DNA from: an uncultured Acidimicrobiaceae bacterium | Lineage (GTDB): Bacteria > Actinomycetota > Acidimicrobiia > Spongiisociales > ZC4RG35 | NCBI GenBank assembly: GCA_964474055.1 | Contig: CAYYRT010000252.1 | Span: 1 to 63,295, forward strand | Length of the DNA stretch: 63,295 nt | Direction of reading: 5' to 3' | In this document: positions 1 to 63,295 of the stretch, piece by piece | Numbering within the stretch: position 1 is the stretch's first letter | How the letters are laid out: the number at the start of each line of letters is the position of its first letter | Notes under the pieces: generated by a model | What the model was told of the DNA's origin: nothing | What the model saw: only the letters and a program-made list of their open reading frames with translations | Database searches by the model: none | Made by a program: the position numbers and the translations under genes

Positions 1-888
1 AACCACGGATGCACTCATCTGATCGTTGGGCGCGACCACGCCGGACCGGGCTCTGACTCCACCGGCCAACCCTTTTACGGTCCCTACGAGGCCCAGGAGA
101 TGCTGGCCAAATACCAGGACGAGTTGGGCGTGGCGATGGTCGACTTCAAGATGATGGTGTACGCACCGGATCTGGACAAGTACATCCCCGAAGACGAGGT
201 CCCGGAGGGCGTCAAGACGGTTTCGATCTCAGGAACCGACTTGCGCGACCGGCTGGCAACCGGGCGCGACATTCCCGAGTGGTTCACCTACCCCGAGGTC
301 GCCACGGAGTTGCGCCGCACCCATCCACCCCGGGCCAAACAGGGAGTCACGGTGTTCTTCACCGGGCTCTCCGGGTCGGGGAAGTCGACGATTGCCAACG
401 CATTGCTGGTCAAGCTCCTCGAGATGGGCGGACGGTCCGTGAGCATGCTGGATGGTGACCTGGTCCGCAAACATCTGTCCTCTGAACTCGGCTTCTCCAA
501 GGAGCACCGCGACATCAACATCCGCCGGATTGGTTATGTGGCCTCCGAGATAACCAAGAGCGGTGGTATCGCCATTTGTGCACCCATTGCCCCGTACGAC
601 GCCACTCGCAAAGCCGTGCGAAGGCTGGTGGAGGCAGGCGGAGGATTCATCCTGGTACATGTCGCCACTCCACTCGAGATATGCGAGGAGCGGGACCGCA
701 AGGGCCTCTATGCGAAGGCGCGGGCTGGTCTGATCCCGGAGTTCACCGGCATCTCCGATCCGTATGAGGAGCCCGCCGATGCAGAGGTGGTGATTGATTC
801 GACCGCCTTCTCGCCCGACGAGGCGGCCAACCAGATCGTCCTCCATCTCGAGCGGCTCGGATACATCCGCGACACCGTCCTCGGTTGA
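1..888 (+). CDS. sat/cysC: Bifunctional sulfate adenylyltransferase / adenylyl-sulfate (APS) kinase, 5'-truncated by window edge
   Basis: Frame 1 is open from nt 1 (NHGCTHLIVGRDHAGPG, the ATP-sulfurylase GRDHAG motif) and runs into listed ORF 100..888. The C-terminal half has the APS-kinase P-loop GLSGSGKSTIA and LDGDLVR. Confidence 0.9.
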   Translation, partial: NHGCTHLIVGRDHAGPGSDSTGQPFYGPYEAQEMLAKYQDELGVAMVDFKMMVYAPDLDKYIPEDEVPEGVKTVSISGTDLRDRLATGRDIPEWFTYPEVATELRRTHPPRAKQGVTVFFTGLSGSGKSTIANALLVKLLEMGGRSVSMLDGDLVRKHLSSELGFSKEHRDINIRRIGYVASEITKSGGIAICAPIAPYDATRKAVRRLVEAGGGFILVHVATPLEICEERDRKGLYAKARAGLIPEFTGISDPYEEPADAEVVIDSTAFSPDEAANQIVLHLERLGYIRDTVLG

Positions 889-897
889 GGTAACAAG

Positions 898-2667
898 GTG
901 GGATGGGAAGCCTGGTTCTCCCTGGTTGTGGTCGTCGGCGTCCTGCTTGCTCTCGTCAAAGACCTGGTCGCCCCGGCCGTCGCCATGGCGGCCGGAATGG
1001 TTGCCGTCCTGGTGGCCGGAATCGTTACGCCGGCCGAGGCTCTGTCCGGGTTCTCCAATCCGGCCCCTTTGACCGTCGCAGGGCTTTTCATCCTGGCCCG
1101 TGCCGTCGAGAAGACCGGAGCGCTCACCCCGGTGGTCCGGGCGACGATGGGTGAGGGGTCTGGTGTTCGCCTTTCGTTGGCCCGCCTAATCGCTCCGACC
1201 TCGGTGGCGTCCGCCTTTCTCAACAACACACCGATCGTGGCGATGCTCCTGCCCCAAATTCGATCGTGGGCGGCGTCGCGGGGTCGGTCGCCTTCGCTCT
1301 ATCTCATGCCACTGTCATTCGCAGCCCTGTTGGGCGGGGTAGTGACGCTCATAGGCACCTCCACCAACCTGGTCATTTCAGGCCTGCTCGAGGCATCCGG
1401 GCAACCCGGCCTGGGCTTTTTCGAGATGACTGCGGTGGGACTGCCCATCGCGATAGTCGGCGGTGTGCTCCTGGTGCTTCTTACCCCGATCCTTCTCCCG
1501 ATCCGTCGGTCGGTCCGCGAGGAAACAGATGACGTTTCCCGCAAATTCGTCGTGGATATGGTGGTCGACCGGAATGGAGGCCTCAACGGAAAGACCGTCG
1601 AGGAGGCCGGCCTCCGTCATCTCCAGGGCTTGTTCCTCGCCACCATCGAGCGAGAAGGCGAGCTCATCGCTCCGGTCACACCGGAGACAGCATTGCATGG
1701 CGGCGACCGATTGCGCTTCGTCGGCAAGTCGGATCAGGTTGTCGACCTGCAAGCCACCCGCGGTCTCTCCTCCGCCGAGGCGGGCCACTTGATCGACCTC
1801 CAGAACGACCAGGCCCGGTACTTCGAGTCCGTGATCGGAGCTGATTCGACCCTGGTCGGAAAGACTCTGAACGAGGCGGAATTCCGGAGCCGTTACCAGG
1901 CGGCGGTGCTGGCGATTCATCGGGCCGGTCAGAGAATCGAGGCAAAGCTCGGCCAGGTTCCGCTAAGGGTCGGCGACACCCTGTTGTTGGTGGCCGACCG
2001 GGGCTTTCGGGAAAGATGGCGCGACCGCAACGATTTCCTCCTCATATCGACTCTTGGCGCCAAGCCCCCGGTTGCCACCAAACGGGCCTGGCTGGTGGGA
2101 GGGTTCACTCTGGGAATCGTCCTCACCGCCTCGCTCGGACTCTTACCCATCCTCAACGCCACCCTGCTGGCGGCAGTCGGATTGGTGGTTTTCCGGGTGC
2201 TGACGCCCGGTGAGGCGAGGTCGGCAGTCGATCTCGATGTGATCATCCTGATCGCCGCGGCCTTCGGAGTTGCTGCGGCGGTGGAAAGATCCGGTCTGGC
2301 TGAAGTAGTCGCGTCGGGATTGGTGGGTGCCTTCGACGGTTTGGGTCAACGAGGGGTGTTGTTGGGTGTGGTTCTGACGACGGTCATCCTCACGGCGGTA
2401 GTGAGCAACAACGCCGCGGCGCTGCTCATGTTCCCGATCGCGATCTCCGCCGCCGCCGCCACCGACATCGACCCCCGCGGTTTTGCGATCGCGGTAGCCA
2501 TTGCCGCCTCCGTCGATTTTCTCACGCCGATCGGGTACCAGACCAACACCATGGTCTACGGCCCCGGCGGATACCGGTTCTTCGACTATGCCCGGCTGGG
2601 GGCGCCGTTGACTGCGATCGTGATGATCCTGACGGTTGTGATCGTTCCCTGGAGGTGGCCGGCGTGA
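898..2667 (+). CDS. SLC13/DASS-type anion permease with two central TrkA-C-like domains (candidate sulfate importer)
   Basis: 589 aa. Hydrophobic N- and C-terminal halves flank a soluble ~200 aa insert with duplicated GKTVEEAGLR / GKTLNEAEFR TrkA-C-like segments. Sits between sat/cysC and a cysQ-like gene. Confidence 0.75.
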   Translation: MGWEAWFSLVVVVGVLLALVKDLVAPAVAMAAGMVAVLVAGIVTPAEALSGFSNPAPLTVAGLFILARAVEKTGALTPVVRATMGEGSGVRLSLARLIAPTSVASAFLNNTPIVAMLLPQIRSWAASRGRSPSLYLMPLSFAALLGGVVTLIGTSTNLVISGLLEASGQPGLGFFEMTAVGLPIAIVGGVLLVLLTPILLPIRRSVREETDDVSRKFVVDMVVDRNGGLNGKTVEEAGLRHLQGLFLATIEREGELIAPVTPETALHGGDRLRFVGKSDQVVDLQATRGLSSAEAGHLIDLQNDQARYFESVIGADSTLVGKTLNEAEFRSRYQAAVLAIHRAGQRIEAKLGQVPLRVGDTLLLVADRGFRERWRDRNDFLLISTLGAKPPVATKRAWLVGGFTLGIVLTASLGLLPILNATLLAAVGLVVFRVLTPGEARSAVDLDVIILIAAAFGVAAAVERSGLAEVVASGLVGAFDGLGQRGVLLGVVLTTVILTAVVSNNAAALLMFPIAISAAAATDIDPRGFAIAVAIAASVDFLTPIGYQTNTMVYGPGGYRFFDYARLGAPLTAIVMILTVVIVPWRWPA

Positions 2668-3473
2668 AGGATCGATCCGACGATATCGCCCGTATCGGGG
2701 AGGCACTGGCGGTGGCCGGAGCTGTCCTGAGCCGATTCCGCTCGGGCCACCTCGAGGCCTCAACCAAGGCCAACTCAGACCCTGTCACCGAGGCTGATTT
2801 GGCGATAGACCGCGCGCTGCGCAAAGTATTAGTCCGTGCTGGTGAGGCCTGGCTTTCGGAAGAGACCGTCGATGAACCGGCCCGATTGGCAGCCTCGCGC
2901 GTGTGGGTGGTCGACCCTCTCGACGGCACCAAGGAGTTCGTCGAAGGCATACCCGAATGGTGCGTATCGATCGCCCTGGTCGAGGATGGTGAGGCCGTCG
3001 CCGGAGGTGTTCTCAACCCGGCGGCTGACTTCCTTGCCCTAGGTGCCGTCGGCCTGGGGTGCCGACTGAATGGTGTGGCCGTTCGCCCGAGCACACTGTC
3101 AGACCTTGCCGGGGCCAATGTCCTGGCCAGCCGAAGCGAAGTTCGGCGGGGTGAATGGAGTGCCTGGGAGGGCAGCGAGGTGGCGATAACGGCCATGGGC
3201 TCGGTTGCCTACAAACTGGCCAGGGTTGCCTGTGGCTTGGCAGACGCCACCTGGACCCTCGTCCCCAAACACGAGTGGGATGTGGCCGCTGGTGTCGCGC
3301 TCGTCCAGGCAGCAGGCGGTTGGGCCGTGAACCTGGAAGGTCGGGCCGTGATATTCAATCAGCCGCGACCCTGGCTGTCCGGGCTGATCGCCGCCGCTCC
3401 CGGACTGGCCGGCCAGCTTCAGCCCGAGTTCCTCCTGGCTCGAGCCGGCTCATCGTCACCGGGTCTGCGATGA
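2655..3473 (+). CDS. cysQ: Inositol-monophosphatase-family 3'(2'),5'-bisphosphate nucleotidase (CysQ-like PAP phosphatase)
   Basis: WLSEE...WVVDPLDGTKEF metal-binding motif and WDVAAG motif of the IMPase/CysQ family. Start may be the GTG at 2664, which overlaps the upstream stop (GTGA). Confidence 0.8.
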   Translation: MAGVKDRSDDIARIGEALAVAGAVLSRFRSGHLEASTKANSDPVTEADLAIDRALRKVLVRAGEAWLSEETVDEPARLAASRVWVVDPLDGTKEFVEGIPEWCVSIALVEDGEAVAGGVLNPAADFLALGAVGLGCRLNGVAVRPSTLSDLAGANVLASRSEVRRGEWSAWEGSEVAITAMGSVAYKLARVACGLADATWTLVPKHEWDVAAGVALVQAAGGWAVNLEGRAVIFNQPRPWLSGLIAAAPGLAGQLQPEFLLARAGSSSPGLR

Positions 3474-3476
3474 ACT

Positions 3477-4490
3477 ATGCAGATCAGCCCACAGCAAGCA
3501 GGTGGTGACATGGACCGAACCGTTTGGGACGAGCGCCTGCTACCAGAAGTACTGGAGACCACGGCCCAATCGTTGGCCAGTTTGACCGGTGCCCGATTTC
3601 TGAGCCCGCAGTGGTCGGTTATGGAACGCATGGATCGCCGCAGCTCGACTGTGTTTCAGCTTCGCGTCCAAAGCAACACGGGACAATCCGCGGTCGTCTA
3701 TTACAAGGTCTTCAAACCCAGGAGGTTCGATCGCGGGACAGACCGCCTTGAGGCGATAGGACGCTTCATTCCCCTTACCAACTCGCTGAATCGTCTTCTC
3801 GCCGGTACAGGCGTGCAGGCCGCTCCGGTCCTTGCCGTAGACTCCGAACACTTGACCGTGGTAAGCCTGGCGATGGAGGGATACCCACTCAAGCAGGCCT
3901 ACCGGGACCGTGATCGAGGGATGCTCGACTCAACCCTCATGGCGGTCGGAGCAACTTGCCGCAGGATCGAAGCCATCACTCGGACCGGGAACCAGAAGCC
4001 CGAACCAATCGCCCTCGTCATGGTCGAACGACACCTTCATCGATTTCGGGACGTGTTCTCAAGTGTTCCTTCAGGAGAGGATCTCTTGCGTGGGTTGGCA
4101 GAGCAGTCGCTCGCAAACCCCGAGTCGACAGCGTTCGCACATGGCGATCTAAGCAACGGCAATATCCGGTGTGGGCTCGCAAATGTGGGGATCATCGACT
4201 TCTCTTGGGTCTCGCGACCAGTTGGATACGACCTTGCGAGAATGGTCTTCCGAACCTACCTCGAACCTAAGGTCCGAACATCAATGAAGCTCAACCTGAT
4301 CGGCAAGCTTTTCGAGGGATATGGGCCCGATGGCCTGGCCGTCGACCCCACGTGGCGCCTGGTTCGAGCGCTCACGATGACAACCTTCCTCAGTCGCCCA
4401 GGAGTTACTTCAGCGGTGCTTCGCACCAGAGTAAAGCATCAGCTTCGGACACTCCTGCAGGAAGGCGACCCCCTGCTTTTGGGTCGTTAG
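3477..4490 (+). CDS. Aminoglycoside-phosphotransferase/choline-kinase-like (APH fold) kinase, substrate unknown
   Basis: HGDLSNGNI catalytic-loop motif followed by IIDFSW (DFG-like), typical of the APH/ChoK family. Confidence 0.6.
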   Translation: MQISPQQAGGDMDRTVWDERLLPEVLETTAQSLASLTGARFLSPQWSVMERMDRRSSTVFQLRVQSNTGQSAVVYYKVFKPRRFDRGTDRLEAIGRFIPLTNSLNRLLAGTGVQAAPVLAVDSEHLTVVSLAMEGYPLKQAYRDRDRGMLDSTLMAVGATCRRIEAITRTGNQKPEPIALVMVERHLHRFRDVFSSVPSGEDLLRGLAEQSLANPESTAFAHGDLSNGNIRCGLANVGIIDFSWVSRPVGYDLARMVFRTYLEPKVRTSMKLNLIGKLFEGYGPDGLAVDPTWRLVRALTMTTFLSRPGVTSAVLRTRVKHQLRTLLQEGDPLLLGR

Positions 4491-4505
4491 CCGGCGAAAT
4501 CCGAG

Positions 4506-5588
4506 TCAAGCGACCACGGCCAGGGAGCGATCGGCCACATTCAGGGGCTTCACCCCGCCTTCGGTAACGGTGACAATGTCTTCGATGCGCACACCGAACC
4601 TGAGGGGCAAATAGATCCCGGGTTCGACTGAGAAACACATTCCTGGTTCGAGTGGCTCCTCGTTGCCGCTCACCAGATAGGGGTGTTCATGTGTTTCAAG
4701 TCCAATTCCGTGCCCGGTACGGTGGATGAAGTACTCGCCGTAGCCGGCGTCCTCAATCACACGGCGGGCGGCGGCATCTATCGCCTCGGCGGCGACACCT
4801 GGTCGCACCGCTGCTATTGCGCTGGCCTGGGCCGCTTGCACCACTCCGTGAACTTCAACCTGCTCCCGGCTCGGCGGGCCTATCGAAAAGGTGCGCGTGC
4901 AATCGGAACCATATCGACGGACCTTTCCACCGAAGTCGACCACCACCATGTCGCCTTGCTCCAACAGTCGGTCGCCGGGCTCGTGGTGGGGTGAAGCGCC
5001 ATTGGGGCCGGAGGCCACTATCCAAAAGGAAGCCATATCGTGACCCTCCTCGACGGTCATCTCAGTGACTCGATGAGAGAGGTCCCGCTCGCTTCTGCCC
5101 GAGAACCGCTCCTCCTTGAGCCGAACAACCACCCGGTCAGCTGCGGCTGCCGCCTCTGAAAGTGCAGCGATTTCGGAAGGGTCTTTCCGTATCCGCAGCG
5201 GCCGGGTGACCTTCGTGGCCGAGGCGAATTCGGTAGTCGGCATCTGTTCCATCAGCCGTAACAAGAAGTACGACCAGGTCTGATCACCGATCGCCGCCAA
5301 AGCCGCTCCCTTGGCCAGTTCGGCGACGATGGCGACCGGATCCTCGGTTTCCTGCCACGGTCTGATTCGAAAAGGACCTTCCTCTACACGTGGAGCCTCG
5401 AGTTGTGGCACCAGCAGGATCGGCTCTCCTGCCGGGGAGAGAACCAGCATGGTGAGACGCTCCATCGGAGTTGCCTCGTAACCGGTCAAATAGGGAAGGT
5501 CGGCTCCTAAGGAGAGAAGAAGGACATCGACATGATGTTTGGCCATTTGGACCCGTGCCCGGGCCATCCGATCTGCGTAGTCGAACAT
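4506..5588 (-). CDS. M24-family Xaa-Pro aminopeptidase/dipeptidase
   Basis: Creatinase-like N-terminal domain plus pita-bread metal ligands: VVVDFGG, HRTGHGIGLETHE, FSVEPGIY, RIED. Confidence 0.85.
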   Translation of the reverse strand: MFDYADRMARARVQMAKHHVDVLLLSLGADLPYLTGYEATPMERLTMLVLSPAGEPILLVPQLEAPRVEEGPFRIRPWQETEDPVAIVAELAKGAALAAIGDQTWSYFLLRLMEQMPTTEFASATKVTRPLRIRKDPSEIAALSEAAAAADRVVVRLKEERFSGRSERDLSHRVTEMTVEEGHDMASFWIVASGPNGASPHHEPGDRLLEQGDMVVVDFGGKVRRYGSDCTRTFSIGPPSREQVEVHGVVQAAQASAIAAVRPGVAAEAIDAAARRVIEDAGYGEYFIHRTGHGIGLETHEHPYLVSGNEEPLEPGMCFSVEPGIYLPLRFGVRIEDIVTVTEGGVKPLNVADRSLAVVA

Positions 5589-5787
5589 GGCCTAAAAGCC
5601 TACAAACCTCTCGCACTACTCTCACCAGTGGTGCCCACTCGTTATCTGTTGATTCTTTCGGCGATTGCTGCCGTCGCAATTCTGATAGCAGGGGCAATCT
5701 GGCTGCTTGGTCTGCTCGCTTGACCGTGGTGACCACGCTCCATCGACTGCTAGTTTGTCGAACCTTGACCTTCCGCCCCCGCTGCTT

Positions 5788-6318
5788 GTGATCTTTACCG
5801 AAACACCACTGTCGGGGGCCTTCATCATCGATCTAGAGCCCCGTCATGACGACCGCGGGTTCTTTGCCAGGGTGTGGAGTCTCGACGAATTCGAGCGGCA
5901 TGGTTTGAATACCCGAATAGTCCAGTGCAACACGTCTTTCAACCACGCGACTGGCACGATCCGGGGTCTTCATTTCCAGAGGCCCCCTCACGCCGAGGTC
6001 AAGGTCATTCGTTGCATTCGCGGCGCAATCTGGGATGTCATCGTCGATCTCCGACCTCACTCCGCCACCTACATGAAGTGGTTCGGCATCGACTTGACGG
6101 CTGGCAATAGGCGAACGTTGTACGTGCCGGAGAACTTCGCCCACGGGTATATCACTCTGGAGTCTGAAACCGAGACCTTCTATCAGGTGTCGGAGTTCTA
6201 CTCACCCGACCACGAGGCAGGAATCCGTTGGGATGACCCCGCAATTGGTATCACCTGGCCGATCGAGCCCTTAGTGGTCTCAGCAAAGGACGCAGCTCAT
6301 CCAGACTTCACGGGTTAG
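5788..6318 (+). CDS. rfbC: dTDP-4-dehydrorhamnose 3,5-epimerase-like (RmlC cupin) sugar-nucleotide epimerase
   Basis: LSGAFIIDLEPRHDDRGFFARVW, RGLHFQ, AHGY motifs. The listed ORF starts at 5707, but GTG 5788 gives a canonical RmlC N-terminus. Confidence 0.8.
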   Translation: MIFTETPLSGAFIIDLEPRHDDRGFFARVWSLDEFERHGLNTRIVQCNTSFNHATGTIRGLHFQRPPHAEVKVIRCIRGAIWDVIVDLRPHSATYMKWFGIDLTAGNRRTLYVPENFAHGYITLESETETFYQVSEFYSPDHEAGIRWDDPAIGITWPIEPLVVSAKDAAHPDFTG

Positions 6319-6329
6319 TCCCGTATGAA

Positions 6330-7619
6330 ATGATCATCGTCGATCAAGCTCTTAAGGCCCGCGACCTCGCCGGCCACCCGATCAGGGTCGGAATGGTCGG
6401 CGCTGGGTTCATGAGTCGGGGAATCACACTCCAGATGCAGTCCACTCCCGGGCTGCGACTTGTGGCGATTGCCAACCGCACCGTTTCCCGGGCGGCTGCG
6501 GTCTTCGCCGAGGCTGGAGTGACAGCGCCGGAAGAGGTAAACGACCTCGGCGCCCTCAATCGCGCTTTGGCAGGTTCGCGAACTGTTGTTACCCAGGACC
6601 CGTTGCTTCTGTGCCGGTCTGAACACATCGATGTTTTGATCGACGTAACGGGCACCGTCGACCATTCGGCCTACATCGCCCTCGAGGCGATTCGCCACAA
6701 GAAGCACCTCGTGCTCATGAATGCCGAGCTGGACGGCACCCTCGGACCGATCCTCAAGGTATATGCAGACAGGGCCGGAGTGGTCATCACCAACGCCGAT
6801 GGGGACCAGCCCGGCGTGCTCATGAACCTGTTTCGATTCGTCAAAGGGATAGGGGTGCGTCCGGTGTTGTGCGGAAACATCAAGGGCTTGCACGATCCTT
6901 ATCGGAACCCCACCACCCAGCGGGGATTTGCGCAGCAGTGGGGCCAGAACCCGTACATGGTCACGTCTTTCGCCGATGGGACCAAGGTCTCCTTCGAGCA
7001 GGCCATCGTTGCCAACGCCACCGGGATGCGAGTGGCACGGCGAGGAATGTTGGGACCCGAGGTCCCGGTGGGAACGTCGATCCAGGAGGCTGCCAACTGG
7101 TACCCACACGACCTCCTCCTCGATGGCCCGGGAATAGTCGATTACGTCGTGGGGGCAGTGCCCAGTCCAGGAGTTTTCGTGCTCGGCACCCACGATGACC
7201 CCGTGCAGCAGCATTACTTGAAGCTCTACAAGATGGGCGACGGTCCTGTCTACTGCTTCTACACGCCCTACCACCTCTGTCATTTCGAGGTGCCCAACAC
7301 CGCCGCCCGCGCGGTGTTGTTCGGTGATGCAGCAATCGCCCCGCTATCGGGGCCGCTGGTCGACGTCATCACAGCGGCCAAAGTTGACCTTGAGGCCGGA
7401 GACGAGATCGACCAGTTGGGCGGTTACAAGACTTATGGGCTGGCGGAAAACTCTGACGTGGCTGCCTTTCAGCGGCTGCTACCAATCGGCCTGGCGGAGG
7501 GATGCACGGTGACGAGGGCTGTTCACAAAGACGAGGTACTCACTTACGACGACGTAACCCTTCCAACGGGCCGACTAAGCGACCAGCTCCGCGATGAGCA
7601 ACGCGCCCATTTCGGCTAA
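6330..7619 (+). CDS. NAD(P)-binding oxidoreductase with C-terminal SAF-like domain (homoserine-dehydrogenase-like family)
   Basis: N-terminal Rossmann motif RVGMVGAGFMSRG. Overall length and architecture resemble the 'predicted homoserine dehydrogenase with SAF domain' group. The 3' end overlaps the next gene. Confidence 0.6.
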   Translation: MIIVDQALKARDLAGHPIRVGMVGAGFMSRGITLQMQSTPGLRLVAIANRTVSRAAAVFAEAGVTAPEEVNDLGALNRALAGSRTVVTQDPLLLCRSEHIDVLIDVTGTVDHSAYIALEAIRHKKHLVLMNAELDGTLGPILKVYADRAGVVITNADGDQPGVLMNLFRFVKGIGVRPVLCGNIKGLHDPYRNPTTQRGFAQQWGQNPYMVTSFADGTKVSFEQAIVANATGMRVARRGMLGPEVPVGTSIQEAANWYPHDLLLDGPGIVDYVVGAVPSPGVFVLGTHDDPVQQHYLKLYKMGDGPVYCFYTPYHLCHFEVPNTAARAVLFGDAAIAPLSGPLVDVITAAKVDLEAGDEIDQLGGYKTYGLAENSDVAAFQRLLPIGLAEGCTVTRAVHKDEVLTYDDVTLPTGRLSDQLRDEQRAHFG

Positions 7620-8352
7620 GCCACCGCGGGTAATAGGCGTCATCCCGGCGGCAGGTTGGGCGACCCGACTCGGGCTTACCGATAGGTCCAAAGAGATGTT
7701 GGAGGTGAGGGGGCGACCTGTGATGGACTACCTCGTCGAACGAATGAAGGTGGCTCTGCCTGATGCGATCCGCGTCATAACCCGACCACAAAAGCGCGAC
7801 GTCATCGCTCGATCTCACCATCTCGGCCTGCAAGTCATGACTGCCGAGACTCGGTCAGCTGCCGACTCGATCGAGATCGCGAGCGCAGATCTTGACCCTG
7901 AAGACCTGGTCTTGATCGGCTTTCCCGACTCGATCTGGGAGCCTGTGGACGGCTTCCGCGTCCTGCTCGATCACCTGACGGCGGAGCGGTCAGTAGTCCT
8001 GGGACTCTTCACCTCCGACGCGGCCGAGCGATCAGATGTCGTCACCGTCGATGACTCCGGGGTGGTGCACCAGATCCTCGCCAAACCATCGCCTCCACCC
8101 TCGAAGCTGATCTGGGCCTGTGCCGTCGCCAGGAGGTCGGCTCTGGAAGGGATTGGCTCGTTCGAGTATCCGGGAGAACACTTCGCCAACCTATGCGCAG
8201 AGGGTGTGGTCGGCGGGGTGTGGCTCTCCGACAGCTATCTCGACATCGGCACCCGGGACGCCCTCGAAGCCGTTCAGCCGCTAAAGGACTCCGGCTCCGA
8301 CCGAGGCCCGGGCTCCGGCGGCGTGATAGGAGGATCGCACCAGGGGCCCTGA
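7594..8352 (+). CDS. Sugar-phosphate nucleotidyltransferase family protein
   Basis: N-terminal VIGVIPAAGWATRL signature (G-x-G-T-R-L type NTP-transferase loop). Confidence 0.65.
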   Translation: MSNAPISAKPPRVIGVIPAAGWATRLGLTDRSKEMLEVRGRPVMDYLVERMKVALPDAIRVITRPQKRDVIARSHHLGLQVMTAETRSAADSIEIASADLDPEDLVLIGFPDSIWEPVDGFRVLLDHLTAERSVVLGLFTSDAAERSDVVTVDDSGVVHQILAKPSPPPSKLIWACAVARRSALEGIGSFEYPGEHFANLCAEGVVGGVWLSDSYLDIGTRDALEAVQPLKDSGSDRGPGSGGVIGGSHQGP

Positions 8353-9927
8353 CTCGACGTGGGGTATCCCGATCCCCTCTCCAAAGGCCTTGTAGTCCTC
8401 GAACTCGTTGGGATGCACGTATCGATGGATAGCGCGGTGGCGAGCGGTAGGACGGAGATACTGGCCGATGGTGACGATGTCGATGCCAACTGCGCGCATG
8501 TCCGCCAGTGCACCGAGCACCTCCTCACGGGTTTCGCCCATGCCAACGATCAGGCCCGATTTGGTGAGACCCTCGGGCCTCAACCGCTTCGCTCGAGCCA
8601 GGAGGGCAAGAGACCGTCCATAGTTAGCTGACGTACGAATTTCTCTCTGCAACCGAACCACGGTTTCGGTGTTGTGATTGAGCACTTCTGGCTCGGCCGC
8701 CATGACGGTTTCGAGGGCCGCCTGGTCACCTTTGAAGTCGGGGATGAGAACTTCGATTTCACAATCGGGGCTCAATCGCCGGGTCTCCCGGATCGTGGCG
8801 GCAAAGATCCCGGCACCACCATCGGTGAGGTCGTCACGGTTGACCGAGGTGATCACTGCATGCCGCAGCCGCATCTGTTTGATCGCCTCCGCCGCCCGAA
8901 ATGGTTCGAGTATGTCGAACTCGGTTGGTTTGCCGGTCGTTACGTTGCAGAAGCCACAGGCGCGGGTGCAGCGGTCACCGAGGATCATCAAGGTGGCGGT
9001 GCCCATCCCCCAGCACTCGTAGATGTTCGGGCAACCTGCTTCTTCGCAAACGGTGTGCAGCTCAAGGCCCCGCATGAGCTTCTTGAGCGCGAGATAGTCC
9101 CCGTCCATCCGGGCTGTGACCTTCATCCAATCTGGTCGGGGTGGTTCGCCCGGCAAACGGCCGTTGATCAAGACCGGCTCGCTCTGGCGCCGCTCGGGCG
9201 AGAAGGTCCCGGCCGCGAGCAGACGATCGACTTCGAACTCCTTGACCCGCCCCTGGCCCCGCACAAACGCGGCCTGCTGGGCCTCAACCGACTGGTAGGA
9301 AAACACGTCCTTGAAGTGGGGCACCAGCACCTCAACCGCCTCTTCCAGTGTGACCCGCCTGCCGACCAGTTCGGAGAGGGAGGTGACCGCCCGATCAGAA
9401 ATCCCGCAAGGATTCATCCTCCCAAAGTAAGACATGTCCGGATCCAGGTTGAGGGCGAAGCCGTGCATTGTGACCTGGCGGGCGACCCGGACACCGATAG
9501 CCGCCACCTTGCCTCGATCGGTCCATACCCCTGTGTAACCGGCCTCGGCCCATCCCTTGATGCCAAAGGATGCGAGCGTCCTGATGAGGACCTCTTCGAG
9601 GCGCCTGACATACGGGACGATTTGTTTGGGATCGGCCAGGCGCAGAATTGGATAACCGACCAGTTGTCCAGGTCCGTGGTAGGTGATATCCCCGCCCCGA
9701 TCGACGTAGTGGATCTCGGCGCTGATCTCACCCAGGAGTTCTGCCGGCATCAGCAAGTTGGAGCCATTGCCATTTCGGCCCACCGTGTAGACGTGGGGAT
9801 GCTCGAGGAGCAGGAGGTAGTCGTCGGCCCGGCCCTCCACCCGCCCTTCCCAAATCGCCCGTTGGAGATCCCATCCCTCGAGATACGGCAGCCGCCCCAA
9901 CCACCGAACGCGCAGTTGGCTACTCAC
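8281..9927 (-). CDS. lipB-lipA: Fused lipoyl(octanoyl) transferase (LipB) - lipoyl synthase (LipA)
   Basis: Single 548 aa ORF. The N-terminal half has LipB motifs (EHPHVYTVGRNG, RGGDITYHGPGQLVGYP, KVAAIGV). The C-terminal half has both LipA Fe-S motifs (CEEAGCPNIYEC and CTRACGFCNV). GTG start. Confidence 0.85.
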   Translation of the reverse strand: MSSQLRVRWLGRLPYLEGWDLQRAIWEGRVEGRADDYLLLLEHPHVYTVGRNGNGSNLLMPAELLGEISAEIHYVDRGGDITYHGPGQLVGYPILRLADPKQIVPYVRRLEEVLIRTLASFGIKGWAEAGYTGVWTDRGKVAAIGVRVARQVTMHGFALNLDPDMSYFGRMNPCGISDRAVTSLSELVGRRVTLEEAVEVLVPHFKDVFSYQSVEAQQAAFVRGQGRVKEFEVDRLLAAGTFSPERRQSEPVLINGRLPGEPPRPDWMKVTARMDGDYLALKKLMRGLELHTVCEEAGCPNIYECWGMGTATLMILGDRCTRACGFCNVTTGKPTEFDILEPFRAAEAIKQMRLRHAVITSVNRDDLTDGGAGIFAATIRETRRLSPDCEIEVLIPDFKGDQAALETVMAAEPEVLNHNTETVVRLQREIRTSANYGRSLALLARAKRLRPEGLTKSGLIVGMGETREEVLGALADMRAVGIDIVTIGQYLRPTARHRAIHRYVHPNEFEDYKAFGEGIGIPHVESGPLVRSSYHAAGARASVGAGVL

Positions 9928-9937
9928 GACTCACGAC

Positions 9938-11440
9938 TCACGTCAGTTCCTGCTGCCAGTCCCACTCCTCGAGGTTTTGGCGAATCCTCTGCAAGAACAA
10001 CACGGCGGTGGAACCGTCGAAGGCCCGATGGTCCCAGGACAGACCGAGATAGCCGATGTGGCGAATGGCGATCGTGTCCTGGCCTTCCGGAGTGGTGACC
10101 ACGGCCGGTCGTTTGGTGACCGTGTCGGTGGAGAGAATGCCCGTGTTGGGCACGTTGATGATCGGCGCCGACATGAACGATCCGAAGGGGCCCGGATTGG
10201 TGATCGTGAAGGTCGAACCCGAGACGTCGTCCGGTTCGAGCTTGCCTCCGCGGGCCTTCTCGGCCAACTCGCGGATCTTCCTGGCCAGACCCACCAGGCG
10301 CAGGCCGTCGGCGTTCCTGATGGTCGCAACAATCAGACCCTTCTGATTCAGATCGATGGCAATCCCAAGGTTGACTGTGCGGTGATACACGGCCTTCTTC
10401 TCGTCGAGGAAGAAGGAACTGTTCACCACCGGGTACGTCTTGAGGGCGTCGATCGTTGCCCGGGCTATGAAAGGAAGGTAGGTGAGGGAGAAACCCTCCT
10501 CTTTCTTCCACGCTTCCGACCGAGCTTGGCGGACCCGTTCAACCCGCTCGTAGTCGACCTCCACGGACGTCCACACATGGGCGGCCGTCTGCTTCGCCTT
10601 GATCAAATTCTCGGCGGTTCGGACCCGTAGGCGGTCCACGGGAATCTCCTCAGAGCCGGTGGCAACCTCGGGCTGCGGAGGTGCCATCGGGGCCGGCGCC
10701 TCGGGGGCCTTGAGAGTTGGCGGTGGGGCCACCGGAGATGGCGCAACGGCTGGCGCCACCGCAGGGGTGGCGGCAGGAGTTGGTGCGGTAGGTTCCTGGG
10801 ACAGGTAACCCTCAACATCGCGCCGGGTGATCCGGCCCCCCTCCCCTGTTCCGCTCACCTTGCCAAGATCGACATCGTGTTCCCGGACCAACCGCCGCAC
10901 CACAGGTGACAACACCTCGCGAGACGCCTCGGTTGGGGGTACCACTGGGATGACAGGTGCAACGGGAGGAGTTGGTGCTGCGGGTGGCGCAGGCGCCGGA
11001 TCTGGAGCAACTGGCGCCGGCTCCGGTGCAGGAGGCGCCGGATCTGGAGCAACTGGCGCCGGATCTGGAGCAACTGGCGCCGGCTCCGGTGCAGGAGGCG
11101 CCGGTTCCGGATCGACCGCCACCTGGGACGAGGGCGACGCAGGTTCGGGAGTTGCTTGAGGCTGTGCCGCATCTGGCGGAGTGGCGGCGGCTGGTTGGGC
11201 CCCTGGCTCTCCGATCACGGCCAGCCGGGTACCCACCCCGACGGTCTCCCCCTCCGGGACCAGGATCTCAAGGATCACTCCCGAGATCGGCGACGGAACT
11301 TCGGTATCGACCTTGTCGGTTGAGATCTCCAACAGGATTTCGTCAGTGGCGATGTTGTCGCCGACCTTTTTGGCCCAGCGAAGAATCGTCCCTTCAGTAA
11401 CGGTCTCTCCGAGCTGGGGCATGGTGACATCGGTTGCCAT
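9938..11440 (-). CDS. Dihydrolipoamide acyltransferase (E2) of a 2-oxoacid dehydrogenase complex
   Basis: N-terminal lipoyl domain (EISTDKVDTEVPSP). Long Pro/Ala linker. Peripheral subunit-binding domain (SPVVRRLVREHDVDL). Catalytic domain with DHRAFDG. Confidence 0.9.
   Translation of the reverse strand: MATDVTMPQLGETVTEGTILRWAKKVGDNIATDEILLEISTDKVDTEVPSPISGVILEILVPEGETVGVGTRLAVIGEPGAQPAAATPPDAAQPQATPEPASPSSQVAVDPEPAPPAPEPAPVAPDPAPVAPDPAPPAPEPAPVAPDPAPAPPAAPTPPVAPVIPVVPPTEASREVLSPVVRRLVREHDVDLGKVSGTGEGGRITRRDVEGYLSQEPTAPTPAATPAVAPAVAPSPVAPPPTLKAPEAPAPMAPPQPEVATGSEEIPVDRLRVRTAENLIKAKQTAAHVWTSVEVDYERVERVRQARSEAWKKEEGFSLTYLPFIARATIDALKTYPVVNSSFFLDEKKAVYHRTVNLGIAIDLNQKGLIVATIRNADGLRLVGLARKIRELAEKARGGKLEPDDVSGSTFTITNPGPFGSFMSAPIINVPNTGILSTDTVTKRPAVVTTPEGQDTIAIRHIGYLGLSWDHRAFDGSTAVLFLQRIRQNLEEWDWQQELT
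10992..11117. repeat. Six tandem 21-bp units inside the E2 linker coding region
   Basis: Units GGCGCCGGATCTGGAGCAACT and GGCGCCGGCTCCGGTGCAGGA alternate or repeat from 10992 to 11117. On the minus strand they encode the PAPVAPD / PAPPAPE heptapeptide linker repeats. Confidence 0.9.
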
Positions 11441-11454
11441 ACGATCGAAGCCTC

Positions 11455-12822
11455 CTAGTGCAGACTCTTGCCGGCCGCCGAGAGCAAGGTCTCGCCTACC
11501 GCTTCCGAGAGGGTGGGATGGGCGTGGATAAAAGCGGCCGCCTCAGAGGGGTACGCCTCCCAGCCCACCGCATACATGAGTTCGTGGATCAGTTCACCGG
11601 CCTGAGGCCCTACCACCGTGGCTCCGAGAATCGCTCCGTTCTTGGCGGAAACGATCTTTACGTTCCCACGGTTCTCTCCGACGATGATCGCCCGGGCAAC
11701 TCCGGCGAAGCCATGATTGTGGACCTCAACCTCGATGCCCCTTTCGACCGCCTGGGCCTCGGTAATACCGACTTCGGCGAACTCGGGATGGGTGTAGGTG
11801 ACTCTCGGGATGGCCGGGTAGTTGACGGGGTCGGGTGTGCCGGTGCCGATGTGGGTGACCGCCGCAATCGCCTCGGCAAAGCCCACGTGGGCAAGTTGGG
11901 GTGTTCCTGCCACTACATCCCCCACTGCATATACACCGGGGGCCGCGAGCATCGTGCTCAGATCGGTCTTGATGAACCCCCGCTCCAACACGACTCCGGC
12001 GGTCTCGAGGCCGATCCCCTCGGTGTTGGGACCCCGGCCAACCGCCATGAGAACTACGTCGACCTCTACCTGCTCACTCCCAAACGGGACCACCACTGAC
12101 GACGGACCGATTCTGGGGGCATCGACTCTTCGTTCGAGATAGAACCGAACCCCTTTGCGGGTCATTTCCCGCTCGAGCACCTTGACCGAGTCGGAATCGG
12201 CGCCAGGAATGATCTGGGGCAGCATCTCGATGACGTGCACTTCCGTACCTACTCCAGCCAACAGACTGGCGAACTCACAGCCAATCACTCCCCCACCAAT
12301 GATCGCTACCCGTTCAGGACGGGCCGGCCAGTCCAGGGCATGGTCGGAGGTGACGATCCGATGACCGTCGACCGGATAGGTGGGCAGGGTGCGCGAATAG
12401 GAGCCGGTGGCAACGATGACATTGCGGCCTTCCAGGCGCTGCTCCCCCTCAGCTCCGGACACGACCACTGTGTTCGGGCCGTCCAGACGACCCCGTCCCG
12501 TGATGACATCGACTTTGCGCTTCTTCAACAGCCCGGTGACGCCCCGGACCAGGCCGTCGACACTTTGATTCTTCCTGGCTAGAGCCGCCGCCCAGTCGAG
12601 TTCAGGCTCGGAGGTGATTACACCGAAGTCGGAAGCGTGTTGCACAGTGGCATAAACCTCGGCGATCTGCAGCCACTGTTTTGCGGGTATACATCCGCGA
12701 AGCAGACACGTACCTCCCAGACGCTCGTCGGTGACCAGAGCCACCGATAGGCCGTAATTGTGGGCAAACAACCCGGCGGCATAACCCCCGGGGCCTCCAC
12801 CAACTATGACGATGTCGTGCAA
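11455..12822 (-). CDS. lpd: Dihydrolipoyl dehydrogenase (E3)
   Basis: GGGPGGY FAD motif, redox-active GGTCLLRGCIPAK disulfide motif, and C-terminal HAHPTLSE interface motif. Confidence 0.92.
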   Translation of the reverse strand: MHDIVIVGGGPGGYAAGLFAHNYGLSVALVTDERLGGTCLLRGCIPAKQWLQIAEVYATVQHASDFGVITSEPELDWAAALARKNQSVDGLVRGVTGLLKKRKVDVITGRGRLDGPNTVVVSGAEGEQRLEGRNVIVATGSYSRTLPTYPVDGHRIVTSDHALDWPARPERVAIIGGGVIGCEFASLLAGVGTEVHVIEMLPQIIPGADSDSVKVLEREMTRKGVRFYLERRVDAPRIGPSSVVVPFGSEQVEVDVVLMAVGRGPNTEGIGLETAGVVLERGFIKTDLSTMLAAPGVYAVGDVVAGTPQLAHVGFAEAIAAVTHIGTGTPDPVNYPAIPRVTYTHPEFAEVGITEAQAVERGIEVEVHNHGFAGVARAIIVGENRGNVKIVSAKNGAILGATVVGPQAGELIHELMYAVGWEAYPSEAAAFIHAHPTLSEAVGETLLSAAGKSLH

Positions 12823-12845
12823 TAGGACCCCTTCTAGGCCAGCGA

Positions 12846-14597
12846 CTACGAACGGGGACCGAGCCTAGCTTCCAGGTGGCGCCGTCTTCTGCGGACAAGC
12901 CAGCCGACGAGAAAGGCAGTCAACAAGCCTCCAACGAAACCGATCGCGGTCAGGGCCAATCCCCGACGGCCCCCAAAAACCGCGGCGATGATCCGATCTG
13001 TGGCGCTCTGCACCTGACCCCCGGCCAAATATATGGCGATCCTTTCTGCCTCGGTCCGGCTTAGACCCAAGTTCGGCATTTGCGCGTCGGGATTGTCGAA
13101 TCTTGGTTCGAGAAGTCGGTAGGTCACCCACAAGGCGGCACGCGTCCCACCTCTCGTCTCGAGAATCTCCGCCCGTTCGTCTCTCCAGGAGCTGAACGGC
13201 TCTTCGTTGAGCTGGTCCAAGTCTTCGACAAGCTGGCGATACTCGGGCGAGTCGAGCCGTGTCCTGATTCGAATCCCCAGGGTGTTGCGGTCAAGGGCCG
13301 GCCCTACCGCTCCTCCCACGCCACCCAACTGGTGACAAGACCGGCAGCCGTAACGAATCATCAGTTCCTCGGCGGCACCTGTTTCCAAACCGTATGGATA
13401 GGCAGCTTCGGGGTCATGGCGTATCCGGAAAACGGTGCTTACCCCGTTTCGGTCGGGGATCACCGGTGCGAAGTAGAGACCATCGGGGCCAAAGGCCATA
13501 CCTGCGACATTCTGGTCACCGGTATCGCGCCACTTGACTAGGTAGGTCTGACCGGCCGTTGCGCGGTCGGCCGCAAGGTCGTACGGCAACATCACCACCC
13601 CGGCGCCGTCATCCACCGAGGCGGCGACGTAGAACGCTTCCTGGAACGACTGGGGGAACAGGTCCGATCCCCTGGGATATCGCTCCAATTGAACCGGTCC
13701 CAGGGCCGGGGACATGACTACATCCGCCGCTGCCCCGATGCTGGCATCGGTCCCGTCCCACAAATAGTCGCCGCCCGATTCGACTCTAAGGAAGCGATCG
13801 ATCACGGGTCCGTTGTCAGCCACGAAGACCTCTCCTTCGACCACATCCAGTCCAAAGGGGTTGCGCAGTCCCAGCGCCCAAACGAAGGGTGCTGATCCTC
13901 CTCCTTCTGGGAAGGGATTGTCCGGGTATGGCAATCCGTCGAGGGTCATTTTCACGACCTTGCCGAGAAGCTGTTCGCGATCACGACTGAACCGCGGATT
14001 TGCTCCATCACCCACGCTGACGTAAAGAGCGTCGCCTTCGACCTGGCAGGGACCGATCTGATGAGACAGGGCCGAGGGAAAACCGGCGAAGATGTGATCG
14101 AGGTTGAGCTCTGTGACCGAGCCGGTGAATGTGCTAGCCGATGCCTGGAATCGGGTCATCCCGTTCTGTAGGAACCCGCGCACATTTCGATGCGAGTAAG
14201 TCGCAAAGACGTATCCGTGCTCGGGAGCGACACATAGCCCCGCGAGACCACCTTCCCCCGCTAAATCGGGATATTCGGCCGTGGGGTCGAAGGTTCCCAC
14301 CTCCGCAAACTGGGTTACTGACCTGTCGTTGGATACAACTTTGATCGATCCGCGCAACTCGGTCACGAAATACAGCGGGTCGCCCGGCTGCCCGCCGGGC
14401 CGGGGGACGAAGGTCAAGGAGGTGGGCAACACCAAGCCAGACGCATCAGCTTCGATCGTGAATCCCGGCGAAGCTCCCCATGACTCCCGCCAGTCGTCTG
14501 CGTTGTCGGCGGTGGCAGCCGTGCTTGCGATGACCACAACTATGAGGACCGGCCCGGCGATCGCGAAAGCTGCCCACAAGCGCGACCTACCAGTCAC
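12846..14597 (-). CDS. Soluble PQQ-dependent (sorbosone/glucose dehydrogenase-like) beta-propeller fused to a cytochrome c domain and a C-terminal membrane anchor
   Basis: N-terminal signal-like segment. GLRNPFGLD propeller motif. CRSCHQ haem c motif with downstream AQMPNLG. Terminal hydrophobic helix followed by RRRRR. Confidence 0.7.
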   Translation of the reverse strand: MTGRSRLWAAFAIAGPVLIVVVIASTAATADNADDWRESWGASPGFTIEADASGLVLPTSLTFVPRPGGQPGDPLYFVTELRGSIKVVSNDRSVTQFAEVGTFDPTAEYPDLAGEGGLAGLCVAPEHGYVFATYSHRNVRGFLQNGMTRFQASASTFTGSVTELNLDHIFAGFPSALSHQIGPCQVEGDALYVSVGDGANPRFSRDREQLLGKVVKMTLDGLPYPDNPFPEGGGSAPFVWALGLRNPFGLDVVEGEVFVADNGPVIDRFLRVESGGDYLWDGTDASIGAAADVVMSPALGPVQLERYPRGSDLFPQSFQEAFYVAASVDDGAGVVMLPYDLAADRATAGQTYLVKWRDTGDQNVAGMAFGPDGLYFAPVIPDRNGVSTVFRIRHDPEAAYPYGLETGAAEELMIRYGCRSCHQLGGVGGAVGPALDRNTLGIRIRTRLDSPEYRQLVEDLDQLNEEPFSSWRDERAEILETRGGTRAALWVTYRLLEPRFDNPDAQMPNLGLSRTEAERIAIYLAGGQVQSATDRIIAAVFGGRRGLALTAIGFVGGLLTAFLVGWLVRRRRRHLEARLGPRS

Positions 14598-15874
14598 TGA
14601 TCACCCATCGCGTGAAGGTTCAGCTCCAAGGAGCTGAGGACTCGCAGGGCGTAGGAATGATCCACCACCCCCTCGATGTGCTCCCTCCACAGTCTCATCA
14701 GGTCCACGTATGGCACGATGGCCCGCGCCTCGAGGTCTTTGACAGCTTGGGTCGCAAAGGCTGCGTAGCTGGTCTTGGCTCTGAGAGCGTTCGCGTAGTC
14801 GAGTTGTTGGATGTCGTCGAGCCTGGGCCGACCTGCCAGCTTCAGCAAGCGCCTCCTTACCTTTGCAATGCCAACCCGGAAGCCGGGAGCGTTGACTCCC
14901 AGGCCATAGTTGCCCTGGATCGGAAACTCGAACATCTTGGGGAAAGCCGCTTCGAGAATACGCGGATAGATCGGTTGCTCGGCTCGATGCCGCCACGGCA
15001 GGCCGAGCATGTAGCTCTTGAACTCCGTCCGAGCGTAGGGGTGCGCCTCCCGGAACAGTCGCCAAGGTGGGTGTCCTATGCGAAAGCTCTGGCGGCCAGC
15101 TATCTCGATCTGATCGTCGAAGCCCACAAGATTGGGGGCGACCACGGATCCATCCGGAAAAATTCCCCCAACGTTCCAGGACGGCTCAAACAGTTCGACG
15201 CTACGGGCAGCCCGGTTACTACGTAGGAAATTGGAGACTGCTTCCTCCCAGGTAGAGCTGGGTCGAGCTGGAAGCCGCTTGCCGGCGAGGACCCCTCCAA
15301 GGAAGCCCGTCCAGAATGTCGCATCGGGGCCGACCAGGCTGCGCAGCAGGAAGCTGAGGTACTTTGCGTCGGCCATCGGTATGGGCAATTGCGTATGGGC
15401 GGAACGGGCGTAGTCCACCAATCGACGCATGTCCCACAACACCTTGGTGGCATCGAGTCGTTCGCTGGCTACTCCTGCAAACCTGGCCAACCGCGACGGG
15501 ATCTCGAAATCGAGCGAGCCAGGTGTACCCAGCGTCAGCGTGGTAATTTCGCTGGCCTGCAGAAGAGAACGCAGGGCGCCAAAGACGGCTCGGGAGTCGT
15601 AGCCGCCACTGAGGAGGACGGCCTGAGTGGGAGTATCCGCTCCGGCCAAGGAAGCTTGCACTGCCTGAAGAAGGCGCCTTACTCCCTCCTTGACGAGAGC
15701 CGATTCGGACGCTCTCTCGGCCCAAGCCTGTACCGAGGCAGTGTCGCAATCGTTGAGAAGGCCGCCACCATGAGCTGCTATGTCACCATATGACGCCCCA
15801 AAATACAGGTAGGACTGAAGGGCGTTCCGATCGAGGAATGACGGGTTGCCACCGATACCATCTGTTGTTTTCAA
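14594..15874 (-). CDS. Asparagine-synthetase-like adenylating (PP-loop) domain protein lacking the glutaminase domain
   Basis: The SGGYDS PP-loop lies only ~95 aa from the N-terminus. There is no N-terminal Cys/Ntn glutaminase domain. Confidence 0.65.
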   Translation of the reverse strand: MKTTDGIGGNPSFLDRNALQSYLYFGASYGDIAAHGGGLLNDCDTASVQAWAERASESALVKEGVRRLLQAVQASLAGADTPTQAVLLSGGYDSRAVFGALRSLLQASEITTLTLGTPGSLDFEIPSRLARFAGVASERLDATKVLWDMRRLVDYARSAHTQLPIPMADAKYLSFLLRSLVGPDATFWTGFLGGVLAGKRLPARPSSTWEEAVSNFLRSNRAARSVELFEPSWNVGGIFPDGSVVAPNLVGFDDQIEIAGRQSFRIGHPPWRLFREAHPYARTEFKSYMLGLPWRHRAEQPIYPRILEAAFPKMFEFPIQGNYGLGVNAPGFRVGIAKVRRRLLKLAGRPRLDDIQQLDYANALRAKTSYAAFATQAVKDLEARAIVPYVDLMRLWREHIEGVVDHSYALRVLSSLELNLHAMGDQ

Positions 15875-15927
15875 CAGTCAATCAAGATAGTCGCTGCGGC
15901 CATACCCTTCACTAGGACAGGAACACG

Positions 15928-17595
15928 ATGATCATCGACGGCACCTCGATCCCGTCCGGAACGACGTTACGCGCGTCCGTCTGTGTGGTGGGCGCGGGCC
16001 CGGCTGGTATTGCGGTTGCCCGAACCCTGGCAGCATCTGGATTGGACGTCATCGTGATTGAGTCCGGGGGGGTTCAACCGATGCCCGAGGCGCAACAATT
16101 GAACCGCGGGCTGAGCATTGGTTATCCATATGCACCACTGGTCGAAACCAGGGCTCGAGGTTTCGGTGGATCGGCGCTGGCGTGGGACCTAGAGATGCCC
16201 GGCGGCCGAGGAGCTCAGTATCGGCCCTTGGAACCATTTGATCTCGAGCTGCGCCATTGGGTGCCCAATAGCGGTTGGCCCATTTCACACGAGGAGATAC
16301 AACGCGAGTTGGCTCAGGCCGCCGAGTGGTGCGGACTCGATGCTGCTGAGTTTCGACCACGAGAGGCTCAAGGATTTACCGAGGCCCTCGAGCCGCCGGA
16401 CTTTGAAGCAGTTCTATTCCGAGCGGGGCTTGCAACCGCGCACACTAAGGAGCCTCTTGAGGAATTGGCGAGGTCAACTCGGATAACTCTGGTCACCGCG
16501 AGGTCAGCAATCGAGCTATTGACAGACCAATTGGGTCAGCAGGTGGTGGCTATCCGGGCTGCGGGGCTAGACGGACGCAGCATGAGGGTTGAGGCCGGCA
16601 TTTACGTATTGGCTGCCGGGGCCATCGAAAATGCTCGCCTCCTTCTCGTCTCGGCTCAAGGAGAAAGGGCAGGAATCGGCAACGGCCACGATTTAGTCGG
16701 CCGGTTTTTTATGGAGCACCTCCACGTGTGGACAGGAGTTGTCCAACATGGCCACATCTCCGCCAACGAGTCGCATCCCGAGACGTCAATCGGTGAAGAG
16801 GGCGTCGGCCTCGTGCGACGCAAGTACGCATTGAGTCCCAGGACGCAAGAGCGCCACGGAGTCCTCAGCGCAGTCATGATGCTGAGAACGCGGCCATGGG
16901 AGTCTTCTCTGGCTTTCCTTGCCCACCACGGTCCCACTCCTGAGGCCATCGAGATGATCACGCGAGACCGCCCCAACGTTTGGAAGCTGCGTTGGGCTCG
17001 CAGCCTCCTCAAAGAACGGTCGGCTGTACCAATCTGGTTGTGGAGGCATCTCCAATGGAGGCTCGCACAACAGGCTCTGCCAAAAGACCAACAGGGCAGC
17101 TCCTGTGTAGTCATGTATGTCCATGCTGAACAGCAGCCCAACCCCGACAGCCGGGTTGTCCTCTCCGACGAAGTTGACGCCCTCGGACTGCGACTGATGG
17201 ACCCTGTTTGCCGACGGGCAGACCTCAACTGGCGGCTCACCGAAATGGATTTCTCGACCTTGAGAACCATCCAGAAACTGGCCACCAACCAACTTCAATC
17301 GAAGGGTTATGGGCGGGTAACAGGTCGACTGCGGGCCGATGGAGAAATAGCAGGGATTGGCGGTGGCTCCCATCACATGGGCACCACGCGGATGTCGGCC
17401 TCGCCAAGGTCAGGGGTCGTCGATATCGACGGCAAGGTGCACGGTGTGGGCAATCTGTATGTAGCCGGATCATCGGTATTTCCGACTGTCGGATACGCCA
17501 ATCCGACGCTCACAATCGTTGCCCTAGCAATCCGTCTCGGAAAGCACCTGGTCAATGCCCTCAAGGACTCGGGTTACCAAGTCCGGCCCGGGTAG
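15928..17595 (+). CDS. GMC-family FAD-dependent oxidoreductase
   Basis: VVGAGPAGIAVA dinucleotide fold. C-terminal HHMGTTRM ... LYVAGSSVFPT motif of the GMC C-terminal domain. Confidence 0.8.
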   Translation: MIIDGTSIPSGTTLRASVCVVGAGPAGIAVARTLAASGLDVIVIESGGVQPMPEAQQLNRGLSIGYPYAPLVETRARGFGGSALAWDLEMPGGRGAQYRPLEPFDLELRHWVPNSGWPISHEEIQRELAQAAEWCGLDAAEFRPREAQGFTEALEPPDFEAVLFRAGLATAHTKEPLEELARSTRITLVTARSAIELLTDQLGQQVVAIRAAGLDGRSMRVEAGIYVLAAGAIENARLLLVSAQGERAGIGNGHDLVGRFFMEHLHVWTGVVQHGHISANESHPETSIGEEGVGLVRRKYALSPRTQERHGVLSAVMMLRTRPWESSLAFLAHHGPTPEAIEMITRDRPNVWKLRWARSLLKERSAVPIWLWRHLQWRLAQQALPKDQQGSSCVVMYVHAEQQPNPDSRVVLSDEVDALGLRLMDPVCRRADLNWRLTEMDFSTLRTIQKLATNQLQSKGYGRVTGRLRADGEIAGIGGGSHHMGTTRMSASPRSGVVDIDGKVHGVGNLYVAGSSVFPTVGYANPTLTIVALAIRLGKHLVNALKDSGYQVRPG

Positions 17596-17613
17596 CCTGG
17601 TGGCTGGGACTGG

Positions 17614-18627
17614 GTGAAGAGTTATATGGACGACGATGATCTGCCCGATTTTCTCGGTGTGGGTGCCCAGAAATGCGGCACTACCTGGCTTCATGTCCAA
17701 TTGGTGCGGCACCCTGAATTGTGGCTCCCAAGGTGGAAGGAAATCCACTACTTCGACCAGAAGATGTACCTCCGCTGGCCCCTGGCTGCCTACATGCTGA
17801 AAAGCGACGCCCACCGGTGGCGCGAACGGTTGGCCAAGGACCTCAAAGCCAATTGGGGGGACCGCGATTGGCAGGGCTTTCGGGGCAGCCTGCGCCAGCA
17901 CCTGGGCCGCCCCTCCCCTGACTGGTACCGGCGAAACTTCGTCGAAGGACGAGGCCGAGTTAAGGGTGAGATAACACCTGCCTACGCGACCTTGACCCTT
18001 GAGCAAGTGCATAGGGTGAAGGAACTCGTGCCCGCGGCCAAGATTATTTTCCTGATGCGCTCACCTATCGAACGGGATTGGTCAGCCTCCTTGATGCTGA
18101 CCCAGAGAGACTCGGGCACACCAGCTCAGGCCGTGGAGGCAGATGTCCGGCGAATTGTCAGCCGCGACAGGGTGGCCGCCCGGTCGGATATGCACTCAGG
18201 GTTCAACCGCTGGGCAGATCAGTACCCGTCGGAGCAGGTCTACCTCGGATTCCTCGAAGATGTGCATTTCCATCCAGAACAAATCCTCAACTCGATCTAT
18301 CGGTTTCTCGGCGTCTCCGAAGTAGAGGTGCCACCGGAGGCCAAAGACAAGGTGCATTCCCGGTCGGGCCGAACAATTCCGCTTTCGGCGGCCCGCTTCT
18401 TAGCTGAACGCAACCTCGCCCAGCTCGAGAAGCTGGCTAACCAGTTTGGCGGCTATACGGTGTTGTGGCTGGAGGTCGCCAGGTGGCTCATCGACCAACA
18501 GGGCGACGAGGCTATCCCCTATCCACTCTGGAACCTTCCCGTTTGGCAAGAAAGCGCTCGCCAACACCGCATCGAAGCAGGATCCTGGTTTCAAAGCAGA
18601 AGCCTCGCTCCATCGCCGACCCTTTAG
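17614..18627 (+). CDS. Sulfotransferase (ST1)
   Basis: 5'-PSB loop GVGAQKCGTTWL and 3'-PB motif FLMRSPIERDWS. Confidence 0.8.
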   Translation: MKSYMDDDDLPDFLGVGAQKCGTTWLHVQLVRHPELWLPRWKEIHYFDQKMYLRWPLAAYMLKSDAHRWRERLAKDLKANWGDRDWQGFRGSLRQHLGRPSPDWYRRNFVEGRGRVKGEITPAYATLTLEQVHRVKELVPAAKIIFLMRSPIERDWSASLMLTQRDSGTPAQAVEADVRRIVSRDRVAARSDMHSGFNRWADQYPSEQVYLGFLEDVHFHPEQILNSIYRFLGVSEVEVPPEAKDKVHSRSGRTIPLSAARFLAERNLAQLEKLANQFGGYTVLWLEVARWLIDQQGDEAIPYPLWNLPVWQESARQHRIEAGSWFQSRSLAPSPTL

Positions 18628-18669
18628 GGTTTCCTGTCGACCAGGGCGAATCCCCTGAACGAAAGAACC

Positions 18670-19356
18670 CTAGAACGTGTAGCCGTACTCTTTAATTCTA
18701 CTTCGGTACGTCCGCTCGACGATTTTGCGAGCCAAGGGGGTGTAGTACTCGCGATAGTCGCGTGGGCGATTGCTCGTTGGGTGAATGTGAGGGATTTCGA
18801 TCGGTCCAAAACCGAGGCGCTTCAGAACGGTGTCGAAATCAGCCTGGAGCGATTCGAACCTCATCACGAAGTCCATGCCGACTGAGTGACTGGTGTCCTG
18901 GTTCTCGCTTCGAAGCGCTCTGGGAACGAAGAATGACCCGATGTGCCCTCTCGTGTACCGATAGACAAGCCAATCGGTGAAGGTGGCTTCGTGTGCGACT
19001 TTGATGGAGCTAACGAACAGATCGCTGTGATGTCCCCATCGGCCCTGAATGTCGGGCGGTGGGCCATCGCTCGATCTCATCTTGACGTAGAGAGATACCT
19101 CAGAATCGAACGGACTGCGCACGGTTGTGAATTTAAAGAGACCCTGGGAAACCTCCGGCGTGAGCTGGCCAAGCTCAAGCAGCTCCTTCAATTTGGCGTG
19201 CTTGCGGCCTATCTGCTTGCCACCGAGTTGGGGTACCAGCACTCCTTCGGCTACCGCCGTGCAACCGGTGCGAGGCCGTTGGATAAAAAGAAACTTCTGA
19301 CCAATAACCGCCAATCCCAACCCCTTTGCCGATCTCTCGCTGGAGATTCTACTCAA
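18670..19356 (-). CDS. Sulfotransferase, family-2-like (ST2)
   Basis: FIQRPRTGCTAV (resembles the HIPKTGGT PAPS loop) and TVRSPFDSEVSLY (RxPxDRxxS-like). Confidence 0.6.
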   Translation of the reverse strand: MSRISSERSAKGLGLAVIGQKFLFIQRPRTGCTAVAEGVLVPQLGGKQIGRKHAKLKELLELGQLTPEVSQGLFKFTTVRSPFDSEVSLYVKMRSSDGPPPDIQGRWGHHSDLFVSSIKVAHEATFTDWLVYRYTRGHIGSFFVPRALRSENQDTSHSVGMDFVMRFESLQADFDTVLKRLGFGPIEIPHIHPTSNRPRDYREYYTPLARKIVERTYRSRIKEYGYTF

Positions 19357-19504
19357 TCGGGTGGTGCGGTCGGCCGAAAAGACAAGTGCGAGACGGTCTC
19401 GCCCTTATGGAGAGGGCCTGAATAGGGTTGCCCCGCGACGTGGAGGACGTTCGGGTGCCGCCACAGGCGCCCGAAGCTCCAAGTCTGCCCCTTTGGAGGG
19501 ATCA

Positions 19505-20560
19505 ATGAAGAACATCACCGCACACGGCGTCCTGCGACGCCTGGCAGGTCTCGCCACCGCATCCTTGTTGGTGTTGTCAACTTTCGTGGTCCTAGACGAC
19601 AATGTCGCCAGCGAGGTCGCCGGCCGCCAAGCCTCCATCGGCGAACTAAGCCACAACGACACGGCCTCGGGCTCCCTTCGCAAATCCACCACGACAGAAG
19701 CAAACCGAACGACAACTACCTCGGCTCTATCGACCCCTACCCTCCAAAGCACATCGACACTCCCCGCCACCACTGCCGCCACCACTGGCGCCACCACGGC
19801 TCTCGCTCCGACCACGGCGCCCATTACCACCACCCCGGCTGTGGCAACCATGGCAGCCCAGCAGATACCCGCCACAGTTCCGCATCCGAAATGCCGGAAA
19901 ACAAACTGCTACCTCATACATCTCGGATCCATAGACGACCCCAACACCCCACAGGTGGAGGCAAAGCGTGGCTGGTGGAACGCTCCCTACATCGGTACAG
20001 GCAAAGAGGGTTCGGGGGCACTGCCATATGTCGCTGACTCTCGTTGGATCGAAGGGGATCGCATCGCCTATCGCTGCGCATACGGGTTCCTCACCCGGAA
20101 CGGTGAAGTGATCGGACGGTTCACTTTTGTCCGCGCCAGCGGCTACAGCTTCATCAACGATCGTTACATGCAAGAGGGCTTGAGGTTTTGGGACGGATCG
20201 AGTCAAAACGGAACGGGCAACTCGAAGTCCCGGGCTCAGGCCTACAACCACAATTGGTGCGACACGATCCTCTCCCAGGAGTATGTACCTGATACTCGTC
20301 CTGGTCAGTTACCGCGGGTGGTGTTCTGGCAGGGCGGCGAGGTGGTTGAGATTCGCGACTACCGGACTGTTTCGGCTGCGTCTGGTATCAAGTTCCGCGT
20401 GACCGACGTAACAGGTCCGTTCACCTCTGACGACGGGGGAGGTCGGTCAGTGCAGGTGTCCAACCGGGTGACTGTCGTCGCTTACGAGAACGACCTGCCC
20501 GTGGTCGTTGTCTACTACGACGCTTTGGGATCGGGTCAAGTCTCAGTCGACTTTCCGTAA
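19505..20560 (+). CDS. Secreted/anchored hypothetical protein with Thr/Ala-rich linker and Cys-containing C-terminal domain
   Basis: ATG 19505 is preceded by GGAGGG. MKNITAHGVLRRLAGLATASLLVLSTFVVL signal/anchor. About 90 aa of T/A/S-rich low complexity. The following ~230 aa domain has no family I recognise. Confidence 0.6.
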   Translation: MKNITAHGVLRRLAGLATASLLVLSTFVVLDDNVASEVAGRQASIGELSHNDTASGSLRKSTTTEANRTTTTSALSTPTLQSTSTLPATTAATTGATTALAPTTAPITTTPAVATMAAQQIPATVPHPKCRKTNCYLIHLGSIDDPNTPQVEAKRGWWNAPYIGTGKEGSGALPYVADSRWIEGDRIAYRCAYGFLTRNGEVIGRFTFVRASGYSFINDRYMQEGLRFWDGSSQNGTGNSKSRAQAYNHNWCDTILSQEYVPDTRPGQLPRVVFWQGGEVVEIRDYRTVSAASGIKFRVTDVTGPFTSDDGGGRSVQVSNRVTVVAYENDLPVVVVYYDALGSGQVSVDFP

Positions 20561-20572
20561 TTCCGCCAGCCG

Positions 20573-21403
20573 CTAGTAGCCACCGAGGATGCCCGCTTCG
20601 CGGGCGTACTCCAAGGATCGCATGAACGTCCAGAGCCCAAAGCTAAGGACCACGACGTTAAAGATGCCGAGCGCGATGACGGCACTAGAGAAGCTGACAA
20701 CAAATGTACCCGGATCATCCATCAACACCGACCGCGATGCGTTGATGACATAAGTGTGCGGCAACACCCAACTGAGCGGGCGCAGCCATCCAGGAAGCTG
20801 CTCGACTGAAAACAGCGCACCGCCCAACAGCGAAGACGCCAGACCGTAGAGTGTCAGCACGGGTTGTGACTTCTTGGCGACAATCATGAGCGCCGCAGCC
20901 AGGATGCCCACGGCCATACTCGCGACTACACCCATCAGTGCCAGGACGACAAAGGCTGGTAACCCAGACAGCTGGTAGTTGGCGCCTATAAGGCCCGTCA
21001 TTGTCAGGATGAGGCTGCCGTTGATGACGCCGAGAGTGGCCCTCCACAGGTTCATCGCAAATGGCAGATAGACCCATGGAACCGGCTCCACCAACAAGGT
21101 CTCGAATTGGCCCCGACCTTGGGCCCTCTGGAGAGCACCTCCGAAACCCGACAGCGCACTCTGCAGGATGGCGCTTACCGCAACGCCTATGGCAGCGAAG
21201 GTGAAGTAGTCACCGCCCACCCGAGCCGAATCGCCCACCAACTCGCCAACAAAGAAGTACACAACTACCGGGGCGAGAATGCCCACCTCAGACAGGACGA
21301 GCGACATCGGATAGCTGACTTCCTCAATGACGTCCATCCGAAGAAAGGCCACGGTCATTGAGCGAAGCCGCCCCAGGAACCTGCGCGACGCGAAGCGGGA
21401 CAT
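20573..21403 (-). CDS. ABC-2-type transporter permease
   Basis: About 6 TM helices and ~275 aa. Its start overlaps the stop of the upstream ATPase gene by one base (both at 21403). Architecture is typical of polysaccharide/teichoic/drug ABC-2 exporters. Confidence 0.75.
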   Translation of the reverse strand: MSRFASRRFLGRLRSMTVAFLRMDVIEEVSYPMSLVLSEVGILAPVVVYFFVGELVGDSARVGGDYFTFAAIGVAVSAILQSALSGFGGALQRAQGRGQFETLLVEPVPWVYLPFAMNLWRATLGVINGSLILTMTGLIGANYQLSGLPAFVVLALMGVVASMAVGILAAALMIVAKKSQPVLTLYGLASSLLGGALFSVEQLPGWLRPLSWVLPHTYVINASRSVLMDDPGTFVVSFSSAVIALGIFNVVVLSFGLWTFMRSLEYAREAGILGGY

Positions 21404-22407
21404 CAGTCTTCCCCTTCGTCGTCGGCACCGTAGATCTCCGCCAGGAGTTCGCGCAGCGGCACCTTTACATCGGTTATGTGGAGGACCTCGGGCAACGAAC
21501 CATCGATAGCTGCCAGGACCTCACCAACGGCAACATCGCGATGGATAGCCAATCGCAGCTTGTCCGAACTCGATTCGAGGATCTCAGCCATCCCGCGAGC
21601 TTCCAGCATCGTCGAGATGGCCTTGCCTGCCTGCGGCGAACGCAGAGTCATTTCGAGATGAGGGCGGTCAAGGCGGCTGCGCAAGTCGTCGAGGTCTCCA
21701 TCGAACAACAGGCGGCCGCGGTTCATCAGGACAACATGGTCGTGCAACGCTTCGATCTCGTCGAGCCGATGTGAGCTGATTAGGGCTGCAAGCTTGTGGT
21801 CCTTCACCATCTCGACGATCAGATTGAGCAAGTCGTACGACCCGACTGGATCCACGGCGGCAGTCGGCTCGTCAAGGATCAAAACCTGCGGTTCATGCAT
21901 GATGGCCCGCGCCAGCTGGAGCCGGGCTCTCATGCCGGCTGACAGGCTGACCACAGCACTGTCTGCGACCTTGCTCAGACCAACGATGTCGAGGGCCCGA
22001 TCGATGGCGCGTTCCAGCCGCCGGCCGGCCAATCCCTTCAAACGTCCGTGGAATCGAAGGTTCTCGTCACAACTCAGGCGAAGAACGAGCGAGCCGCCTT
22101 CGGTGGGCATCCACCCGAGTTGACGACGAATAGCCAACGAATCCGTAACGGCGTCGAGGCCGAAGACTCTGGCCGAACCTACGGTCGGAGTGGTAAGCCC
22201 GACCAGGATGCGGAACAAGGTGGTCTTGCCGGCGCCGTTGGGTCCGACCACAGCGCAGATCTCTCCTGGACCCACTTCAAAACTGACGTTGTCGAGGGCG
22301 CGAACGGGAAACCGAATGGGCGACCGCACCAACAACTTGAGCCAGGTCGGTGACGGCAGATAGGTCTTCGACACACTCGAAAACACGACCGATGCTGGTT
22401 CATTCAT
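21403..22407 (-). CDS. ABC transporter ATP-binding protein (ABC-2 exporter partner) with small C-terminal domain
   Basis: Walker A GPNGAGKTT, signature LSAGMRARL, Walker B VLILDEP. Start is most likely the internal ATG at 22407 (MNEPASVVF), just after the upstream gene ends at 22427. Confidence 0.85.
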   Translation of the reverse strand: MNEPASVVFSSVSKTYLPSPTWLKLLVRSPIRFPVRALDNVSFEVGPGEICAVVGPNGAGKTTLFRILVGLTTPTVGSARVFGLDAVTDSLAIRRQLGWMPTEGGSLVLRLSCDENLRFHGRLKGLAGRRLERAIDRALDIVGLSKVADSAVVSLSAGMRARLQLARAIMHEPQVLILDEPTAAVDPVGSYDLLNLIVEMVKDHKLAALISSHRLDEIEALHDHVVLMNRGRLLFDGDLDDLRSRLDRPHLEMTLRSPQAGKAISTMLEARGMAEILESSSDKLRLAIHRDVAVGEVLAAIDGSLPEVLHITDVKVPLRELLAEIYGADDEGED

Positions 22408-22426
22408 CGAAAACCCAAGTGCCAGG

Positions 22427-23473
22427 TCATCGGTTGCGGTCTGTGTCCGCAGATTCCATCCAGACCAAGTCCCGGGTGAGACGACTCTCGTCGATGAGTT
22501 GTTGGATCCGGCGCAGACGCGTGCACCTGGCGCTCGACAGAGTCTCATGGGTAAGTCCCGCCATAACGAACCGCTCGTAGAGATCGCGCACACTCGAGGC
22601 AAGGTCCCAACGAAGCTCGAAACCTGGCAACACCTTCCCGACCTTGTTAAACGCTACGCGGTAGTCCCTCTTATCTGCCTCGCCGCCGGGGGCGTAGGTG
22701 ACGACGCTGCCGTCGACAACAGCTGCGATGGTCTCGGCGATCTCACGCACCTGAAAGTTTTGGTCATCGCCACCTATGTTGATAGCTTCGGCGTGAACGT
22801 CGTCCAGCGGTGCTGTCAGCACCGCCAGAAACGCCAAAGAGATGTCCTCGACGTGGACCAGGGGCCGCCAGGGCGAGCCGTCGCTCTTGATCAGGATTTC
22901 ACCTGTGGAAATCGCGGACGCGAGGAGATCGTGGACGACCAGGTCGCCCCGCAGCCGAGGTGACCAGCCATGTGCGGTCGCGTTGCGCAGTAGAACCGGA
23001 CTGAAAGAGTCGTCGGCCATCGCCAACAGCGCTCGCTCCAACCACGCCTTCGTCTCGGCGTAGGGCGTGATGGGAGCTAGAACTGCTGTCTCATCGACGG
23101 CCGTATCTCCGGCCTGGCCATAAAGGCTGCACGATGACGCAAATAGAAATCGACTGACGCCTGCCGCTTTGGCGGCGACGGCGAGACGGAGCCCTCCGCC
23201 AAAGTTGATCTTGTAGGTCAGTTCGGGATTGAGAAACCCCAGCGGATCGTTCGACAAACCTGCCAGGTGGATGACGGCATCGAAGCCTTTAAGGTCCGCG
23301 GTCTCCACATCACGAAGATCGCGGGTGATCGTGGCAATCGGTTCGATGGGTGCAACAGTGCATTCGCTGAAATAGCCAGTGTCGAGTCCCACGACCTCAT
23401 GGCCTGCCGCTGCGATTAGCGGCGCCATGACCGAGCCGATATACCCTTGGTGCCCAGTGATCAGAACCCTCAT
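22427..23473 (-). CDS. NAD-dependent epimerase/dehydratase (extended SDR)
   Basis: MRVLITGHQGYIGS Rossmann motif and YAETK catalytic motif. Confidence 0.8.
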   Translation of the reverse strand: MRVLITGHQGYIGSVMAPLIAAAGHEVVGLDTGYFSECTVAPIEPIATITRDLRDVETADLKGFDAVIHLAGLSNDPLGFLNPELTYKINFGGGLRLAVAAKAAGVSRFLFASSCSLYGQAGDTAVDETAVLAPITPYAETKAWLERALLAMADDSFSPVLLRNATAHGWSPRLRGDLVVHDLLASAISTGEILIKSDGSPWRPLVHVEDISLAFLAVLTAPLDDVHAEAINIGGDDQNFQVREIAETIAAVVDGSVVTYAPGGEADKRDYRVAFNKVGKVLPGFELRWDLASSVRDLYERFVMAGLTHETLSSARCTRLRRIQQLIDESRLTRDLVWMESADTDRNR

Positions 23474-23673
23474 CCCCTGCCTCCCGTTACGGACGTCTTC
23501 CCTCACGACCTATCCAACCCCTTAACAGCAGCATTCTACCTCCGGGCTTTTGCCCTCCCAAGGGGGACAACCAGGGAACCTGGCCTGTCGAGGCCTGAAC
23601 GTGATCGGTTAGCCTCGCCGCCGATGGGGATACCAGACGGTCCGGAGTTCGCAATCAGGCCCAACCGTCCGGC

Positions 23674-24522
23674 TTGCTGATGCAGACCGTTTTGGACCTC
23701 TTCGTCCTCCCTGAATCACGGCTCGGCTTTGTTCTGGGTCTTGCTGGTTTGGTTGGGATGGCCGCCTTCTACATCGCCCGAGCAGGCAAGCCGGCGCCGC
23801 TGGCGGGATGGCTGCTTGCGGGAGCCGTCCTGGTTGGCGTATGGAATGCACTGGGACAACGGATCGGCCTCACGGCCGCCCTAGCGCTCGCTGGGGTCGC
23901 CGGTGCCCTCATAGACCGCTCTCCTCCGATTGCCTGGACCTCGGGAGCGTTATCGGCGATCCTGCTGTCCGCGACCAGTGGACTCCCGGAGGAAACATGG
24001 ATCCGCTTTGGGACCCCCGCGGTGGCCCTGTTGGCGGGCATTGGGATTAGCAAGGCCGACAAGGTGGCCCCCCATATCTCCAGCGTGTTGTTGGGTATAA
24101 CGGCATTCGGAGTGTGGGCAACGGTGCCCGACACGGAGATAGCCCGTTTGGTGATGGCGACCGCGGTGGTGTTGGCGCTTGCTGGGCCCCTCAAGGTCGG
24201 ATCCGTAGGGAACGGTGGGGCTTTTGCGGCGTCTGCTTCCCTGGCCGTTCTTGCGGCATTTCAGGGTCAGGGGAGACCGGGATCGATCATCGGTGCTTGG
24301 GCCTGTGTAGGGGTTATGGCCTTTGGATCCATGATCCGATACATCCCTGGTAACTATTTGATCCTTGGTATTCATGGAGCGCTCGTTCTTTGGGCGTCTC
24401 GGTTTGCAGGTTTCCGCCAGGATGCAGGCTCGGCGCTGGCGCTGTCCGCCGGGTTACTTGCGGCTGCCGGAACCGCGCTGGCCTTCTGGATGAAGTTGAG
24501 AGTCCCACCCGAGCAGGGCTGA
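23674..24522 (+). CDS. Polytopic membrane protein, unknown function
   Basis: 282 aa, almost entirely hydrophobic helices (A/G/L-rich). No recognisable motif. Confidence 0.5.
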   Translation: MLMQTVLDLFVLPESRLGFVLGLAGLVGMAAFYIARAGKPAPLAGWLLAGAVLVGVWNALGQRIGLTAALALAGVAGALIDRSPPIAWTSGALSAILLSATSGLPEETWIRFGTPAVALLAGIGISKADKVAPHISSVLLGITAFGVWATVPDTEIARLVMATAVVLALAGPLKVGSVGNGGAFAASASLAVLAAFQGQGRPGSIIGAWACVGVMAFGSMIRYIPGNYLILGIHGALVLWASRFAGFRQDAGSALALSAGLLAAAGTALAFWMKLRVPPEQG

Positions 24523-24632
24523 TCCCCAAGCCGTCTTTTGCCTCCTCTGCCTATTCCTCCATGGCTTGCCACCACCTATAATTGCGTTGGGTTCGGAGGG
24601 GCACTCGGCCCTTTGTCAGAGGGGCAGACGCC

Positions 24633-25550
24633 ATGACCGCTGAGTCTTATAACGCCGACAATCCGCTGATCACGATTGGCCTACCCGTCTACAACGGCGC
24701 AGATCACATCGGGCAAACTATTGAGTCACTCCTCGGCCAGACTTTCACCGACTTTGAAGTGGTCGTTTCCGACAATGCGTCCACTGACGGCACTCTGGAA
24801 ATCCTCCGGGATTGGGAAAAGAAGGACAATCGGATTCGGGTCTATGCAGAGTTGTCAAACCGCGGGGGGGCCTGGAACTTCAATCGGGTAGTTGAATTGG
24901 CAAGAGGGGAGTACTTCCGGTGGGCTGGCCATGACGATCTCATCGACCCGAATTACCTGAGGGCATGCATCGATGCATCGCGGGCGGCGCCACGCCAAAC
25001 AATCCTCGTCCACACCCGGACAACCTTGATTGATGGAGACGGGAAGGTCCTATCCGAGTACGACGATGACCTCAACCTGACCGCCGCGGAGCCTCGCGCA
25101 CGGTTCGCCAGACTCGTCAACAGAGTGGGGATGGCAAACCCGATCTTCGGGTTGATGCGGTTGCAGGACCTCAAGACAACCAATCTTCTCGGTAAGTATC
25201 CGTCAGCTGATCTTGTCTTGCTCGGTGAGTTAGCGATTCGCGGGCAGTTCCTACGCATCGAGCAAGGAATGTTCTTTCGACGCGTGCACCCGAAGGCAAG
25301 TTGGAGAGCCGCCGGGCGGCATGAAGGCTTCGCCGCCTGGTTTGATCCGGCGAGAGAGTCGCGAATCGTGTTTCCGACCTGGCGGTTGTACTTGGAGTTC
25401 ATAAAAGCAGCAGCAAAAGCCCCGGTTTCCGCCGGTGAACGCCTAGCCCTGGTGGCGGTCGCAGTTGCCCGATGGCCATGGTTCCGCTTCAAGCGGATGG
25501 CAGCCGAGATAAAGCGCATTCCGCGAGTGCTGCTGGCCAAAAGATCTTGA
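24633..25550 (+). CDS. Family-2 glycosyltransferase
   Basis: ITIGLPVYNG ... VVVSDNASTDGT ... GHDD motifs of the GT-A/GT2 fold. ATG 24633 preferred over 24582. Confidence 0.8.
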   Translation: MTAESYNADNPLITIGLPVYNGADHIGQTIESLLGQTFTDFEVVVSDNASTDGTLEILRDWEKKDNRIRVYAELSNRGGAWNFNRVVELARGEYFRWAGHDDLIDPNYLRACIDASRAAPRQTILVHTRTTLIDGDGKVLSEYDDDLNLTAAEPRARFARLVNRVGMANPIFGLMRLQDLKTTNLLGKYPSADLVLLGELAIRGQFLRIEQGMFFRRVHPKASWRAAGRHEGFAAWFDPARESRIVFPTWRLYLEFIKAAAKAPVSAGERLALVAVAVARWPWFRFKRMAAEIKRIPRVLLAKRS

Positions 25551-26578
25551 CCCTCGACACCCCACCAACTGGACTCGGTGGGCACCCCGCCGACTCAAGT
25601 CCAGCAGTATCGGTCGTAATTCCGACCTACAACCGCGTTGACACCCTGCCCCGAGCTGTCGCCAGCGTGATTTCACAGTCATTTAGCAACTGGGAACTCA
25701 TAGTTGTTGACGATGCTTCCAGTGACGACACCCCCTCGTATCTCGACTCTCTCGACGATCCTCGGATCAGAGCCATCCGACAGCCCTTCAACTTGGGAGG
25801 ATCGGCTGCCCGCAACGTTGGGATCAAGGCCGCGGTTGGCCAGTTCATCGCTTTTCTAGACAGCGATGACGAATGGCTCAACACCAAGCTGGAGAGACAG
25901 GTCCAGGCCATGGCCGATCCAAACACAGGGGTGGTTTACTCCGGGTACCTGGAACGGCACTCGGAAGGCATGCGGCAGGTGAGAGCCCGGGAGCCGTCAG
26001 ATTCGATGTTCGAACACATCATCGGGCTGCGGGGCGTTTCCAAGACCTCGGCGATTCTTGTTCGACGGACGATGCTCGATGCCACGAGGGTCTTTTTCGA
26101 TGAGACCCTTCCAGCCCATCAAGAGTGGGATTTCATGTGCCGCCTGGCGGCCCAACTTACGTTCAAAGCGGTTTCCGAACCTCTATTCATCCTCGATCGA
26201 ACTCCCCGGACGGATCGGGTCGGGGCCAGCATCAACAAGGTGAAAGCGGCCGAGCTGATCCTGACGAAGTATCAAAGAGAGCTGAGCCAGCGTCCGACCG
26301 CGGCCGCGACTCACCATTTCCAGGGTGCCCTGCATTACGCCAGCATGGGTGACGCCCTCGGGGCTCGCCGCCACCTGGCCGCCGCAATCAGGCTGGCGCC
26401 CCAGCGTAGGGCGTGGCGGATTCTCTATCTTGGGAGTTTCCTCGGGGATCGGCTGTTAAAGGCTCTGACCGTTCTTTACCGAACACCCAGCCGGTTGCGA
26501 AAACGCCCATTCGATAGTGACGCGATCGGGCGACAAGAGGAGAGTTCCCGCCTGCATACCCCGGACACCGGTCAATGA
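25547..26578 (+). CDS. Family-2 glycosyltransferase with helical C-terminal extension
   Basis: VSVVIPTYNR ... IVVDDASSDDT ... FLDSDDEW (DxD). Start is uncertain: TTG 25547 overlaps the upstream stop, and the listed ORF begins at 25472. Confidence 0.8.
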   Translation: MTLDTPPTGLGGHPADSSPAVSVVIPTYNRVDTLPRAVASVISQSFSNWELIVVDDASSDDTPSYLDSLDDPRIRAIRQPFNLGGSAARNVGIKAAVGQFIAFLDSDDEWLNTKLERQVQAMADPNTGVVYSGYLERHSEGMRQVRAREPSDSMFEHIIGLRGVSKTSAILVRRTMLDATRVFFDETLPAHQEWDFMCRLAAQLTFKAVSEPLFILDRTPRTDRVGASINKVKAAELILTKYQRELSQRPTAAATHHFQGALHYASMGDALGARRHLAAAIRLAPQRRAWRILYLGSFLGDRLLKALTVLYRTPSRLRKRPFDSDAIGRQEESSRLHTPDTGQ

Positions 26579-27402
26579 ACGGTCGCTTTCCCGACTTTTT
26601 GATTATCGGAGCAATGAAGGCGGGCACCACGACAGTATTCCGGTGGCTGGATATGCACCCTGGAACAGCCTTGCCGAAGGTCAAAGAACCGGCCTTCTTT
26701 GCCCACGACTACCAATGGGACCGTGGTCTTGATTGGTACAAATCCTTGTTTCCGGGCACCGATGACAACGTGACCGGTGAGGCATCGGTCATTTACACAC
26801 ACCCACGGTTCACAGACGCGGCAGCAGCCCGGATTGCTTCAGTCTTACCCGAGGTGAAAATCGTTTTCGTAGCTCGCGATCCAATCAAGCGGGCCCGGTC
26901 TCACTATGTCCATCAGGTTCAGAGGGGTCGAGAGACCCGTACCTGGGCCGAGGCCTCGAACGACCCTGCCAACCCTTACCTGGCCAGGAGCAGGTACTGG
27001 GCCTGCCTTTCCCCTTATGTTTCCCGGATCCAGAAGAAGCGGATTCACACGGTTTGGTTCGAAGAAGTGTTCTCCGAGGACGAGAGTGAATGGCTTCGAC
27101 TGCTCGACTTCCTAGGTCTCGCACCACATCCGCGTCCCGTCCAACAGTTCAATCAATCCTCGGAGTTCCTTGCTGTTCCATCGGCCTTGCGTCAGGTCGC
27201 TAAAAGTGTTGTCCCCCGAGTCTTCCCCGCGTCAATCCGCCGAATGGCCAAGGCGCGGTTGATCCGCAGTCGAGACGATGTGGGCAGGCTCATCGATTCC
27301 AGCCGTGAAGAGGTCGAAGTGGCGTCTGACGACTTGTGGGGGGATGTCGATTCGTTCTTGGCTTGGGCGGGGTCGCCCGGCCGATGGATAGAGCGAGATT
27401 GA
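26575..27402 (+). CDS. Sulfotransferase (ST3)
   Basis: FLIIGAMKAGTTTV PAPS loop and VARDPIKRARSHY 3'-PB motif. Its ATG overlaps the stop of the upstream GT2 gene. Confidence 0.85.
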   Translation: MNGRFPDFLIIGAMKAGTTTVFRWLDMHPGTALPKVKEPAFFAHDYQWDRGLDWYKSLFPGTDDNVTGEASVIYTHPRFTDAAAARIASVLPEVKIVFVARDPIKRARSHYVHQVQRGRETRTWAEASNDPANPYLARSRYWACLSPYVSRIQKKRIHTVWFEEVFSEDESEWLRLLDFLGLAPHPRPVQQFNQSSEFLAVPSALRQVAKSVVPRVFPASIRRMAKARLIRSRDDVGRLIDSSREEVEVASDDLWGDVDSFLAWAGSPGRWIERD

Positions 27403-28235
27403 CGGTGCCTGACCACGGACGACTTCCTGACTTTCTGATCATTGGTGCAATGCGCTCGGGAACCACCGCGCTGTCGAATTGGTTGGGGCAACACCCTGAC
27501 GTCTTCATAGCCCCAGGTAAGGAACTGCACTTCTTTGACCGCCACTTCGACATGGGTGTCGATTGGTATCGGTCCCAGTTCAAACGAGCCGGGGAGGCAA
27601 CAAGGCTGGCCGAAGCAACCCCGAACTACCTCCACGAACCTGAGGCGATCGAGCGGATCTCTCAGGTGATCCCCGAGGTCAAGCTGCTGATAATTCTCCG
27701 GAACCCTGTTGACCGCGCTTATTCCCACTACTGGCACAACCAGTCGCGTGGTAAGGAGAGCCTGTCGTTCGCTGAAGCGATCGAGGCCGAACAGGCTCGC
27801 ATTAGCTCCGACAAAGCGAATCGGGCGTTCTACTCCTACGCAAGCAGGGGGCATTACATAACCCAGCTTGATGAGGTGCTGAGTCGGTTTCGAAGGTCTG
27901 CCCTGCATGTTGAGATTGCAGAAGAATTCTTTTCTGATCCAGAACGAAGGTTGCCGATAATCTTCCGATTCCTCGACATCGACCCAACCTTTGTGCCATC
28001 GAAAGTGGACGAACGAATCAACAGATTCGTTGAGTTCCGATCCGTCCGGCTCCGCGCGTTCTCCAAGCGCCTGCCTGGGGTCGCGGCAGGAGTCATCGGT
28101 CGGCTCAACGTGAGATCCGGATCCGATTATCCGCCGATGGAACCAATCGTCCGCGCCCACCTCGAATCGGTGTTCGAAAGGAGCAACCAGCGTTTAGCCA
28201 CACTCTTGGACCGAACAGGCCCAATCTGGGGTTAA
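27384..28235 (+). CDS. Sulfotransferase (ST4)
   Basis: FLIIGAMRSGTTAL and ILRNPVDRAYSHY. ATG 27384 overlaps the end of ST3. Confidence 0.85.
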   Translation: MDRARLTVPDHGRLPDFLIIGAMRSGTTALSNWLGQHPDVFIAPGKELHFFDRHFDMGVDWYRSQFKRAGEATRLAEATPNYLHEPEAIERISQVIPEVKLLIILRNPVDRAYSHYWHNQSRGKESLSFAEAIEAEQARISSDKANRAFYSYASRGHYITQLDEVLSRFRRSALHVEIAEEFFSDPERRLPIIFRFLDIDPTFVPSKVDERINRFVEFRSVRLRAFSKRLPGVAAGVIGRLNVRSGSDYPPMEPIVRAHLESVFERSNQRLATLLDRTGPIWG

Positions 28236-29398
28236 TACCGCCCAGTGCGGATCACTGAACGATATAACTCCGCCATACGATCGGCTATCGCCTCGATTGT
28301 GTACTGCTCGCGAAATCGCTGCTGACCTCTCTGACCCAGGCGATCGGCCAACATGGGGTCGTTCAACAAGGTCCTCATACCCTCCGACAACTGAAAAGCT
28401 GAACTTGCTGGCACCAGGAACGCTCCCCCTTCCCCGGCCACCTCCCGAAGGGGAGGCAAATCTGACGCTACGACCGGAATCCCCATCGCCATTGCTTCCA
28501 GCATCGCCCCGCCAAATCCCTCGAACAGGCTCGGGAATGCGAATATGTCGGAGGCCGCCAAAAGGTCACCGACATCCTCTCTGTGTCCGAGCAGTGTGAT
28601 CGCCGACGAGAGTTCGAGGCGCTGGATTGCGGCTTCCAGTTCCCGAGATACGCTCCCCTCGCGGCCAGCTATGAGAAGCCGCGTGTTCGGATGCTCCGCG
28701 AGGATTAGAGGCATCGCCTCGATGAGAAACCGTTGTCCCTTCTGGTATTCCTGGCGTCCGACTGTCAACAAGACGGACTGATCGTTATCGAGACCGAGAC
28801 TTGCGCGAACACGTTGACGTCGTTCGGGAGAGGGCTCCCCCAACCTTTCCTGGCTCCGTCCTCTCCCAACAACCGATATCCGATCAGCATCGACGCCCAA
28901 ATGGTCTTGCACCGATTCACCGACTGCTCGCGTCAGAACGTGGACGCGAGCTGTGAGGTGTCGGGCGGTCCAGCCGTCAATCATCCTGGTGACCTTCAAG
29001 CGCCACGGTCGAACACGCGGATCGGACGTTCGCGCCGTGTCATAACTCATATTGACAATGCTGGACAACACCGGAGTGCCGGTGCCGATAGCGGCCGACC
29101 GCCCCAGCACATCCGATTCGAATATCGACGTGTGCACCAGATCGAACTGACCTTGGACGATCCTTCGCCGCAGAGATCGCCAACGGCCAAACCAGCTAGA
29201 CGAGCCCAGAACTTCTACGCGGAGTTGATCACTAATCAGCTCGGCCACACCCTCCGATCGATCGAACAGGCAAACAACCTCGAGGGAGACTCCACGATCC
29301 CTCAGCGGTTGAGTCAGTTCGAGGAACGATCGCTCAGCACCTCCTGTGCCGAGTCCGTTGATGACATACAAGACCCTCAAGGCCGGACTAAAGACCAT
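28232..29398 (-). CDS. GT-B fold (family-4-like) glycosyltransferase
   Basis: LRVLYVINGLGTGGAE N-terminus and C-terminal FPSLFEGFGGAMLEAMAMGIPVV (E-x7-E region). Confidence 0.85.
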   Translation of the reverse strand: MVFSPALRVLYVINGLGTGGAERSFLELTQPLRDRGVSLEVVCLFDRSEGVAELISDQLRVEVLGSSSWFGRWRSLRRRIVQGQFDLVHTSIFESDVLGRSAAIGTGTPVLSSIVNMSYDTARTSDPRVRPWRLKVTRMIDGWTARHLTARVHVLTRAVGESVQDHLGVDADRISVVGRGRSQERLGEPSPERRQRVRASLGLDNDQSVLLTVGRQEYQKGQRFLIEAMPLILAEHPNTRLLIAGREGSVSRELEAAIQRLELSSAITLLGHREDVGDLLAASDIFAFPSLFEGFGGAMLEAMAMGIPVVASDLPPLREVAGEGGAFLVPASSAFQLSEGMRTLLNDPMLADRLGQRGQQRFREQYTIEAIADRMAELYRSVIRTGRY

Positions 29399-30383
29399 AC
29401 CCCAGCGCCACAGATGAAGGGCAATAGCTCAGGGCGAGCGAGTCCAGATCGGGTCGTTGCGGCTGAGGGGACCGGTGAATCGGAATCCGCGGTGTCGACG
29501 GCAACGTGACCCCGAGGAAACTGCTGATCTCTTTCAGCACATTGATTGGTTCGGTCTCCCACCGCTCGTACCGAACCGCCAGAACGTTCTCGTTTCCCAG
29601 GAATGGTGCGATCCGAGAATTGATGTACTCGTAGAGGAGTGCCCGGCGAATTCTCGAGTCGTCGGTCGCTTGCCTGAGGTGTGCATTCATTTTCCGATGG
29701 AAAGCTACGTCGTATTCAAGTCCTTGAGCCAGGCGTCCCCCCACTCTTTCGAACGACGTCAGCACCTCCACCGGATGCCTCACGCACACGATCATGCGCG
29801 TGCGCGGGAGCAGTGGCAGGTATCGCCAAAAGCCCGGCCACTTCACTCCGAGCGAGTATCCCTCGCTCATTTCCAGGGGCACCGATTGCTGCCGGTCCCG
29901 CCGCCACCTCACCTCCCCTGCTTCAAGACCTTCGATGTCGAGGCGTCCACGGGCCAGGTGCTTGCTCTCATCGATCTCGTGGCGGATCGAGTCAAAGAGG
30001 TCCGCTGGCGGTAGTTGAAGCCCGTCCCAAGGCTCCATGCAGACAACCGAATCGGGGGGGTTAAAGAGAAGGGCCGCCACCAGCGAGGTGCCCGAACGGG
30101 GGCAACCCACGATCATGAAGTCGCGGTCATTCGGTTGCCTTAGCGGCAATGGCAAGGTGTCGGGATCGAGGCGACAACGCGCCAACAATCTCTGCCAGCG
30201 GATCCATTCCAACGACCGGCCGATCGGATTCACGACTGATTCGTCCGGAGCACGCGCAGACACCCAATTACCATGAGCCACCATGCTTCGGCTTGCGGTC
30301 CGCAGATCCACCGAGCGGATATTCGACTCGCTGGCAGGCAGCAGGGCGCTTGGCAAGGTGGCAGCCGCAGTCACGGCCGGCAA
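29388..30383 (-). CDS. Sulfotransferase (ST5)
   Basis: FMIVGCPRSGTSLV PAPS loop and CVRHPVEVLTSF. The 5' end overlaps the divergent deacetylase ORF, so the internal start near 30284 (MVAHGNW) is an alternative. Confidence 0.7.
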   Translation of the reverse strand: MPAVTAAATLPSALLPASESNIRSVDLRTASRSMVAHGNWVSARAPDESVVNPIGRSLEWIRWQRLLARCRLDPDTLPLPLRQPNDRDFMIVGCPRSGTSLVAALLFNPPDSVVCMEPWDGLQLPPADLFDSIRHEIDESKHLARGRLDIEGLEAGEVRWRRDRQQSVPLEMSEGYSLGVKWPGFWRYLPLLPRTRMIVCVRHPVEVLTSFERVGGRLAQGLEYDVAFHRKMNAHLRQATDDSRIRRALLYEYINSRIAPFLGNENVLAVRYERWETEPINVLKEISSFLGVTLPSTPRIPIHRSPQPQRPDLDSLALSYCPSSVALGYGL

Positions 30384-31245
30384 ACTCCGTGTTCTTTGCT
30401 ATCACGATGTTCCGGACAAGGAGCGATTCGCCCGTCAGATGGCGATAGTCGCCAACGAGTACACACCCGTCTCTAGTGGAACTGTGGCGGCAGCCTTCCG
30501 GAACAGGTCTGCCTTGCCTGCGCGGGCGGTCTGGGTCACATTCGACGACGGCGACCCGTCGGTGGTCACAAACGGTGTTCCAGTGTTGTCCGCATATGGA
30601 ATTAGAGCTACCTGTTTCGTCTGCCCGGGCGTGATCGGCACGCGACTTCCATTCTGGTGGCAGATCGTCCAGCACGCCGCAACCATCGGGGCAAATAATG
30701 AGCGACCATCCGAGCCTCCGGCAGCGCTCGTTGGTCGTCTCAAAGAAATGCACGACGGTGATCGCCGTAGCGCGGTGCTTAAGCTCGCATCCGCGATCGA
30801 GCGCATCGAAAAAAGGGAATATTCCAGGGATCAGATGTCCATCGATGATCTCCGAATCTTCGCCGCGGCCGGAGGTGACATTGGGAACCACACCTGGGAC
30901 CACCCGATGCTGAATCAGTGCGAAGAGGATGAACAGCGTCGGCAAGTGCTGATGGCCCACGAGTGGCTGACGGAGTCGGGTCTGCCCTGGCCGGGGCTGT
31001 TTGCGTATCCAAACGGGAACGCCACCCCTTATGTGGGCGGCCTGCTCGGGAGCCTCGGCTACGGCCTTGCGACCCTCTTCGACCATCGGATCGGGCCTGT
31101 CTCCGGAAACCCGTTCCTCGTGTCGAGGCTTCGTGTAAGCGCATCTGAGAGTATTCCCCGCTTTCGGGCCATACTTTCGGGACTGCATCCTGCCGCCCAT
31201 TTGCTGCGCAACCGCAACCTCAGCACATCGGCCCGAACGACTTGA
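30283..31245 (+). CDS. NodB-type polysaccharide deacetylase
   Basis: VLCYHDV, VTFDDGDPS (motif 1), ATCFVCPG, and NHTWDHP (His motif). Confidence 0.8.
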   Translation: MLRLAVRRSTERIFDSLAGSRALGKVAAAVTAGKLRVLCYHDVPDKERFARQMAIVANEYTPVSSGTVAAAFRNRSALPARAVWVTFDDGDPSVVTNGVPVLSAYGIRATCFVCPGVIGTRLPFWWQIVQHAATIGANNERPSEPPAALVGRLKEMHDGDRRSAVLKLASAIERIEKREYSRDQMSIDDLRIFAAAGGDIGNHTWDHPMLNQCEEDEQRRQVLMAHEWLTESGLPWPGLFAYPNGNATPYVGGLLGSLGYGLATLFDHRIGPVSGNPFLVSRLRVSASESIPRFRAILSGLHPAAHLLRNRNLSTSARTT

Positions 31246-31271
31246 TGAGGCGCTTCTCCGTACTCGCCCAG

Positions 31272-32060
31272 TCACAGCTCTCGATAACCTCTGACCAACC
31301 GGCGCAAGCGCTCCTCTGCGCGCAAACCCCAGTTCATCCTGGCCCCGAAAAACCTCATCCCGTCTGACTTTTGGATCGGCACCCGCGCCAAACGATGGTG
31401 ATCCCTACTCGTTTCGGGCCGGATGGGTGCGCCCACCGCCGCAGTCTCGAACCTGGGTCGGACGATCTTGTCGGCACTGCTTGACCAATACCCCCATGGG
31501 TAGGCGAAGTGGCTCGGTGCAACTTGAGTGCGAAGCTCGATCAGCCGATCCGACTCCTCAAGCTCCCACCGTATCGACTCGGGGGAGGACTGGCGCAAGT
31601 CCGGGTGAGTGTGGGTATGACTACCAAGTGTCAGGAGGCCCGAGGACAGCATCTCCAATATTTGATCCCAGGTCAACGGCAAAGCTCTGTGATCCGAAAG
31701 CGGCGTGCCCGTCTCGACGGGCCCGGTCGTAAGGTAGAGGGTGAACGGCAGCCGGCGTTCGAGAAGATGAGGAAACGCCGTGTCATAGAGATCGCGGTAT
31801 CCATCATCGAAGGTCAGAACGGCGATGAGGTCCCCGTTGGCGGGCCCCCCCGCCAGGGCCGAAGCGAGGTCAACAACTCTGCCGTTTTCGCGGAGCCAAT
31901 CGAGCTGGCCCACGAAGTCCCGCTCGGACACCTCCATCTCGCGACCGAAGTCAACACCTACCTGGTGGTAGATCAGTATCCGGGGACCCCGCAGCTTCGG
32001 TGTTAACCGGTCAATCGTGGCAAACACGGACTTCGCTGCTTTGCGAGAACCTTGCGCCAT
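31272..32060 (-). CDS. NodB-type polysaccharide deacetylase
   Basis: ILIYHQV, LTFDDGYRDLY, FTLYLTTG, GSHTHTHPDL. Confidence 0.8.
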   Translation of the reverse strand: MAQGSRKAAKSVFATIDRLTPKLRGPRILIYHQVGVDFGREMEVSERDFVGQLDWLRENGRVVDLASALAGGPANGDLIAVLTFDDGYRDLYDTAFPHLLERRLPFTLYLTTGPVETGTPLSDHRALPLTWDQILEMLSSGLLTLGSHTHTHPDLRQSSPESIRWELEESDRLIELRTQVAPSHFAYPWGYWSSSADKIVRPRFETAAVGAPIRPETSRDHHRLARVPIQKSDGMRFFGARMNWGLRAEERLRRLVRGYREL

Positions 32061-34769
32061 TTATCCAGTCGGTCGGAGCGACTGCAACTCTTCCTCGGTG
32101 AGAACCGGGGATGCAAGCAATCCCAATCGCTGCAAAGGAGCGATATTCGGCTTCACCCCTTCGGACCAAACGGGATCCCAACCATGGGGCTGTTGATCAG
32201 GGCGCTTCCATGGATACACGATGCGGGCATTGGGAGTAGTGCCCTCATACAGCCAACCGAGGGCGATCTCAAAGGTCCGGGTGTCGGTTAGTTGTTCGCC
32301 AAGTCGCTCAACTGCCTCAGCCCGACCCGCCCGCACAGCGGACTTGAGGCTTCGTTCGAGACTATCGATAGTCAAGCTGACCACCCCGGTGTTGAGCTCG
32401 TCGATTCGCTCCCGCGTGAAGCGGGAGGAATTGACAAGCACCTGGACCGTCCCGAGCCGGCTGGCGAGATGCCAGATAGAAGGTTCGTAGCTGGTGCTAC
32501 TCAAGTGGCGGAGGAAGAACTCCTGCGCCAGCCAATCATCGATCGACTGATTGGGCGTTCCTGATCCTTCGCTAAGCACCTTGACCAGCTCTCCAGCCAA
32601 TCGATTGCCGAGGCGGCTCCCAAGTTGGACCCGGAACTCTGCGGCGAGGTGCCCACCGATTGACTGTACGCCCTTGATCTCATGAAGCGGCATATAGCCG
32701 TGTCGGGCCGCAGCGATGACGTCCTCGGAAAAGTCGCTGTTCCCGGGAGTTGCGTTGATCATCCCCGTTGTCCAGTCCATCAGAAATGATGCAACCTTCT
32801 CGTATGCCCCGTCTTCTGCGTCGGCGAGGATGCCCAACAACTCGGCCCCGCGAGGGGAGTCGGCCGCCGGATGACCGGGAACGATTCTCAACTCATCGCG
32901 AATATTTCGTCCCACTGCCGCGGCTCCCTTGGCCGGCCCGCCCGCTACAACGTTGCGCTGTTTCGTCGAGCCTGGCGATAGGGACACTCGTGCTGCCGTG
33001 GCCGACTTCGATGGTGTCGGCTCGTCGCCTTCATTTGCGTCGGCCGCTCGCAGAACAACGCTGCCTTCGTTGGCCCCAACCGGCCCAGGCTCGACGTCCT
33101 CACGCAAAACGGGACGGGAGTGGTCGACCGGTGCACCCTTGCGTGCGAGGAACACAGCGCCGAGGAACGCAACCCGGCGATCAGTCATTTCCTGAACCAG
33201 GTCTTCGATAACGGCTGCCGGAGTCCGACCGGGGACCAGGCAAATGATGCCGACGTCCATGCGCTGGAACAGGACTTGCCCCGGAGGAGACTGCAGGTCC
33301 CCGCCCACCAACAACACCAAGTCGTGACGTGCCTTTGCCTCCTCCATGAACACCTGAAAAATGGTCCCTGACAAAGCGTCCGCTGGAGACTCGAGTCCGG
33401 TCCCTGCGCCGATGACAGACAGGTTGGCCCGGAGAACCAATGCCTTCTCCAAGGCGTTGGTCGATGCGTGGCGCGCACCTTCGGCGTCATCCGGTCGTCG
33501 ATCGAGAATCTCCGCAAGCGTCGGTCCCGCCCCTTTGATTTCGTTGGGGCGCGAACCTCCTTCCAGTTCAGCGTCCACGACCAGAACTGACCATCCGGCG
33601 TTGGCGAAGCTGGCCGCTAGATCGAGTCCAGCCATTTGTACAGCTGTCGAGGTTGTGCTGATACCCGCCACAGCCAGCGCAATGGGCCTGCTCTTAAGCC
33701 GACCCTCCACGGCGGCACGCATAGCCTGGATGGCCTGTTTGCGGGGATGACGCGCCTCGCGGTCGTACCACAGTTTGCCTGCCTCGACATGAAGTCGCCG
33801 GGACGGAATGTCACCCAGGACGGGCAGGCTCAGGTCAGCAGGTACCCAGGCGGGACGGCGGGTCCTTGTGTCGATGGTTATAGCAAGGATGGCCAGGACG
33901 ATTCCCACCAGAAGCCCCAACAACCCGTTGAAGACGATGCTGGGGGGTGGTGGGGTCAGGTCCGCGACGGTTACGGCGCCCGAGAAGCCACCTGAAGTAA
34001 CACCCAATTGGCGCAGATACAGCCTCTCGTACTCGTCGGCCAGGACTTCGAGGCGATTCTCGATCGCTTGCTGTCTGAATGCCACACTCGGGGCATCCGG
34101 TATCAGCGGAGGCAACGACGCCTTTTCGGTGGCCAAACGAGTGAGAGCGGCGTTTACCTGGTTGCGCTCCAGCGCATTGGCTGAAGCCTCGATCTCGGTA
34201 GCGGTCACATCGAGAACCGCCAGGTCAACAAGGCGCTGCCGAAGAATCAGGACTTGGCTGTCGATGAGTGCGTGTTGATCGATCACAGTTTGGTCGGCAA
34301 GACCGAGCGAATCCAGCTCGTCAGACAAGCGATCAGCCTCTGACTCGATTTCCGCTAGCCGACCGGCAACCGGAGCACCTCCCGCCAGGGGATCCACATC
34401 GAGGAAAGCCTGTCGCAGTTCAGTGGCGTCCTCGACCGCGTCGCCCTGTGATGAGTCCGCTGCGACAAACAGAAGCTCGGCGGTGACGGTGTTGGCAACG
34501 ATAAAACGGTCGGTGGGATCCTCGGCCAGAAGCGCTCCGGCCGCCAGCAATGCCGACTCTTCTGCGTCGAGCAACTCGGTGGCAGCGTCCGCAGCTTGCT
34601 CGCCAGAGGGAATCTGGAATTGGATCGGGGCCGTGGCCTCGAAGCGCGTTTCACGCCCGCCTTCGGCAATGACTGTGAAAACCCCGGCCGTCACCAAACC
34701 GAAGATTGCGAACGCCAAGGCGACCGGCCAGCGGTCGCGGAAGGCTCGAACTAGCGGATTCAGCTCCAC
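32061..34769 (-). CDS. Wzz/PCP-like chain-length-determinant protein with degenerate BY-kinase-like domain and a ~330 aa C-terminal domain of unknown function
   Basis: Two TM helices bracket a long coiled region. A MinD/BY-kinase-like segment follows (VLVVDAELEGG, DLVLLVGGDL), but the Walker A position reads AGISTTSTA with no GK[ST]. The remaining C-terminal third has no motif I recognise. Confidence 0.65.
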   Translation of the reverse strand: MELNPLVRAFRDRWPVALAFAIFGLVTAGVFTVIAEGGRETRFEATAPIQFQIPSGEQAADAATELLDAEESALLAAGALLAEDPTDRFIVANTVTAELLFVAADSSQGDAVEDATELRQAFLDVDPLAGGAPVAGRLAEIESEADRLSDELDSLGLADQTVIDQHALIDSQVLILRQRLVDLAVLDVTATEIEASANALERNQVNAALTRLATEKASLPPLIPDAPSVAFRQQAIENRLEVLADEYERLYLRQLGVTSGGFSGAVTVADLTPPPPSIVFNGLLGLLVGIVLAILAITIDTRTRRPAWVPADLSLPVLGDIPSRRLHVEAGKLWYDREARHPRKQAIQAMRAAVEGRLKSRPIALAVAGISTTSTAVQMAGLDLAASFANAGWSVLVVDAELEGGSRPNEIKGAGPTLAEILDRRPDDAEGARHASTNALEKALVLRANLSVIGAGTGLESPADALSGTIFQVFMEEAKARHDLVLLVGGDLQSPPGQVLFQRMDVGIICLVPGRTPAAVIEDLVQEMTDRRVAFLGAVFLARKGAPVDHSRPVLREDVEPGPVGANEGSVVLRAADANEGDEPTPSKSATAARVSLSPGSTKQRNVVAGGPAKGAAAVGRNIRDELRIVPGHPAADSPRGAELLGILADAEDGAYEKVASFLMDWTTGMINATPGNSDFSEDVIAAARHGYMPLHEIKGVQSIGGHLAAEFRVQLGSRLGNRLAGELVKVLSEGSGTPNQSIDDWLAQEFFLRHLSSTSYEPSIWHLASRLGTVQVLVNSSRFTRERIDELNTGVVSLTIDSLERSLKSAVRAGRAEAVERLGEQLTDTRTFEIALGWLYEGTTPNARIVYPWKRPDQQPHGWDPVWSEGVKPNIAPLQRLGLLASPVLTEEELQSLRPTG

Positions 34770-36691
34770 GTTGTGACAGGTTCGATGACCCGCAAATCCA
34801 GCGTTTCGGAGATAGCAGTCAAGCCCAGAGTCATCTCCGTCAGGATATCGCGAATCAACGCCCTGTTACCCAAGGAGGCCGCGTCCACCAACCGTGCCAC
34901 ACCTTCCCCAACAGCCAGGGCTCCTGGATGCACCGGCTCGGCCACTGAAATAGCCGGGTGTCGCGTCGGTTCCATGGGGTACTCGGCCAGGACTTCGTTG
35001 AGCTTCTCGCCACGGCGCCGGCCGGTGAACACGATCGGAATGTCCCGGTCGGGGGCCAGACCGGCGAGCCGGATCAGGCGGCGGGCAAGGTCGACGATAC
35101 GTACAGGTTCGCCCATGTCGAGGACAAATACCTCCGAGCCTTTGGCAAGAGCCGCAGCCTGGAGGACCAGTTGAACTGCCTCATCCACCGTCATGAAATA
35201 GCGAGTCATGCTGGCCTCGGTGACTGTGACGGGACCACCCCGCTTCACCTGTTCGACGAACGTCGGGACCACGCTTCCCCGACTGCCGAGGACGTTCCCA
35301 AAGCGCACTGCCGTGTATTGGCACCCATCGCGCCTTTGGTTGCCCACCTGCACCAGCATCTCGGCTACTCGCTTGGTGGCTCCCATCACGCTGGCCGGGT
35401 CAACTGCCTTGTCGGTTGATATCAATACAAAGCGCTCCACTTTCGACACAGACGATGCATCGATGAGGTTCAAGCTGCCCTGGATGTTGGTTAACACTGC
35501 CTCCTCGGGAAATTCCTCGAGTACCGGAACGTGTTTGAGAGCAGCGGCGTGAAAGATGACCTCGGGCCGAATCTCTGCAAAGACCCGGAACAATCGAGTC
35601 CGGTCGCGAATGTCACACAGGATGCGGCTGACCGGCTGGTTCCAAACCATGCTGGCATCGTGCAGCAACGTTTCGTCCCGGTCGAGCGCAAAGACCGCTG
35701 CTGGCTCGTAGCTCAAAACCTGGCGGACGATCTCCGACCCGATCGATCCTCCGGCGCCAGTCACCAGAACACGTCGGCCCGCCACCAGACCACCGACCTC
35801 GGTCATATCGGTAGAAACCGGCGGTCGCACCAACAAGTCGTCGATCTGGATATCGCGCGCATCAAGGTTGGTTGAACGGCCAAGCATCACGTCTTCTGCG
35901 CCCGGCAGGATGCGCAGCCGGACATCGATGTCGAGGCATCGGTCGACCACGCGTCGGGCCCGCTCCGGTCCTCCCCCGACCACTACCACCTGGTCGACTG
36001 CCCACTGTTTGATGATCTCTTCGAGTTGGTCAATTGATCCGAGAACCGGCAGGCCAGCGAGACGTCGAACCTCGGAATGAAAGGCGTACGACTCCGCAAC
36101 AAACCCAACTACCTCGCCGCCGGCGACGAGTTCTGGAGCTTCGCGGGCAAACGCCGCGGCGGCGCGTCCGTTGCCAACCACAAGAATCCTTGACCCCGCG
36201 GGCGACCTCTTGCGGAAAGAAAACAGCCTGGACCGGAATCTGACCAGTCCCATTCCGGCCAGCGACAAGAGCCCACCGAGGATGATGGTTGCGTATGGCA
36301 CCACGGGCCCAATCCCCAGGTCGCGAAGGACGTTGGAGAGGACTAGAAGTGCTGCGATAGCAAGACCGGCCGAAATCGCTACCTGGCGAGCCTCGGCCAG
36401 GCTGGCATGTTCCCAAACGTGACCATATGCGCCAATGAGGATGTTGAGACCGATGTGGACCGCGACGATCACGGGCAACGAGTCGACCAGGTCGACCCAA
36501 TACTTCTGGGCTGTGCCCACGAGCGGGTCAAGCATGCGAAAGCCCAGGCCGAGCGCATAAGCACCCATGATGATGAATACGTCAATCAGGGCAAATACCA
36601 AATCGGCCCGCAGCCGCGAGGCCGCCCCGGCCACTTGTCGCCGCCACTCCGGCATCGCCTCGAGACCCGTTGTCAATCGCCCACCCAACAC
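34760..36691 (-). CDS. Membrane-anchored CapD/WbpM/PglF-type nucleotide-sugar 4,6-dehydratase
   Basis: Four N-terminal TM helices. Two Rossmann regions (ILVVGNGRAA; VLVTGAGGSIGSEI). Family-typical STDKAV and YTAVRFGNVLGSRGSV motifs. Confidence 0.85.
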   Translation of the reverse strand: MLGGRLTTGLEAMPEWRRQVAGAASRLRADLVFALIDVFIIMGAYALGLGFRMLDPLVGTAQKYWVDLVDSLPVIVAVHIGLNILIGAYGHVWEHASLAEARQVAISAGLAIAALLVLSNVLRDLGIGPVVPYATIILGGLLSLAGMGLVRFRSRLFSFRKRSPAGSRILVVGNGRAAAAFAREAPELVAGGEVVGFVAESYAFHSEVRRLAGLPVLGSIDQLEEIIKQWAVDQVVVVGGGPERARRVVDRCLDIDVRLRILPGAEDVMLGRSTNLDARDIQIDDLLVRPPVSTDMTEVGGLVAGRRVLVTGAGGSIGSEIVRQVLSYEPAAVFALDRDETLLHDASMVWNQPVSRILCDIRDRTRLFRVFAEIRPEVIFHAAALKHVPVLEEFPEEAVLTNIQGSLNLIDASSVSKVERFVLISTDKAVDPASVMGATKRVAEMLVQVGNQRRDGCQYTAVRFGNVLGSRGSVVPTFVEQVKRGGPVTVTEASMTRYFMTVDEAVQLVLQAAALAKGSEVFVLDMGEPVRIVDLARRLIRLAGLAPDRDIPIVFTGRRRGEKLNEVLAEYPMEPTRHPAISVAEPVHPGALAVGEGVARLVDAASLGNRALIRDILTEMTLGLTAISETLDLRVIEPVTTWS

Positions 36692-36956
36692 TCAAGCCTC
36701 CCACAGCTTTGCCAAATGGGCTCCACTCGGCGCCCACTCCCTAGATCCGACAGATTACCCAGGCTGGGGCTAAGTCAAACACCTGAATCTGTGGGTCCAC
36801 CGAATCAGATCGGGCGGGAACACCTTCGCAAGACAGAAGTAGCCTGTGCCGGGGATGCTGATTTCTTATCCGGGAGGCGACTGTGTCGAGACCAGTGTTG
36901 GGAATGTCCGAGGGATCCGATCTAACCGCGACCCTGACTGACCCCAACGGGCATCC
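36692..36956. promoter_or_regulatory. Divergent promoter region between the capD-wzz operon and the polymerase-like/ST6 operon
   Basis: 265-bp non-coding gap between divergently oriented genes. Contains a 7-bp inverted repeat ACAGATT ... AATCTGT. No promoter elements could be assigned confidently. Confidence 0.3.
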
Positions 36957-38318
36957 ATGAAAGAGGGCGTCCTCTGGGGTTTCGGAGCCGTGGTCACGGT
37001 TGCTCTGGCGGGCCTGCTGGGGGTCGGGGCAGGCGAAGTGATGGTGCTCGCGTTCACTCCTCTAATGGTGTTGGGGATGGTCGGAGTAGGTCGCATGCTC
37101 GCCCGACCGGTCGACCAGAATTGGCTCCCGACCCTTGTGGTGCTCGGGTTTCTGGCCAAGCTGGCAGGCGCCGGGGCCCGTTACTACTTCGTCCGTTACG
37201 TCTACGCCAGCGGCGATGCTTTTGGCTACTACCGGGTCGGCATGGAGTTCGCCGAACAATGGCGGGCAGGAAACCCGCCTGGTTTGAGTGGCAACCGCGG
37301 CGAAGGCACCCAGGCCATGGAGGCCATCGCGGGCGTCGTCTTCACACCCTTCATGCCCGACTTCCTCGGAGGCTTCTTCCTCTTCGCCGCACTCTCCTTC
37401 TTTGGCCAGTTGGCGCTCTATGCAGCCTTTCGCCGGTGGGCACCCGGCTATCAGCTCAAAGCATTCGCCATCTTCATCTTTTTCCTCCCCAGCTATGTGT
37501 TCTGGCCGTCGAGTATCGGCAAAGACGCCGTGATGCTGCTTGGTCTCGGGCTGGCGGCGTACTGCATGGCGCGATTGTTGGAGGCGTTCGCAATCCGCTG
37601 GCTGGTGGCTTTGGGCCTGGCCCTGGCGGGAATCGGATTTGTGAGGATCCACATCTCAGCCCTTGTGATCGGATCACTCCTACTGACCGCTCTCATCGCC
37701 AAGTCGCGTGTTTGGAGCCCGGGACTCGCGCTTCGAAAGACAGCTGTGATAGGTGGGATCGTGTTTATTGGGATCCTGTCGTTGAGCGTATTTCAAGAGC
37801 GATACGGCGCAAATCCCCTCGACACCGATGAAATTGCCTCTTTCTCGGAAGGCGTCGTTGATCGAACATCACAAGGTTCGATCGTGCCGGGGGGGGCCGT
37901 GAGTAGCCCGGCCGATGTACCGGAGGCAATCGTGCTGGTCCTCTTCAGGCCGTTCCCATGGGAGGGAGGCGACCTCCAGGTGAGAATGGCCGGTCTGGAA
38001 ACCAGCCTCCTTCTCGGCCTCCTGGTTTGGAAACTGCCCGCCATGTTCCGCAACCGAAAGCGCTGGCGTTCCAACTCGCTGGTCGTGTTCTCTACCTTCT
38101 ACGTATTCGCCTTCTGTATCGCATTCAGCGTGATCCGCAATCTGGGGATCATCGCCCGTCAACGCACCCAGGTGCTGGCATTCCTCCTGATCATCATCAT
38201 CGCCCTCGGATGGGAACAGAAGACGGGACCAAGACGCCTCACCGGTCACACTTCCAACACGATCGATGAGCGCCAACTGGCACTGACCGAAGGTCGGCCG
38301 GGCCAGGGATTCTCCTAG
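36957..38318 (+). CDS. Polytopic membrane protein (candidate glycan polymerase/ligase-like)
   Basis: 453 aa with >=10 predicted hydrophobic helices and one larger loop. Located at the head of an operon with ST6. No diagnostic motif seen. Confidence 0.45.
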   Translation: MKEGVLWGFGAVVTVALAGLLGVGAGEVMVLAFTPLMVLGMVGVGRMLARPVDQNWLPTLVVLGFLAKLAGAGARYYFVRYVYASGDAFGYYRVGMEFAEQWRAGNPPGLSGNRGEGTQAMEAIAGVVFTPFMPDFLGGFFLFAALSFFGQLALYAAFRRWAPGYQLKAFAIFIFFLPSYVFWPSSIGKDAVMLLGLGLAAYCMARLLEAFAIRWLVALGLALAGIGFVRIHISALVIGSLLLTALIAKSRVWSPGLALRKTAVIGGIVFIGILSLSVFQERYGANPLDTDEIASFSEGVVDRTSQGSIVPGGAVSSPADVPEAIVLVLFRPFPWEGGDLQVRMAGLETSLLLGLLVWKLPAMFRNRKRWRSNSLVVFSTFYVFAFCIAFSVIRNLGIIARQRTQVLAFLLIIIIALGWEQKTGPRRLTGHTSNTIDERQLALTEGRPGQGFS

Positions 38319-38321
38319 CCG

Positions 38322-39224
38322 GTGACTGGGCCTCCATCGCTTCAGGACCGCATCGCCTCGGCCATGTCGGTCGCCACCCGCCGCCGCATCAATATGATGC
38401 GGATCGCCCTCCGTACGCCGATGGCCGGCGGTCGCTCTTGGCCCGACTTCATCGTCATCGGTACCCAAAGGGGTGGGACCAGTTCCCTCTTCAAGTACCT
38501 GTCCTTCCATCCCGAGATCGTCCCGTCGGTCCGCAAGGAGATCGAGTACTTCAACCGATACCTGAGCGAGCACGGACCCAAGTGGTACCGCTCGCACTTT
38601 CCCAGCGAGGCGCGCAGAAGACGTGCTTTGCAAGCCGGCCGCCCATTCGCGACCTTTGAGGCATCTCCGACGTATCTCGATCATCCTCATACCCCGGCGG
38701 CGGTTGCCCGCCTGATGCCGGACCTGAAGCTCATCGTCTTGTTGAGGGACCCCTTAGCCAGAGCCCACTCGCACTACGAGCACATGGTCAGGTTGGGCAT
38801 GGAGCCCTTTCCCTTTGCCCAGGCGGTGCGCTTTGAAGAGGACCGCATTGGCGAAGAGCGATCGAAGGTGTTTGCCGACCCTCTCTATTACTCCCGTCCC
38901 TATACGAGGTACTGCTACGCCTACCGGGGCTTCTATGCGGACCACCTGGGCCGCTGGCTCGATCACTTCGACCGGGCGCAACTGTTGGCCCTCCGCAGTG
39001 AGGACTTCTACTCAGACCCAGCCGCCAGCCTCGGCCGCATCCTCTCGTTTATTGGAGTCGACCCCGACTGGCGACCGGCCGAGTTCGCCAACTTCAGCTA
39101 CCGAAGTGGCCAGAAAGCCGACTACGAGGAGATGGACGCGGCCTCAAGACGCTTCCTCGAGGAGAAGTTCGGACCTCACAACGAACGCCTCATCAAACTA
39201 TTGGGTCCGGAGTTCTCATGGTGA
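38322..39224 (+). CDS. Sulfotransferase (ST6)
   Basis: FIVIGTQRGGTSSL PAPS loop and LLRDPLARAHSHY 3'-PB motif. Confidence 0.85.
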   Translation: MTGPPSLQDRIASAMSVATRRRINMMRIALRTPMAGGRSWPDFIVIGTQRGGTSSLFKYLSFHPEIVPSVRKEIEYFNRYLSEHGPKWYRSHFPSEARRRRALQAGRPFATFEASPTYLDHPHTPAAVARLMPDLKLIVLLRDPLARAHSHYEHMVRLGMEPFPFAQAVRFEEDRIGEERSKVFADPLYYSRPYTRYCYAYRGFYADHLGRWLDHFDRAQLLALRSEDFYSDPAASLGRILSFIGVDPDWRPAEFANFSYRSGQKADYEEMDAASRRFLEEKFGPHNERLIKLLGPEFSW

Positions 39225-39322
39225 GGAGCGGGGATGACCCATTGGCGGACGCGGAGTCGCGGGTTAGATTGCCTGGCAGGGGTGCGGGTGCTGGGCCCGC
39301 CAGGGACTCGGGAGGGTAAATC

Positions 39323-40201
39323 GTGAAGGTATTGGTCACAGGAGCCGCTGGCTTCCTCGGGCGGCACGTCGCTCGACACTTCTCTGACAAAGGCTGGGAC
39401 GTCACCGGTTTCGACCTGGTCGAAAACGGTGAGGGCAAGATCATCGTGGGCGACCTCACCTCAGCCGCATCCATCACCGAAGCTGTCGCCGATCACAACG
39501 TCATCGTCCACATAGGTGCAATCGGAGACGTCTACCTGGCCGGTGAACAACCCTCGCTGGCCGCCGGCGTGAACGTTGTCGGGACCGCAAATGTCATCGA
39601 CGCCGCCCTGCACCACGGTGCCAGGGTGGTGTATGCATCCACCTGGGAGGTTTACGGCCACCCCCGTTACCAGCCGATCGACGAAGACCACCCCACCGCC
39701 CCCGACCATCCTTACAACATCACCAAACTCGCCGGTGAGAGCCTGCTCCTGGCCGCCTGCCGTCTTCGCCAGCTTTCGGGGATGGCGCTCAGGCTCGGCA
39801 CGGCGTTTGGGACCGGGCTGCGTCCAAACTCGGTTTTCCGGATCTTCATCGACCGCGCTCGCAGGGGTGATCCCATCACCATTCAGGGCGACGGGTCGCA
39901 GGGGCGACAGTTCACCCATGCCGCCGATATCGCTCGAGCCTTCGAATTGGCCGCCCGCTCAGACCTCTCCGGTGCCGCTCTCAACATCATCGCCCCGGAG
40001 ACGGTCTCGATCAAAGAACTGGCGGAGCAAGTAGTCAGCCGATTCCCCACCGAACTGACCTTCGGACCACCTCGGCCAGGTGACGTTCCTCCAGCCCTGG
40101 TATCAGCCCGGAGAGCCGGCGATGTGCTTGGGTGGCAAGCGGAAGTCCCCTTCCGCGACGGGCTCGACGATCTGATCGACGATGTCATCAGCGCGGGCTG
40201 A
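39323..40201 (+). CDS. NAD-dependent nucleotide-sugar epimerase (GalE-like extended SDR)
   Basis: VLVTGAAGFLG, ASTWEVYG, YNITK catalytic motif. GTG start preceded by GGGAGGG. Confidence 0.8.
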   Translation: MKVLVTGAAGFLGRHVARHFSDKGWDVTGFDLVENGEGKIIVGDLTSAASITEAVADHNVIVHIGAIGDVYLAGEQPSLAAGVNVVGTANVIDAALHHGARVVYASTWEVYGHPRYQPIDEDHPTAPDHPYNITKLAGESLLLAACRLRQLSGMALRLGTAFGTGLRPNSVFRIFIDRARRGDPITIQGDGSQGRQFTHAADIARAFELAARSDLSGAALNIIAPETVSIKELAEQVVSRFPTELTFGPPRPGDVPPALVSARRAGDVLGWQAEVPFRDGLDDLIDDVISAG

Positions 40202-41297
40202 CCGGCCGCGGATTCTCGTTCTCATCAAGGGTCTCGGTATCGGGGGAGCCGAGCGGCTCATCGTCGAAGCCTCCAAAAGCTGGGATCGCTCGAGCTTCGA
40301 CTATCGAGTCGCCTATGTGCTGCCCTGGAAGGATCAACTGGTCTCCAGGCTGACCGAGGCCGAAGTTCCCGTTGTTTGCATCGGTGGGAAGAGGGGCCTT
40401 GACCCGCTTACGCCGATCAGGCTGCGCCGCCTGATTCGCGACGAACGGATCTCACTGGTCCACGCCCACCTCCCCTCGGCCGGGATCCTGGCACGAGTAG
40501 CGGCCAAGGTCCCGGTCGTCTACACAGAGCACAACCTGGCCGGGTCATATCGCCAGCCCACCCGGACTCTCAATCGCCTCACATATCGAGGGAACGAAGC
40601 CGTTACCGCGGTCTCCGAGGCAGTGGCGAGCAGCGTCGAAGGGTGGGGAGGGCCTCCGGCAACGTTCGTCGCCAACGGCGTTGCGGTCGACGTTGGTCAA
40701 GCCCAGATAGCCGACATCCGCCAGCAGCTGGGTATCGAGCCCGATCTGCCCCTAATTGTTCACGTCGGCAACATTCGGCCACTCAAGGGGCATTCGACGC
40801 TTATCGCAGCTGCGGAATTGCTGGTCAAGCTGTTGCCCGACTTCCTCATTGCCAGCGCGGGAGGCGAAAAGAATCCGGGTGACCTGGAAAGAGTCCGGCG
40901 CCAGGCCAGAGTTGTCGGGGTAGCCAACAAACTCCGTTTTCTGGGGAGAGTGGACGATGCCCGGCCCTTGCTGGCGGCGGCCGACGTCGTGGTCAACCCG
41001 GCCGACGCGGAAGGTCTGCCGGTAGTCCTCCTGGAGGCCCTGGCGCTAGGTAGACCGGTCGTAGCGACTGCAGTCGGAGGAGTGCCAACAATCATCCGCG
41101 ACGGTGAAACCGGTCGGTTGGTGCCGGCGGGTGATCCCGTGGCCCTGGCAGCTGCCCTCGCCGAAGCGATCACCGACGGCGCAGCAAGTTCGCGTTGGGG
41201 AACCGCGGGCGCGGCTCTGGTCGCACAGGAGTATGGGGTCGACAGAATGGTCACCGCCTTCGAGGACATCTACCGACGCCTGCTCACAATGAACTAG
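40182..41297 (+). CDS. GT-B fold (family-4-like) glycosyltransferase
   Basis: RILVLIKGLGIGGAE N-terminus. C-terminal NPADAEGLPVVLLEALALGRPVV motif. Confidence 0.85.
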   Translation: MSSARADRPRILVLIKGLGIGGAERLIVEASKSWDRSSFDYRVAYVLPWKDQLVSRLTEAEVPVVCIGGKRGLDPLTPIRLRRLIRDERISLVHAHLPSAGILARVAAKVPVVYTEHNLAGSYRQPTRTLNRLTYRGNEAVTAVSEAVASSVEGWGGPPATFVANGVAVDVGQAQIADIRQQLGIEPDLPLIVHVGNIRPLKGHSTLIAAAELLVKLLPDFLIASAGGEKNPGDLERVRRQARVVGVANKLRFLGRVDDARPLLAAADVVVNPADAEGLPVVLLEALALGRPVVATAVGGVPTIIRDGETGRLVPAGDPVALAAALAEAITDGAASSRWGTAGAALVAQEYGVDRMVTAFEDIYRRLLTMN

Positions 41298-42232
41298 CCA
41301 GCGCGGCGGCGTGTGGCCGACACCACCGCCACCAGACCGCCAACGATTGCAAAGAACAGCGCAGCCAGGGGCGATAAGAGGTCTTCGACAATCACCAGAA
41401 GGCCGACCCAGACTGCCTGGCCCAGGGCGAATGTGGTCGCCACCCTGCCAGTGCTTCCAATCTCACGTCGGAGCCGGTCGTAGGTGTGATCCCGATCGCC
41501 CACGAACAGGGCTGAGCCCGCTCGGAACCGTCGCAGGACCGTGACGGCCAGGTCAAACAGAGGAGCGCCGATAAGGGCCAAGGCGACTGCCAGTTCCAGG
41601 CCGTTTCTCGAGATCCGGAAAGCGCAAAAAGCCAGAAGCACCCCGATCACGTACGCACCGTTGTCTCCGAGAAAGACCCGCGCCGGCGGGAGGTTCCATG
41701 CGAGGAATCCCGCCACGGCCGCCGCAGCCAATAACGGGAAGATCCAATCGGGTTGGCCGCGGACGGCGGCCAACCAGCCGAACCCTGCCAGTGTCACTGC
41801 GCTCGTCGAGCCGGCGAGGGCATCCAGGCCATCAAGCAAGTTGACAGCGTTGAGACAAACCACAGTGGCAGCCACGATCAGCAAGCCCCGCCACGCGTTC
41901 ACCTCGAACACGCCCAGGATGAGCCCGGCGACACCAGCCGACACCAGCCGGAGGCCCGGGGACAACCCCCAACGATCATCGATCAGGCCAACGATCAGAA
42001 CGAATAGCGAGGCTATCGCCAAGATTGGCAAGAAGCGTTTCGTAACCAGGAGAGCCGCCACAAACCCGCCAAGCACTCCTACTCCCCCCAACGGAACAGC
42101 CGCCACCCTGTGGGTCTTGAGGGACCCATCGGGGAGATCGACAAACCCCCATTTCGGCCCGAAGCGCACAGCGATCGCACACCACGCAGTAGCAACCAGA
42201 ACCGCCGATGCGACCCCGATCAAATCGTTCAA
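41294..42232 (-). CDS. Polyprenyl-phosphate sugar-1-phosphate transferase (MraY/WecA family), initiating enzyme
   Basis: About 10 TM helices. Motifs IGLIDD, NAVNLLDGLDALAG, FLGDNGAYVIG. Confidence 0.85.
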   Translation of the reverse strand: MNDLIGVASAVLVATAWCAIAVRFGPKWGFVDLPDGSLKTHRVAAVPLGGVGVLGGFVAALLVTKRFLPILAIASLFVLIVGLIDDRWGLSPGLRLVSAGVAGLILGVFEVNAWRGLLIVAATVVCLNAVNLLDGLDALAGSTSAVTLAGFGWLAAVRGQPDWIFPLLAAAAVAGFLAWNLPPARVFLGDNGAYVIGVLLAFCAFRISRNGLELAVALALIGAPLFDLAVTVLRRFRAGSALFVGDRDHTYDRLRREIGSTGRVATTFALGQAVWVGLLVIVEDLLSPLAALFFAIVGGLVAVVSATRRRAG

Positions 42233-42238
42233 GTCAGA

Positions 42239-43984
42239 TCAACTCCTCCAGGTCAGCTCCAACGACGGTTCGCCGGGGTGGACCTCGATTAGCTGGTCCT
42301 CAGCGAAGCCCAGCTTGGAATACACCCGAATCGCGGCTGCATTGGCAGCCCCAACTACCACTTTCATACCCTCGAGCTCACGGGCTCGGGCCCACTCCAG
42401 TAGCTCGAGACCCAAACGGTTAGCCAGGCCCCGGCCACGGGCTGCTGGAGCGACCGCCATCGACAGCAACTCTGCCTTGACTTCTCCCGGCGCATTCGAT
42501 CCATATCCTCGTGTTTCCCGCATCCTGGTCACCATCCCCGGCCGGAGTCGGGTGAGGATTGCCAAACCAGCCGCCGGGGCATAACGGCGGGCAAAACGTC
42601 GATAGAACCGACCCGTGTCGAGTGTTCCGGCGACAAATCCGACGACCACGCCATCCCGTTCGGCCACCAGGACCGCGCTATCGGGATCCTGGATCATCGC
42701 CCGATATAACACGGAGAGAAACCCCGGGCCCAGGCTGGAGAGAAACCCCGTGTCGATGCCCTGAATGTGCAAGTCCGCCACCGCCCGACGATCGCCGATT
42801 CGTGCTGGGCGCACAACATCGCGGGTAGGTCCCGGGGGCCAGGCCAGCCCCTTCTTGATCGACTGGCGCCGGTAGACATCGATCACGGTTGAGACGATCA
42901 ACCGCTCGTCGAAATGAGACCGGGCCCGAAGGTAGGCACGCTCGCCCATGGTGGCCCGCGTGTCATTGTCCTCTCCCAGGCGGCGCAGCTCCCCGGCGAG
43001 CGCATCGCTGTCGCCCACTGGCACCAGAACACCGGTGACCCCGTCCTCCACCACCTGGCGACACCCACGGATGTTGGTGGCGACTATCGGAAGGCCAGAC
43101 GCCGCCGCCTCCATCGCCGCCCGGGGAAAGCCCTCCCGAAAGCTGGGGAGTGCGAAGAGATCGAAGCCGCCGTAGAGCTCCTCGACATCGGTGCGCATTC
43201 CCAGAAACCGGACCCCACCGGCTGCCGCTTCATCAACCAGGGCGCGATCAAGGGCATCCGACTTGGTCGGGTCATCGGGACCGACGGCCACGAAGCGAAA
43301 TCTCGGATCGGCGATGATTCGCGACGCCTCAAAGAACTGCCGATAACCCTTCTCCTCCACCAATCGCCCGACCATGCCTACAACGATGTCGTCGGGACCC
43401 GCCCCCAATTCCGCCCGCACCTTGGCTCGGGCCGAGCGGGCCTTACCCGGCTCGAATCGGGCCAGATCGACGCCGTTGCCCAAAAGGGTCAGCTTGTGAT
43501 CCGGGTAGAGCCAGAGCCGACGCAGAAGCTCGATGTCTTCAGGGTTCTGAGCGAGCTCATGGTCAGAGAAACGAGCTGCCAGGGTTTCGAGGCCGTAAAC
43601 CAGAGCCCTCTTGAGGAGCGGGTCTTCCTCCGTCGCATAGAGCCCGTGAATGGTGTTGACGATGATCGGCACCCCGGCCAGCCGCCCCACGATCCTCCCG
43701 TAAACACCGGGCTTGGGGTTGTGGGTGTGGAGGATGTCCACCTTCTCGCTGCGCAGGATTCGCCAAAGCTGACGGGCAGCCCTGAGGTCCGATACCAGCG
43801 ACATCCCCCGCGTCGAGCTGGTTAAAGCCACATGGCGGATTCCGGCTGCCTCCAACGCAGCTACATCGGGTCCGGGGGCGCTGATACCGATGGCTTCGCC
43901 ACCCAGATCGCGGATTGCCTGAAGTTGAGGAAAGACCAGATAACGAAGACTGAGATCAACAGTCGTGAGATGGGCGACCTTCAT
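42239..43984 (-). CDS. Fusion: GT-B (family-4-like) glycosyltransferase + C-terminal GNAT acetyltransferase domain
   Basis: N-terminal ~375 aa carry MKVAHLTT ... ALPSFREGFPRAAMEAAASGLPIV. C-terminal ~180 aa carry the GNAT acetyl-CoA motif LLSMAVAPAARGRGLANRLG. Confidence 0.8.
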   Translation of the reverse strand: MKVAHLTTVDLSLRYLVFPQLQAIRDLGGEAIGISAPGPDVAALEAAGIRHVALTSSTRGMSLVSDLRAARQLWRILRSEKVDILHTHNPKPGVYGRIVGRLAGVPIIVNTIHGLYATEEDPLLKRALVYGLETLAARFSDHELAQNPEDIELLRRLWLYPDHKLTLLGNGVDLARFEPGKARSARAKVRAELGAGPDDIVVGMVGRLVEEKGYRQFFEASRIIADPRFRFVAVGPDDPTKSDALDRALVDEAAAGGVRFLGMRTDVEELYGGFDLFALPSFREGFPRAAMEAAASGLPIVATNIRGCRQVVEDGVTGVLVPVGDSDALAGELRRLGEDNDTRATMGERAYLRARSHFDERLIVSTVIDVYRRQSIKKGLAWPPGPTRDVVRPARIGDRRAVADLHIQGIDTGFLSSLGPGFLSVLYRAMIQDPDSAVLVAERDGVVVGFVAGTLDTGRFYRRFARRYAPAAGLAILTRLRPGMVTRMRETRGYGSNAPGEVKAELLSMAVAPAARGRGLANRLGLELLEWARARELEGMKVVVGAANAAAIRVYSKLGFAEDQLIEVHPGEPSLELTWRS

Positions 43985-46170
43985 TTGTGTCTGCGAGCCC
44001 CCGCAACCCGGTCGATCGCGGCGCGGTACCGATCGAAGGCATGGGAGAGCAAGAAGCGCGAACTCACGTGGTTACGCGCCGCCTCACCCATCCGGCTCCT
44101 CAGGTCGGGGTCATCGGAAAGACGGCTCAAAGCCTTGGCCGCCTCAATGACGTCGCCCGCCGGGACGACAAAACCCGTGATCCCATCTACGATTGCCTCG
44201 GCTACTCCGCCAACGTTGAAGCCGACCGCCGGTATCCCGGACGCACCCGCCTCCAGCACCGCACCCGGAAGTCCCTCGGTGCGTGAGGTGAGAAGGAGGA
44301 CATCGGCCCACGCCAGATGTTCACTCACATCGTCAACGGCGCCTATCAAGTCCACGGAGCCGTCCAGCCCTAGGCTCGCCGAGCGTGCGGTGAGCCTGTC
44401 AGCGAGCGGGCCGGCGCCCAGGAAACGCAGTCGGCCCTGGTGGCCGTTCGACCACTGAGCAAAGACCTCCACCGCGGTCTCGGGGTCCTTCTCGGTGCTG
44501 AGGCTCCCCATAACCAGGACACGCATCTCCGTTCGAGATGAACGGAACGGAATCGCCAATAGCTCGGACGGAACCCCGGTTTCGGCGACTACCACCTTGG
44601 CCGCTGGCTGACCAAGGTCGACCAACTGCTCGGCGGTAGCGGACGAAACCGCCAGGATCAGATCAGTCCTTGAAAGGAGATAGCGCTGGAATCTTCGTCG
44701 GAGGCGGCCCCGCGACCAAAACCGCGGTTCGCCGACCGATGCGTAGATGAAGCCGGGCCGGTGACGCATTCCGAACAGGGCGGCGGCGGTGTATTTGAGA
44801 GTGGCAGACCCGTTGGCCAGCACCACTTCCGATCCGGTCTCCCGCAGCCGGTGCCGGAGCCGAAAAATCAGCCGAAGACCGAAGCGGGGCAGTTGGCGAC
44901 CGGCTTCGCGCAATGGTGTGGCGGCCACCTCCGGACCTTCCAGAGTCCGGGACAGCGCCACCAGGTCGCTCTGCCAGCCAGATCCGAACAGCCCCAGCCC
45001 CAATTGTTCCCCGAACACTTCTGCGCCGCGGCGACGGGTGCTGGACACGATGATGGTTACCACCGGCGGTCCTGCCGTGACCGGTTCGGTCCGAACATTG
45101 CGCCACCAGCCAGGCACTGCCAGCGGCGCCCGGGCCGCCAACTGCATACGTTCGCCAAGCTTGTCGTGCAAGAGCACCATCGCCAGGTTGAGAAGGTGCG
45201 GGCGATGCCCGTTGAAGTAGACAGGATCGATCGATCGAACCAATCGCTCTGTTGCCCCGACGGGCGCACTGGAGATCCGCAACCTGGCCAGAACCGAATC
45301 CGGGATCGGAGCATCAACCCACAACCTGGCAAGGAAAAGGGCAACGTAGGTGGTGGAGCGGAGATCGTGCCTACTGGCGTATTCGATAATCGCCTCCCAG
45401 TCTGGTGAGCGCAGCCCCAGCTCCAGTAGATCGCGAGACAGGATCAGGCGAAATCGGTGATCGAGGGTGGCATGGGTGCACAGGAAAACCCACACCGCCG
45501 CGGGAGGGAGCTGCCAAAGCGGACCAAGATTCGAGCCGGGCTCGAAGGACGCTCGGGTCCACGCGTCGGCGGTGGCCTGGCTGGCACTCCCCCGGAGCTG
45601 TCGGTACGAGAAGAGATCCCAATGCAGGTCAACCGCGAACGTCACCCCGGAGGGATCGTGAATCGGAATCTCACGTTTGTCGGCCTGGGGCCGCTGGCCC
45701 GGGATCGAGCGAACGTGTTCATAAGCGGCCAGGATTTGGAGGGCCCTGGCCAGGTCCTCCCGCGGCACCAAGAGATCGAGGTCCGAAAACGTCCGGTGCA
45801 TTGGGTGGCGGTATGCGTTGTCGGCGAGCCACGGCCCTTTCAGAAGCGCCACCGGAACCCCGGCCCCGGCAAACTCGACTGCCAGGCGGCGAAGATGGAG
45901 GCGCATGATCTGTTGTCGGGCCGCCAGGCGCGCGTAAACAGGAGAGGCGGCGGGCCAGAACGAAGATGCTGCAGGGTCAGCCAGGAGACCCATCAGCCCG
46001 TGCCGATAGGCGGCTTCCAGAAGCGACATCGAGCCTTCCGGGTGGGGCCCAGCAACACCGCCGGCAACGCGCAGCAGCCACTCCGACGGGTTTGTCCGAT
46101 CCCCACTCATCCTGTTCCACCTGTAGTAGGCCCGATTTAGGATATCCGGGTGGGGTTGGATGGATCGCAT
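43981..46170 (-). CDS. Fusion: 'uncharacterised nucleotidyltransferase' (NTP_transf_5-like) domain + C-terminal GT-B glycosyltransferase
   Basis: N-terminal LLKGPWLADNAYRHPMHRTFSDLDLLVPREDL ... VDLHWDL matches my memory of the NTP_transf_5 family. The C-terminal half has LLTSRTEGLPGAVLEAGASGIPAV. Confidence 0.7.
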   Translation of the reverse strand: MRSIQPHPDILNRAYYRWNRMSGDRTNPSEWLLRVAGGVAGPHPEGSMSLLEAAYRHGLMGLLADPAASSFWPAASPVYARLAARQQIMRLHLRRLAVEFAGAGVPVALLKGPWLADNAYRHPMHRTFSDLDLLVPREDLARALQILAAYEHVRSIPGQRPQADKREIPIHDPSGVTFAVDLHWDLFSYRQLRGSASQATADAWTRASFEPGSNLGPLWQLPPAAVWVFLCTHATLDHRFRLILSRDLLELGLRSPDWEAIIEYASRHDLRSTTYVALFLARLWVDAPIPDSVLARLRISSAPVGATERLVRSIDPVYFNGHRPHLLNLAMVLLHDKLGERMQLAARAPLAVPGWWRNVRTEPVTAGPPVVTIIVSSTRRRGAEVFGEQLGLGLFGSGWQSDLVALSRTLEGPEVAATPLREAGRQLPRFGLRLIFRLRHRLRETGSEVVLANGSATLKYTAAALFGMRHRPGFIYASVGEPRFWSRGRLRRRFQRYLLSRTDLILAVSSATAEQLVDLGQPAAKVVVAETGVPSELLAIPFRSSRTEMRVLVMGSLSTEKDPETAVEVFAQWSNGHQGRLRFLGAGPLADRLTARSASLGLDGSVDLIGAVDDVSEHLAWADVLLLTSRTEGLPGAVLEAGASGIPAVGFNVGGVAEAIVDGITGFVVPAGDVIEAAKALSRLSDDPDLRSRMGEAARNHVSSRFLLSHAFDRYRAAIDRVAGARRHK

Positions 46171-46791
46171 AGGGACTCTTTATCGACCGTGGTGATCTCC
46201 GCCGACGTCGTCGTCGCGGAGCGCCTGCGAGTTGCCCTTTCAACCCTGGGGCCTTGTGAAGTGTTCGCCAGCGCGGCCGACCTTGGGCGTCTCAATGGAG
46301 GATCCTCCGTTGGCGTCGCCGTATGGCAGGTGGGATCGATCCCGATCGGTTCCGTGCCGACCAGGGTCCCGATCCTCGGTGTCGGGCCTGACGACACCGA
46401 GGCGATGCTGCAAGCGATCGAAGCTGGAGCCAATGGATACGTAGACGTTGCTTCGTCGCCCGGGGATCTGGTGGCGGCCGCCCGCGAGGTTGCCGGGGGA
46501 ACCGCCTTTGTCAGTCCACTTCTCCTGGGACCGCTGTTGCGAGCAGTGGTCGAGCGGCGTCGCCGGGAGAGATCCGAGCGTTCCGCACTAGAGGTGCTTA
46601 CTCCGAGAGAGCGGGAGGTGTTCACACTGGCGGCCCGGGGGCTGACGCGGGGTCAGGTCGCCCATCAGCTCATCATCAGCCCGGACACCGCCCGTACTCA
46701 TCTGCAAAAGGTGATGGCCAAACTAGATCTACATTCACAGGCCGAGCTGGTTGCCTTCGCCGCCCGATGCGGTCTGGCTATGGAGGGATGA
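46150..46791 (+). CDS. LuxR/FixJ-type HTH regulator with atypical (probably non-phosphorylatable) receiver-like domain
   Basis: C-terminal LTPREREVFTLAARGLTRGQVAHQLIISPDTARTHLQKVMAKL HTH. The N-terminal receiver-like fold lacks the DD pair and an obvious phospho-acceptor Asp. The true start is probably GTG at 46189/46192, because 46150 overlaps the divergent gene. Confidence 0.7.
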   Translation: MGLDGSHRDSLSTVVISADVVVAERLRVALSTLGPCEVFASAADLGRLNGGSSVGVAVWQVGSIPIGSVPTRVPILGVGPDDTEAMLQAIEAGANGYVDVASSPGDLVAAAREVAGGTAFVSPLLLGPLLRAVVERRRRERSERSALEVLTPREREVFTLAARGLTRGQVAHQLIISPDTARTHLQKVMAKLDLHSQAELVAFAARCGLAMEG

Positions 46792-47072
46792 GGATGGGTT
46801 TGCAGGATCCAGACTGGGCGCCGAGGCGCACCGAAGGCGTCGCGATCGTCGTCCGGGGGGAAGGAGTGATTCTGCGGCGTCAGGAGGATGATCCGGCCGG
46901 CTTCGACCTGAACACCAGCGCCTATGCCATCTGGAACCTATGCGATGGGGCAACAACGCTCCAGGAAATGGCCGAAGCCATCGGAGAACTGACCAGCACC
47001 ACGGTGTCCGCCGCCCTGGACGAGGTCTCGACCGCCGTTGAGGAATTCCACCGAGTCGGGCTGGTCCGCTAA
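46788..47072 (+). CDS. PqqD-family (RRE-like) small protein 1
   Basis: About 94 aa. Motif FDLNTSAYAIWNLCDGATTLQEMAEAI ... EFHRVGLV matches the PqqD winged-helix pattern. GGAGGG precedes the ATG. Confidence 0.7.
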   Translation: MRMGLQDPDWAPRRTEGVAIVVRGEGVILRRQEDDPAGFDLNTSAYAIWNLCDGATTLQEMAEAIGELTSTTVSAALDEVSTAVEEFHRVGLVR

Positions 47073-47141
47073 GGCATTCAAACACGTTTTGCATCACTGC
47101 CGTCAACGTATCCTTGAACCTCCCCGCAGAAAGCCAAAGGA

Positions 47142-47414
47142 ATGAGTGAAAGAGTCGGTCCTCCCCGCCCAAACATCATCCAGACCGAGATCGGCGACGA
47201 AATCAGCCTGTACGACCCCAGCTCCGAGCGAGTCGTCGTGTTGAACACAACGGCTAGTGACCTGTGGCGGCTCGCGGAAGGGGACTTCACCTTCGATCAG
47301 GTTCTCGGGCTCCTCAGCAAGGCGTATGGTGTCGAAGCGGCAACGATCCATGACGAAGTCCGAGGGACTGTGGACCGCCTGCGCCAGGAGGGACTCCTCG
47401 AGGACGGTGCCTGA
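47142..47414 (+). CDS. PqqD-family (RRE-like) small protein 2
   Basis: 90 aa. Motif VVVLNTTASDLWRLAEGDFTFDQVLGLLSKAYGV ... VDRLRQEGLL. Confidence 0.7.
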   Translation: MSERVGPPRPNIIQTEIGDEISLYDPSSERVVVLNTTASDLWRLAEGDFTFDQVLGLLSKAYGVEAATIHDEVRGTVDRLRQEGLLEDGA

Positions 47415-47461
47415 TCGGTGTTGCCCATCCGCAGCCGGGAAAGGCTGACTTCGGGATCGAC

Positions 47462-48253
47462 GTGAGTTCCTACGCCCCGCTGGGCACGGCGTTTGAGGTT
47501 CGGACCGACTCGGAACCTCTCAAGAACGAGATCGGGCGGCTGCTCCAACCGTTCGTGTCGTCGGCTCCAGCCGCACCTGCCAACGCTTTTACCGTGGTCG
47601 AACAGGGAGCGGCCCTCGACCTCCACCGCAACGGGCGCCAACTGTTGGCGAGATCCGGCGTGGGAGATGTCGTTTTGCGAATCCTCGCCGAGATCAACCG
47701 GTCTGCCGTCGAAGCCGTCCCCGACTTCTCGGTCCACGCGTCCGTGGTCGCTGACGACGACCGCGTGCTGGTGACGGTCGCCGAGTCCGGTGGGGGCAAA
47801 TCGACTCTGGCTGCGGCTCTCATGAGCAATGGTTTGCGTTACGGGTCGGACGAAGCCCTCTGTCTCGACCCGGACGGCAACGTCATCCCCTATCCGAAGC
47901 CTGTCACGCTCAATCGGTGGAGCTGGCGCGCCCTGGGTCTACGACCTGGCGAGTTCTACCGCAAAGAAGCTCCGTTTCTGGCTTCCGAACTTGGCGCAGG
48001 CAGCCTGATGGAAGCCGGTCGGAAACCCACTGATCTTTTGATTCCGGTGCGAACCGATGGCGAGCCCTCGCTGGTGCCGATGGAGGCCTCAACGATCGTT
48101 GTGAGCATGCTCAGGAACTCCTTCAACCACTTCAAAGACGGAGCCCGGGCCTATCGCCTGGCCACCAACCTTGGCAAATCGATGCGGGTCTGGCAGGTGG
48201 GGGTGGCCGATCCTCTGACGACCGCCCGGATCATTCTTCGCCACCTCAGCTGA
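47462..48253 (+). CDS. HPr-kinase C-terminal-domain-like P-loop protein (HprK-related kinase)
   Basis: VLVTVAESGGGKSTLAAALMSNGLRYGSDEAL resembles the HprK/P P-loop plus the following GxxLVxDD segment. GTG start within a CGTGAGT motif. Confidence 0.65.
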   Translation: MSSYAPLGTAFEVRTDSEPLKNEIGRLLQPFVSSAPAAPANAFTVVEQGAALDLHRNGRQLLARSGVGDVVLRILAEINRSAVEAVPDFSVHASVVADDDRVLVTVAESGGGKSTLAAALMSNGLRYGSDEALCLDPDGNVIPYPKPVTLNRWSWRALGLRPGEFYRKEAPFLASELGAGSLMEAGRKPTDLLIPVRTDGEPSLVPMEASTIVVSMLRNSFNHFKDGARAYRLATNLGKSMRVWQVGVADPLTTARIILRHLS

Positions 48254-48254
48254 C

Positions 48255-49205
48255 ATGGCCGAAGTATTGATCCGACCGTATCGATCGCAGGACCTTCTTG
48301 CGGTCCTCGAGGTATTACGGGCTTCCCTCGGCGAAACGCCCATCCTCCAACGGACACCAGCACTGTGGGCGTGGAAACACGAACTCAACCCCTTTGGGTC
48401 TTCGCTGGTTCTGGTGGCGGAACTCGAAGGCAGGATCGCCGGGGTCCGGGCCATGTTGCGATGGGACCTGACCCTGCCGGGAGGGGACCGTCTTCGATGC
48501 CTGCGCCCGGTCGATACTGCCACCCATCCGGACTTCGAACGTCGCGGAATCTTCCGGCAGTTGACCGATGCGGCCGTCGAGCAGGCCCGGTCTGAAGGGT
48601 TCGATCTCATCTTCAACACCCCCAACGCTCAATCCGGCGCCGGCTACCTCAAGATGGGCTGGCAGGAAGTCGGACCGATCGGGGTCATGCTGCGGCCACT
48701 GCTCCGGCGAGGGGTCACTCCCGACCCCAACTCGGCCCCTGACCCGTCATACTTCTTCGAACCCCCCGCCGAGAGCTTCCGGCCCGTCGATGGAGACGAC
48801 CGTCGGTCGACCGGTTTGCGCACCCCGCGTTCACGCCAGTATCTCGAGTGGAGGTTCCTCGGTCATCCATTCGTGGCCTACCGCGCCATTAGCGACGGGG
48901 ACTCGGTGGCAGTGCTCAGACCCAACCTTCGCTCTGGGAGAAAAGAGGTCGTCGTTTCCGACCTCCTCTACAACCCTCGGGCGAGACTGCTTCGAAAGGT
49001 GGCACGGCACTCACGTGCTCGATACCTGGCCGGTTGGTTCTCGACGCACTCTCCCGCGCGTCGGGCGGCATTGGCCGGTGGTCTGTGGCCGGTTCCCCGG
49101 AAGCGCGCCTTGACGCTGGTGGCGCTCCCCCTTCGGCCGCTCCCGCTGGATGTGTTCGACCCCGGAAGCTGGGATCTAGCCCTCAGCGACCTCGAGCTGC
49201 TTTGA
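48255..49205 (+). CDS. GNAT-family acyltransferase with extended C-terminal domain
   Basis: IRPYRSQDLLAVLEVL ... VDTATHPDFERRGIFRQL (acetyl-CoA binding R-x-x-G-x-G/A-like region). Confidence 0.7.
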   Translation: MAEVLIRPYRSQDLLAVLEVLRASLGETPILQRTPALWAWKHELNPFGSSLVLVAELEGRIAGVRAMLRWDLTLPGGDRLRCLRPVDTATHPDFERRGIFRQLTDAAVEQARSEGFDLIFNTPNAQSGAGYLKMGWQEVGPIGVMLRPLLRRGVTPDPNSAPDPSYFFEPPAESFRPVDGDDRRSTGLRTPRSRQYLEWRFLGHPFVAYRAISDGDSVAVLRPNLRSGRKEVVVSDLLYNPRARLLRKVARHSRARYLAGWFSTHSPARRAALAGGLWPVPRKRALTLVALPLRPLPLDVFDPGSWDLALSDLELL

Positions 49206-49406
49206 CGGCGGGCGGAAACCACGGTTGGCAGCCTCCGGCAACGTATCGGGGGCGAAGGTCGAGATGAGGTTGGCCTGGTCGAGGCCCTTGGCTGCTACAG
49301 CCACTTCGAGTTCGACGAACTCCGCCGGATCGTCGCAGTCGTAAACGACCATCAGGTCGCGGCGACCGACGTAACGGAACTCAGTAAAACGGCGGAGCCG
49401 TCCCAT
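49176..49406 (-). CDS. Small hypothetical protein (76 aa)
   Basis: Its start abuts the stop of the upstream zinc-ribbon ORF (shared base 49406). Balanced composition (FRYVGRRDLMVVYDCDDPAEFVELEV). The 3' end overlaps the convergent GNAT gene by 30 bp. Confidence 0.35.
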   Translation of the reverse strand: MGRLRRFTEFRYVGRRDLMVVYDCDDPAEFVELEVAVAAKGLDQANLISTFAPDTLPEAANRGFRPPSKQLEVAEG

Positions 49407-49720
49407 CAGTCCGTCTCAACCGGCGTGCTCGTCTCCACCTCTACGCCGCAGTTGGGACATTTGGCTTTGACGACCGAGCCGACGATGAAAGTGAATCCGC
49501 ACGCCGGGCAGTCGACCCGAGGCGAGGGTGGGTCGGGAGGACGAGGGACCGGCGCAGCTGGGCCGGGTCCGCCGACCGGTCCCGCCGCCGGTGGAGCATG
49601 ACGCGGATCTGGTGCTGGTCCTGCCCTCACCACATTCACCGACCCACAGACCGGGCAGGCAAATCGGCCAGCACCGGGCACGTCGAACTGAGTGCGGCAA
49701 GCGCCGCATCGAACCGTCAT
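49406..49720 (-). CDS. Double zinc-ribbon protein with Pro-rich linker
   Basis: CGAC-x13-CPVC and CPAC-x14-CPNC pairs are separated by a P/A/G-rich spacer. Its ATG overlaps the stop of the upstream ORF (ATGA). Confidence 0.6.
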   Translation of the reverse strand: MTVRCGACRTQFDVPGAGRFACPVCGSVNVVRAGPAPDPRHAPPAAGPVGGPGPAAPVPRPPDPPSPRVDCPACGFTFIVGSVVKAKCPNCGVEVETSTPVETD

Positions 49721-50136
49721 TCAGCTTCACCTCCTGCCTCTTCGCCAATGGCACCGATCGATGCCAGATACGCGACCTGCTCGTTGAGCACCGCGCCTAC
49801 GTCGGTAGGAGAGTAGGTGAACCCGTGCCTACGCATGATCTCGGCGGCAATGAACTCCACCGCCGGTTGGTAGTCCCCGGCGACGGTGGTGACGGGCTGG
49901 GACCTTCTCTCTTGAGCCAAGCCCTGGAGGTAGAAGACCTCCCACTCAACGACACGTTGGACCCCCGCGGTCCCCAATCTGGCCGCCACTTCCGGGTCCA
50001 GCCGGGCGAGAATGAAGTCGACCGCATCGGTGATCCCGAAGGTGATCTCGTCGGGCCGGGTGCGAGCCGCGTGCTGCCAGATCACCAAAGCCGACAGGGC
50101 CAACAAGACGCCGAAGAGCGCAATCACCAGAGCCAT
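49717..50136 (-). CDS. N-terminally membrane-anchored hypothetical protein
   Basis: MALVIALFGVLLALSALVIW anchor followed by a soluble ~115 aa domain. Lies in an operon position downstream of the acyl-CoA dehydrogenase. Confidence 0.5.
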   Translation of the reverse strand: MALVIALFGVLLALSALVIWQHAARTRPDEITFGITDAVDFILARLDPEVAARLGTAGVQRVVEWEVFYLQGLAQERRSQPVTTVAGDYQPAVEFIAAEIMRRHGFTYSPTDVGAVLNEQVAYLASIGAIGEEAGGEAE

Positions 50137-50151
50137 GTCAAACCCTTGTGA

Positions 50152-51273
50152 TCAGAGCCCGAGCCGGGCGGCCAGCACCGCCCGATGTTGAGCCGGCTCG
50201 CCAAAGAGGAGCTCGGAACTTTTGGCCCGCTTGAAGAAGAGGTGGGCATCGTGCTCCCAGGTAAAACCGATCCCACCATGGATCTGGATGTTCTCCGAAG
50301 CGCAGAAGAAGAACGCTTCCGAACAATACGACTTGGCCAAAGGCGCCACCAAGGGGACCTCGTCGTTGTCATCGGAAACCGCCCAGGCCGCGTAGTAGGC
50401 AGCGGAGCGCGCCGACTCGACCTGCACGAGCATGTCGGCACACTTGTGTTTGATGGCCTGGAAAGAGCCAATCGGGCGACCGAACTGGTGCCGAACCTTG
50501 GCGTATTCGACGGCCATGTCGAGGCACTTCTGCGCCCCGCCGACCTGTTCGGCGGCCAGCGCCACCGCCGCCCTCGCCAACATCCGATCAACCACTTCCC
50601 ACCCGGTCCCGACCGCTCCGAGCACTGCATCGGCAGCACCCTCGACCTCTTCCAGGCCGACCTCGGCAAGCTTGCGGGTCATGTCCATCGTCTCCAGGCG
50701 CCGCCTGGTCACACCCGCGGCGGCACCATCGACCAGGAAGAGGCCGACGCCTTCTTCGGTGCGGGCCGCGACGATGAGCAGGTCGGCCGTGTGACCATCA
50801 AGGACAAAGCTCTTGGTTCCTGACAGAACAAACCCGGTGCCTTTCCTGGTTGCGGTGGCCTCGACGCCCCGTTCCTCCCAGACTCCGTTTGGCTCGGTAA
50901 AGGCCACGGTGGCGATGAGATCGCCGGCGGCCAGACCCGGAAGGTACCTGAGCTTCTGCTCCTCGCTCCCGGCCTCGAGAAGAACGTTCGCGGCCATTAC
51001 TGCGGTCGACAGGTACGGCGTCGGGTAAAGCGAACGGCCCATCTCTTCTAGCAAGACCACTTGCTCGAGAAACCCGAATCCGGCTCCGCCGTACTGCTCG
51101 GGGATGGCCATCGCCTGCCAGCCCATGGCCGCATTCTCTTTCCAGAGGGAGGAGTCGTAGCCGTCGTCGCTCTCCATTAGGCGACGCACGACCGCGGATG
51201 GACTCTTCTCTTCGAGCCATCTCCGGGTCAGCCGCCGGAGTTCTTCCTGCTCCTCGCTAAAGGCGAAATTCAT
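50152..51273 (-). CDS. Acyl-CoA dehydrogenase
   Basis: 373 aa with the family-typical three-domain pattern (EQYGGAG, FTEPNGV, FGRPIGSFQAIKHK, IHGGIGFTWEH). Confidence 0.88.
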   Translation of the reverse strand: MNFAFSEEQEELRRLTRRWLEEKSPSAVVRRLMESDDGYDSSLWKENAAMGWQAMAIPEQYGGAGFGFLEQVVLLEEMGRSLYPTPYLSTAVMAANVLLEAGSEEQKLRYLPGLAAGDLIATVAFTEPNGVWEERGVEATATRKGTGFVLSGTKSFVLDGHTADLLIVAARTEEGVGLFLVDGAAAGVTRRRLETMDMTRKLAEVGLEEVEGAADAVLGAVGTGWEVVDRMLARAAVALAAEQVGGAQKCLDMAVEYAKVRHQFGRPIGSFQAIKHKCADMLVQVESARSAAYYAAWAVSDDNDEVPLVAPLAKSYCSEAFFFCASENIQIHGGIGFTWEHDAHLFFKRAKSSELLFGEPAQHRAVLAARLGL

Positions 51274-51295
51274 GGGGATAGACGGTAGTAGGGGG

Positions 51296-51372
51296 CGTGG
51301 GACGTGAGGCGAGAGACGTGAGGCGTGAGGCGTGAGGCGTGAGGCGTGAGACGTGAGACGTGAGACGTGAGT
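51296..51372 (+). repeat. Eleven tandem heptamers CGTGAGR (two degenerate units) in an intergenic gap
   Basis: Read directly: CGTGGGA CGTGAGG CGAGAGA (CGTGAGG)x4 (CGTGAGA)x3 CGTGAGT. Lies between the stop of 51406..51912(-) and the start of the acyl-CoA dehydrogenase at 51273(-). Confidence 0.95.
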
Positions 51373-51405
51373 AAGAAAGCTCGGACGAGGAAATACATCG
51401 CTGGT

Positions 51406-51912
51406 TCACGTTCCGGGTGGGGCTCCGTCGGAGTCCTCGGCATAGACTGCCGATGCCCTGCCTCCAACCGCTCTGACCCGCGCACGGGCGAGGAGATCAG
51501 CGTCTCCGAGCTCCCACAGGTGCAAAACCATGCCCAAGATCTCCCCATGAGAAGGGTCTTCGATCATCTCTCCGAAGACGGCTCGAAGTTGATCAAGGTC
51601 GTCAACTACAAAGTGAGACCAAGCCTGAATCGTGATTAGAGCACCGTCCACCGACTCCTCCGGCCTCTCCGACTGGGTAATCGCCTCAACGATTTCTCCG
51701 AACTCCTGTAGGGATTCAGGTGGGGGAATCTGAAAGTTGACGAGTGCCTCCACATACGAGTCCACAGCCTCAGTAAGGGCTTGAGCGTCGGCTTCAGGCC
51801 AGGTGAAGGGCTGCCTCAGAACCGAAGCATGAAAGGTGGACAAGAGGGATAGCAGCGAGCTGAATGACGATTCTATTGCCTCCTTTTTTTTGGGCACTAT
51901 GTCAGACGGCAC
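51406..51912 (-). CDS. Acidic hypothetical protein (168 aa)
   Basis: Protein-like helical, acid-rich sequence (LQEFGEIVEAITQSERPEESVDGALITIQAWSHFVVDDLDQL). Locally lower GC than the neighbours. GTG start. No family recognised. Confidence 0.5.
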   Translation of the reverse strand: MPSDIVPKKKEAIESSFSSLLSLLSTFHASVLRQPFTWPEADAQALTEAVDSYVEALVNFQIPPPESLQEFGEIVEAITQSERPEESVDGALITIQAWSHFVVDDLDQLRAVFGEMIEDPSHGEILGMVLHLWELGDADLLARARVRAVGGRASAVYAEDSDGAPPGT

Positions 51913-51970
51913 CTACTGCCCGCCCCTTCGGAAGAAGAAGAGGATTATCTGCCGCGCACAGTCGGAGGCT

Positions 51971-53761
51971 TCAAAACGCATCGAGGGGGAGGCTCATAAG
52001 CGAGCCGTCTTCCTTTTCGGCTGCGCTCCTGCGGGCAGCCACCTTCGGCTCGACATGGCGGATGAAGAACCGGGCTGATGCAATCTTGCCCGCATAGAAA
52101 GGGTCTGAGTCCGCCTTGGGTGCAGCTATCTCAGCGTGGCGGAGAAGCTGCCAGGCGACGACTGTCTCGGCCAGGGACTCGAGCAACGAGTTGAGATGCA
52201 AAGCGGTTCGATAGACCGAAGAAGGGTCTTCCTGGGCAGCAAACAGATGGCCCACCGCCACCCCCAGGTGGGCCTGAGTGTCATCGACGAGCCTCCCCAA
52301 CATCTCCCGCTCGGCAGCCAGCGAGTCGTTGTCACCGGTGGCCTTGACGAACTCCACGATCTGGGCGGCGAGGAATGCCACCGTCTGACCCTGGTCCTTG
52401 ACGATCTTGCGGAAGAACAGGTCCATCGCCTGAATGCCGGTGGTGCCTTCATAGATGCTGTCGATCTTGGCGTCGCGGATGTATTGCTCGATCGGATAGT
52501 CCTCCAGATATCCCGACCCACCGAAGACCTGAAGCGAGGTCGCCAGCAGATCAAATGCCTTTTCTGACGAATAACCCTTCACCAGGGGCAGCAGCAGATC
52601 TGCCAGTCGGGCCCACAGGCTGTCGTCGGGGTGAAGGTCCGCCTGATCGCGGACCCAGGCGGCGTAGGTCCACAAGGCCCTGAGGCCTTCGGCGTGGGCC
52701 TTTTGCAGCAGCAACATGCGCCGGACGTCGGGGTGGCGGTGGATGGGGACCCGGGGGGCGTCGCGTTCGGTCGCTGTGGCGAGATCGGGGCCCTGTATCC
52801 GTTCCGTCGCGTAGGCGAGGGCGTTGAGATAACCGGTGGACAAGGTGGCAGCCGACTTGGTGCCGATGGTCATACGGGCATGGGCGATCACCCGGAACAT
52901 CTGCCGGATTCCATCATGAACACCGCCCAGCAGATAGCCGACTGCCGGGCGATCTGTACCGAAGGTCAGCTCACAAGTGGCCGATCCGCGCAGACCGAGC
53001 TTGTGCTCAAGATTGGTTGCCACGACTCCGTTACGTTCGCCGAGGGTGCCGTCCTGGTTGACCAGGTACTTGGGGACGATGAACAAGGACAGGTTCTTGG
53101 TCCCGGGCCCTGCCCCTTCCCGGCGGGCCAGCACGAGATGGATGATGTTGTCAGTGGCGTCGTGCTCGCCGCCCGTGATAAAACGCTTGACGCCTTCGAG
53201 GTGATACAGGTTGCCTTCGATCTGAGTGGCCCTGGTGGTGCCGGCGCCCACGTCAGAACCTGCATCGGGCTCGGTGAGGACCATCGTCCCGGCCCAGCCT
53301 TGGTCGACCATCAGTTGGGCGAATTCCCTTTGATCCGGGGTTCCCTCCTCAAACACCACCCGGGCGAACAGGTTGCCACCGGCGTAGAAGACCGCCGTGG
53401 GATTGGCACCCAGCAACAACTCCTGGGTCGCCCAGAACAGGAGGTGGGGGACTTCGGTCCCTCCTAGGCCGGCCGACAATCCGAACCGGTCCCAACCGCC
53501 GTCGCGGAGGGCCGACAGGCTGGCCTTGAGTTCGTCAGGCAAATGCACCTGGCCGTCGATCAGCTGGAGTTGAGTTCTGTCAGCGGCGACGAACGACGAC
53601 GCCCACTCATTGGTCGCCAGCCTGTCCAGTTCCACCAACACGTCGCGGGCAGCATCGGCGTCGAAGTCCGCATATCGCCCGTCCCCCAAATAGTCCTGGA
53701 GGCGATGCATCTCAAAGAGATTGAATTCAAGGTCGCGAAGGTTGGACCGGTAGTGGCTCAT
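51971..53761 (-). CDS. Long-type acyl-CoA dehydrogenase (FadE-like, with N- and C-terminal extensions)
   Basis: MSHYRSNLRDLEFNLFE N-terminus and LTEPDAGSDVG. The C-terminal helical extension is typical of ~600 aa ACADs. ATG 53761 preferred over the listed TTG 53773. Confidence 0.88.
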   Translation of the reverse strand: MSHYRSNLRDLEFNLFEMHRLQDYLGDGRYADFDADAARDVLVELDRLATNEWASSFVAADRTQLQLIDGQVHLPDELKASLSALRDGGWDRFGLSAGLGGTEVPHLLFWATQELLLGANPTAVFYAGGNLFARVVFEEGTPDQREFAQLMVDQGWAGTMVLTEPDAGSDVGAGTTRATQIEGNLYHLEGVKRFITGGEHDATDNIIHLVLARREGAGPGTKNLSLFIVPKYLVNQDGTLGERNGVVATNLEHKLGLRGSATCELTFGTDRPAVGYLLGGVHDGIRQMFRVIAHARMTIGTKSAATLSTGYLNALAYATERIQGPDLATATERDAPRVPIHRHPDVRRMLLLQKAHAEGLRALWTYAAWVRDQADLHPDDSLWARLADLLLPLVKGYSSEKAFDLLATSLQVFGGSGYLEDYPIEQYIRDAKIDSIYEGTTGIQAMDLFFRKIVKDQGQTVAFLAAQIVEFVKATGDNDSLAAEREMLGRLVDDTQAHLGVAVGHLFAAQEDPSSVYRTALHLNSLLESLAETVVAWQLLRHAEIAAPKADSDPFYAGKIASARFFIRHVEPKVAARRSAAEKEDGSLMSLPLDAF

Positions 53762-53773
53762 CAAACTCCTCAA

Positions 53774-53857
53774 CTGATCTTTGAGTGTTCATTCTAATTT
53801 GAGCGGACGATCAAATGCAATCGAAGGACGGCCCATTCGGCAACTACCGTTCAGGGG
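53774..53857. promoter_or_regulatory. Divergent fadE/tetR intergenic region with candidate operator
   Basis: AT-richer 84-bp gap. TGATC (53775) ... GATCA (53808) inverted ends enclose two TTTGAG(T/C)G direct repeats. This arrangement is plausible for a TetR operator but unproven. Confidence 0.3.
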
Positions 53858-54397
53858 GTGACTTATCGCGCCGGAATCGCCACAAGGGAGCGCATCCTTG
53901 ATGCCACCAGGACCCTGCTGGCCGAGGGGGGACTCGAGGCGACAACGGTCAAGGCTATCTGCGAACTCGCCGAAATCCGGCCGGGGAGCTTCTACAACCT
54001 GTTTCCCTCCAAGGAGGAAGTCGTTCTCACGGTGGTCCGCGAAGCCATTGAGGCAGTCGACCCGGGAGGCCCCGACTCCTCCGAAACCGTGGCCGACCTG
54101 GTCCATGCCTACGTCCGGTTCGTCACCTCCGAACCGGTGATCGCCAGGGTCTACTTGATCGTCGCCGTTACCGGTGGGCTCACCGACGGCAACATCGGCA
54201 AGCGGGTGCTGCGCCATCATCAGACACGGGTAGAGCGATTCCGACAGGCCATCATCCGCGAGACCGGCGGCACCTCCCGGCGGGCTGACGAGCGAGCAGA
54301 ACAAATCGTGGCCACCCTCACCGGCTTTTCAATGCATGCGCTGCTCAATCCTGACTTCGACCTGCCCAAGCAGGCCGAGCGACTGCTCGAACGCTGA
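53858..54397 (+). CDS. TetR-family transcriptional regulator
   Basis: N-terminal HTH region RERILDATRTLLAEGGLEATTVKAICELAEIRPGSFYNLFPSKEEV. Confidence 0.85.
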   Translation: MTYRAGIATRERILDATRTLLAEGGLEATTVKAICELAEIRPGSFYNLFPSKEEVVLTVVREAIEAVDPGGPDSSETVADLVHAYVRFVTSEPVIARVYLIVAVTGGLTDGNIGKRVLRHHQTRVERFRQAIIRETGGTSRRADERAEQIVATLTGFSMHALLNPDFDLPKQAERLLER

Positions 54398-55515
54398 TGG
54401 CACGGGTGTACCTATCCCCTCCCGACGTTGGTCCTGCCGAGGCGGAGGCCCTGCAACGAGCGCTGGCGGGTGGCTGGGTGGCACCACTCGGCCCCGAGGT
54501 CGACGCTTTTGAGGCCGAACTGGCCGCCGTCTCCGGCCGGCGGTTTGCCTGCGCGCTCTCCTCGGGAACCGCCGCCCTCCACCTGGCTTTGATCAATGCC
54601 GGCGTGGAGAACGGCGATCGGGTCCTGGTATCCAGTCTCACCTTCGCTGCTACCGCCAATGCGGTCCGATACCTGGGTGCGGAACCGGTATTCGTCGATA
54701 GCGAAGAGGCCTCCTGGAACATGGACCCCACTCTGCTGGCTGAAGCCCTGGATGACCGGGGTGGTCGCTGCAAGGCGGTGGTGGTAGTCGACCTCTACGG
54801 TCAGTGCGCCGACTACGCAAGGATCGAGAGTGTCTGCGCTGCGGCCGGGACGATCCTCATCTCCGATGCGGCCGAGTCGCTGGGTGCCCACTACCAGAAC
54901 CGGCCGGCCGGTGCTTTCGGAGCCAGCGCGGTCCTCTCCTTCAACGGCAACAAGATCGTCACCACAAGCGGTGGGGGCGCCCTCGTTTCCGATGACGAAC
55001 AGGCGGTCAAACAAGCGCGTTTTCTGGCCACGCAGGCCCGCGACCCCGCCCCCCACTATGAACACTCCCAACTGGGTTACAACTACCGGTTGTCAAACCT
55101 GCTGGCGGCCCTGGGCCGGGCACAGTTGGGCGACCTCGAACGACGGGTCGAACGACGTCGAGACCACAACAGCTTCTACCGACGATCGCTGGAAGGTGTT
55201 CCCGGCATCACGTTCATGCCGGAAGCCCCGGGTTGCAGGTCCACATTCTGGCTGACAGCGATGCTGGTCGACCCCGATCTGGCCGGGGTGTCCAGGGAAG
55301 ACCTCCGCCTCCACCTGGAGACATTCGACATCGAGGCTCGACCGGTCTGGAAACCCATGCACCTGCAACCGTTGTATCGGGACTCCCGCGTGTTCGGAGG
55401 CAAGGTGGCCGAAAAGCTCTTTGACCTGGGATTGTGTCTTCCTTCTGGGTCCAACCTGTCGAATGAAGACCGCGAGAGGATCGTCGGGTCCATTCGGGAA
55501 CGCATCAGCCCCTAA
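54397..55515 (+). CDS. DegT/DnrJ/EryC1/StrS-family PLP-dependent sugar aminotransferase
   Basis: Family pattern SGTAALHLAL, DAAESLGA, and SFNGNKIVTTSGGGAL (PLP lysine in NGNK). Confidence 0.88.
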   Translation: MARVYLSPPDVGPAEAEALQRALAGGWVAPLGPEVDAFEAELAAVSGRRFACALSSGTAALHLALINAGVENGDRVLVSSLTFAATANAVRYLGAEPVFVDSEEASWNMDPTLLAEALDDRGGRCKAVVVVDLYGQCADYARIESVCAAAGTILISDAAESLGAHYQNRPAGAFGASAVLSFNGNKIVTTSGGGALVSDDEQAVKQARFLATQARDPAPHYEHSQLGYNYRLSNLLAALGRAQLGDLERRVERRRDHNSFYRRSLEGVPGITFMPEAPGCRSTFWLTAMLVDPDLAGVSREDLRLHLETFDIEARPVWKPMHLQPLYRDSRVFGGKVAEKLFDLGLCLPSGSNLSNEDRERIVGSIRERISP

Positions 55516-55589
55516 GACCCATTCCCCGGCCTAGTGGCCGCCAGAGGGCCCCTTGTAGATTGAATGCCCAAGCGACAGGAACAGGGGCA

Positions 55590-56363
55590 ATGAAAGCGGT
55601 GATTCTGGCGGGCGGTTTTGGTACCAGGTTGAGCGAAGAGACCGCGGTCCGGCCAAAGCCCATGGTGGAGATCGGGGGCCAGCCGATCCTCTGGCATGTC
55701 CTCAAGACCTTCAGCCACTACGGGATCGAAGAGTTCATTGTGTGCGCCGGGTACAAAGGCCACATGATCACAGAGTGGTTTGCCAGCTACCGGTTGCGCA
55801 CGTCCGATGTCACCTTCGATTTTGAAGACAACTCCGCCATCTACAACCGGAGTTCCACCGAACGATGGAAAGTGAGCGTTGTTGACACCGGTTCGTCCTC
55901 AATGACTGGAGGACGTCTACGCAGGGTGCGCGATTACGTCGGGAACGAGACCTTCTGCTTCACGTATGGCGATGGCGTCGCCGACGTCGACATCACAAAC
56001 CTCGTCGCTTTTCACAAGTCGGAGGGGCGGCAGGCGACGATGACGGTCGTCCAGCCGCCCGGAAGGTTTGGTGCGGTGACCCTGCGGCACGATCAGACCG
56101 GAGTAGAGGCCTTCATGGAAAAGCCGATCGGGGACGGTTCCTGGATAAATGGCGGCTACTTCGTACTTGAGCCCAGCGTCTTCGACCGGATCGAGGGCGA
56201 CGCCACAGTTTGGGAACAAGAGCCATTGAGATCCCTGGCGCGAGAAGGCGAATTGTCGGCATATCGACATACCGGCTTCTGGCACCCGCTGGATACTCTC
56301 CATGACAAAGCCCAACTCGAAGGCATGTGGGAGTCCGGCGACGCCGCATGGAAAGTCTGGTGA
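55590..56363 (+). CDS. rfbF: Glucose-1-phosphate cytidylyltransferase
   Basis: MKAVILAGGFGTRLSEET..PKPMVEIGGQPILWH and the WESGDAAWKVW C-terminus are characteristic of RfbF/DdhA. Confidence 0.85.
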   Translation: MKAVILAGGFGTRLSEETAVRPKPMVEIGGQPILWHVLKTFSHYGIEEFIVCAGYKGHMITEWFASYRLRTSDVTFDFEDNSAIYNRSSTERWKVSVVDTGSSSMTGGRLRRVRDYVGNETFCFTYGDGVADVDITNLVAFHKSEGRQATMTVVQPPGRFGAVTLRHDQTGVEAFMEKPIGDGSWINGGYFVLEPSVFDRIEGDATVWEQEPLRSLAREGELSAYRHTGFWHPLDTLHDKAQLEGMWESGDAAWKVW

Positions 56364-57283
56364 AACAAGGCAACCTGGAGGTCGCGGTACAAACTCGTGG
56401 GAGCTACCGCGATCTACTCGCTGTGGCTCGATGGGCAGAGTCGGAAGGGTTAGCTGCCATTGCCGTTCCCGATCACTATCTGGCAGGTTCCGACACCGAC
56501 GCGGCTGCCTATGACAACCTGATTCACCTAGCCGGATTGGCCAGGGAAACGCAACGGATCGAATTGGTCGACCTGGTATCTCCTGTCACTTTCCGCCACC
56601 CCGCGGTCTATGCGAAAACCGCCGTCACGCTGGCCGAGATGTCCAACAATCGATTCGTTCTGGGACTGGGAACCGGGTGGCTGGAGGAGGAGCATCGGCT
56701 GTTCGGATTGCCGTTTCCCGACCAGCCGACCCGATTTCACATGCTTGAGGAGGCGCTTGCCTATGTCCGGGCGTTCCAAGCGGCAGAGGGGTTTGCGGGT
56801 GCGCACTATCAGATCGAACCCTTCGACTCACAACCCCGGCCCCCGTTCAAGATTGTGGTTGGTGGCTCGGGAGCCGTTCTCACTCCGGAGCTGGCCGGGC
56901 GTTTTGGCGACGAGCTCAACCTGTTCCCGAGCTCTGATGGTGATTTGGCCGGCAGGGTCGCCACGTGTCGCGCGGCAGCGGTGGACGCTGGTCGGGACCC
57001 AGGAAGCATCCGGCTGAGCTACACCACTCCCGTCTTCGCAGCCTCGGACGAACCTGACTATCGCAAGTTGATCGCGATAGAAGCTGCCGAGAGAAATCGG
57101 ACCCCCGAAGCGCTCGAGTCAAGACTCGCCGACCGGCACATCCCTTTTGGCTGGGGTGAGCAATTGGCTGAACGACTGGTGCCGGTCAGCGAGGCCGGCG
57201 TGTCGCGGATCTATCTCCAGGTTGGAACTACCGATCTCGCCGAGATTGCCCGGTTGATAGCTCCGTTCCGTGCAAACACCTAG
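56348..57283 (+). CDS. Luciferase-like monooxygenase (LLM) class oxidoreductase, possibly F420-dependent
   Basis: TIM-barrel LLM pattern (AESEGLAAIAVPDHY, RFVLGLGTGWLEEEH). Start is ATG 56348 or GTG 56360, which overlaps the rfbF stop. Confidence 0.75.
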   Translation: MESLVKQGNLEVAVQTRGSYRDLLAVARWAESEGLAAIAVPDHYLAGSDTDAAAYDNLIHLAGLARETQRIELVDLVSPVTFRHPAVYAKTAVTLAEMSNNRFVLGLGTGWLEEEHRLFGLPFPDQPTRFHMLEEALAYVRAFQAAEGFAGAHYQIEPFDSQPRPPFKIVVGGSGAVLTPELAGRFGDELNLFPSSDGDLAGRVATCRAAAVDAGRDPGSIRLSYTTPVFAASDEPDYRKLIAIEAAERNRTPEALESRLADRHIPFGWGEQLAERLVPVSEAGVSRIYLQVGTTDLAEIARLIAPFRANT

Positions 57284-57321
57284 GTGTCGGTCTGACGTCA
57301 CCGAGGTAGAATCGCCTGGGA

Positions 57322-59787
57322 TTGTCTAAGGGAGCTGGGATTCAACAACAGGGCGGAGCCTGTCACGCTTGTGGCAGCCCGGACATCGAAACCGTCTTGC
57401 GTACGGGTCAAATACCACGTTCCAGCAACGTGCTGGTTTCCACGCGACAAGAGGCCGTCAGCTTCGGATACGGAGAGATGGCCCTCTCCATCTGTACCCG
57501 ATGCGGGTTTGTGCAGAACGATCTCTTTGACCCTGGCCTGGTCGACCACACGATGCCGTATGAGGAGAGCCAGGCGTTTTCGGGGCGATTCAGGGAGTTC
57601 CAGGCCGAGATAGTCGATCAGCTGATCTCCGATCACGACCTTGCTGGCTCAACCATCCTCGAAATAGGCTGCGGCAAGGGCGGTTTTCTCGAGACGTTGT
57701 GCCGCCAGGCCGGGGCTCGCGGCATCGGCATCGATCCGGCTGCGACGAATGATCGCCTCGAGGGTGAGGCCGACATCCACCTCCTCAAGGAGTTCTTCGA
57801 CGACAACCACACTCATCTCACTGGAAAGCTGATCTGTTGCCGACACACCCTCGAACACATACAAGGCGTCGGCAACTTTGTTGAGCTGATGCGCCGCTCA
57901 GCGGTCGGAACCCCGGAGGCAGTCGTCTTCGTCGAGGTACCGGACACGGAGCGGATTCTCGATGAAGGTGCGTTCTGGGACGTGTTCTATGAGCATTGCT
58001 CCTACTTCACGGCCCTTTCGCTCCGCCACCTCTTCCGTAGCAAGGGATTCGAGGTAACCCGGCTAGACCGTGCCTTCGACGATCAGTATCTCTTGTTGGA
58101 ATCCAGGGTGGGCGTCGTCGATACGGCGATTGACACCCAGGCAGTGGAGGATCTGGTGTCAAGGGCTCGGAGCTTCGCCAGCTCTATCGAGAGTCAGGTC
58201 AAGTTGTGGCGCGATCGCATCCATCAGCACAACGTTCGCGGCGAGCCGGTTGTCCTCTGGGCAGCCGGATCCAAGGCTGTGGGATTCTTGAGCGCGATTG
58301 GACAAGGGGCGGAAGTGCAGGGTGTAGTGGACATCAATCCCTTCAAGCAGGGTTCATTCCTTCCCGGTCATGGCCACGAGGTCCTTTCCCCCGAGGCGCT
58401 GCTGACTATCCAGCCGAGGCTGGTGATTGTCATGAACCCTGTTTATCTCAACGAGATCAGAGCGGCGCTGAACGACCTGGGTCTTCATCCGGAGTTGGAG
58501 GCGTTGGGTTCTCATCCCCCGACTAGTCACGTCGCCATGGCTGGAGCGTCCGAAAGGAAGCATCGCTGTTCATCTTGCGATTCGAACCAGCTCGTACCTT
58601 TTCTGTCCCTGGGTCAACTTCCGCTGGCCAACCGATTGGTTTCCACCGACCGGGCTGGGTTTCCAGAAGAGCGATACCCGCTTACGGTGGCCTTCTGTCG
58701 AGCATGCAGCCTCGTACAACTGGGCGAAACGGTGCCGCCCGAACTTATCTTCACCGACACCTATCCCTATTACTCCTCCTCTAGTGACTCCCTCGTTGAA
58801 TCGTCCCGGTTGCACGTTGAGTCTCTAGTCACTGAGCGAAGACTCGGGTCAACCCACACGGCTGTTGAGCTGGCAAGCAATGACGGATATCTCCTGCAAT
58901 GGTTTCTCAAGTTCGGATTGAAGGTGCTTGGCATCGACCCGTCACCAGGTCCCGCCCGCGTGGCACAGGAGAAGGGAATTCCAACCAGGATCGATTATTT
59001 CACGACCGCAGTTGCACGCGAGCTTCAAGCCGAGGGTGTGGCCGCTGATGTTGTTGTGGCCAGCAACGTCCTGGCCCACGTGAGCGATCTCAATGACTTT
59101 GTCGAGGGCATCGCCCTCCTGTTGAAAGCTGATGGAGTGGCGCTGGTCGAGTTCCCCTACGTCCGGGACCTGGTCGAAGGTGGAGCCTTCGACACCATCT
59201 ACCACGAACATCGCTGTTACTTCTCTGTCCACGCAATACGGTCCCTCTTCGAACGACACGGCCTCACTCTGCAACGCGTGGAGCATCTCCCCCAGCAGGG
59301 GGGATCGCTCCGATGCACATTCGGGCATGAAAGAACCACCGATTCATCGGTTGTCGAATTCTTGCGGCAAGAGCTCGAGGCTGGGGTCACTACCTTCGAC
59401 TACTACGCCGAGTTTGCCCAGAAGGTGGATGAGATCGCAGGGAAGCTGAGGAGGCTATTGACCGCTTTGAAGTCGAGTGGTGCCAGAGTTGTCGCCTACG
59501 GCGCGGCCGCCAAGGGAGCCACTTTGCTCAACTACGTTGGTATCGGTGACAGCGAGCTCGACTACGTAGTCGACCGAAGCCCGTACAAGCAAGGCTGGCT
59601 TATGCCAGGCGTGGGACTGCCGATCGTTTCACCCGAACGCCTGTTACAGGATCAACCAGAATTCGTGCTACTCCTTGCGTGGAACCTCCTGGAGGAGGTC
59701 GTCGACCAACAGTCCGAGTACCTGCGCCGCGGTGGTCGGCTCATAGTTCCGATTCCTGAGCCAGAAGTCCTCAGCGTCGATCGGTAG
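57322..59787 (+). CDS. Tandem fusion of two complete sugar C-methyltransferase modules (Zn-ribbon + class I SAM MTase + C-methyltransferase C-terminal domain, twice)
   Basis: Module 1: CHACGS...CTRCGFVQ, ILEIGCGKG, WAAGSKAVGFL...VDINPFKQG. Module 2: CSSCDS...CRACSLVQ, AVELASNDG, YGAAAKGATLLNYVGI...VVDRSPYKQG...LLLAWN. TTG start. Confidence 0.8.
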   Translation: MSKGAGIQQQGGACHACGSPDIETVLRTGQIPRSSNVLVSTRQEAVSFGYGEMALSICTRCGFVQNDLFDPGLVDHTMPYEESQAFSGRFREFQAEIVDQLISDHDLAGSTILEIGCGKGGFLETLCRQAGARGIGIDPAATNDRLEGEADIHLLKEFFDDNHTHLTGKLICCRHTLEHIQGVGNFVELMRRSAVGTPEAVVFVEVPDTERILDEGAFWDVFYEHCSYFTALSLRHLFRSKGFEVTRLDRAFDDQYLLLESRVGVVDTAIDTQAVEDLVSRARSFASSIESQVKLWRDRIHQHNVRGEPVVLWAAGSKAVGFLSAIGQGAEVQGVVDINPFKQGSFLPGHGHEVLSPEALLTIQPRLVIVMNPVYLNEIRAALNDLGLHPELEALGSHPPTSHVAMAGASERKHRCSSCDSNQLVPFLSLGQLPLANRLVSTDRAGFPEERYPLTVAFCRACSLVQLGETVPPELIFTDTYPYYSSSSDSLVESSRLHVESLVTERRLGSTHTAVELASNDGYLLQWFLKFGLKVLGIDPSPGPARVAQEKGIPTRIDYFTTAVARELQAEGVAADVVVASNVLAHVSDLNDFVEGIALLLKADGVALVEFPYVRDLVEGGAFDTIYHEHRCYFSVHAIRSLFERHGLTLQRVEHLPQQGGSLRCTFGHERTTDSSVVEFLRQELEAGVTTFDYYAEFAQKVDEIAGKLRRLLTALKSSGARVVAYGAAAKGATLLNYVGIGDSELDYVVDRSPYKQGWLMPGVGLPIVSPERLLQDQPEFVLLLAWNLLEEVVDQQSEYLRRGGRLIVPIPEPEVLSVDR

Positions 59788-59848
59788 GTCATGAGAGCTG
59801 GACCCTGCCAAGGATCTGGTGAGACGGTCGGGGACTACGGTTCCCCGG

Positions 59849-60781
59849 ATGCAGTTCTCGTTTATGACAGAGCCCCAGTTGGGAGGCAGCTATGAGGACC
59901 TGGTCAGGGCTGCCCGCCTAACCGAACAAGCGGGCCTGCTTTCCTTTGCCAGGGCCGACCATTACTACTGGTCGGCTGGCCCGAGACCGACAACTGATGC
60001 CTTCACCTCATTCGGCGGCTTGGCGAGAGAACTCGAAGAGACCCGCCTGGCCATCCTGGTGACGCCGATCACCTTCCGACATCCGGCGGTGATCTCCAAG
60101 AGCGCGGCCACGCTTGACGAGATGACCGGTGGACGCTTCGACCTGGGAGTCGGAACGGGATGGATGGAGGCCGAGCACCAGGCGTTCGGAATTCCGTTTC
60201 CCTCCTGGAAGGAGCGCTTCGCCCGCCTCGAGGAAGCTCTGCAATACATCCGGGCATCCTTCACCGGGCAGCCGTTCGAAGGCAGGTACTACCGAACCGA
60301 CGCCGAGGCGCTCCCCCGGCCCGCGGGGATCAAGTTGATCGTGGGTGGATCGGGGCCCGAGAAGACCCCCACTCTGGCCGGACGCTACGCGGACGAATAC
60401 AACCACTTCGCCATCGCACCAACCGATCTGGCTCCGAAGATTGCCAGGGTGCGGGAGGCGGCGGTCGCTGCGGGCCGCGACCCCGGATCGGTCACGATGT
60501 CGGTGATGGGTCCGGCTGTGCTCGCGTCCAACGCCGCCACATTTGCCGATCTGATGGCGGGCGCCGCCCGTCTCCGCAACGTCACGGTGGAGGCACTCAC
60601 CGAGCGGTGGCAAAGTGCCGGGATCCCCATGGGGACGCCCGAACAGGCAGCACCGGCGTTTGCCGCTTACCAGCAAGCGGGGGTCAGCAAGTACTACCTC
60701 CAGTGGCTGGACTTGACCGACCACCAGGGCATGGACCATCTCTTCGAGGCCGTGCACGCATTCGGCGAAAGGGCTAACTAG
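59849..60781 (+). CDS. Luciferase-like monooxygenase (LLM) class oxidoreductase, possibly F420-dependent
   Basis: MQFSFMTEPQLG, FARADHY, RFDLGVGTGWMEAEH. Paralogous in pattern to 56348..57283. Confidence 0.75.
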   Translation: MQFSFMTEPQLGGSYEDLVRAARLTEQAGLLSFARADHYYWSAGPRPTTDAFTSFGGLARELEETRLAILVTPITFRHPAVISKSAATLDEMTGGRFDLGVGTGWMEAEHQAFGIPFPSWKERFARLEEALQYIRASFTGQPFEGRYYRTDAEALPRPAGIKLIVGGSGPEKTPTLAGRYADEYNHFAIAPTDLAPKIARVREAAVAAGRDPGSVTMSVMGPAVLASNAATFADLMAGAARLRNVTVEALTERWQSAGIPMGTPEQAAPAFAAYQQAGVSKYYLQWLDLTDHQGMDHLFEAVHAFGERAN

Positions 60782-61247
60782 ATAGCGACGCCCACACAGG
60801 CGCCACCGCCATTTCGAGTTCTGGGATCGTCATGGGAAACACTGTTGTGGGTGTGCCTCCGGCAGCCCACACCGGATCGTGGCGCTTGAGTTCGTAGTCG
60901 GCAAAGACCCGCAGGACCCTGGCGTGACCAAAAGGAGGCGTGCCACCCGCCGCAAACCCGGTCGCGTCGCGTACCTCTTCGAGACCGGCCCGGCGAACAT
61001 TTCCTCCACCGGCGATGGCGGCCAGGAGGTCCGGATCCAGTCTCCGGTCGCCCGGAACGAGCGCCACCACCGGCTCGTTATCGACCATGAAGACGAGAGA
61101 TTTGACGATCGCAGCCACGGGACAGCCGATCGCAGCGGCGGCATCGGCGGCTGTCTTGGTCCCCGCGGGGAACTCCTGCACCTCGATCGCCAATCCCAGG
61201 CTCTCCGCAGCCGCCACCACGCGTCGAGAAGCCGCAGGAAGAGTCAT
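60774..61247 (-). CDS. YbaK/EbsC-type aminoacyl-tRNA editing (deacylase) domain protein
   Basis: 157 aa with KSLVF ... GGTPPFGH pattern typical of YbaK/ProX-like trans-editing proteins. Confidence 0.7.
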   Translation of the reverse strand: MTLPAASRRVVAAAESLGLAIEVQEFPAGTKTAADAAAAIGCPVAAIVKSLVFMVDNEPVVALVPGDRRLDPDLLAAIAGGGNVRRAGLEEVRDATGFAAGGTPPFGHARVLRVFADYELKRHDPVWAAGGTPTTVFPMTIPELEMAVAPVWASLSS

Positions 61248-61259
61248 CCCTTAAACATA

Positions 61260-61280
61260 ACTCACGCCTCACGCCTCACC
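61260..61280 (-). repeat. Three tandem heptamers (GGTGAGG CGTGAGG CGTGAGT on the minus strand) in the ybaK 5' region
   Basis: Plus strand reads ACTCACGCCTCACGCCTCACC. Same unit as the 51296..51372 array. Ends 13 nt upstream of the ybaK-like ATG at 61247. Confidence 0.9.
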
Positions 61281-61322
61281 TCCATTTCCCCTACGACCAT
61301 GTTGGAAATTAATCTGTGAGCC

Positions 61323-62071
61323 GTGAGTAACGATCTCCTTCGCATCGAGGGCCTGCGGGTAAGTGCAGGAGACACCGAGATCCTGCACGGTCTCGATCTA
61401 GCAGTGGGGGCGGGTGAGATTCACGCCCTGATGGGCCCCAACGGTTCGGGCAAGAGCACCCTAGCCAACGTCCTGGCCGGTCACCCCGGCTACCGGGTGA
61501 CTGGCGGCCGGATTCTCCTCAAGGGTGAGGACATCGCCGGTCTCCGGGTGGACGCCCGCGCCCGCAAGGGCCTGTTCCTGGCGTTTCAGTATCCCGAGGA
61601 AATACCCGGGGTCTCGGTGGTCCAGTTCCTGCGCCAGGCGCTGTCCAACCGAACCGGCATCGACCTCACCGTTTTGGAACTGCGGTTGAAGGTGATGGAT
61701 GCCATGAAAGAGCTCGGCATCGCCTCGGGGTTCGCCGATCGATATCTCAATGAGGGCTTCTCAGGCGGGGAGCGCAAGCGCAACGAAGTCCTCCAGATGG
61801 CCGTGCTTGAACCGGAGATGGCCATCCTTGACGAGACCGATTCGGGACTCGACATCGATGCTCTCCGAACCGTGGCTATGGGCGTCAACAAACTGACGAC
61901 TCCGGATCGTGGGTTTCTGATCATCACCCACTATCAGCGTCTGCTCGACTACGTGACCCCGCATAGAGTCCACATACTGATCGATGGGCGGATTGTGGAA
62001 ACAGGAGGGCCCGAGCTGGCGGCCAGGTTGGAGACCGACGGCTACGACGCATTCCGCAAACCGGTCAGCCC

Positions 62072-62075
<4 letters not shown>
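61323..62075 (+). CDS. sufC: Fe-S cluster assembly ATPase SufC
   Basis: GPNGSGKSTL, LNEGFSGGERKR, ILDETDSGLDIDAL, ITHY. GTG start lies within TGTGAGC CGTGAGT. Confidence 0.92.
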
Positions 62076-63277
<1,202 letters not shown>

Positions 63278-63295
63278 CATGGCCCTCGAAGAGCT

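Follow-up and report, generated by a model that had tools for sequence, protein, structure and literature searches.

A candidate sulfated-glycan locus with unusually dense PAPS-type sulfotransferases in an uncultured Acidimicrobiia-type actinobacterium

Introduction

Sulfated surface glycans are rare among bacteria, yet they are not unique to the organism considered here. One published case, from 2026, is a candidate sulfated-EPS cluster in an actinomycete (PMC13390465). We analyzed a 63,295-nucleotide stretch of DNA (the window) from an uncultured bacterium, in which an earlier note had described six sulfotransferase ORFs within an envelope-glycan locus. That note's impression of a GC-rich, Gram-positive-like genome fits our placement: the genome is from the Actinomycetota (Acidimicrobiia), and its E3, E2 and LipBA proteins have 80–82% identity to those of the Acidimicrobiia MAG GCA_035524835.1. 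Our whole reading is based on homology and genomic context, and these suggest that a sulfated, amino-sugar-rich envelope glycan is the likely product of the region from ~17.6 to 46.2 kb.

Results

Scanning all six frames of the window with HMMs and phmmer revealed exactly six sulfotransferases, all inside 21.6 kb:

17614..18627 (+): ST1, member of an insertion-bearing sulfotransferase clade that is widespread in bacteria; Sulfotransfer_3 59.5 bits, Sulfotransfer_1 31 bits
18670..19356 (-): ST2, small Sulfotransfer_2-family protein; 18 bits, under the cut-off of 22
26575..27402 (+): ST3, heparan-sulfate-type sulfotransferase homologue; Sulfotransfer_1 58.8 bits
27384..28235 (+; ORF from 27336): ST4, heparan-sulfate-type sulfotransferase homologue; Sulfotransfer_3 58 bits, Sulfotransfer_1 56.5 bits
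29388..30383 (-): ST5, divergent sulfotransferase; Sulfotransfer_3 47.5 bits, Sulfotransfer_1 39 bits
38322..39224 (+): ST6, heparan-sulfate-type homologue, the core sulfotransferase; Sulfotransfer_1 55.8 bits

All but ST2 scored above the Pfam gathering cut-offs for sulfotransferase families (22–27 bits), with Sulfotransfer_3 and/or Sulfotransfer_1 at 39–59 bits. ST2 was placed through its family: PF03567 (Sulfotransfer_2) was found in 19 of 19 database homologues, and the family alignment preserves PRTGCTA, an invariant His, VRNPFDSxVS and RFExLQxDF. The leading PDB fold matches of the ST2 AlphaFold model (pLDDT 86) were almost all PAPS sulfotransferases, although the scores were weak (best E 4e-3, TM 0.43–0.47), and a sequence search of the PDB with ST2 gave no match. 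The six ORFs of the earlier note were thereby borne out, and homology identifies five of them as sulfotransferases individually and ST2 at the level of its family.

Both PAPS-binding signatures had been assigned to all six ORFs. This was correct for ST1, ST3, ST4 and ST6, which have the (K/R)xGT(T/S) loop and a complete RxPxxRxxS motif, but ST5 has the loop (PRSGTS) and lacks the second Arg of the other motif (RHPVEVLTS), and ST2 lacks that Arg and has RTGCT instead of the loop. A KE..(F/Y)F motif was observed in ST1, ST3, ST4 and also ST6; from the literature, we take the Glu of this KE..FF motif to be the catalytic base.

The sequences of ST3, ST4 and ST6 show homology to the heparan-sulfate 3-O- and N-sulfotransferases (3-OST, NST), with which their PAPS-binding loops and catalytic Glu align. 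In the PDB, ST3 matched 3RNL (8.5e-17), 3-OST-3A (1.2e-14) and NST (4.2e-13), ST4 matched the same three (2.9e-29, 6.5e-22 and 2.4e-20), and ST6 matched 3-OST-3A (1.8e-23) and NST (2.1e-20), with its 5'-PSB loop QRGGTS, KEIEYF with the Glu, and 3'-PB motif RDPLARAHS corresponding to those of both enzymes. ST1 (KCGTT, KEIHYF, RSPIERDWS) matched 3RNL at 5e-13, and the best of its 96 homologues, from an Acidimicrobiia MAG, had 50% identity. The sole match for ST5 was 3RNL (0.006). The six would represent at least three sequence types, with ST1 and ST5 each distinct, ST2 in Sulfotransfer_2, and ST3, ST4 and ST6 3-OST/NST-like. Database gene calls start ST1 at 17626 and place ST2 at 18670-19314 (214 aa). 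Logan contig L001 encodes a protein identical to ST3, and the gene call on that contig matches the ST4 start at 27384. The N-terminal ~85 residues of the ST5 ORF are probably not all coding.

Three genes at the start of the window are of the kind that would supply PAPS:

1..888 (+): 3' part of a bifunctional sulfate adenylyltransferase/APS kinase (PAPS synthase, Sat/CysC); APS_kinase 204 bits plus ATP-sulfurylase C-terminus
898..2667 (+): DASS/SLC13-type anion (sulfate-type) symporter with two TrkA_C domains; CitMHS 244 bits, Na_sulph_symp 58 bits, TrkA_C
2655..3473 (+): inositol-monophosphatase family protein; Inositol_P 161 bits

The Sat/CysC gene is truncated by the window start (its frame is open from base 1) and matched NCBIfam NF004040 at 432 bits over model positions 316–571. 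The symporter matched TIGR00785 at 139 bits, and its gene shares 13 bases with that of the phosphatase.

Downstream of the first five sulfotransferases, the following genes were observed, the last four entries flanking the others:

31272..32060 (-): NodB2, CE4 polysaccharide deacetylase, first core gene; Polysacc_deac_1 80.7 bits
32061..34769 (-): Wzc-like polysaccharide co-polymerase; family profile against Wzc/Etk/CapB kinase domains 3.5e-21
34760..36691 (-): CapD/WbpM/PglF-type membrane-bound UDP-HexNAc 4,6-dehydratase; Polysacc_synt_2 346.8 bits, PseB/FnlA-like
36957..38318 (+): GT-C-fold polytopic membrane glycosyltransferase; PMT_2 18.6 bits, under cut-off
39323..40201 (+): SDR2, nucleotide-sugar reductase/epimerase; Epimerase 161 bits
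40182..41297 (+): GT4 glycosyltransferase (b), kept in relatives; Glycos_transf_1 117 bits
41294..42232 (-): WecA/TagO-type polyprenyl-phosphate HexNAc-1-phosphate transferase, initiating enzyme; Glycos_transf_4 87.8 bits
42239..43984 (-): GT4 fused to GNAT acetyltransferase; Glycos_transf_1 114 bits, Acetyltransf_1 57 bits
43981..46170 (-): NTP_transf_5 nucleotidyltransferase domain fused to GT4; NTP_transf_5 106 bits, Glycos_transf_1 108 bits
46150..46791 (+): LuxR/GerE-type regulator; GerE 53.5 bits
46767-47072 (+) and 47142-47414 (+): two PqqD-like small ORFs, the second with weak PqqD/lasso-chaperone matches
47462-48253 (+): HprK-related kinase-like protein; TIGR04352 64.5 bits, under cut-off
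48255-49205 (+): GNAT; Acetyltransf_9 52 bits

The stretch from NodB2 to the NTP5-GT4 fusion (31.3–46.2 kb) is a conserved Acidimicrobiia core, and the nearest relatives come from MAGs of that class. The close relatives L087 and L089 have the core in common at 52–80% amino-acid identity, with ST6 orthologues (71% identical) in the same position and, in their left arms, sulfotransferases differing from those here. The more distant L091 and L092 have the core at 35–68% identity, but ST6 is absent and no sulfotransferase was found within 21 kb. Identities in relatives were 51–59% for NodB2 (L087, L089, L091, L092), 56–74% for CapD, 66–80% for SDR2 and 57–74% for the GT4-GNAT fusion. In the flank, L087, L089 and L091 have orthologues of the regulator and PF05402 genes at the position of the PqqD-like ORFs, and the position of the HprK-related and GNAT genes beside the core is also conserved.

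The Wzc-like protein combines a coiled coil and two TM segments with a P-loop-ATPase-like domain, in which the Walker A lysine is missing, and a C-terminal domain of no assigned family. As a single sequence it gave only weak matches; 10 of 30 members of its family matched Wzz, and two are fused to NodB. The GT-C protein has 141 homologues, most in Acidimicrobiia, and an invariant Asp87 in its first loop. Foldseek matched its model (pLDDT 88) foremost to STT3, PglB, AglB, PMT and ArnT (probability ~1.0, TM 0.41–0.48) and poorly to WaaL. WecA has ~11 hydrophobic segments and scored 77 bits, under cut-off, with the WecA model. SDR2 likely partners CapD.

To the left lie these additional genes, the first two before the variable arm and the others within it:

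14594..15874 (-): Asn-synthase-like PP-loop protein (SGGYDS); weak Asn_synthase match, 21.7 bits
15928..17595 (+): GMC-family FAD oxidoreductase; GMC_oxred_C 78 bits
19361..20560 (+): membrane-anchored protein with one hydrophobic segment, a Thr/Ala/Pro-rich linker and a C-terminal domain of no assigned family
20573..21403 (-): ABC-2 type exporter permease, DrrB-like, six hydrophobic segments; ABC2_membrane 54.7 bits
21403..22602 (-): ABC exporter ATPase, DrrA/NodI-like; ABC_tran 104.8 bits from residue 103
22427..23506 (-): SDR1, nucleotide-sugar epimerase/dehydratase family; Epimerase 147.5 bits
23674..24522 (+): membrane protein, ~six TM segments by hydropathy
24582..25550 (+): GT2 glycosyltransferase (a); Glycos_transf_2 89 bits
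25472..26578 (+): GT2 glycosyltransferase (b); Glycos_transf_2 130 bits
28232..29398 (-): GT4 glycosyltransferase (a); Glycos_transf_1 130 bits, Glyco_transf_4
30283..31245 (+): NodB1, CE4 polysaccharide deacetylase; Polysacc_deac_1 74 bits

Genes are packed tightly, with overlapping stops and starts: GT2 (b) and ST3 overlap by 4 bases, and GT4 (a) overlaps the end of ST5. The ABC ATPase probably starts downstream of the TTG at 22602, because its ORF overlaps SDR1. It lacks a Wzt-type carbohydrate-binding domain, and the ABC pair has a generic likeness to DrrAB/NodIJ; in L091 an ABC ATPase directly adjoins NodB and the core. SDR1 received no equivalog-level assignment in the model search. Neither the 19361..20560 protein, which has a homologue (35% identity) in the variable arm of L089, nor the 23674..24522 protein matched any Pfam or NCBIfam family. 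NodB1 and NodB2 have intact TFDDG and HxxxH motifs (HTWDH in NodB1) and no hydrophobic N-terminus or signal peptide, and both look cytoplasmic. The long ORF at 30268-31275 (-) is spurious, being the opposite strand of NodB1. At the arm's edge, the GMC oxidoreductase ends 19 bases upstream of ST1, has a pyranose-oxidase-like C-terminus and is possibly a sugar oxidase, and the PP-loop protein is possibly an amidotransferase; an Asn_synthase gene directly adjoins NodB in L092. Membership of both in the locus is uncertain.

Discussion

Domain searches confirmed the glycan-gene neighbourhood of the earlier note (two GT2, four GT4, two NodB, CapD, two SDR, a Wzc/Wzz-like protein and WecA). The PAPS-supply module, the ABC-2 exporter pair, the GT-C-fold glycosyltransferase, the cytoplasmic-looking NodBs and the 3-OST/NST homology are additions to that description.

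By homology, both the building of the glycan and its sulfation would take place on the cytoplasmic side of the membrane, with polyprenyl phosphate as the carrier. WecA would load HexNAc-1-P onto the carrier, CapD and SDR2 would provide a 6-deoxy-HexNAc-type sugar, and the two GT2 and four GT4 enzymes (one GNAT-fused, one nucleotidyltransferase-fused) would extend the chain. The two signal-peptide-less deacetylases would then free amino groups in the cytoplasm, and the six PAPS-dependent sulfotransferases, of three or more sequence types, would add sulfate, probably at several O-positions and possibly also at the freed amines. PAPS would come from the Sat/CysC fusion, alongside the symporter and a CysQ-type PAP phosphatase. 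The ABC-2 pair would export the finished lipid-linked glycan, and beyond the membrane the Wzc-like co-polymerase and the GT-C-fold transferase would take it over. No Wzx- or Wzy-type Pfam match was observed among ~55 window ORFs (each roughly ≥180 aa), nor was an LCP ligase found, and so the final destination may be the wall, the capsule, a protein or a lipid.

The PAPS module at 1-3473 strengthens the sulfated-glycan reading. It lies 14 kb from ST1, however, and could serve general sulfur metabolism, and its phosphatase, with both CysQ and HisN models under cut-off, could be HisN, although context favors CysQ. In the Nitriliruptorales locus L022, a symporter homologue adjoins Sat/CysC and an ST1-like gene in the same type of adjacency. 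Six sulfotransferases in a sugar-polymer cluster, together with its own sulfate-activation genes, indicate that a sulfated surface glycan is very probably made.

Whether there is one such product is a separate matter. The core is kept with ST6 in two relatives and without any sulfotransferase in two others. This suggests that an older envelope glycan acquired sulfation as a decoration in particular lineages, through ST6 within the core and ST1–5 within the variable arm (17.6–31.2 kb). Since the six genes are split over these two evolutionary compartments, they may not share one product, and there may be two. The single, heavily sulfated polymer proposed earlier was overstated in this respect. 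Its description as glycosaminoglycan-like was not supported either, as the window has no UDP-glucose dehydrogenase or any other uronic-acid gene; the sugar chemistry that the genes indicate is amino-sugar only.

A lipid-linked glycan locus with many sulfotransferases, as the earlier note had proposed, is supported, and more strongly so given the PAPS module and the 3-OST/NST homology of ST3, ST4 and ST6. These sequences, in which PAPS-type sulfotransferases are unusually dense, are best read as encoding the synthesis of a sulfated glycan. Among 80 loci that ST1 homologues located in other genomes, 56 had one sulfotransferase and only one had six. The novelty claimed for such a locus was nonetheless too strong, as loci no less dense occur in public MAGs (L008), one example from an Actinomycetota MAG having six sulfotransferases or more, and the published actinomycete cluster also weighs against it.

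Six Predicted Sulfotransferase Genes in the Locus

The window was proposed in an earlier note to carry six sulfotransferase genes in an envelope-glycan locus. Pfam matches and motifs indicate that this sulfotransferase-rich locus is a real feature and was rightly spotted. In a profile-HMM check, five of the six ORFs (ST1, ST3, ST4, ST5 and ST6) scored above the curated gathering score of Sulfotransfer_3 and/or Sulfotransfer_1.

Putative sulfotransferase ORFs, with best Pfam score
17614–18627, + strand: ST1, 59.5 bits
18670–19356, − strand: ST2, Sulfotransfer_2 18 bits (cut-off 22)
26575–27402, + strand: ST3, 58.8 bits
27384–28235, + strand: ST4, 58.2 bits
29388–30383, − strand: ST5, 47.5 bits
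38322–39224, + strand: ST6, 55.8 bits

Both PAPS-binding signatures had been read in all six ORFs. The phosphosulfate loop was indeed found in each (in ST2 as RTGCT), but the RxPxxRxxS motif is present in ST1, ST3, ST4 and ST6 and absent from ST2 and ST5, where the second Arg is missing. ST2–ST6 are just 21–30% identical to ST1, and therefore the six are not recent duplicates.

The Glu of the KE..FF motif is the catalytic residue in sulfotransferases of the heparan-sulfate type. In a sequence search of the PDB, ST3, ST4 and ST6 were found to be homologous to the human heparan-sulfate 3-O-sulfotransferases and the N-sulfotransferase domain of NDST1 (E 1e-13 to 1e-23), as well as to 3RNL, a bacterial structure. 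In ST6, three elements align with 3-OST-3A and NST at positions of PAPS binding and catalysis: the QRGGTS loop, the Glu of KEIEYF and the RDPLARAHS motif. Alignment to solved structures predicts a sulfotransferase fold for ST1 and ST3–ST6, the similarity of ST5 to any solved sulfotransferase being marginal.

ST2 is probably a sulfotransferase too, and is the least certain of the six. Its closest homologue, encoded in an Acidimicrobiia MAG, is annotated as a sulfotransferase family 2 protein, and PF03567 was matched by 19 of 19 database homologues, ST2 alone falling below the Pfam threshold. The alignment of these 19 diverged members has kept the PRTGCTA loop, an invariant His, VRNPFDSxVS and RFExLQxDF. 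By sequence, ST2 had no meaningful match in the PDB, whether searched singly or with its family profile. An AlphaFold model built from the family alignment (pLDDT 86) gave top Foldseek matches in the PDB that were nearly all PAPS sulfotransferases (SULT7A1, NDST1, HS6ST), although these were weak (best E 4e-3, TM 0.43–0.47).

Glycan Genes and a Putative Sulfate Supply

Pfam bore out the neighbors that had been named for the sulfotransferases (GT2, GT4, NodB, CapD, SDR and WecA), and overlaps of sulfotransferase genes with glycosyltransferase genes were seen at GT2b/ST3 and ST5/GT4a.

Glycan genes of the locus
20573–22602: ABC-2 permease and ATPase, adjacent genes (ABC2_membrane 54.7 bits, ABC_tran 104.8 bits)
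22427–23506: SDR1
24582–25550: GT2 (GT2a)
25472–26578: GT2 (GT2b)
28232–29398: GT4 (GT4a)
30283–31245, + strand: CE4 deacetylase NodB1
31272–32060, − strand: CE4 deacetylase NodB2
32061–34769, − strand: Wzc-like co-polymerase, 902 aa
34760–36691: CapD/WbpM-type dehydratase (347 bits)
36957–38318: polytopic protein of predicted GT-C fold (no significant Pfam match)
39323–40201: SDR2
40182–41297: GT4 (GT4b)
41294–42232: WecA/MraY-family transferase (Glycos_transf_4 87.8 bits)
42239–43984: GT4 fused to GNAT
43981–46170: GT4 fused to an NTP_transf_5 domain

The best NCBIfam match of the product of 41294–42232 was the WecA model, yet below its cut-off. No glycosyltransferase, SDR, ABC component or deacetylase received an NCBIfam equivalog-level name, so that sugar identities were not assignable. 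Both deacetylases have kept the TFDDG and HxxxH motifs and have neither a signal peptide nor a membrane anchor; NodB1 and NodB2 probably act in the cytoplasm.

The Wzc-like protein had marginal family matches as a single sequence. A profile of 30 members of its family matched the kinase domains of Wzc, Etk, BceF and CapB (3.5e-21), which upholds its description as Wzz-like; Wzz itself was matched by 10 of the 30 members, and two have a fused NodB domain. The protein may be a non-catalytic co-polymerase, because the Walker A lysine is missing. Its residues ~690–902 form a separate C-terminal module of ~200 residues without family assignment, which elsewhere makes up entire proteins (about 200 aa) or lies at the C-terminal end of proteins of 1,000–1,700 aa.

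The polytopic protein has 141 homologues, mainly in Acidimicrobiia, and its model (pLDDT 88) matched STT3, PglB, AglB, PMT and ArnT with a probability of ~1.0 and TM of 0.41–0.48. The GT-C fold suggested by this model was preferred to a Wzy polymerase or a WaaL ligase, the WaaL match being poor. The ABC pair is DrrAB/NodIJ-like. Among ~55 window ORFs of at least roughly 180 aa, no Pfam match was found to the Wzx (Polysacc_synt) or Wzy/O-antigen-ligase families. Wzt_C and LytR_cpsA_psr likewise had no match among the window ORFs scanned, and may be elsewhere in the genome. Two ORFs were set aside: 30268–31275 (− strand, 335 aa) is Arg-rich, without a family match and opposite NodB1, and is not a gene, and 49528–50151 looks equally spurious. 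The GC content of the window is 58–65%, and the window holds no tRNA genes or Rfam families.

APS kinase makes PAPS, the sulfotransferase donor, and CysQ clears the by-product PAP. The window opens inside a gene for a bifunctional sulfate adenylyltransferase/APS kinase (Sat/CysC), directly followed by an SLC13/DASS-type anion symporter and then an inositol-monophosphatase-family protein, which by its sequence may be either CysQ or HisN. In a locus from Nitriliruptorales (L022), a like symporter and Sat/CysC adjoin an ST1-like gene.

Several other genes in the window were noted. Between this PAPS module and the lipoate genes lie RmlC (dTDP-4-dehydrorhamnose 3,5-epimerase), a DRL-type oxidoreductase and a nucleotidyltransferase (5707–8352, + strand), which add to the nucleotide-sugar genes but fall outside the interval of the earlier note. 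Beside the E2/E3 genes, 8281–9927 (− strand) encodes a 548-aa fusion of a LipB-type octanoyltransferase domain (LplA-B_cat) with lipoyl synthase (LIAS_N and Radical_SAM); it is 82% conserved in L002, a locus of an Acidimicrobiia MAG whose sulfotransferase genes lie in between these housekeeping genes. Between the E3 gene and the glycan locus, 12846–14597 (− strand) encodes a GSDH (glucose/sorbosone dehydrogenase) domain protein that has a hydrophobic segment at its N-terminus and a membrane anchor at its C-terminus and carries CRSCH, a haem-binding-like motif of the CxxCH form. At the other end, 54397–60781 (+ strand) is a second block for sugar modification. Besides a DegT/EryC1 aminotransferase and a sugar nucleotidyltransferase, it encodes two luciferase-like monooxygenases and, within a protein of 821 aa, two C-methyltransferase modules (Methyltransf_13/14). 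The families in this block suggest a C-methylated amino sugar.

A Conserved Core and a Variable Arm

A first genome-contig scan with ST1 gave no relative, and in a second, with an ST1-family alignment, the best match was 42%. Exact-sequence searches with ST1, both as the longest ORF and as the database gene-call version, recovered no contig; that with ST3 found a 5.6-kb Logan contig (SRR10083321) that is 99–100% identical to the window over 22.4–27.9 kb. The window has its best relatives among Acidimicrobiia MAGs. In GCA_035524835.1, the counterparts of E3, E2 and the LipB-LipA fusion are 80–82% identical, and an ST1 orthologue (50%) and another sulfotransferase lie among these housekeeping genes.

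Four syntenic loci were recovered through the GT-C protein: L087 (GCA_040905905.1), L089 (a 1.47-Mb ENA contig from ERZ28492981), L091 (GCA_026002975.1) and L092 (GCA_028284765.1). L087 and L089 have the order NodB2, Wzc-like, CapD, GT-C, ST6, SDR2, GT4b, WecA, GT4-GNAT, NTP5-GT4, LuxR, two PqqD, HprK-related kinase and GNAT, with identities to the window proteins that range from 46% (HprK-related kinase, L089) to 80% (SDR2). ST6 is conserved in both in position and sequence (71%). To the left of this core, both loci carry other sulfotransferases (Sulfotransfer_3, Sulfotransfer_4) and other glycosyltransferases. L091 and L092 have the core at 35–68% identity, and neither precomputed Pfam matches nor our own HMMs detected a sulfotransferase in 21 kb of these loci. 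In L091 an ABC ATPase directly adjoins NodB, and in L092 the core lies beside glmS, glmM and ribosomal protein genes. Two more distant relatives, L090 and L093, still have the GT-C gene linked to an HprK-like/NTP_transf_5 gene; L090 also has two sulfotransferases and a UDP-glucose dehydrogenase.

We conclude that the window combines an Acidimicrobiia envelope-glycan core (about 31.3–49.2 kb) with a variable arm (about 17.6–31.2 kb), and that the sulfotransferases are a lineage-specific addition to both.

Other features of the two parts were observed. The GC content around the arm (16000–30000) is 0.577–0.611, slightly lower than in most flanks (about 0.61–0.65), as would fit a block that is more mobile or evolves faster. 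Encoded at 19361–20560 (+ strand), between the genes for ST2 and the ABC permease, is a protein with a membrane anchor, a long linker rich in Thr, Ala and Pro, and a C-terminal domain of ~220 aa without an assigned family; a homologue of this protein (35% identical) is found in the arm of L089 (2420–3475). That this protein is a glycosylation target of the GT-C enzyme would be pure speculation. Conserved beside the core, in the window (43981–49205) and in L087, L089 and L091, is a module of two small PqqD-like ORFs, an HprK-related kinase-like protein, GNAT and NTP_transf_5, which recurs with the GT-C gene in the distant L090 and L093. The NTP_transf_5 domain is fused to GT4 in the window and to the kinase in L093.

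How Unusual Is an Array of Six

The second scan returned at least 474 relatives, and we examined the best 80 loci, counting sulfotransferase-like ORFs with our own HMMs. The counts per locus are lower bounds, because the HMMs miss some families.

Sulfotransferases per locus (lower bounds) in the best 80 of at least 474 relatives
1 sulfotransferase: 56 loci
2 sulfotransferases: 11 loci
3 sulfotransferases: 7 loci
4 sulfotransferases: 2 loci
5 sulfotransferases: 3 loci
6 sulfotransferases: 1 locus

These data place the window at the top of the per-locus distribution, but the window is not unique. L008, from the Actinomycetota MAG GS_EKS_MAG_00029, is as dense; this densest relative has at least six Pfam-confirmed sulfotransferases and a weak seventh, together with an arylsulfotransferase, a sulfatase, GT4 genes, a methyltransferase and WecA. 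Its arylsulfotransferase is of the PAPS-independent ASST type and its sulfatase has an SGSH_C domain; both lie beside the array (15165–18254 of L008), which hints at sulfate turnover or remodelling there. Rubrobacteraceae MAGs (L009, L011, L012 and L014) have 3–5 sulfotransferases, with WecA and CapD in L014, and four are found on a metagenomic contig (L005) that also encodes GT2/GT4, a sulfatase and a PMT_2 protein. The arrays of L008 and the Rubrobacteraceae, and those of an Anaerolineaceae MAG (L018), a Verrucomicrobia MAG (L082) and Aestuariirhabdus sp. LZHN29 (L071), resemble the window in having 3–7 sulfotransferases in ~21 kb beside GT2/GT4, SDR, WecA or CapD. Unlike the window, these undescribed arrays consist mostly of tandem ST1-family paralogues and are without the Acidimicrobiia core (GT-C, Wzc-like, NodB2). 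Overall, multi-sulfotransferase glycan loci appear to be scattered widely in uncultured Actinomycetota, Chloroflexota and Verrucomicrobiota, which suggests that bacterial glycan sulfation may be under-recognised.

Possible Products of the Locus

The reading best supported by the families, motifs, folds, gene order and conservation is that the locus makes a sulfated, WecA-primed, polyprenyl-linked glycan that is rich in amino sugars. The lipid-linked glycan would be sulfated at multiple sites on the cytoplasmic side by PAPS-dependent enzymes and exported via the ABC-2 pump, and would then be handled outside the cytoplasm by the Wzc-like protein and the GT-C enzyme. All substrates, the order of the steps, the N-sulfation of deacetylated amines and the final location of the glycan are what we infer. 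The interpretation first put forward was largely right, but overstated in its uniqueness and in its single glycosaminoglycan-like polymer.

The chief rival, which we regard as unlikely, is that core and arm lead to two or more products and not to one heavily sulfated polymer. The core (WecA, CapD, GT4s, GT-C, Wzc-like, NodB2 and ST6) would then make an envelope glycan typical of the lineage with at most one kind of sulfate, and the arm (ST1–ST5, GT2a/b, GT4a, NodB1 and ABC-2) would make or decorate a strain-specific molecule, e.g., an ABC-2-exported oligosaccharide or glycolipid, by a Nod-factor-like logic. The differing evolutionary histories of core and arm, the slightly lower GC of the arm and the resemblance of the ABC pair to DrrAB/NodIJ are in keeping with this, as is the presence of GT2, CE4, sulfotransferase, ABC-2 and PAPS synthase, the functional set of rhizobial Nod genes. 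However, there is no NodA-type acyltransferase in the window, the NodC match is generic, and the arm is without an initiating transferase of its own. The position of the L091 ABC ATPase beside the core NodB suggests that the exporter serves the core glycan, and O-antigen and capsule loci often join conserved and variable blocks for one polymer.

Non-glycan substrates and decayed genes are both unlikely. There is very little chance, in our view, that the acceptor of the sulfotransferases, or of some of them, is a peptide, a protein or a small molecule, such as the Thr-rich surface protein or a RiPP-like peptide of the PqqD/HprK-related kinase/NTP_transf_5/GNAT module. Conservation of that module beside the core, and its recurrence with the GT-C gene in L090 and L093, would fit such a peptide, and a kinase, a nucleotidyltransferase and PqqD are the tailoring set of phosphoglycosylated lasso peptides, sulfotransferase genes also having been reported in lasso-peptide clusters (PMC8498205). 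Against this, no lasso cyclase/protease pair adjoins the PqqD genes of the window; the sulfotransferases do not track the module, because L091 and L092 keep the module or core without any of them; the closest relatives of ST3, ST4 and ST6 are carbohydrate sulfotransferases; and sulfotransferase genes are translationally coupled to those of glycosyltransferases at the GT2b/ST3 and ST5/GT4a overlaps. It is also highly improbable that the sulfotransferase-like genes are in part silent or decayed paralogues, with little or no sulfate on the glycan. The deviant 3'-PB motifs of ST2 and ST5, the sub-threshold score of ST2 and the marginal match of ST5 to solved structures could be read that way, but the six ORFs are intact, of normal length and with a phosphosulfate-binding loop, and a dedicated-looking PAPS module lies in the window. 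Conservation of ST6 in two other genomes, and of the ST2 motifs across its diverged family, also argues against decay.

A bolder version of the sulfated-glycan reading is quite unlikely. An Acidimicrobiia sublineage would have turned an ancestral unsulfated envelope glycan, made by a sulfotransferase-free core as in L091 and L092, into a polysulfated polyanion. The change would rely on a bacterial, cytoplasmic and split form of the heparan-sulfate NDST logic, in which an NST-like sulfotransferase would act after a CE4 deacetylase, and several O-sulfotransferases would also modify the lipid-linked chain. The GT-C enzyme would move the exported chain onto the wall or a surface protein, and the polymer would be a phosphate-free, sulfate-based counterpart of teichoic acids. 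If so, such organisms would be among the makers of sulfated glycosaminoglycan-like material in environmental biofilms and granular sludge.

Significance

The sole genetically and chemically defined system for such a glycan is the cyanobacterial xss cluster (PMC8205485), and the one proposal for actinomycetes, made in 2026, is unverified (PMC13390465). Literature searches on Acidimicrobiia and sulfotransferases, and on sulfated cell-wall glycopolymers of actinomycetes, returned nothing relevant beyond that Actinoplanes paper. The loci described here form a comparison set, in which the Acidimicrobiia core occurs with none, one or many sulfotransferases, that lets one ask what sulfation adds. Soluble bacterial homologues of heparan-sulfate N- and 3-O-sulfotransferases, beside cytoplasmic CE4 deacetylases, would be of use to heparin bioengineering, where such NST/3-OST-type enzymes are sought because animal NDST expresses poorly in bacteria (PMC13353177). 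Sulfated glycosaminoglycan-like polymers have been detected in sludge and biofilms, their makers not being identified (discussed in PMC7356697), and the window locus suggests candidate producers.

Comparison with Known Systems

Animal NDST and 3-O-sulfotransferases are type II membrane proteins of the Golgi lumen that act on a finished proteoglycan chain. ST3, ST4 and ST6 share with them homology and an aligned 5'-PSB loop, KE..FF Glu and 3'-PB motif, and the pairing of a putative N-deacetylase with such a sulfotransferase would mirror the logic of NDST. The window has two cytoplasmic CE4 enzymes for three NST/3-OST homologues, whose N- versus O-specificity is not readable from sequence; a literature search for a CE4-like nature of the NDST deacetylase domain found nothing. 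Unlike the animal enzymes, the window proteins are predicted to be soluble and cytoplasmic, with deacetylase and sulfotransferase as separate polypeptides; what the two systems have in common is enzyme homology and not cell biology. The window has no heparosan-type synthase, GT2a and GT2b have only generic GT2 matches, and membership among glycosaminoglycan loci is not supported, because a uronic-acid gene is absent from the window (no UDPG_MGDP_dh match).

The Nod-factor pathway (NodC, NodB, NodH, NodIJ, NodPQ) likewise combines GT2, a cytoplasmic CE4, a PAPS sulfotransferase, an ABC-2 exporter and a dedicated PAPS synthase. The window differs in its WecA, CapD, four GT4, Wzc-like and GT-C proteins, which point to a polyprenyl-linked heteroglycan and not a lipo-chitooligosaccharide. 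Membership was rejected because NodA and NodC are absent (no NodA match; 38 bits for the NodC model against a cut-off of 550). Of the ABC-transporter-dependent type (Wzm/Wzt or TagGH), the ABC-2 pair and WecA/TagO-type initiation are present, and Wzt_C and an LCP ligase were not found among the window ORFs scanned.

Synechan of Synechocystis PCC 6803, whose sulfate has been demonstrated, is made by xss with two sulfotransferases, Wzx/Wzy polymerisation, an outer-membrane exporter and the regulators XssQ/R/S, and its number of sulfotransferases approximates that of sulfates per repeat (PMC8205485). As in xss, the window has PAPS-type sulfotransferases amid glycosyltransferases and a co-polymerase, with sulfation presumed to occur at a cytoplasmic, lipid-linked stage. 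Unlike xss, it has six of them, an ABC-2 exporter, WecA priming, CapD, two cytoplasmic CE4 enzymes and GT-C, in a host that is presumably a monoderm actinobacterium, and its sulfated glycan is a predicted product. It is not of the xss type, because Wzx and Wzy are absent from the ORFs scanned. Pontiella (Kiritimatiellota/Verrucomicrobiota), from a different phylum, has a glycosaminoglycan-like exopolymer in which sulfation, mainly N-sulfation, was measured, and a candidate cluster with one sulfotransferase, GT2/GT4 and an amino-sugar aminotransferase (PMC7356697).

Closest in phylum is the candidate sulfated-polysaccharide locus wps-1 of Actinoplanes missouriensis, which is Wzx/Wzy/Wzz-dependent, encodes two sulfotransferases and a GH26 enzyme, and plays a role in the sporangium matrix (PMC13390465). 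The sulfotransferases of both loci are of different families, one in wps-1 being of the heparan-sulfate type, and the sulfated product is predicted in both; the window differs in its six sulfotransferases, ABC-2 exporter and core conserved within Acidimicrobiia. The window adds several new points: a core-plus-arm architecture with relatives that have and lack sulfotransferases, a PAPS module linked to the locus, deacetylases that are probably cytoplasmic, and a GT-C enzyme.

Follow-up and report, generated by a model that had tools for sequence, protein, structure and literature searches.

The sulfotransferase ST5, the deacetylase DEAC1 and the glycosyltransferase GT4a, encoded side by side in a 63,295-nucleotide stretch of DNA from an uncultured Acidimicrobiaceae bacterium (the window), very probably act on one amino sugar of a heavily sulfated surface polysaccharide, as judged from family matches, predicted folds and gene order. 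An earlier note had read ST5, DEAC1 and a second deacetylase, DEAC2, as a possible joint deacetylation and N-sulfation system. The observation is confirmed and the interpretation holds in part, for the coupling of ST5 to DEAC1 and not for the role given to DEAC2.

Features of the window discussed in the text, with coordinates, strand and basis of assignment
Feature	Coordinates	Strand	Basis
Sulfate activation/supply: ATP-sulfurylase/APS kinase, SLC13-type transporter, CysQ-like PAP phosphatase	100..3473	plus	Pfam
Other sulfotransferase genes	17614..18627; 38322..39224		Pfam
Two further sulfotransferase genes	26575..28235	plus	Pfam
GT4a, GT4 glycosyltransferase, third member of the triad	28232..29398	minus	Pfam Glycos_transf_1/Glyco_transf_4
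ST5, PAPS-dependent sulfotransferase	29388..30263	minus	public gene call; alternative ATG 30284; mechanical ORF to 30383
Region of the back-to-back ST5 and DEAC1 starts	30263..30284		sequence, candidate starts
DEAC1, CE4/NodB-type metal-dependent deacetylase with conserved ~75-aa helical insertion	30283..31245	plus	predicted cytoplasmic; ORF intact
DEAC2, second CE4 deacetylase, ORF intact, last gene of the capD/Wzz-like operon	31272..32060	minus	PF01522
Wzz-like 902-aa membrane protein (co-polymerase/BY-kinase-like)	32061..34769	minus	weak EpsG/eps_fam/MPA1 matches
CapD/PglF-type membrane-anchored UDP-HexNAc 4,6-dehydratase	34760..36691	minus	Polysacc_synt_2 347 bits; NCBIfam PseB/FnlA-like
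Polytopic membrane protein, candidate polymerase or ligase	36957..38318	plus	same-operon conservation
WecA/MraY-family initiating phosphoglycosyl transferase	41294..42232	minus	Pfam Glycos_transf_4; NCBIfam WecA-like
GT4-GNAT fusion, usual neighbour of DEAC2 orthologs elsewhere	42239..43984	minus	Pfam
GNAT48255, GNAT (Acetyltransf_9) protein	48255..49205	plus	Pfam
DegT/LegC-like sugar aminotransferase	54397..55515	plus	Pfam, NCBIfam, synteny

Genes and predicted proteins of the locus

The public gene call for ST5 gives a 291-aa protein starting at GTG 30263, and the longest mechanical ORF (29388–30383, minus strand) matches Sulfotransfer_3 at 47.5 bits (cut-off 27) and also Sulfotransfer_1 in Pfam. 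In the family alignment (A1), residues G60, R63, G65 and T66 of the 5'-PSB loop and E84 of the MEPWDG motif are invariant, together with K148 and the 3'-PB pair R169...S177. The candidate base glutamate lies 21 residues past the PSB arginine, which is the catalytic-base position common to NST, HS3ST and TPST (PMC11625862). The AF2 model of ST5 (pLDDT 90.9 overall, below 50 for residues 1–16) has a PAPS-sulfotransferase fold in structure comparison. Its similarity to the N-sulfotransferase domain of NDST does not exceed that to tyrosylprotein, polyketide (CurM-ST) and 3-O-sulfotransferases (TM ~0.4 for all), with NDST1 ranked 15th and 1NST 33rd (TM ~0.43). The family is narrow, its orthologs sharing 42–64% identity.

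DEAC1 matches Polysacc_deac_1 (PF01522) in two stretches at 74 bits (cut-off 23.1), and residues D88-D89, H203/H207, Y242-P243, D267-H268 and R282 are invariant in its family alignment. The solved folds nearest to its AF2 model (pLDDT 94.7) are the GlcNAc de-N-acetylases IcaB, PgaB, PplD and BpsB (TM normalised to the target 0.64–0.80); esterases scored far lower, and the best 50 folds included neither Agd3 nor an NDST deacetylase domain. On the strand opposite DEAC1, a 335-aa ORF (30268–31275) has no family match and was rejected as a gene. No transmembrane segments were found in ST5, DEAC1, DEAC2 or GT4a, and both ST5 and DEAC1 look cytoplasmic, where PAPS is available.

The 5' overlap of ST5 and DEAC1 described earlier (30283–30383, 101 bp) was confirmed in its coordinates, but it concerns only the longest mechanical ORFs; the genes themselves diverge from probable start codons lying end to end (−2 to +19 bp). 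In the ST5 family the conserved core starts only at W30, and the first 30 residues of DEAC1 are conserved and folded with confidence. Because the N-terminus of ST5 is poorly conserved and poorly modelled and that of DEAC1 is conserved and folded, we place the two starts back to back, either 19 bp apart or in a common CATG palindrome. Given such starts, each gene would have its promoter within the other, unless the mRNAs are leaderless; no sigma-70-like site was found in 29900–31500.

GT4a and the end of ST5 share 11 nt. The matches of GT4a to BshA, MshA, PglA/H/J and PEP-CTERM 'stp2' glycosyltransferases all fall far below the cut-offs; its donor sugar is not readable from sequence, a point against our preferred explanation. 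DEAC2 matches Polysacc_deac_1 at 80.7 bits and has IcaB (4wcj, E 2e-15) as its closest PDB sequence. It does close the capD/Wzz-like operon, as previously suggested, since the capD and Wzz-like ORFs share 10 nt and the Wzz-like stop is followed at once by the ATG of DEAC2 (32060). The name wzz is loose for this protein, which has two hydrophobic segments, weak chain-length-determinant/tyrosine-kinase matches and no Pfam match. The polytopic protein has no Pfam or NCBIfam match; it shows at least six separate hydrophobic stretches, some merged, leaving the helix count uncertain, and has orthologs in L011, L014, L017, L018, L021, L023 and L031. Overall, the locus encodes the functions required for a sulfated, lipid-linked glycan: PAPS supply, an initiator resembling WecA, a CapD/DegT route to amino sugars, several glycosyltransferases of the GT4 and GT2 families, five or more sulfotransferases, and export components of the Wzm/Wzt and Wzz-like types.

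Conservation of gene order

Gene order was counted in 30 informative ST5 loci and, separately, around 30 DEAC1 orthologs. A GT4a ortholog directly follows ST5 (≤120 bp) in 25 of the 30 ST5 loci. A DEAC1 ortholog, defined by a profile score >245 bits, is found no more than 4.3 kb from ST5 in 22 of them, and in 16 the distance is at most 300 bp. The tightest partner of ST5 is the downstream GT4a and not the deacetylase. Some CE4 gene is near ST5 in 24 loci; the other six have none within 10 kb. The ST5–DEAC1 loci span at least five phyla (Actinomycetota, Chloroflexota, Gemmatimonadota, Planctomycetota and Rhodothermia-type Bacteroidota), which bears out the proposal that ST5 and the plus-strand deacetylase form a functional pair. 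Their divergence exceeds chance, because the same arrangement recurs in eight loci (L001, L003, L006, L016, L041, L046, L053 and L056) and co-directional versions, with DEAC1 upstream or downstream, occur in many more. The co-directional operon of many genomes runs DEAC1 > ST5 > GT4a > GT4 > GNAT > membrane protein > DEAC2 > GT4-GNAT > WecA, and DegT/LegC-like aminotransferase orthologs (57–69% identity) flank the triad in several loci. Such synteny shows common pathway membership, not reaction order.

The association is strongly asymmetric, with DEAC1 near ST5 at a frequency of ~0.73 and ST5 near DEAC1 at ~0.2. ST5 adjoins only about 6 of the 30 DEAC1 orthologs, and at about 10 its place is taken by a GNAT ortholog. 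The amine may accordingly be re-acylated after its release, or stay free. Orthologs of GNAT48255 come right after DEAC1 in loci lacking ST5 (L058, L063, L064, L066 and L069) and are kept in the ST5-containing co-directional operons (L011–L031). In a rough tree, the part around the window's DEAC1 mixes sequences with and without an associated ST5. A natural GT4a–DEAC1 fusion (P0270; 41% identity to GT4a and 37% to DEAC1 across their full lengths) occurs without ST5 in a cultured Acidimicrobiia bacterium, and one ST5–GT4a fusion (P0242) was found. Two large protein searches (together 1.84 billion representatives, 5.8 billion clusters) returned no clean CE4–ST5 fusion; P0241 and P0275, the only ORFs that seem to join the two, have the look of frameshift artefacts. 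The DEAC1 family is also fused to methyltransferase and Acetyltransf_6 domains.

DEAC2 orthologs are missing from most ST5 loci and, where present, lie several kb away, directly upstream of the GT4-GNAT fusion. They adjoin GT4-GNAT in L012, L014 and L021, with full-length GT4-GNAT orthologs following in L012 and L014, and come after a Wzz-like gene in L044. On this distribution, DEAC2 is not part of the deacetylation and sulfation logic of ST5; it belongs to a parallel, separate module, in which it would work with the GT4-GNAT fusion.

A proposed module and its alternatives

We propose that GT4a, DEAC1 and ST5 constitute one conserved cytoplasmic 'add, de-N-acetylate, sulfate' module. GT4a would transfer an N-acetylhexosamine from a UDP-sugar to an undecaprenyl-linked oligosaccharide. 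DEAC1, in view of its family, its intact catalytic residues, the folds closest to it and the absence of export signals, would remove the N-acetyl group of this putative substrate at the cytoplasmic face, as proposed for HfsH in the Caulobacter holdfast, and ST5, given its PAPS motifs and fold, would sulfate the de-N-acetylated unit, its presumed acceptor, with PAPS. In the single most likely full version of this proposal, ST5 would O-sulfate the de-N-acetylated sugar or a neighbour, and the amine would stay free or be re-acylated by GNAT48255. We consider coupling of the three at the level of a module probable, and hold the O-sulfation version tentatively, at slightly less than an even chance.

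O-sulfation of the de-N-acetylated unit seems somewhat more likely than N-sulfation because most DEAC1 orthologs lack an ST5 and many have a GNAT directly downstream, because the GNAT is kept alongside ST5, because six ST5 loci lack a nearby CE4 gene, and because neither a specific likeness of ST5 to NST nor a clean CE4–ST5 fusion was found. The alternative of a split bacterial N-deacetylase/N-sulfotransferase, in which a GlcNAc added by GT4a would lose its acetyl group to DEAC1 and the exposed 2-amino nitrogen would be sulfated by ST5 with PAPS, is possible but doubtful. Besides the observations just listed, it is opposed by the constancy of GT4a as partner of ST5, the interleaved DEAC1 tree and the artefactual look of P0241 and P0275; moreover, NodB and NodH are a deacetylase and a sulfotransferase of one pathway in which the sulfate is on oxygen. 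Yet ST5 is seldom found without DEAC1 or some other CE4 gene, the two enzymes share the cytoplasm, the fold neighbours of DEAC1 are de-N-acetylases, and ST5 carries its invariant glutamate at the base position of NST, HS3ST and TPST. The slot right after the deacetylase in DEAC1-family loci holds either GNAT or ST5, and the methyltransferase and Acetyltransf_6 fusions suggest that the freed amine is normally derivatised. The ST5/DEAC1 asymmetry, too, is also expected if ST5 needs the amine itself as acceptor, which counts against the O-sulfation version. The locus plausibly makes three amines, through DEAC1, DEAC2 and DegT, and has three candidate amine modifiers (ST5, GNAT48255 and the GNAT domain of GT4-GNAT), a count that fits N-sulfation equally well. 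Chemical studies of bacterial exopolymers report N-sulfated hexosamine, for which no enzyme is known (PMC7356697, PMC10483923).

The genes could also be neighbours only, with ST5 decorating another residue of the glycan and travelling with GT4a, while DEAC1, GT4a and GNAT deacetylate and re-acylate. The tighter ST5–GT4a adjacency, the wide occurrence of DEAC1, GT4 and GNAT without ST5 and the ST5-free fusion P0270 fit such an arrangement, but we find it improbable given that no more than 300 bp separate ST5 from DEAC1 in 16 loci, where ST5 often stands between DEAC1 and GT4a within a single operon, and that this order persists across phyla whose remaining locus differs. It is very improbable that DEAC1 and DEAC2 have nothing to do with the glycan and instead cleave O-acetyl esters or deacetylate peptidoglycan: CE4 does include acetylxylan esterases and peptidoglycan deacetylases, and weak PgdA and PdaB model matches occur, but neither protein has a signal peptide or transmembrane segment, both genes are embedded in and co-inherited with glycan-assembly genes, P0270 joins CE4 to GT4, and the top structures are polysaccharide de-N-acetylases.

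Relation to known systems

In the model proposed for the Caulobacter holdfast, the CE4 enzyme HfsH, which is soluble and cytosolic, de-N-acetylates lipid-linked precursors before export and the exposed amines are then acylated by HfsK, a GNAT (PMC5362036). The DEAC1/GNAT48255 and DEAC2/GT4-GNAT pairings resemble HfsH/HfsK, although DEAC1 and DEAC2 reach only 29.8 and 25 bits against the HfsH equivalog cut-off of 400, DEAC1 carries its conserved insertion, and the paper's description of the holdfast pathway reports no sulfotransferase or PAPS genes, which are present here (PMC5362036).

NDST, the bifunctional enzyme that makes N-sulfated heparan sulfate in animals, likewise combines a metal-dependent (beta/alpha)-barrel Asp-His-His deacetylase with a Glu-base PAPS sulfotransferase and targets a HexNAc freshly installed by a glycosyltransferase (PMC10864358). 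The deacetylase domain of NDST1 is itself a metal-dependent (beta/alpha)7 fold with an Asp-His-His triad, homologous to fungal Agd3 (PMC10864358; PMC13353177), which makes the earlier wording 'analogous, not homologous' doubtful. DEAC1, however, is of the IcaB/PgaB type and not Agd3/CE18-like. NDST is one fused protein that N-sulfates a Golgi polymer, whereas ST5 and DEAC1 are separate and would act in the cytoplasm on a lipid-linked substrate, and N-sulfation by ST5 is hypothetical.

In Nod factors the sulfate is 6-O-linked, the amine is acylated and the substrate is a free chitooligosaccharide, in contrast to the lipid-linked repeat unit proposed here. NodC/NodB/NodA/NodH likewise unite a glycosyltransferase, a CE4 de-N-acetylase, an amine re-derivatiser and a Sulfotransfer_3-type sulfotransferase in one cytoplasmic pathway, but DEAC1 scores only 32.7 bits with the NodB model (cut-off 240). 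The assignment of NodH to the Sulfotransfer_3 type follows PMC11625862. PgaB, IcaB, BpsB and PplD share the catalytic motifs of DEAC1 and DEAC2 and supply the closest folds (DEAC1) and PDB sequences (DEAC2); these four enzymes, however, work on exported polymer beyond the cytoplasm and have export signals or extra domains, which DEAC1 and DEAC2 lack, and the scores of both fall far short of the PgaB and IcaB cut-offs. In the MshA/MshB, BshA/BshB and PIG-A/PIG-L pairs, a GT4 enzyme installs GlcNAc and a deacetylase then exposes the amine. GT4a has weak BshA and MshA matches, but those deacetylases belong to the LmbE/PIG-L family and not to CE4, and their acceptors are small molecules or phosphatidylinositol.

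We propose that this locus of ~45 kb serves the production of a multiply sulfated, lipid-linked surface glycan. If ST5 were to sulfate the nitrogen freed by DEAC1, that lipid-linked glycan would contain an N-sulfoglucosamine residue.

Gene boundaries and surroundings of ST5 and DEAC1

The window is a segment of bacterial chromosome (~60% GC) in which glycan-assembly genes fill the region from ~12 kb to 57 kb. The three ORFs from which the earlier note had built its idea of a split N-deacetylase/N-sulfotransferase, namely the sulfotransferase ST5 and the CE4 (NodB-type) deacetylases DEAC1 and DEAC2, are all present where it had placed them, and their Pfam matches all exceed the cut-offs. The genes around them support a role in the formation of a sulfated surface glycan.

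Features of the window, with coordinates and family matches
Feature	Coordinates	Strand	Match or remark
ATP-sulfurylase/APS kinase, SLC13 transporter, CysQ-like phosphatase	window start
Lipoate ligase-lipoyl synthase ORF	8281..9927	-	548 aa; LplA/B catalytic domain, radical-SAM lipoyl synthase
Four further clear sulfotransferases	17614, 26575, 27336, 38322
Weak sulfotransferase match	18670..19356	-	Sulfotransfer_2, E 0.003
Overlapping sulfotransferase ORFs	26575..27402, 27336..28235	+	longest ORFs
GT4a	28232..29398	-	GT4 glycosyltransferase
ST5, longest ORF	29388..30383	-	Sulfotransfer_3 and Sulfotransfer_1, above cut-offs
DEAC1	30283..31245	+	Polysacc_deac_1, above cut-off
DEAC2	31272..32060	-	Polysacc_deac_1, above cut-off
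Wzz-like membrane protein	32061..34769	-	902 aa
GT4-GNAT fusion	42239..43984	-	GT4 with C-terminal GNAT
NTP_transf_5-GT4 fusion	43981..46170	-	uncharacterised nucleotidyltransferase with C-terminal GT4
GNAT48255	48255..49205	+	GNAT protein
Two acyl-CoA dehydrogenases	50152..51273, 51971..53773
C-methyltransferase region	56327..60781	+	Methyltransf_13/14 twice
Wzm/Wzt-like ABC transporter genes	within window
GT2 and GT4 glycosyltransferases, including both GT4 fusions	within window
WecA-like initiator, CapD-type dehydratase, DegT/LegC-like aminotransferase	within window

The 5' overlap between ST5 and DEAC1 described in the earlier note exists between the longest mechanical ORFs but not between the probable genes. 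ST5 is 291 aa long in the public gene call, with GTG 30263 as its start codon and ATG 30284 as an alternative; conservation in the ST5 family begins at W30, and the ST5 model is disordered over residues 1-16. The DEAC1 N-terminus from ATG 30283 is conserved and helical with high model confidence. From the public call, the conservation and the models, the two starts stand back to back, sharing a CATG or lying up to 19 bp apart, and the called-gene spacing in related divergent loci is 34 and 134 bp. A promoter scan of the divergent region, of a kind that covers Actinomycetota-type promoters poorly, gave no sigma-70-like site, and the divergent transcripts may be leaderless. The coding strand in the 101-bp overlap, and against an ORF antisense to DEAC1, was chosen by conservation and family matches; GC by codon position did not discriminate the strands, as the stretch is short and the values too similar. 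The antisense ORF (30268..31275, minus strand, 335 aa) lies fully opposite DEAC1 and matches no Pfam family; it is not a gene but a shadow ORF, of a kind common in high-GC DNA.

CapD, the Wzz-like gene and DEAC2 adjoin or overlap one another and so form an operon, in agreement with the earlier assignment of DEAC2 to a capD-wzz operon. The Wzz-like protein itself has no Pfam match, two hydrophobic segments and a weak BY-kinase/EpsG-like stretch at residues 366-540, and its C-terminal ~350 aa match no family. Elsewhere in the window, the GT4-GNAT and NTP_transf_5-GT4 fusions adjoin each other, as they also do in two other loci (L041 and L064). The C-methyltransferase region encodes an 821-aa protein with two tandem sugar C-methyltransferase units and a luciferase-like monooxygenase on each side. 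The lipoate ligase-lipoyl synthase ORF adjoins 2-oxoacid dehydrogenase E2 and E3 genes. The weak Sulfotransfer_2 match could be a sixth, divergent sulfotransferase, and the second ORF of the overlapping sulfotransferase pair, which share 67 nt, probably starts later than GTG 27336.

Active sites and folds of the sulfotransferase and the deacetylases

ST5 scores 47.5 and 39.1 bits against PF13469 and PF00685 (cut-offs 27 and 22). Across 27 homologs its 5'-phosphosulfate loop (G60, R63, G65 and T66) and 3'-phosphate pair (R169...S177) are invariant, as are K148 and E84, the latter in MEPWDG, 21 residues past R63. E84, the candidate base, corresponds in position to the catalytic Glu of NST, HS3ST and TPST. 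A Glu catalytic base is common to these three classes (PMC11625862). The AF2 model (pLDDT 90.9) has 103 Foldseek matches in the PDB at E <= 1e-3, and the best 50 listed are all sulfotransferases. By profile, nucleotide-binding motifs and predicted fold, ST5 is thus classed as a PAPS-dependent sulfotransferase. The family is tight, at ~280-300 aa and 42-64% identity, and at E <= 1e-30 comprises only 37 clusters (50% identity) among 1.84 billion representatives.

The fold similarity is generic, with TM scores of 0.30-0.44 query-normalised and up to 0.51 target-normalised. The best matches are a bacterial structural-genomics sulfotransferase, TPST1/2 and CurM-ST, and NDST1 and 1NST, ranked 15 and 33, reach the same TM of 0.43 as TPST, CurM-ST and HS3ST. 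Fold or sequence similarity is therefore uninformative for separating N- from O-sulfotransferases, since all classes score TM ~0.3-0.45; a sequence search of the PDB yielded no NST match to ST5.

DEAC1 and DEAC2 score 74 and 80.7 bits against PF01522 (cut-off 23.1). DEAC1 keeps D88-D89, H203/H207, Y242-P243, D267-H268 and R282 unchanged, or almost so, across 30 homologs, and between its motifs 1 and 2 it has a conserved insertion of ~75 aa. Its AF2 model (pLDDT 94.7) matches IcaB, PgaB, PplD and BpsB at E 1e-12 to 1e-10; these top folds are de-N-acetylases of GlcNAc-containing polymers, with the CE4 esterases 2cc0 and 7fbw ranking much lower. The DEAC2 translation carries TFDD, HTHTH and AYPWG, and its best PDB sequence match is IcaB. 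Profile and catalytic motifs, and for DEAC1 also the predicted barrel fold, place both proteins among the CE4 deacetylases. DEAC2 shares only ~23-26% identity with DEAC1 orthologs. Neither they nor ST5 and GT4a contain a hydrophobic segment of transmembrane strength, so all four proteins are expected in the cytoplasm, together with PAPS and lipid-linked intermediates.

Conservation of the GT4a-DEAC1-ST5 neighbourhood and natural fusions

Relatives of ST5 were collected from 35 loci, found by exact look-up of the protein (3 loci) or in species-representative genomes (32 loci); counts refer to the 30 informative, non-duplicate loci, onto which the window proteins were mapped and in which all ORFs were searched with a DEAC1 profile. 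The 35 loci come from Acidimicrobiia, Ilumatobacteraceae, other Actinomycetota (among them Nocardioidaceae, Euzebyaceae and Actinomadura), Caldilineaceae, Gemmatimonadota, Bythopirellula (Planctomycetota) and Rubricoccaceae. Actinomadura fulvescens is a culturable carrier of ST5 alone. A GT4a ortholog (43-52% identity) immediately follows or precedes ST5 in 25/30. The pairing of ST5 with DEAC1 that the earlier note had proposed is borne out, with a DEAC1 ortholog (> 245 bits) within 4.3 kb of ST5 in 22/30 loci and within 300 bp in 16/30. A DEAC2-type CE4 is the only one in 2/30, and six of the 30 (L019, L024, L026, L027, L033 and L034) have no CE4 within 10 kb of ST5. The divergent arrangement of the window recurs in L001, L003, L006 and L016, while eleven loci have co-directional DEAC1>ST5>GT4a and six have DEAC1 downstream; the association thus outlasts rearrangement. 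The genes make up a single operon in Caldilineaceae, Planctomycetota, Gemmatimonadota, Rubricoccaceae and some Actinomycetota, in the order DEAC1, ST5, GT4a, GT4(s), GNAT48255, a polytopic membrane protein (that of 36957..38318 in the window), DEAC2, GT4-GNAT and WecA, and the window is a dispersed version of this gene set.

AMP-dependent ligases, an acyl carrier protein, a phosphopantetheinyl transferase and an acyl-CoA dehydrogenase flank the triad in L002 (1..8000 and 17371..20072) and L003 (4430..8962), so that the same glycan may bear an acyl substituent of an unusual kind. The window also encodes acyl-CoA dehydrogenases (table).

The earlier note had included DEAC2 in its possible split logic, and here the comparison points elsewhere. 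DEAC2 orthologs are present in few ST5 loci, at a distance of 4.6-9 kb from ST5; a full-length GT4-GNAT ortholog lies directly downstream of DEAC2 in L012 and L014, and a match to the GT4 part only in L021, while the L018 locus ends right after DEAC2. In L044 a Wzz-like gene precedes DEAC2 as in the window. This rarity and the position beside GT4-GNAT argue for a separate, parallel unit of GT4, deacetylase and amine modifier, and against a second input to ST5.

The reverse view was obtained by scanning metagenome contigs with the DEAC1 profile and mapping the window proteins around ~30 DEAC1 orthologs (>= 36% identity). Most have a GT4a-like GT4 beside them, ~10 have a GNAT48255 ortholog nearby, often immediately downstream (L058, L063, L064, L066 and L069), and only six are accompanied by ST5 (L040, L041, L046, L053, L056 and L065). 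The frequency of DEAC1 given ST5 is thus ~0.73 and that of ST5 given DEAC1 ~0.2. A rough NJ tree of the DEAC1 orthologs, star-like and unsupported, shows a clade of co-directional operons, all with ST5, and a mixed clade that includes the window, a hint that the ST5 association of DEAC1 may be facultative.

Natural fusions join the same partners. P0270, from the cultured acidimicrobiian Salinilacustrithrix flava, is a GT4a+DEAC1 fusion with full-length identities of 41% and 37% to the window proteins, and P0242 is an ST5+GT4a fusion known from one case on a single 2.7-kb contig. SAM methyltransferases, a methyltransferase plus Acetyltransf_6 (FemAB/HfsK-type) and GT2 are further fusion partners of DEAC1-type domains (P0243, P0190, P0244, P0245, P0269 and P0250), and they hint that the amine which these deacetylases expose usually undergoes further derivatisation. 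In the library of 1.84 billion proteins, the relative of ST5 with the highest score is P0271 (779 aa), which runs from an N-terminal SAM methyltransferase through a P-loop-containing region of ~300 aa to a full ST5 domain.

Fusions of CE4 to ST5 were sought with a concatenated DEAC1+ST5 query and with an ST5 profile against the 1.84 billion representatives, and neither search returned a robust case; the only two apparent ones look like frameshift artefacts. P0241 (734 aa) stems from an error-prone contig with ST5 split between frames, for which a frameshift is the best explanation, and P0275 (497 aa) lacks both the N-terminal catalytic half of DEAC1 and the conserved N-terminal helix of ST5. 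Contig L116 (5000..13000) carries the same gene set (GT4, GNAT, ST5, DEAC1, GT4a and further sulfotransferases) with frame changes throughout, which account for the false 734-aa 'GT-ST-CE4' protein in a public collection.

Proposed module and destination of the sulfate

The families, intact active sites, confident folds, absence of export signals, local PAPS supply, three-gene neighbourhood and GT4a-DEAC1 fusion together indicate that GT4a, DEAC1 and ST5 are probably coupled as one module. GT4a would add a HexNAc to an undecaprenyl-linked oligosaccharide, DEAC1 would de-N-acetylate that residue at the cytoplasmic face, for which HfsH is a precedent, and ST5 would then sulfate the de-N-acetylated unit. 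The donor sugar of GT4a could not be predicted from PDB and NCBIfam matches, which are mixed and below cut-offs. It is improbable that ST5 works independently of DEAC1 on another residue, and highly improbable that the CE4 proteins act outside the ST5/GT4a pathway altogether.

Where the sulfate goes within the module is a closer question. O-sulfation is the default chemistry of carbohydrate sulfotransferases. Together with the position of GT4a, rather than DEAC1, as the closest partner of ST5, the retention of GNAT in ST5-containing operons, the ST5 loci that lack a CE4, the want of specific NST likeness and the missing robust CE4-ST fusion, this makes us lean, tentatively, towards an ST5 that O-sulfates the unit while the amine is left free or re-acylated. 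The same observations weigh against a split prokaryotic N-deacetylase/N-sulfotransferase, in which the triad would make N-sulfoglucosamine on a lipid-linked glycan and would have spread by gene transfer across at least five bacterial phyla. This reading, possible though on the unlikely side, draws on how strongly ST5 depends on DEAC1 and on the slot after DEAC1, where ST5 and GNAT alternate. It also draws on the tendency of DEAC1-family deacetylases to be fused to amine-modifying domains, and on the equal numbers in the locus of plausible amine sources and candidate modifiers, three of each. GNAT48255 itself matched nothing in the PDB or NCBIfam.

The nearest system in its way of working is HfsH/HfsK of the Caulobacter holdfast, where HfsH is a cytosolic deacetylase of the holdfast precursor and the GNAT HfsK is proposed to acylate the exposed amines (PMC5362036). 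DEAC1 and DEAC2 resemble HfsH as cytosolic CE4 enzymes on precursors but not as family members, scoring 29.8 and 25 bits against its equivalog NF050820 (cut-off 400 bits). No score against the PgaB, IcaB or NodB equivalogs of NCBIfam exceeds the cut-off either; the best is that of DEAC2 against PgaB (56.5 bits, cut-off 321.9), and DEAC1 scores 32.7 bits against NodB (cut-off 240). In logic, the triad comes nearest to NodC/NodB/NodA/NodH and animal NDST. NDST, however, carries both domains on one polypeptide, whereas ST5 and DEAC1 are separate divergent genes; DEAC1 is not of the NDST/Agd3 type, as the Pfam scan gave only PF01522 and the best 50 folds include neither NDST nor Agd3, and ST5, by its fold ranks, is not specifically NST-like. 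The pair thus falls outside NDST on every testable defining feature. The deacetylase domain of NDST1 is a (beta/alpha)7 metal-dependent enzyme with a His-His-Asp triad, homologous to fungal Agd3 (PMC10864358), and its mechanism is common to CE-family deacetylases (PMC13353177). The earlier wording 'analogous, not homologous' consequently needs softening, as this mechanism is shared and both sulfotransferases have the same PAPS fold.

ST5, DEAC1 and GT4a are each new members of known families, and their conserved GT4-CE4-sulfotransferase combination is a new form of a known glycan-tailoring logic. No bacterial glycan N-sulfotransferase is described in the literature that we searched, nor is this triad. 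N-sulfated hexosamine polymers have been reported chemically from Pontiella (75-80% N-linked by nitrous acid; PMC7356697) and granular sludges (PMC10483923), and the authors of both reports called the bacterial pathways and sulfotransferases unknown. In 2026 sulfated polysaccharides were described as, among bacteria, essentially cyanobacterial, in a paper that proposed one in Actinoplanes without chemistry (PMC13390465). In heparin biomanufacture the want of a bacterially expressible NDST is called the bottleneck, and artificial CE4/NDase-NST fusions are being engineered, one of which a 2026 paper had to construct (PMC13353177).

The analysis defines a narrow ST5 family, which in uncultured Acidimicrobiia, Caldilineaceae, Gemmatimonadota, Planctomycetota and others is linked through synteny with one particular deacetylase and glycosyltransferase, and offers a concrete three-enzyme set for a direct test of N-sulfation. 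If ST5 is an O-sulfotransferase, the triad would be one more glycan-tailoring module for the catalogue, useful yet ordinary. If it N-sulfates, the triad would provide a bacterial-native alternative to animal NDST, relevant to heparin biomanufacture, and the missing enzymology of the N-sulfated 'glycosaminoglycan-like' exopolymers of Pontiella and granular sludges.
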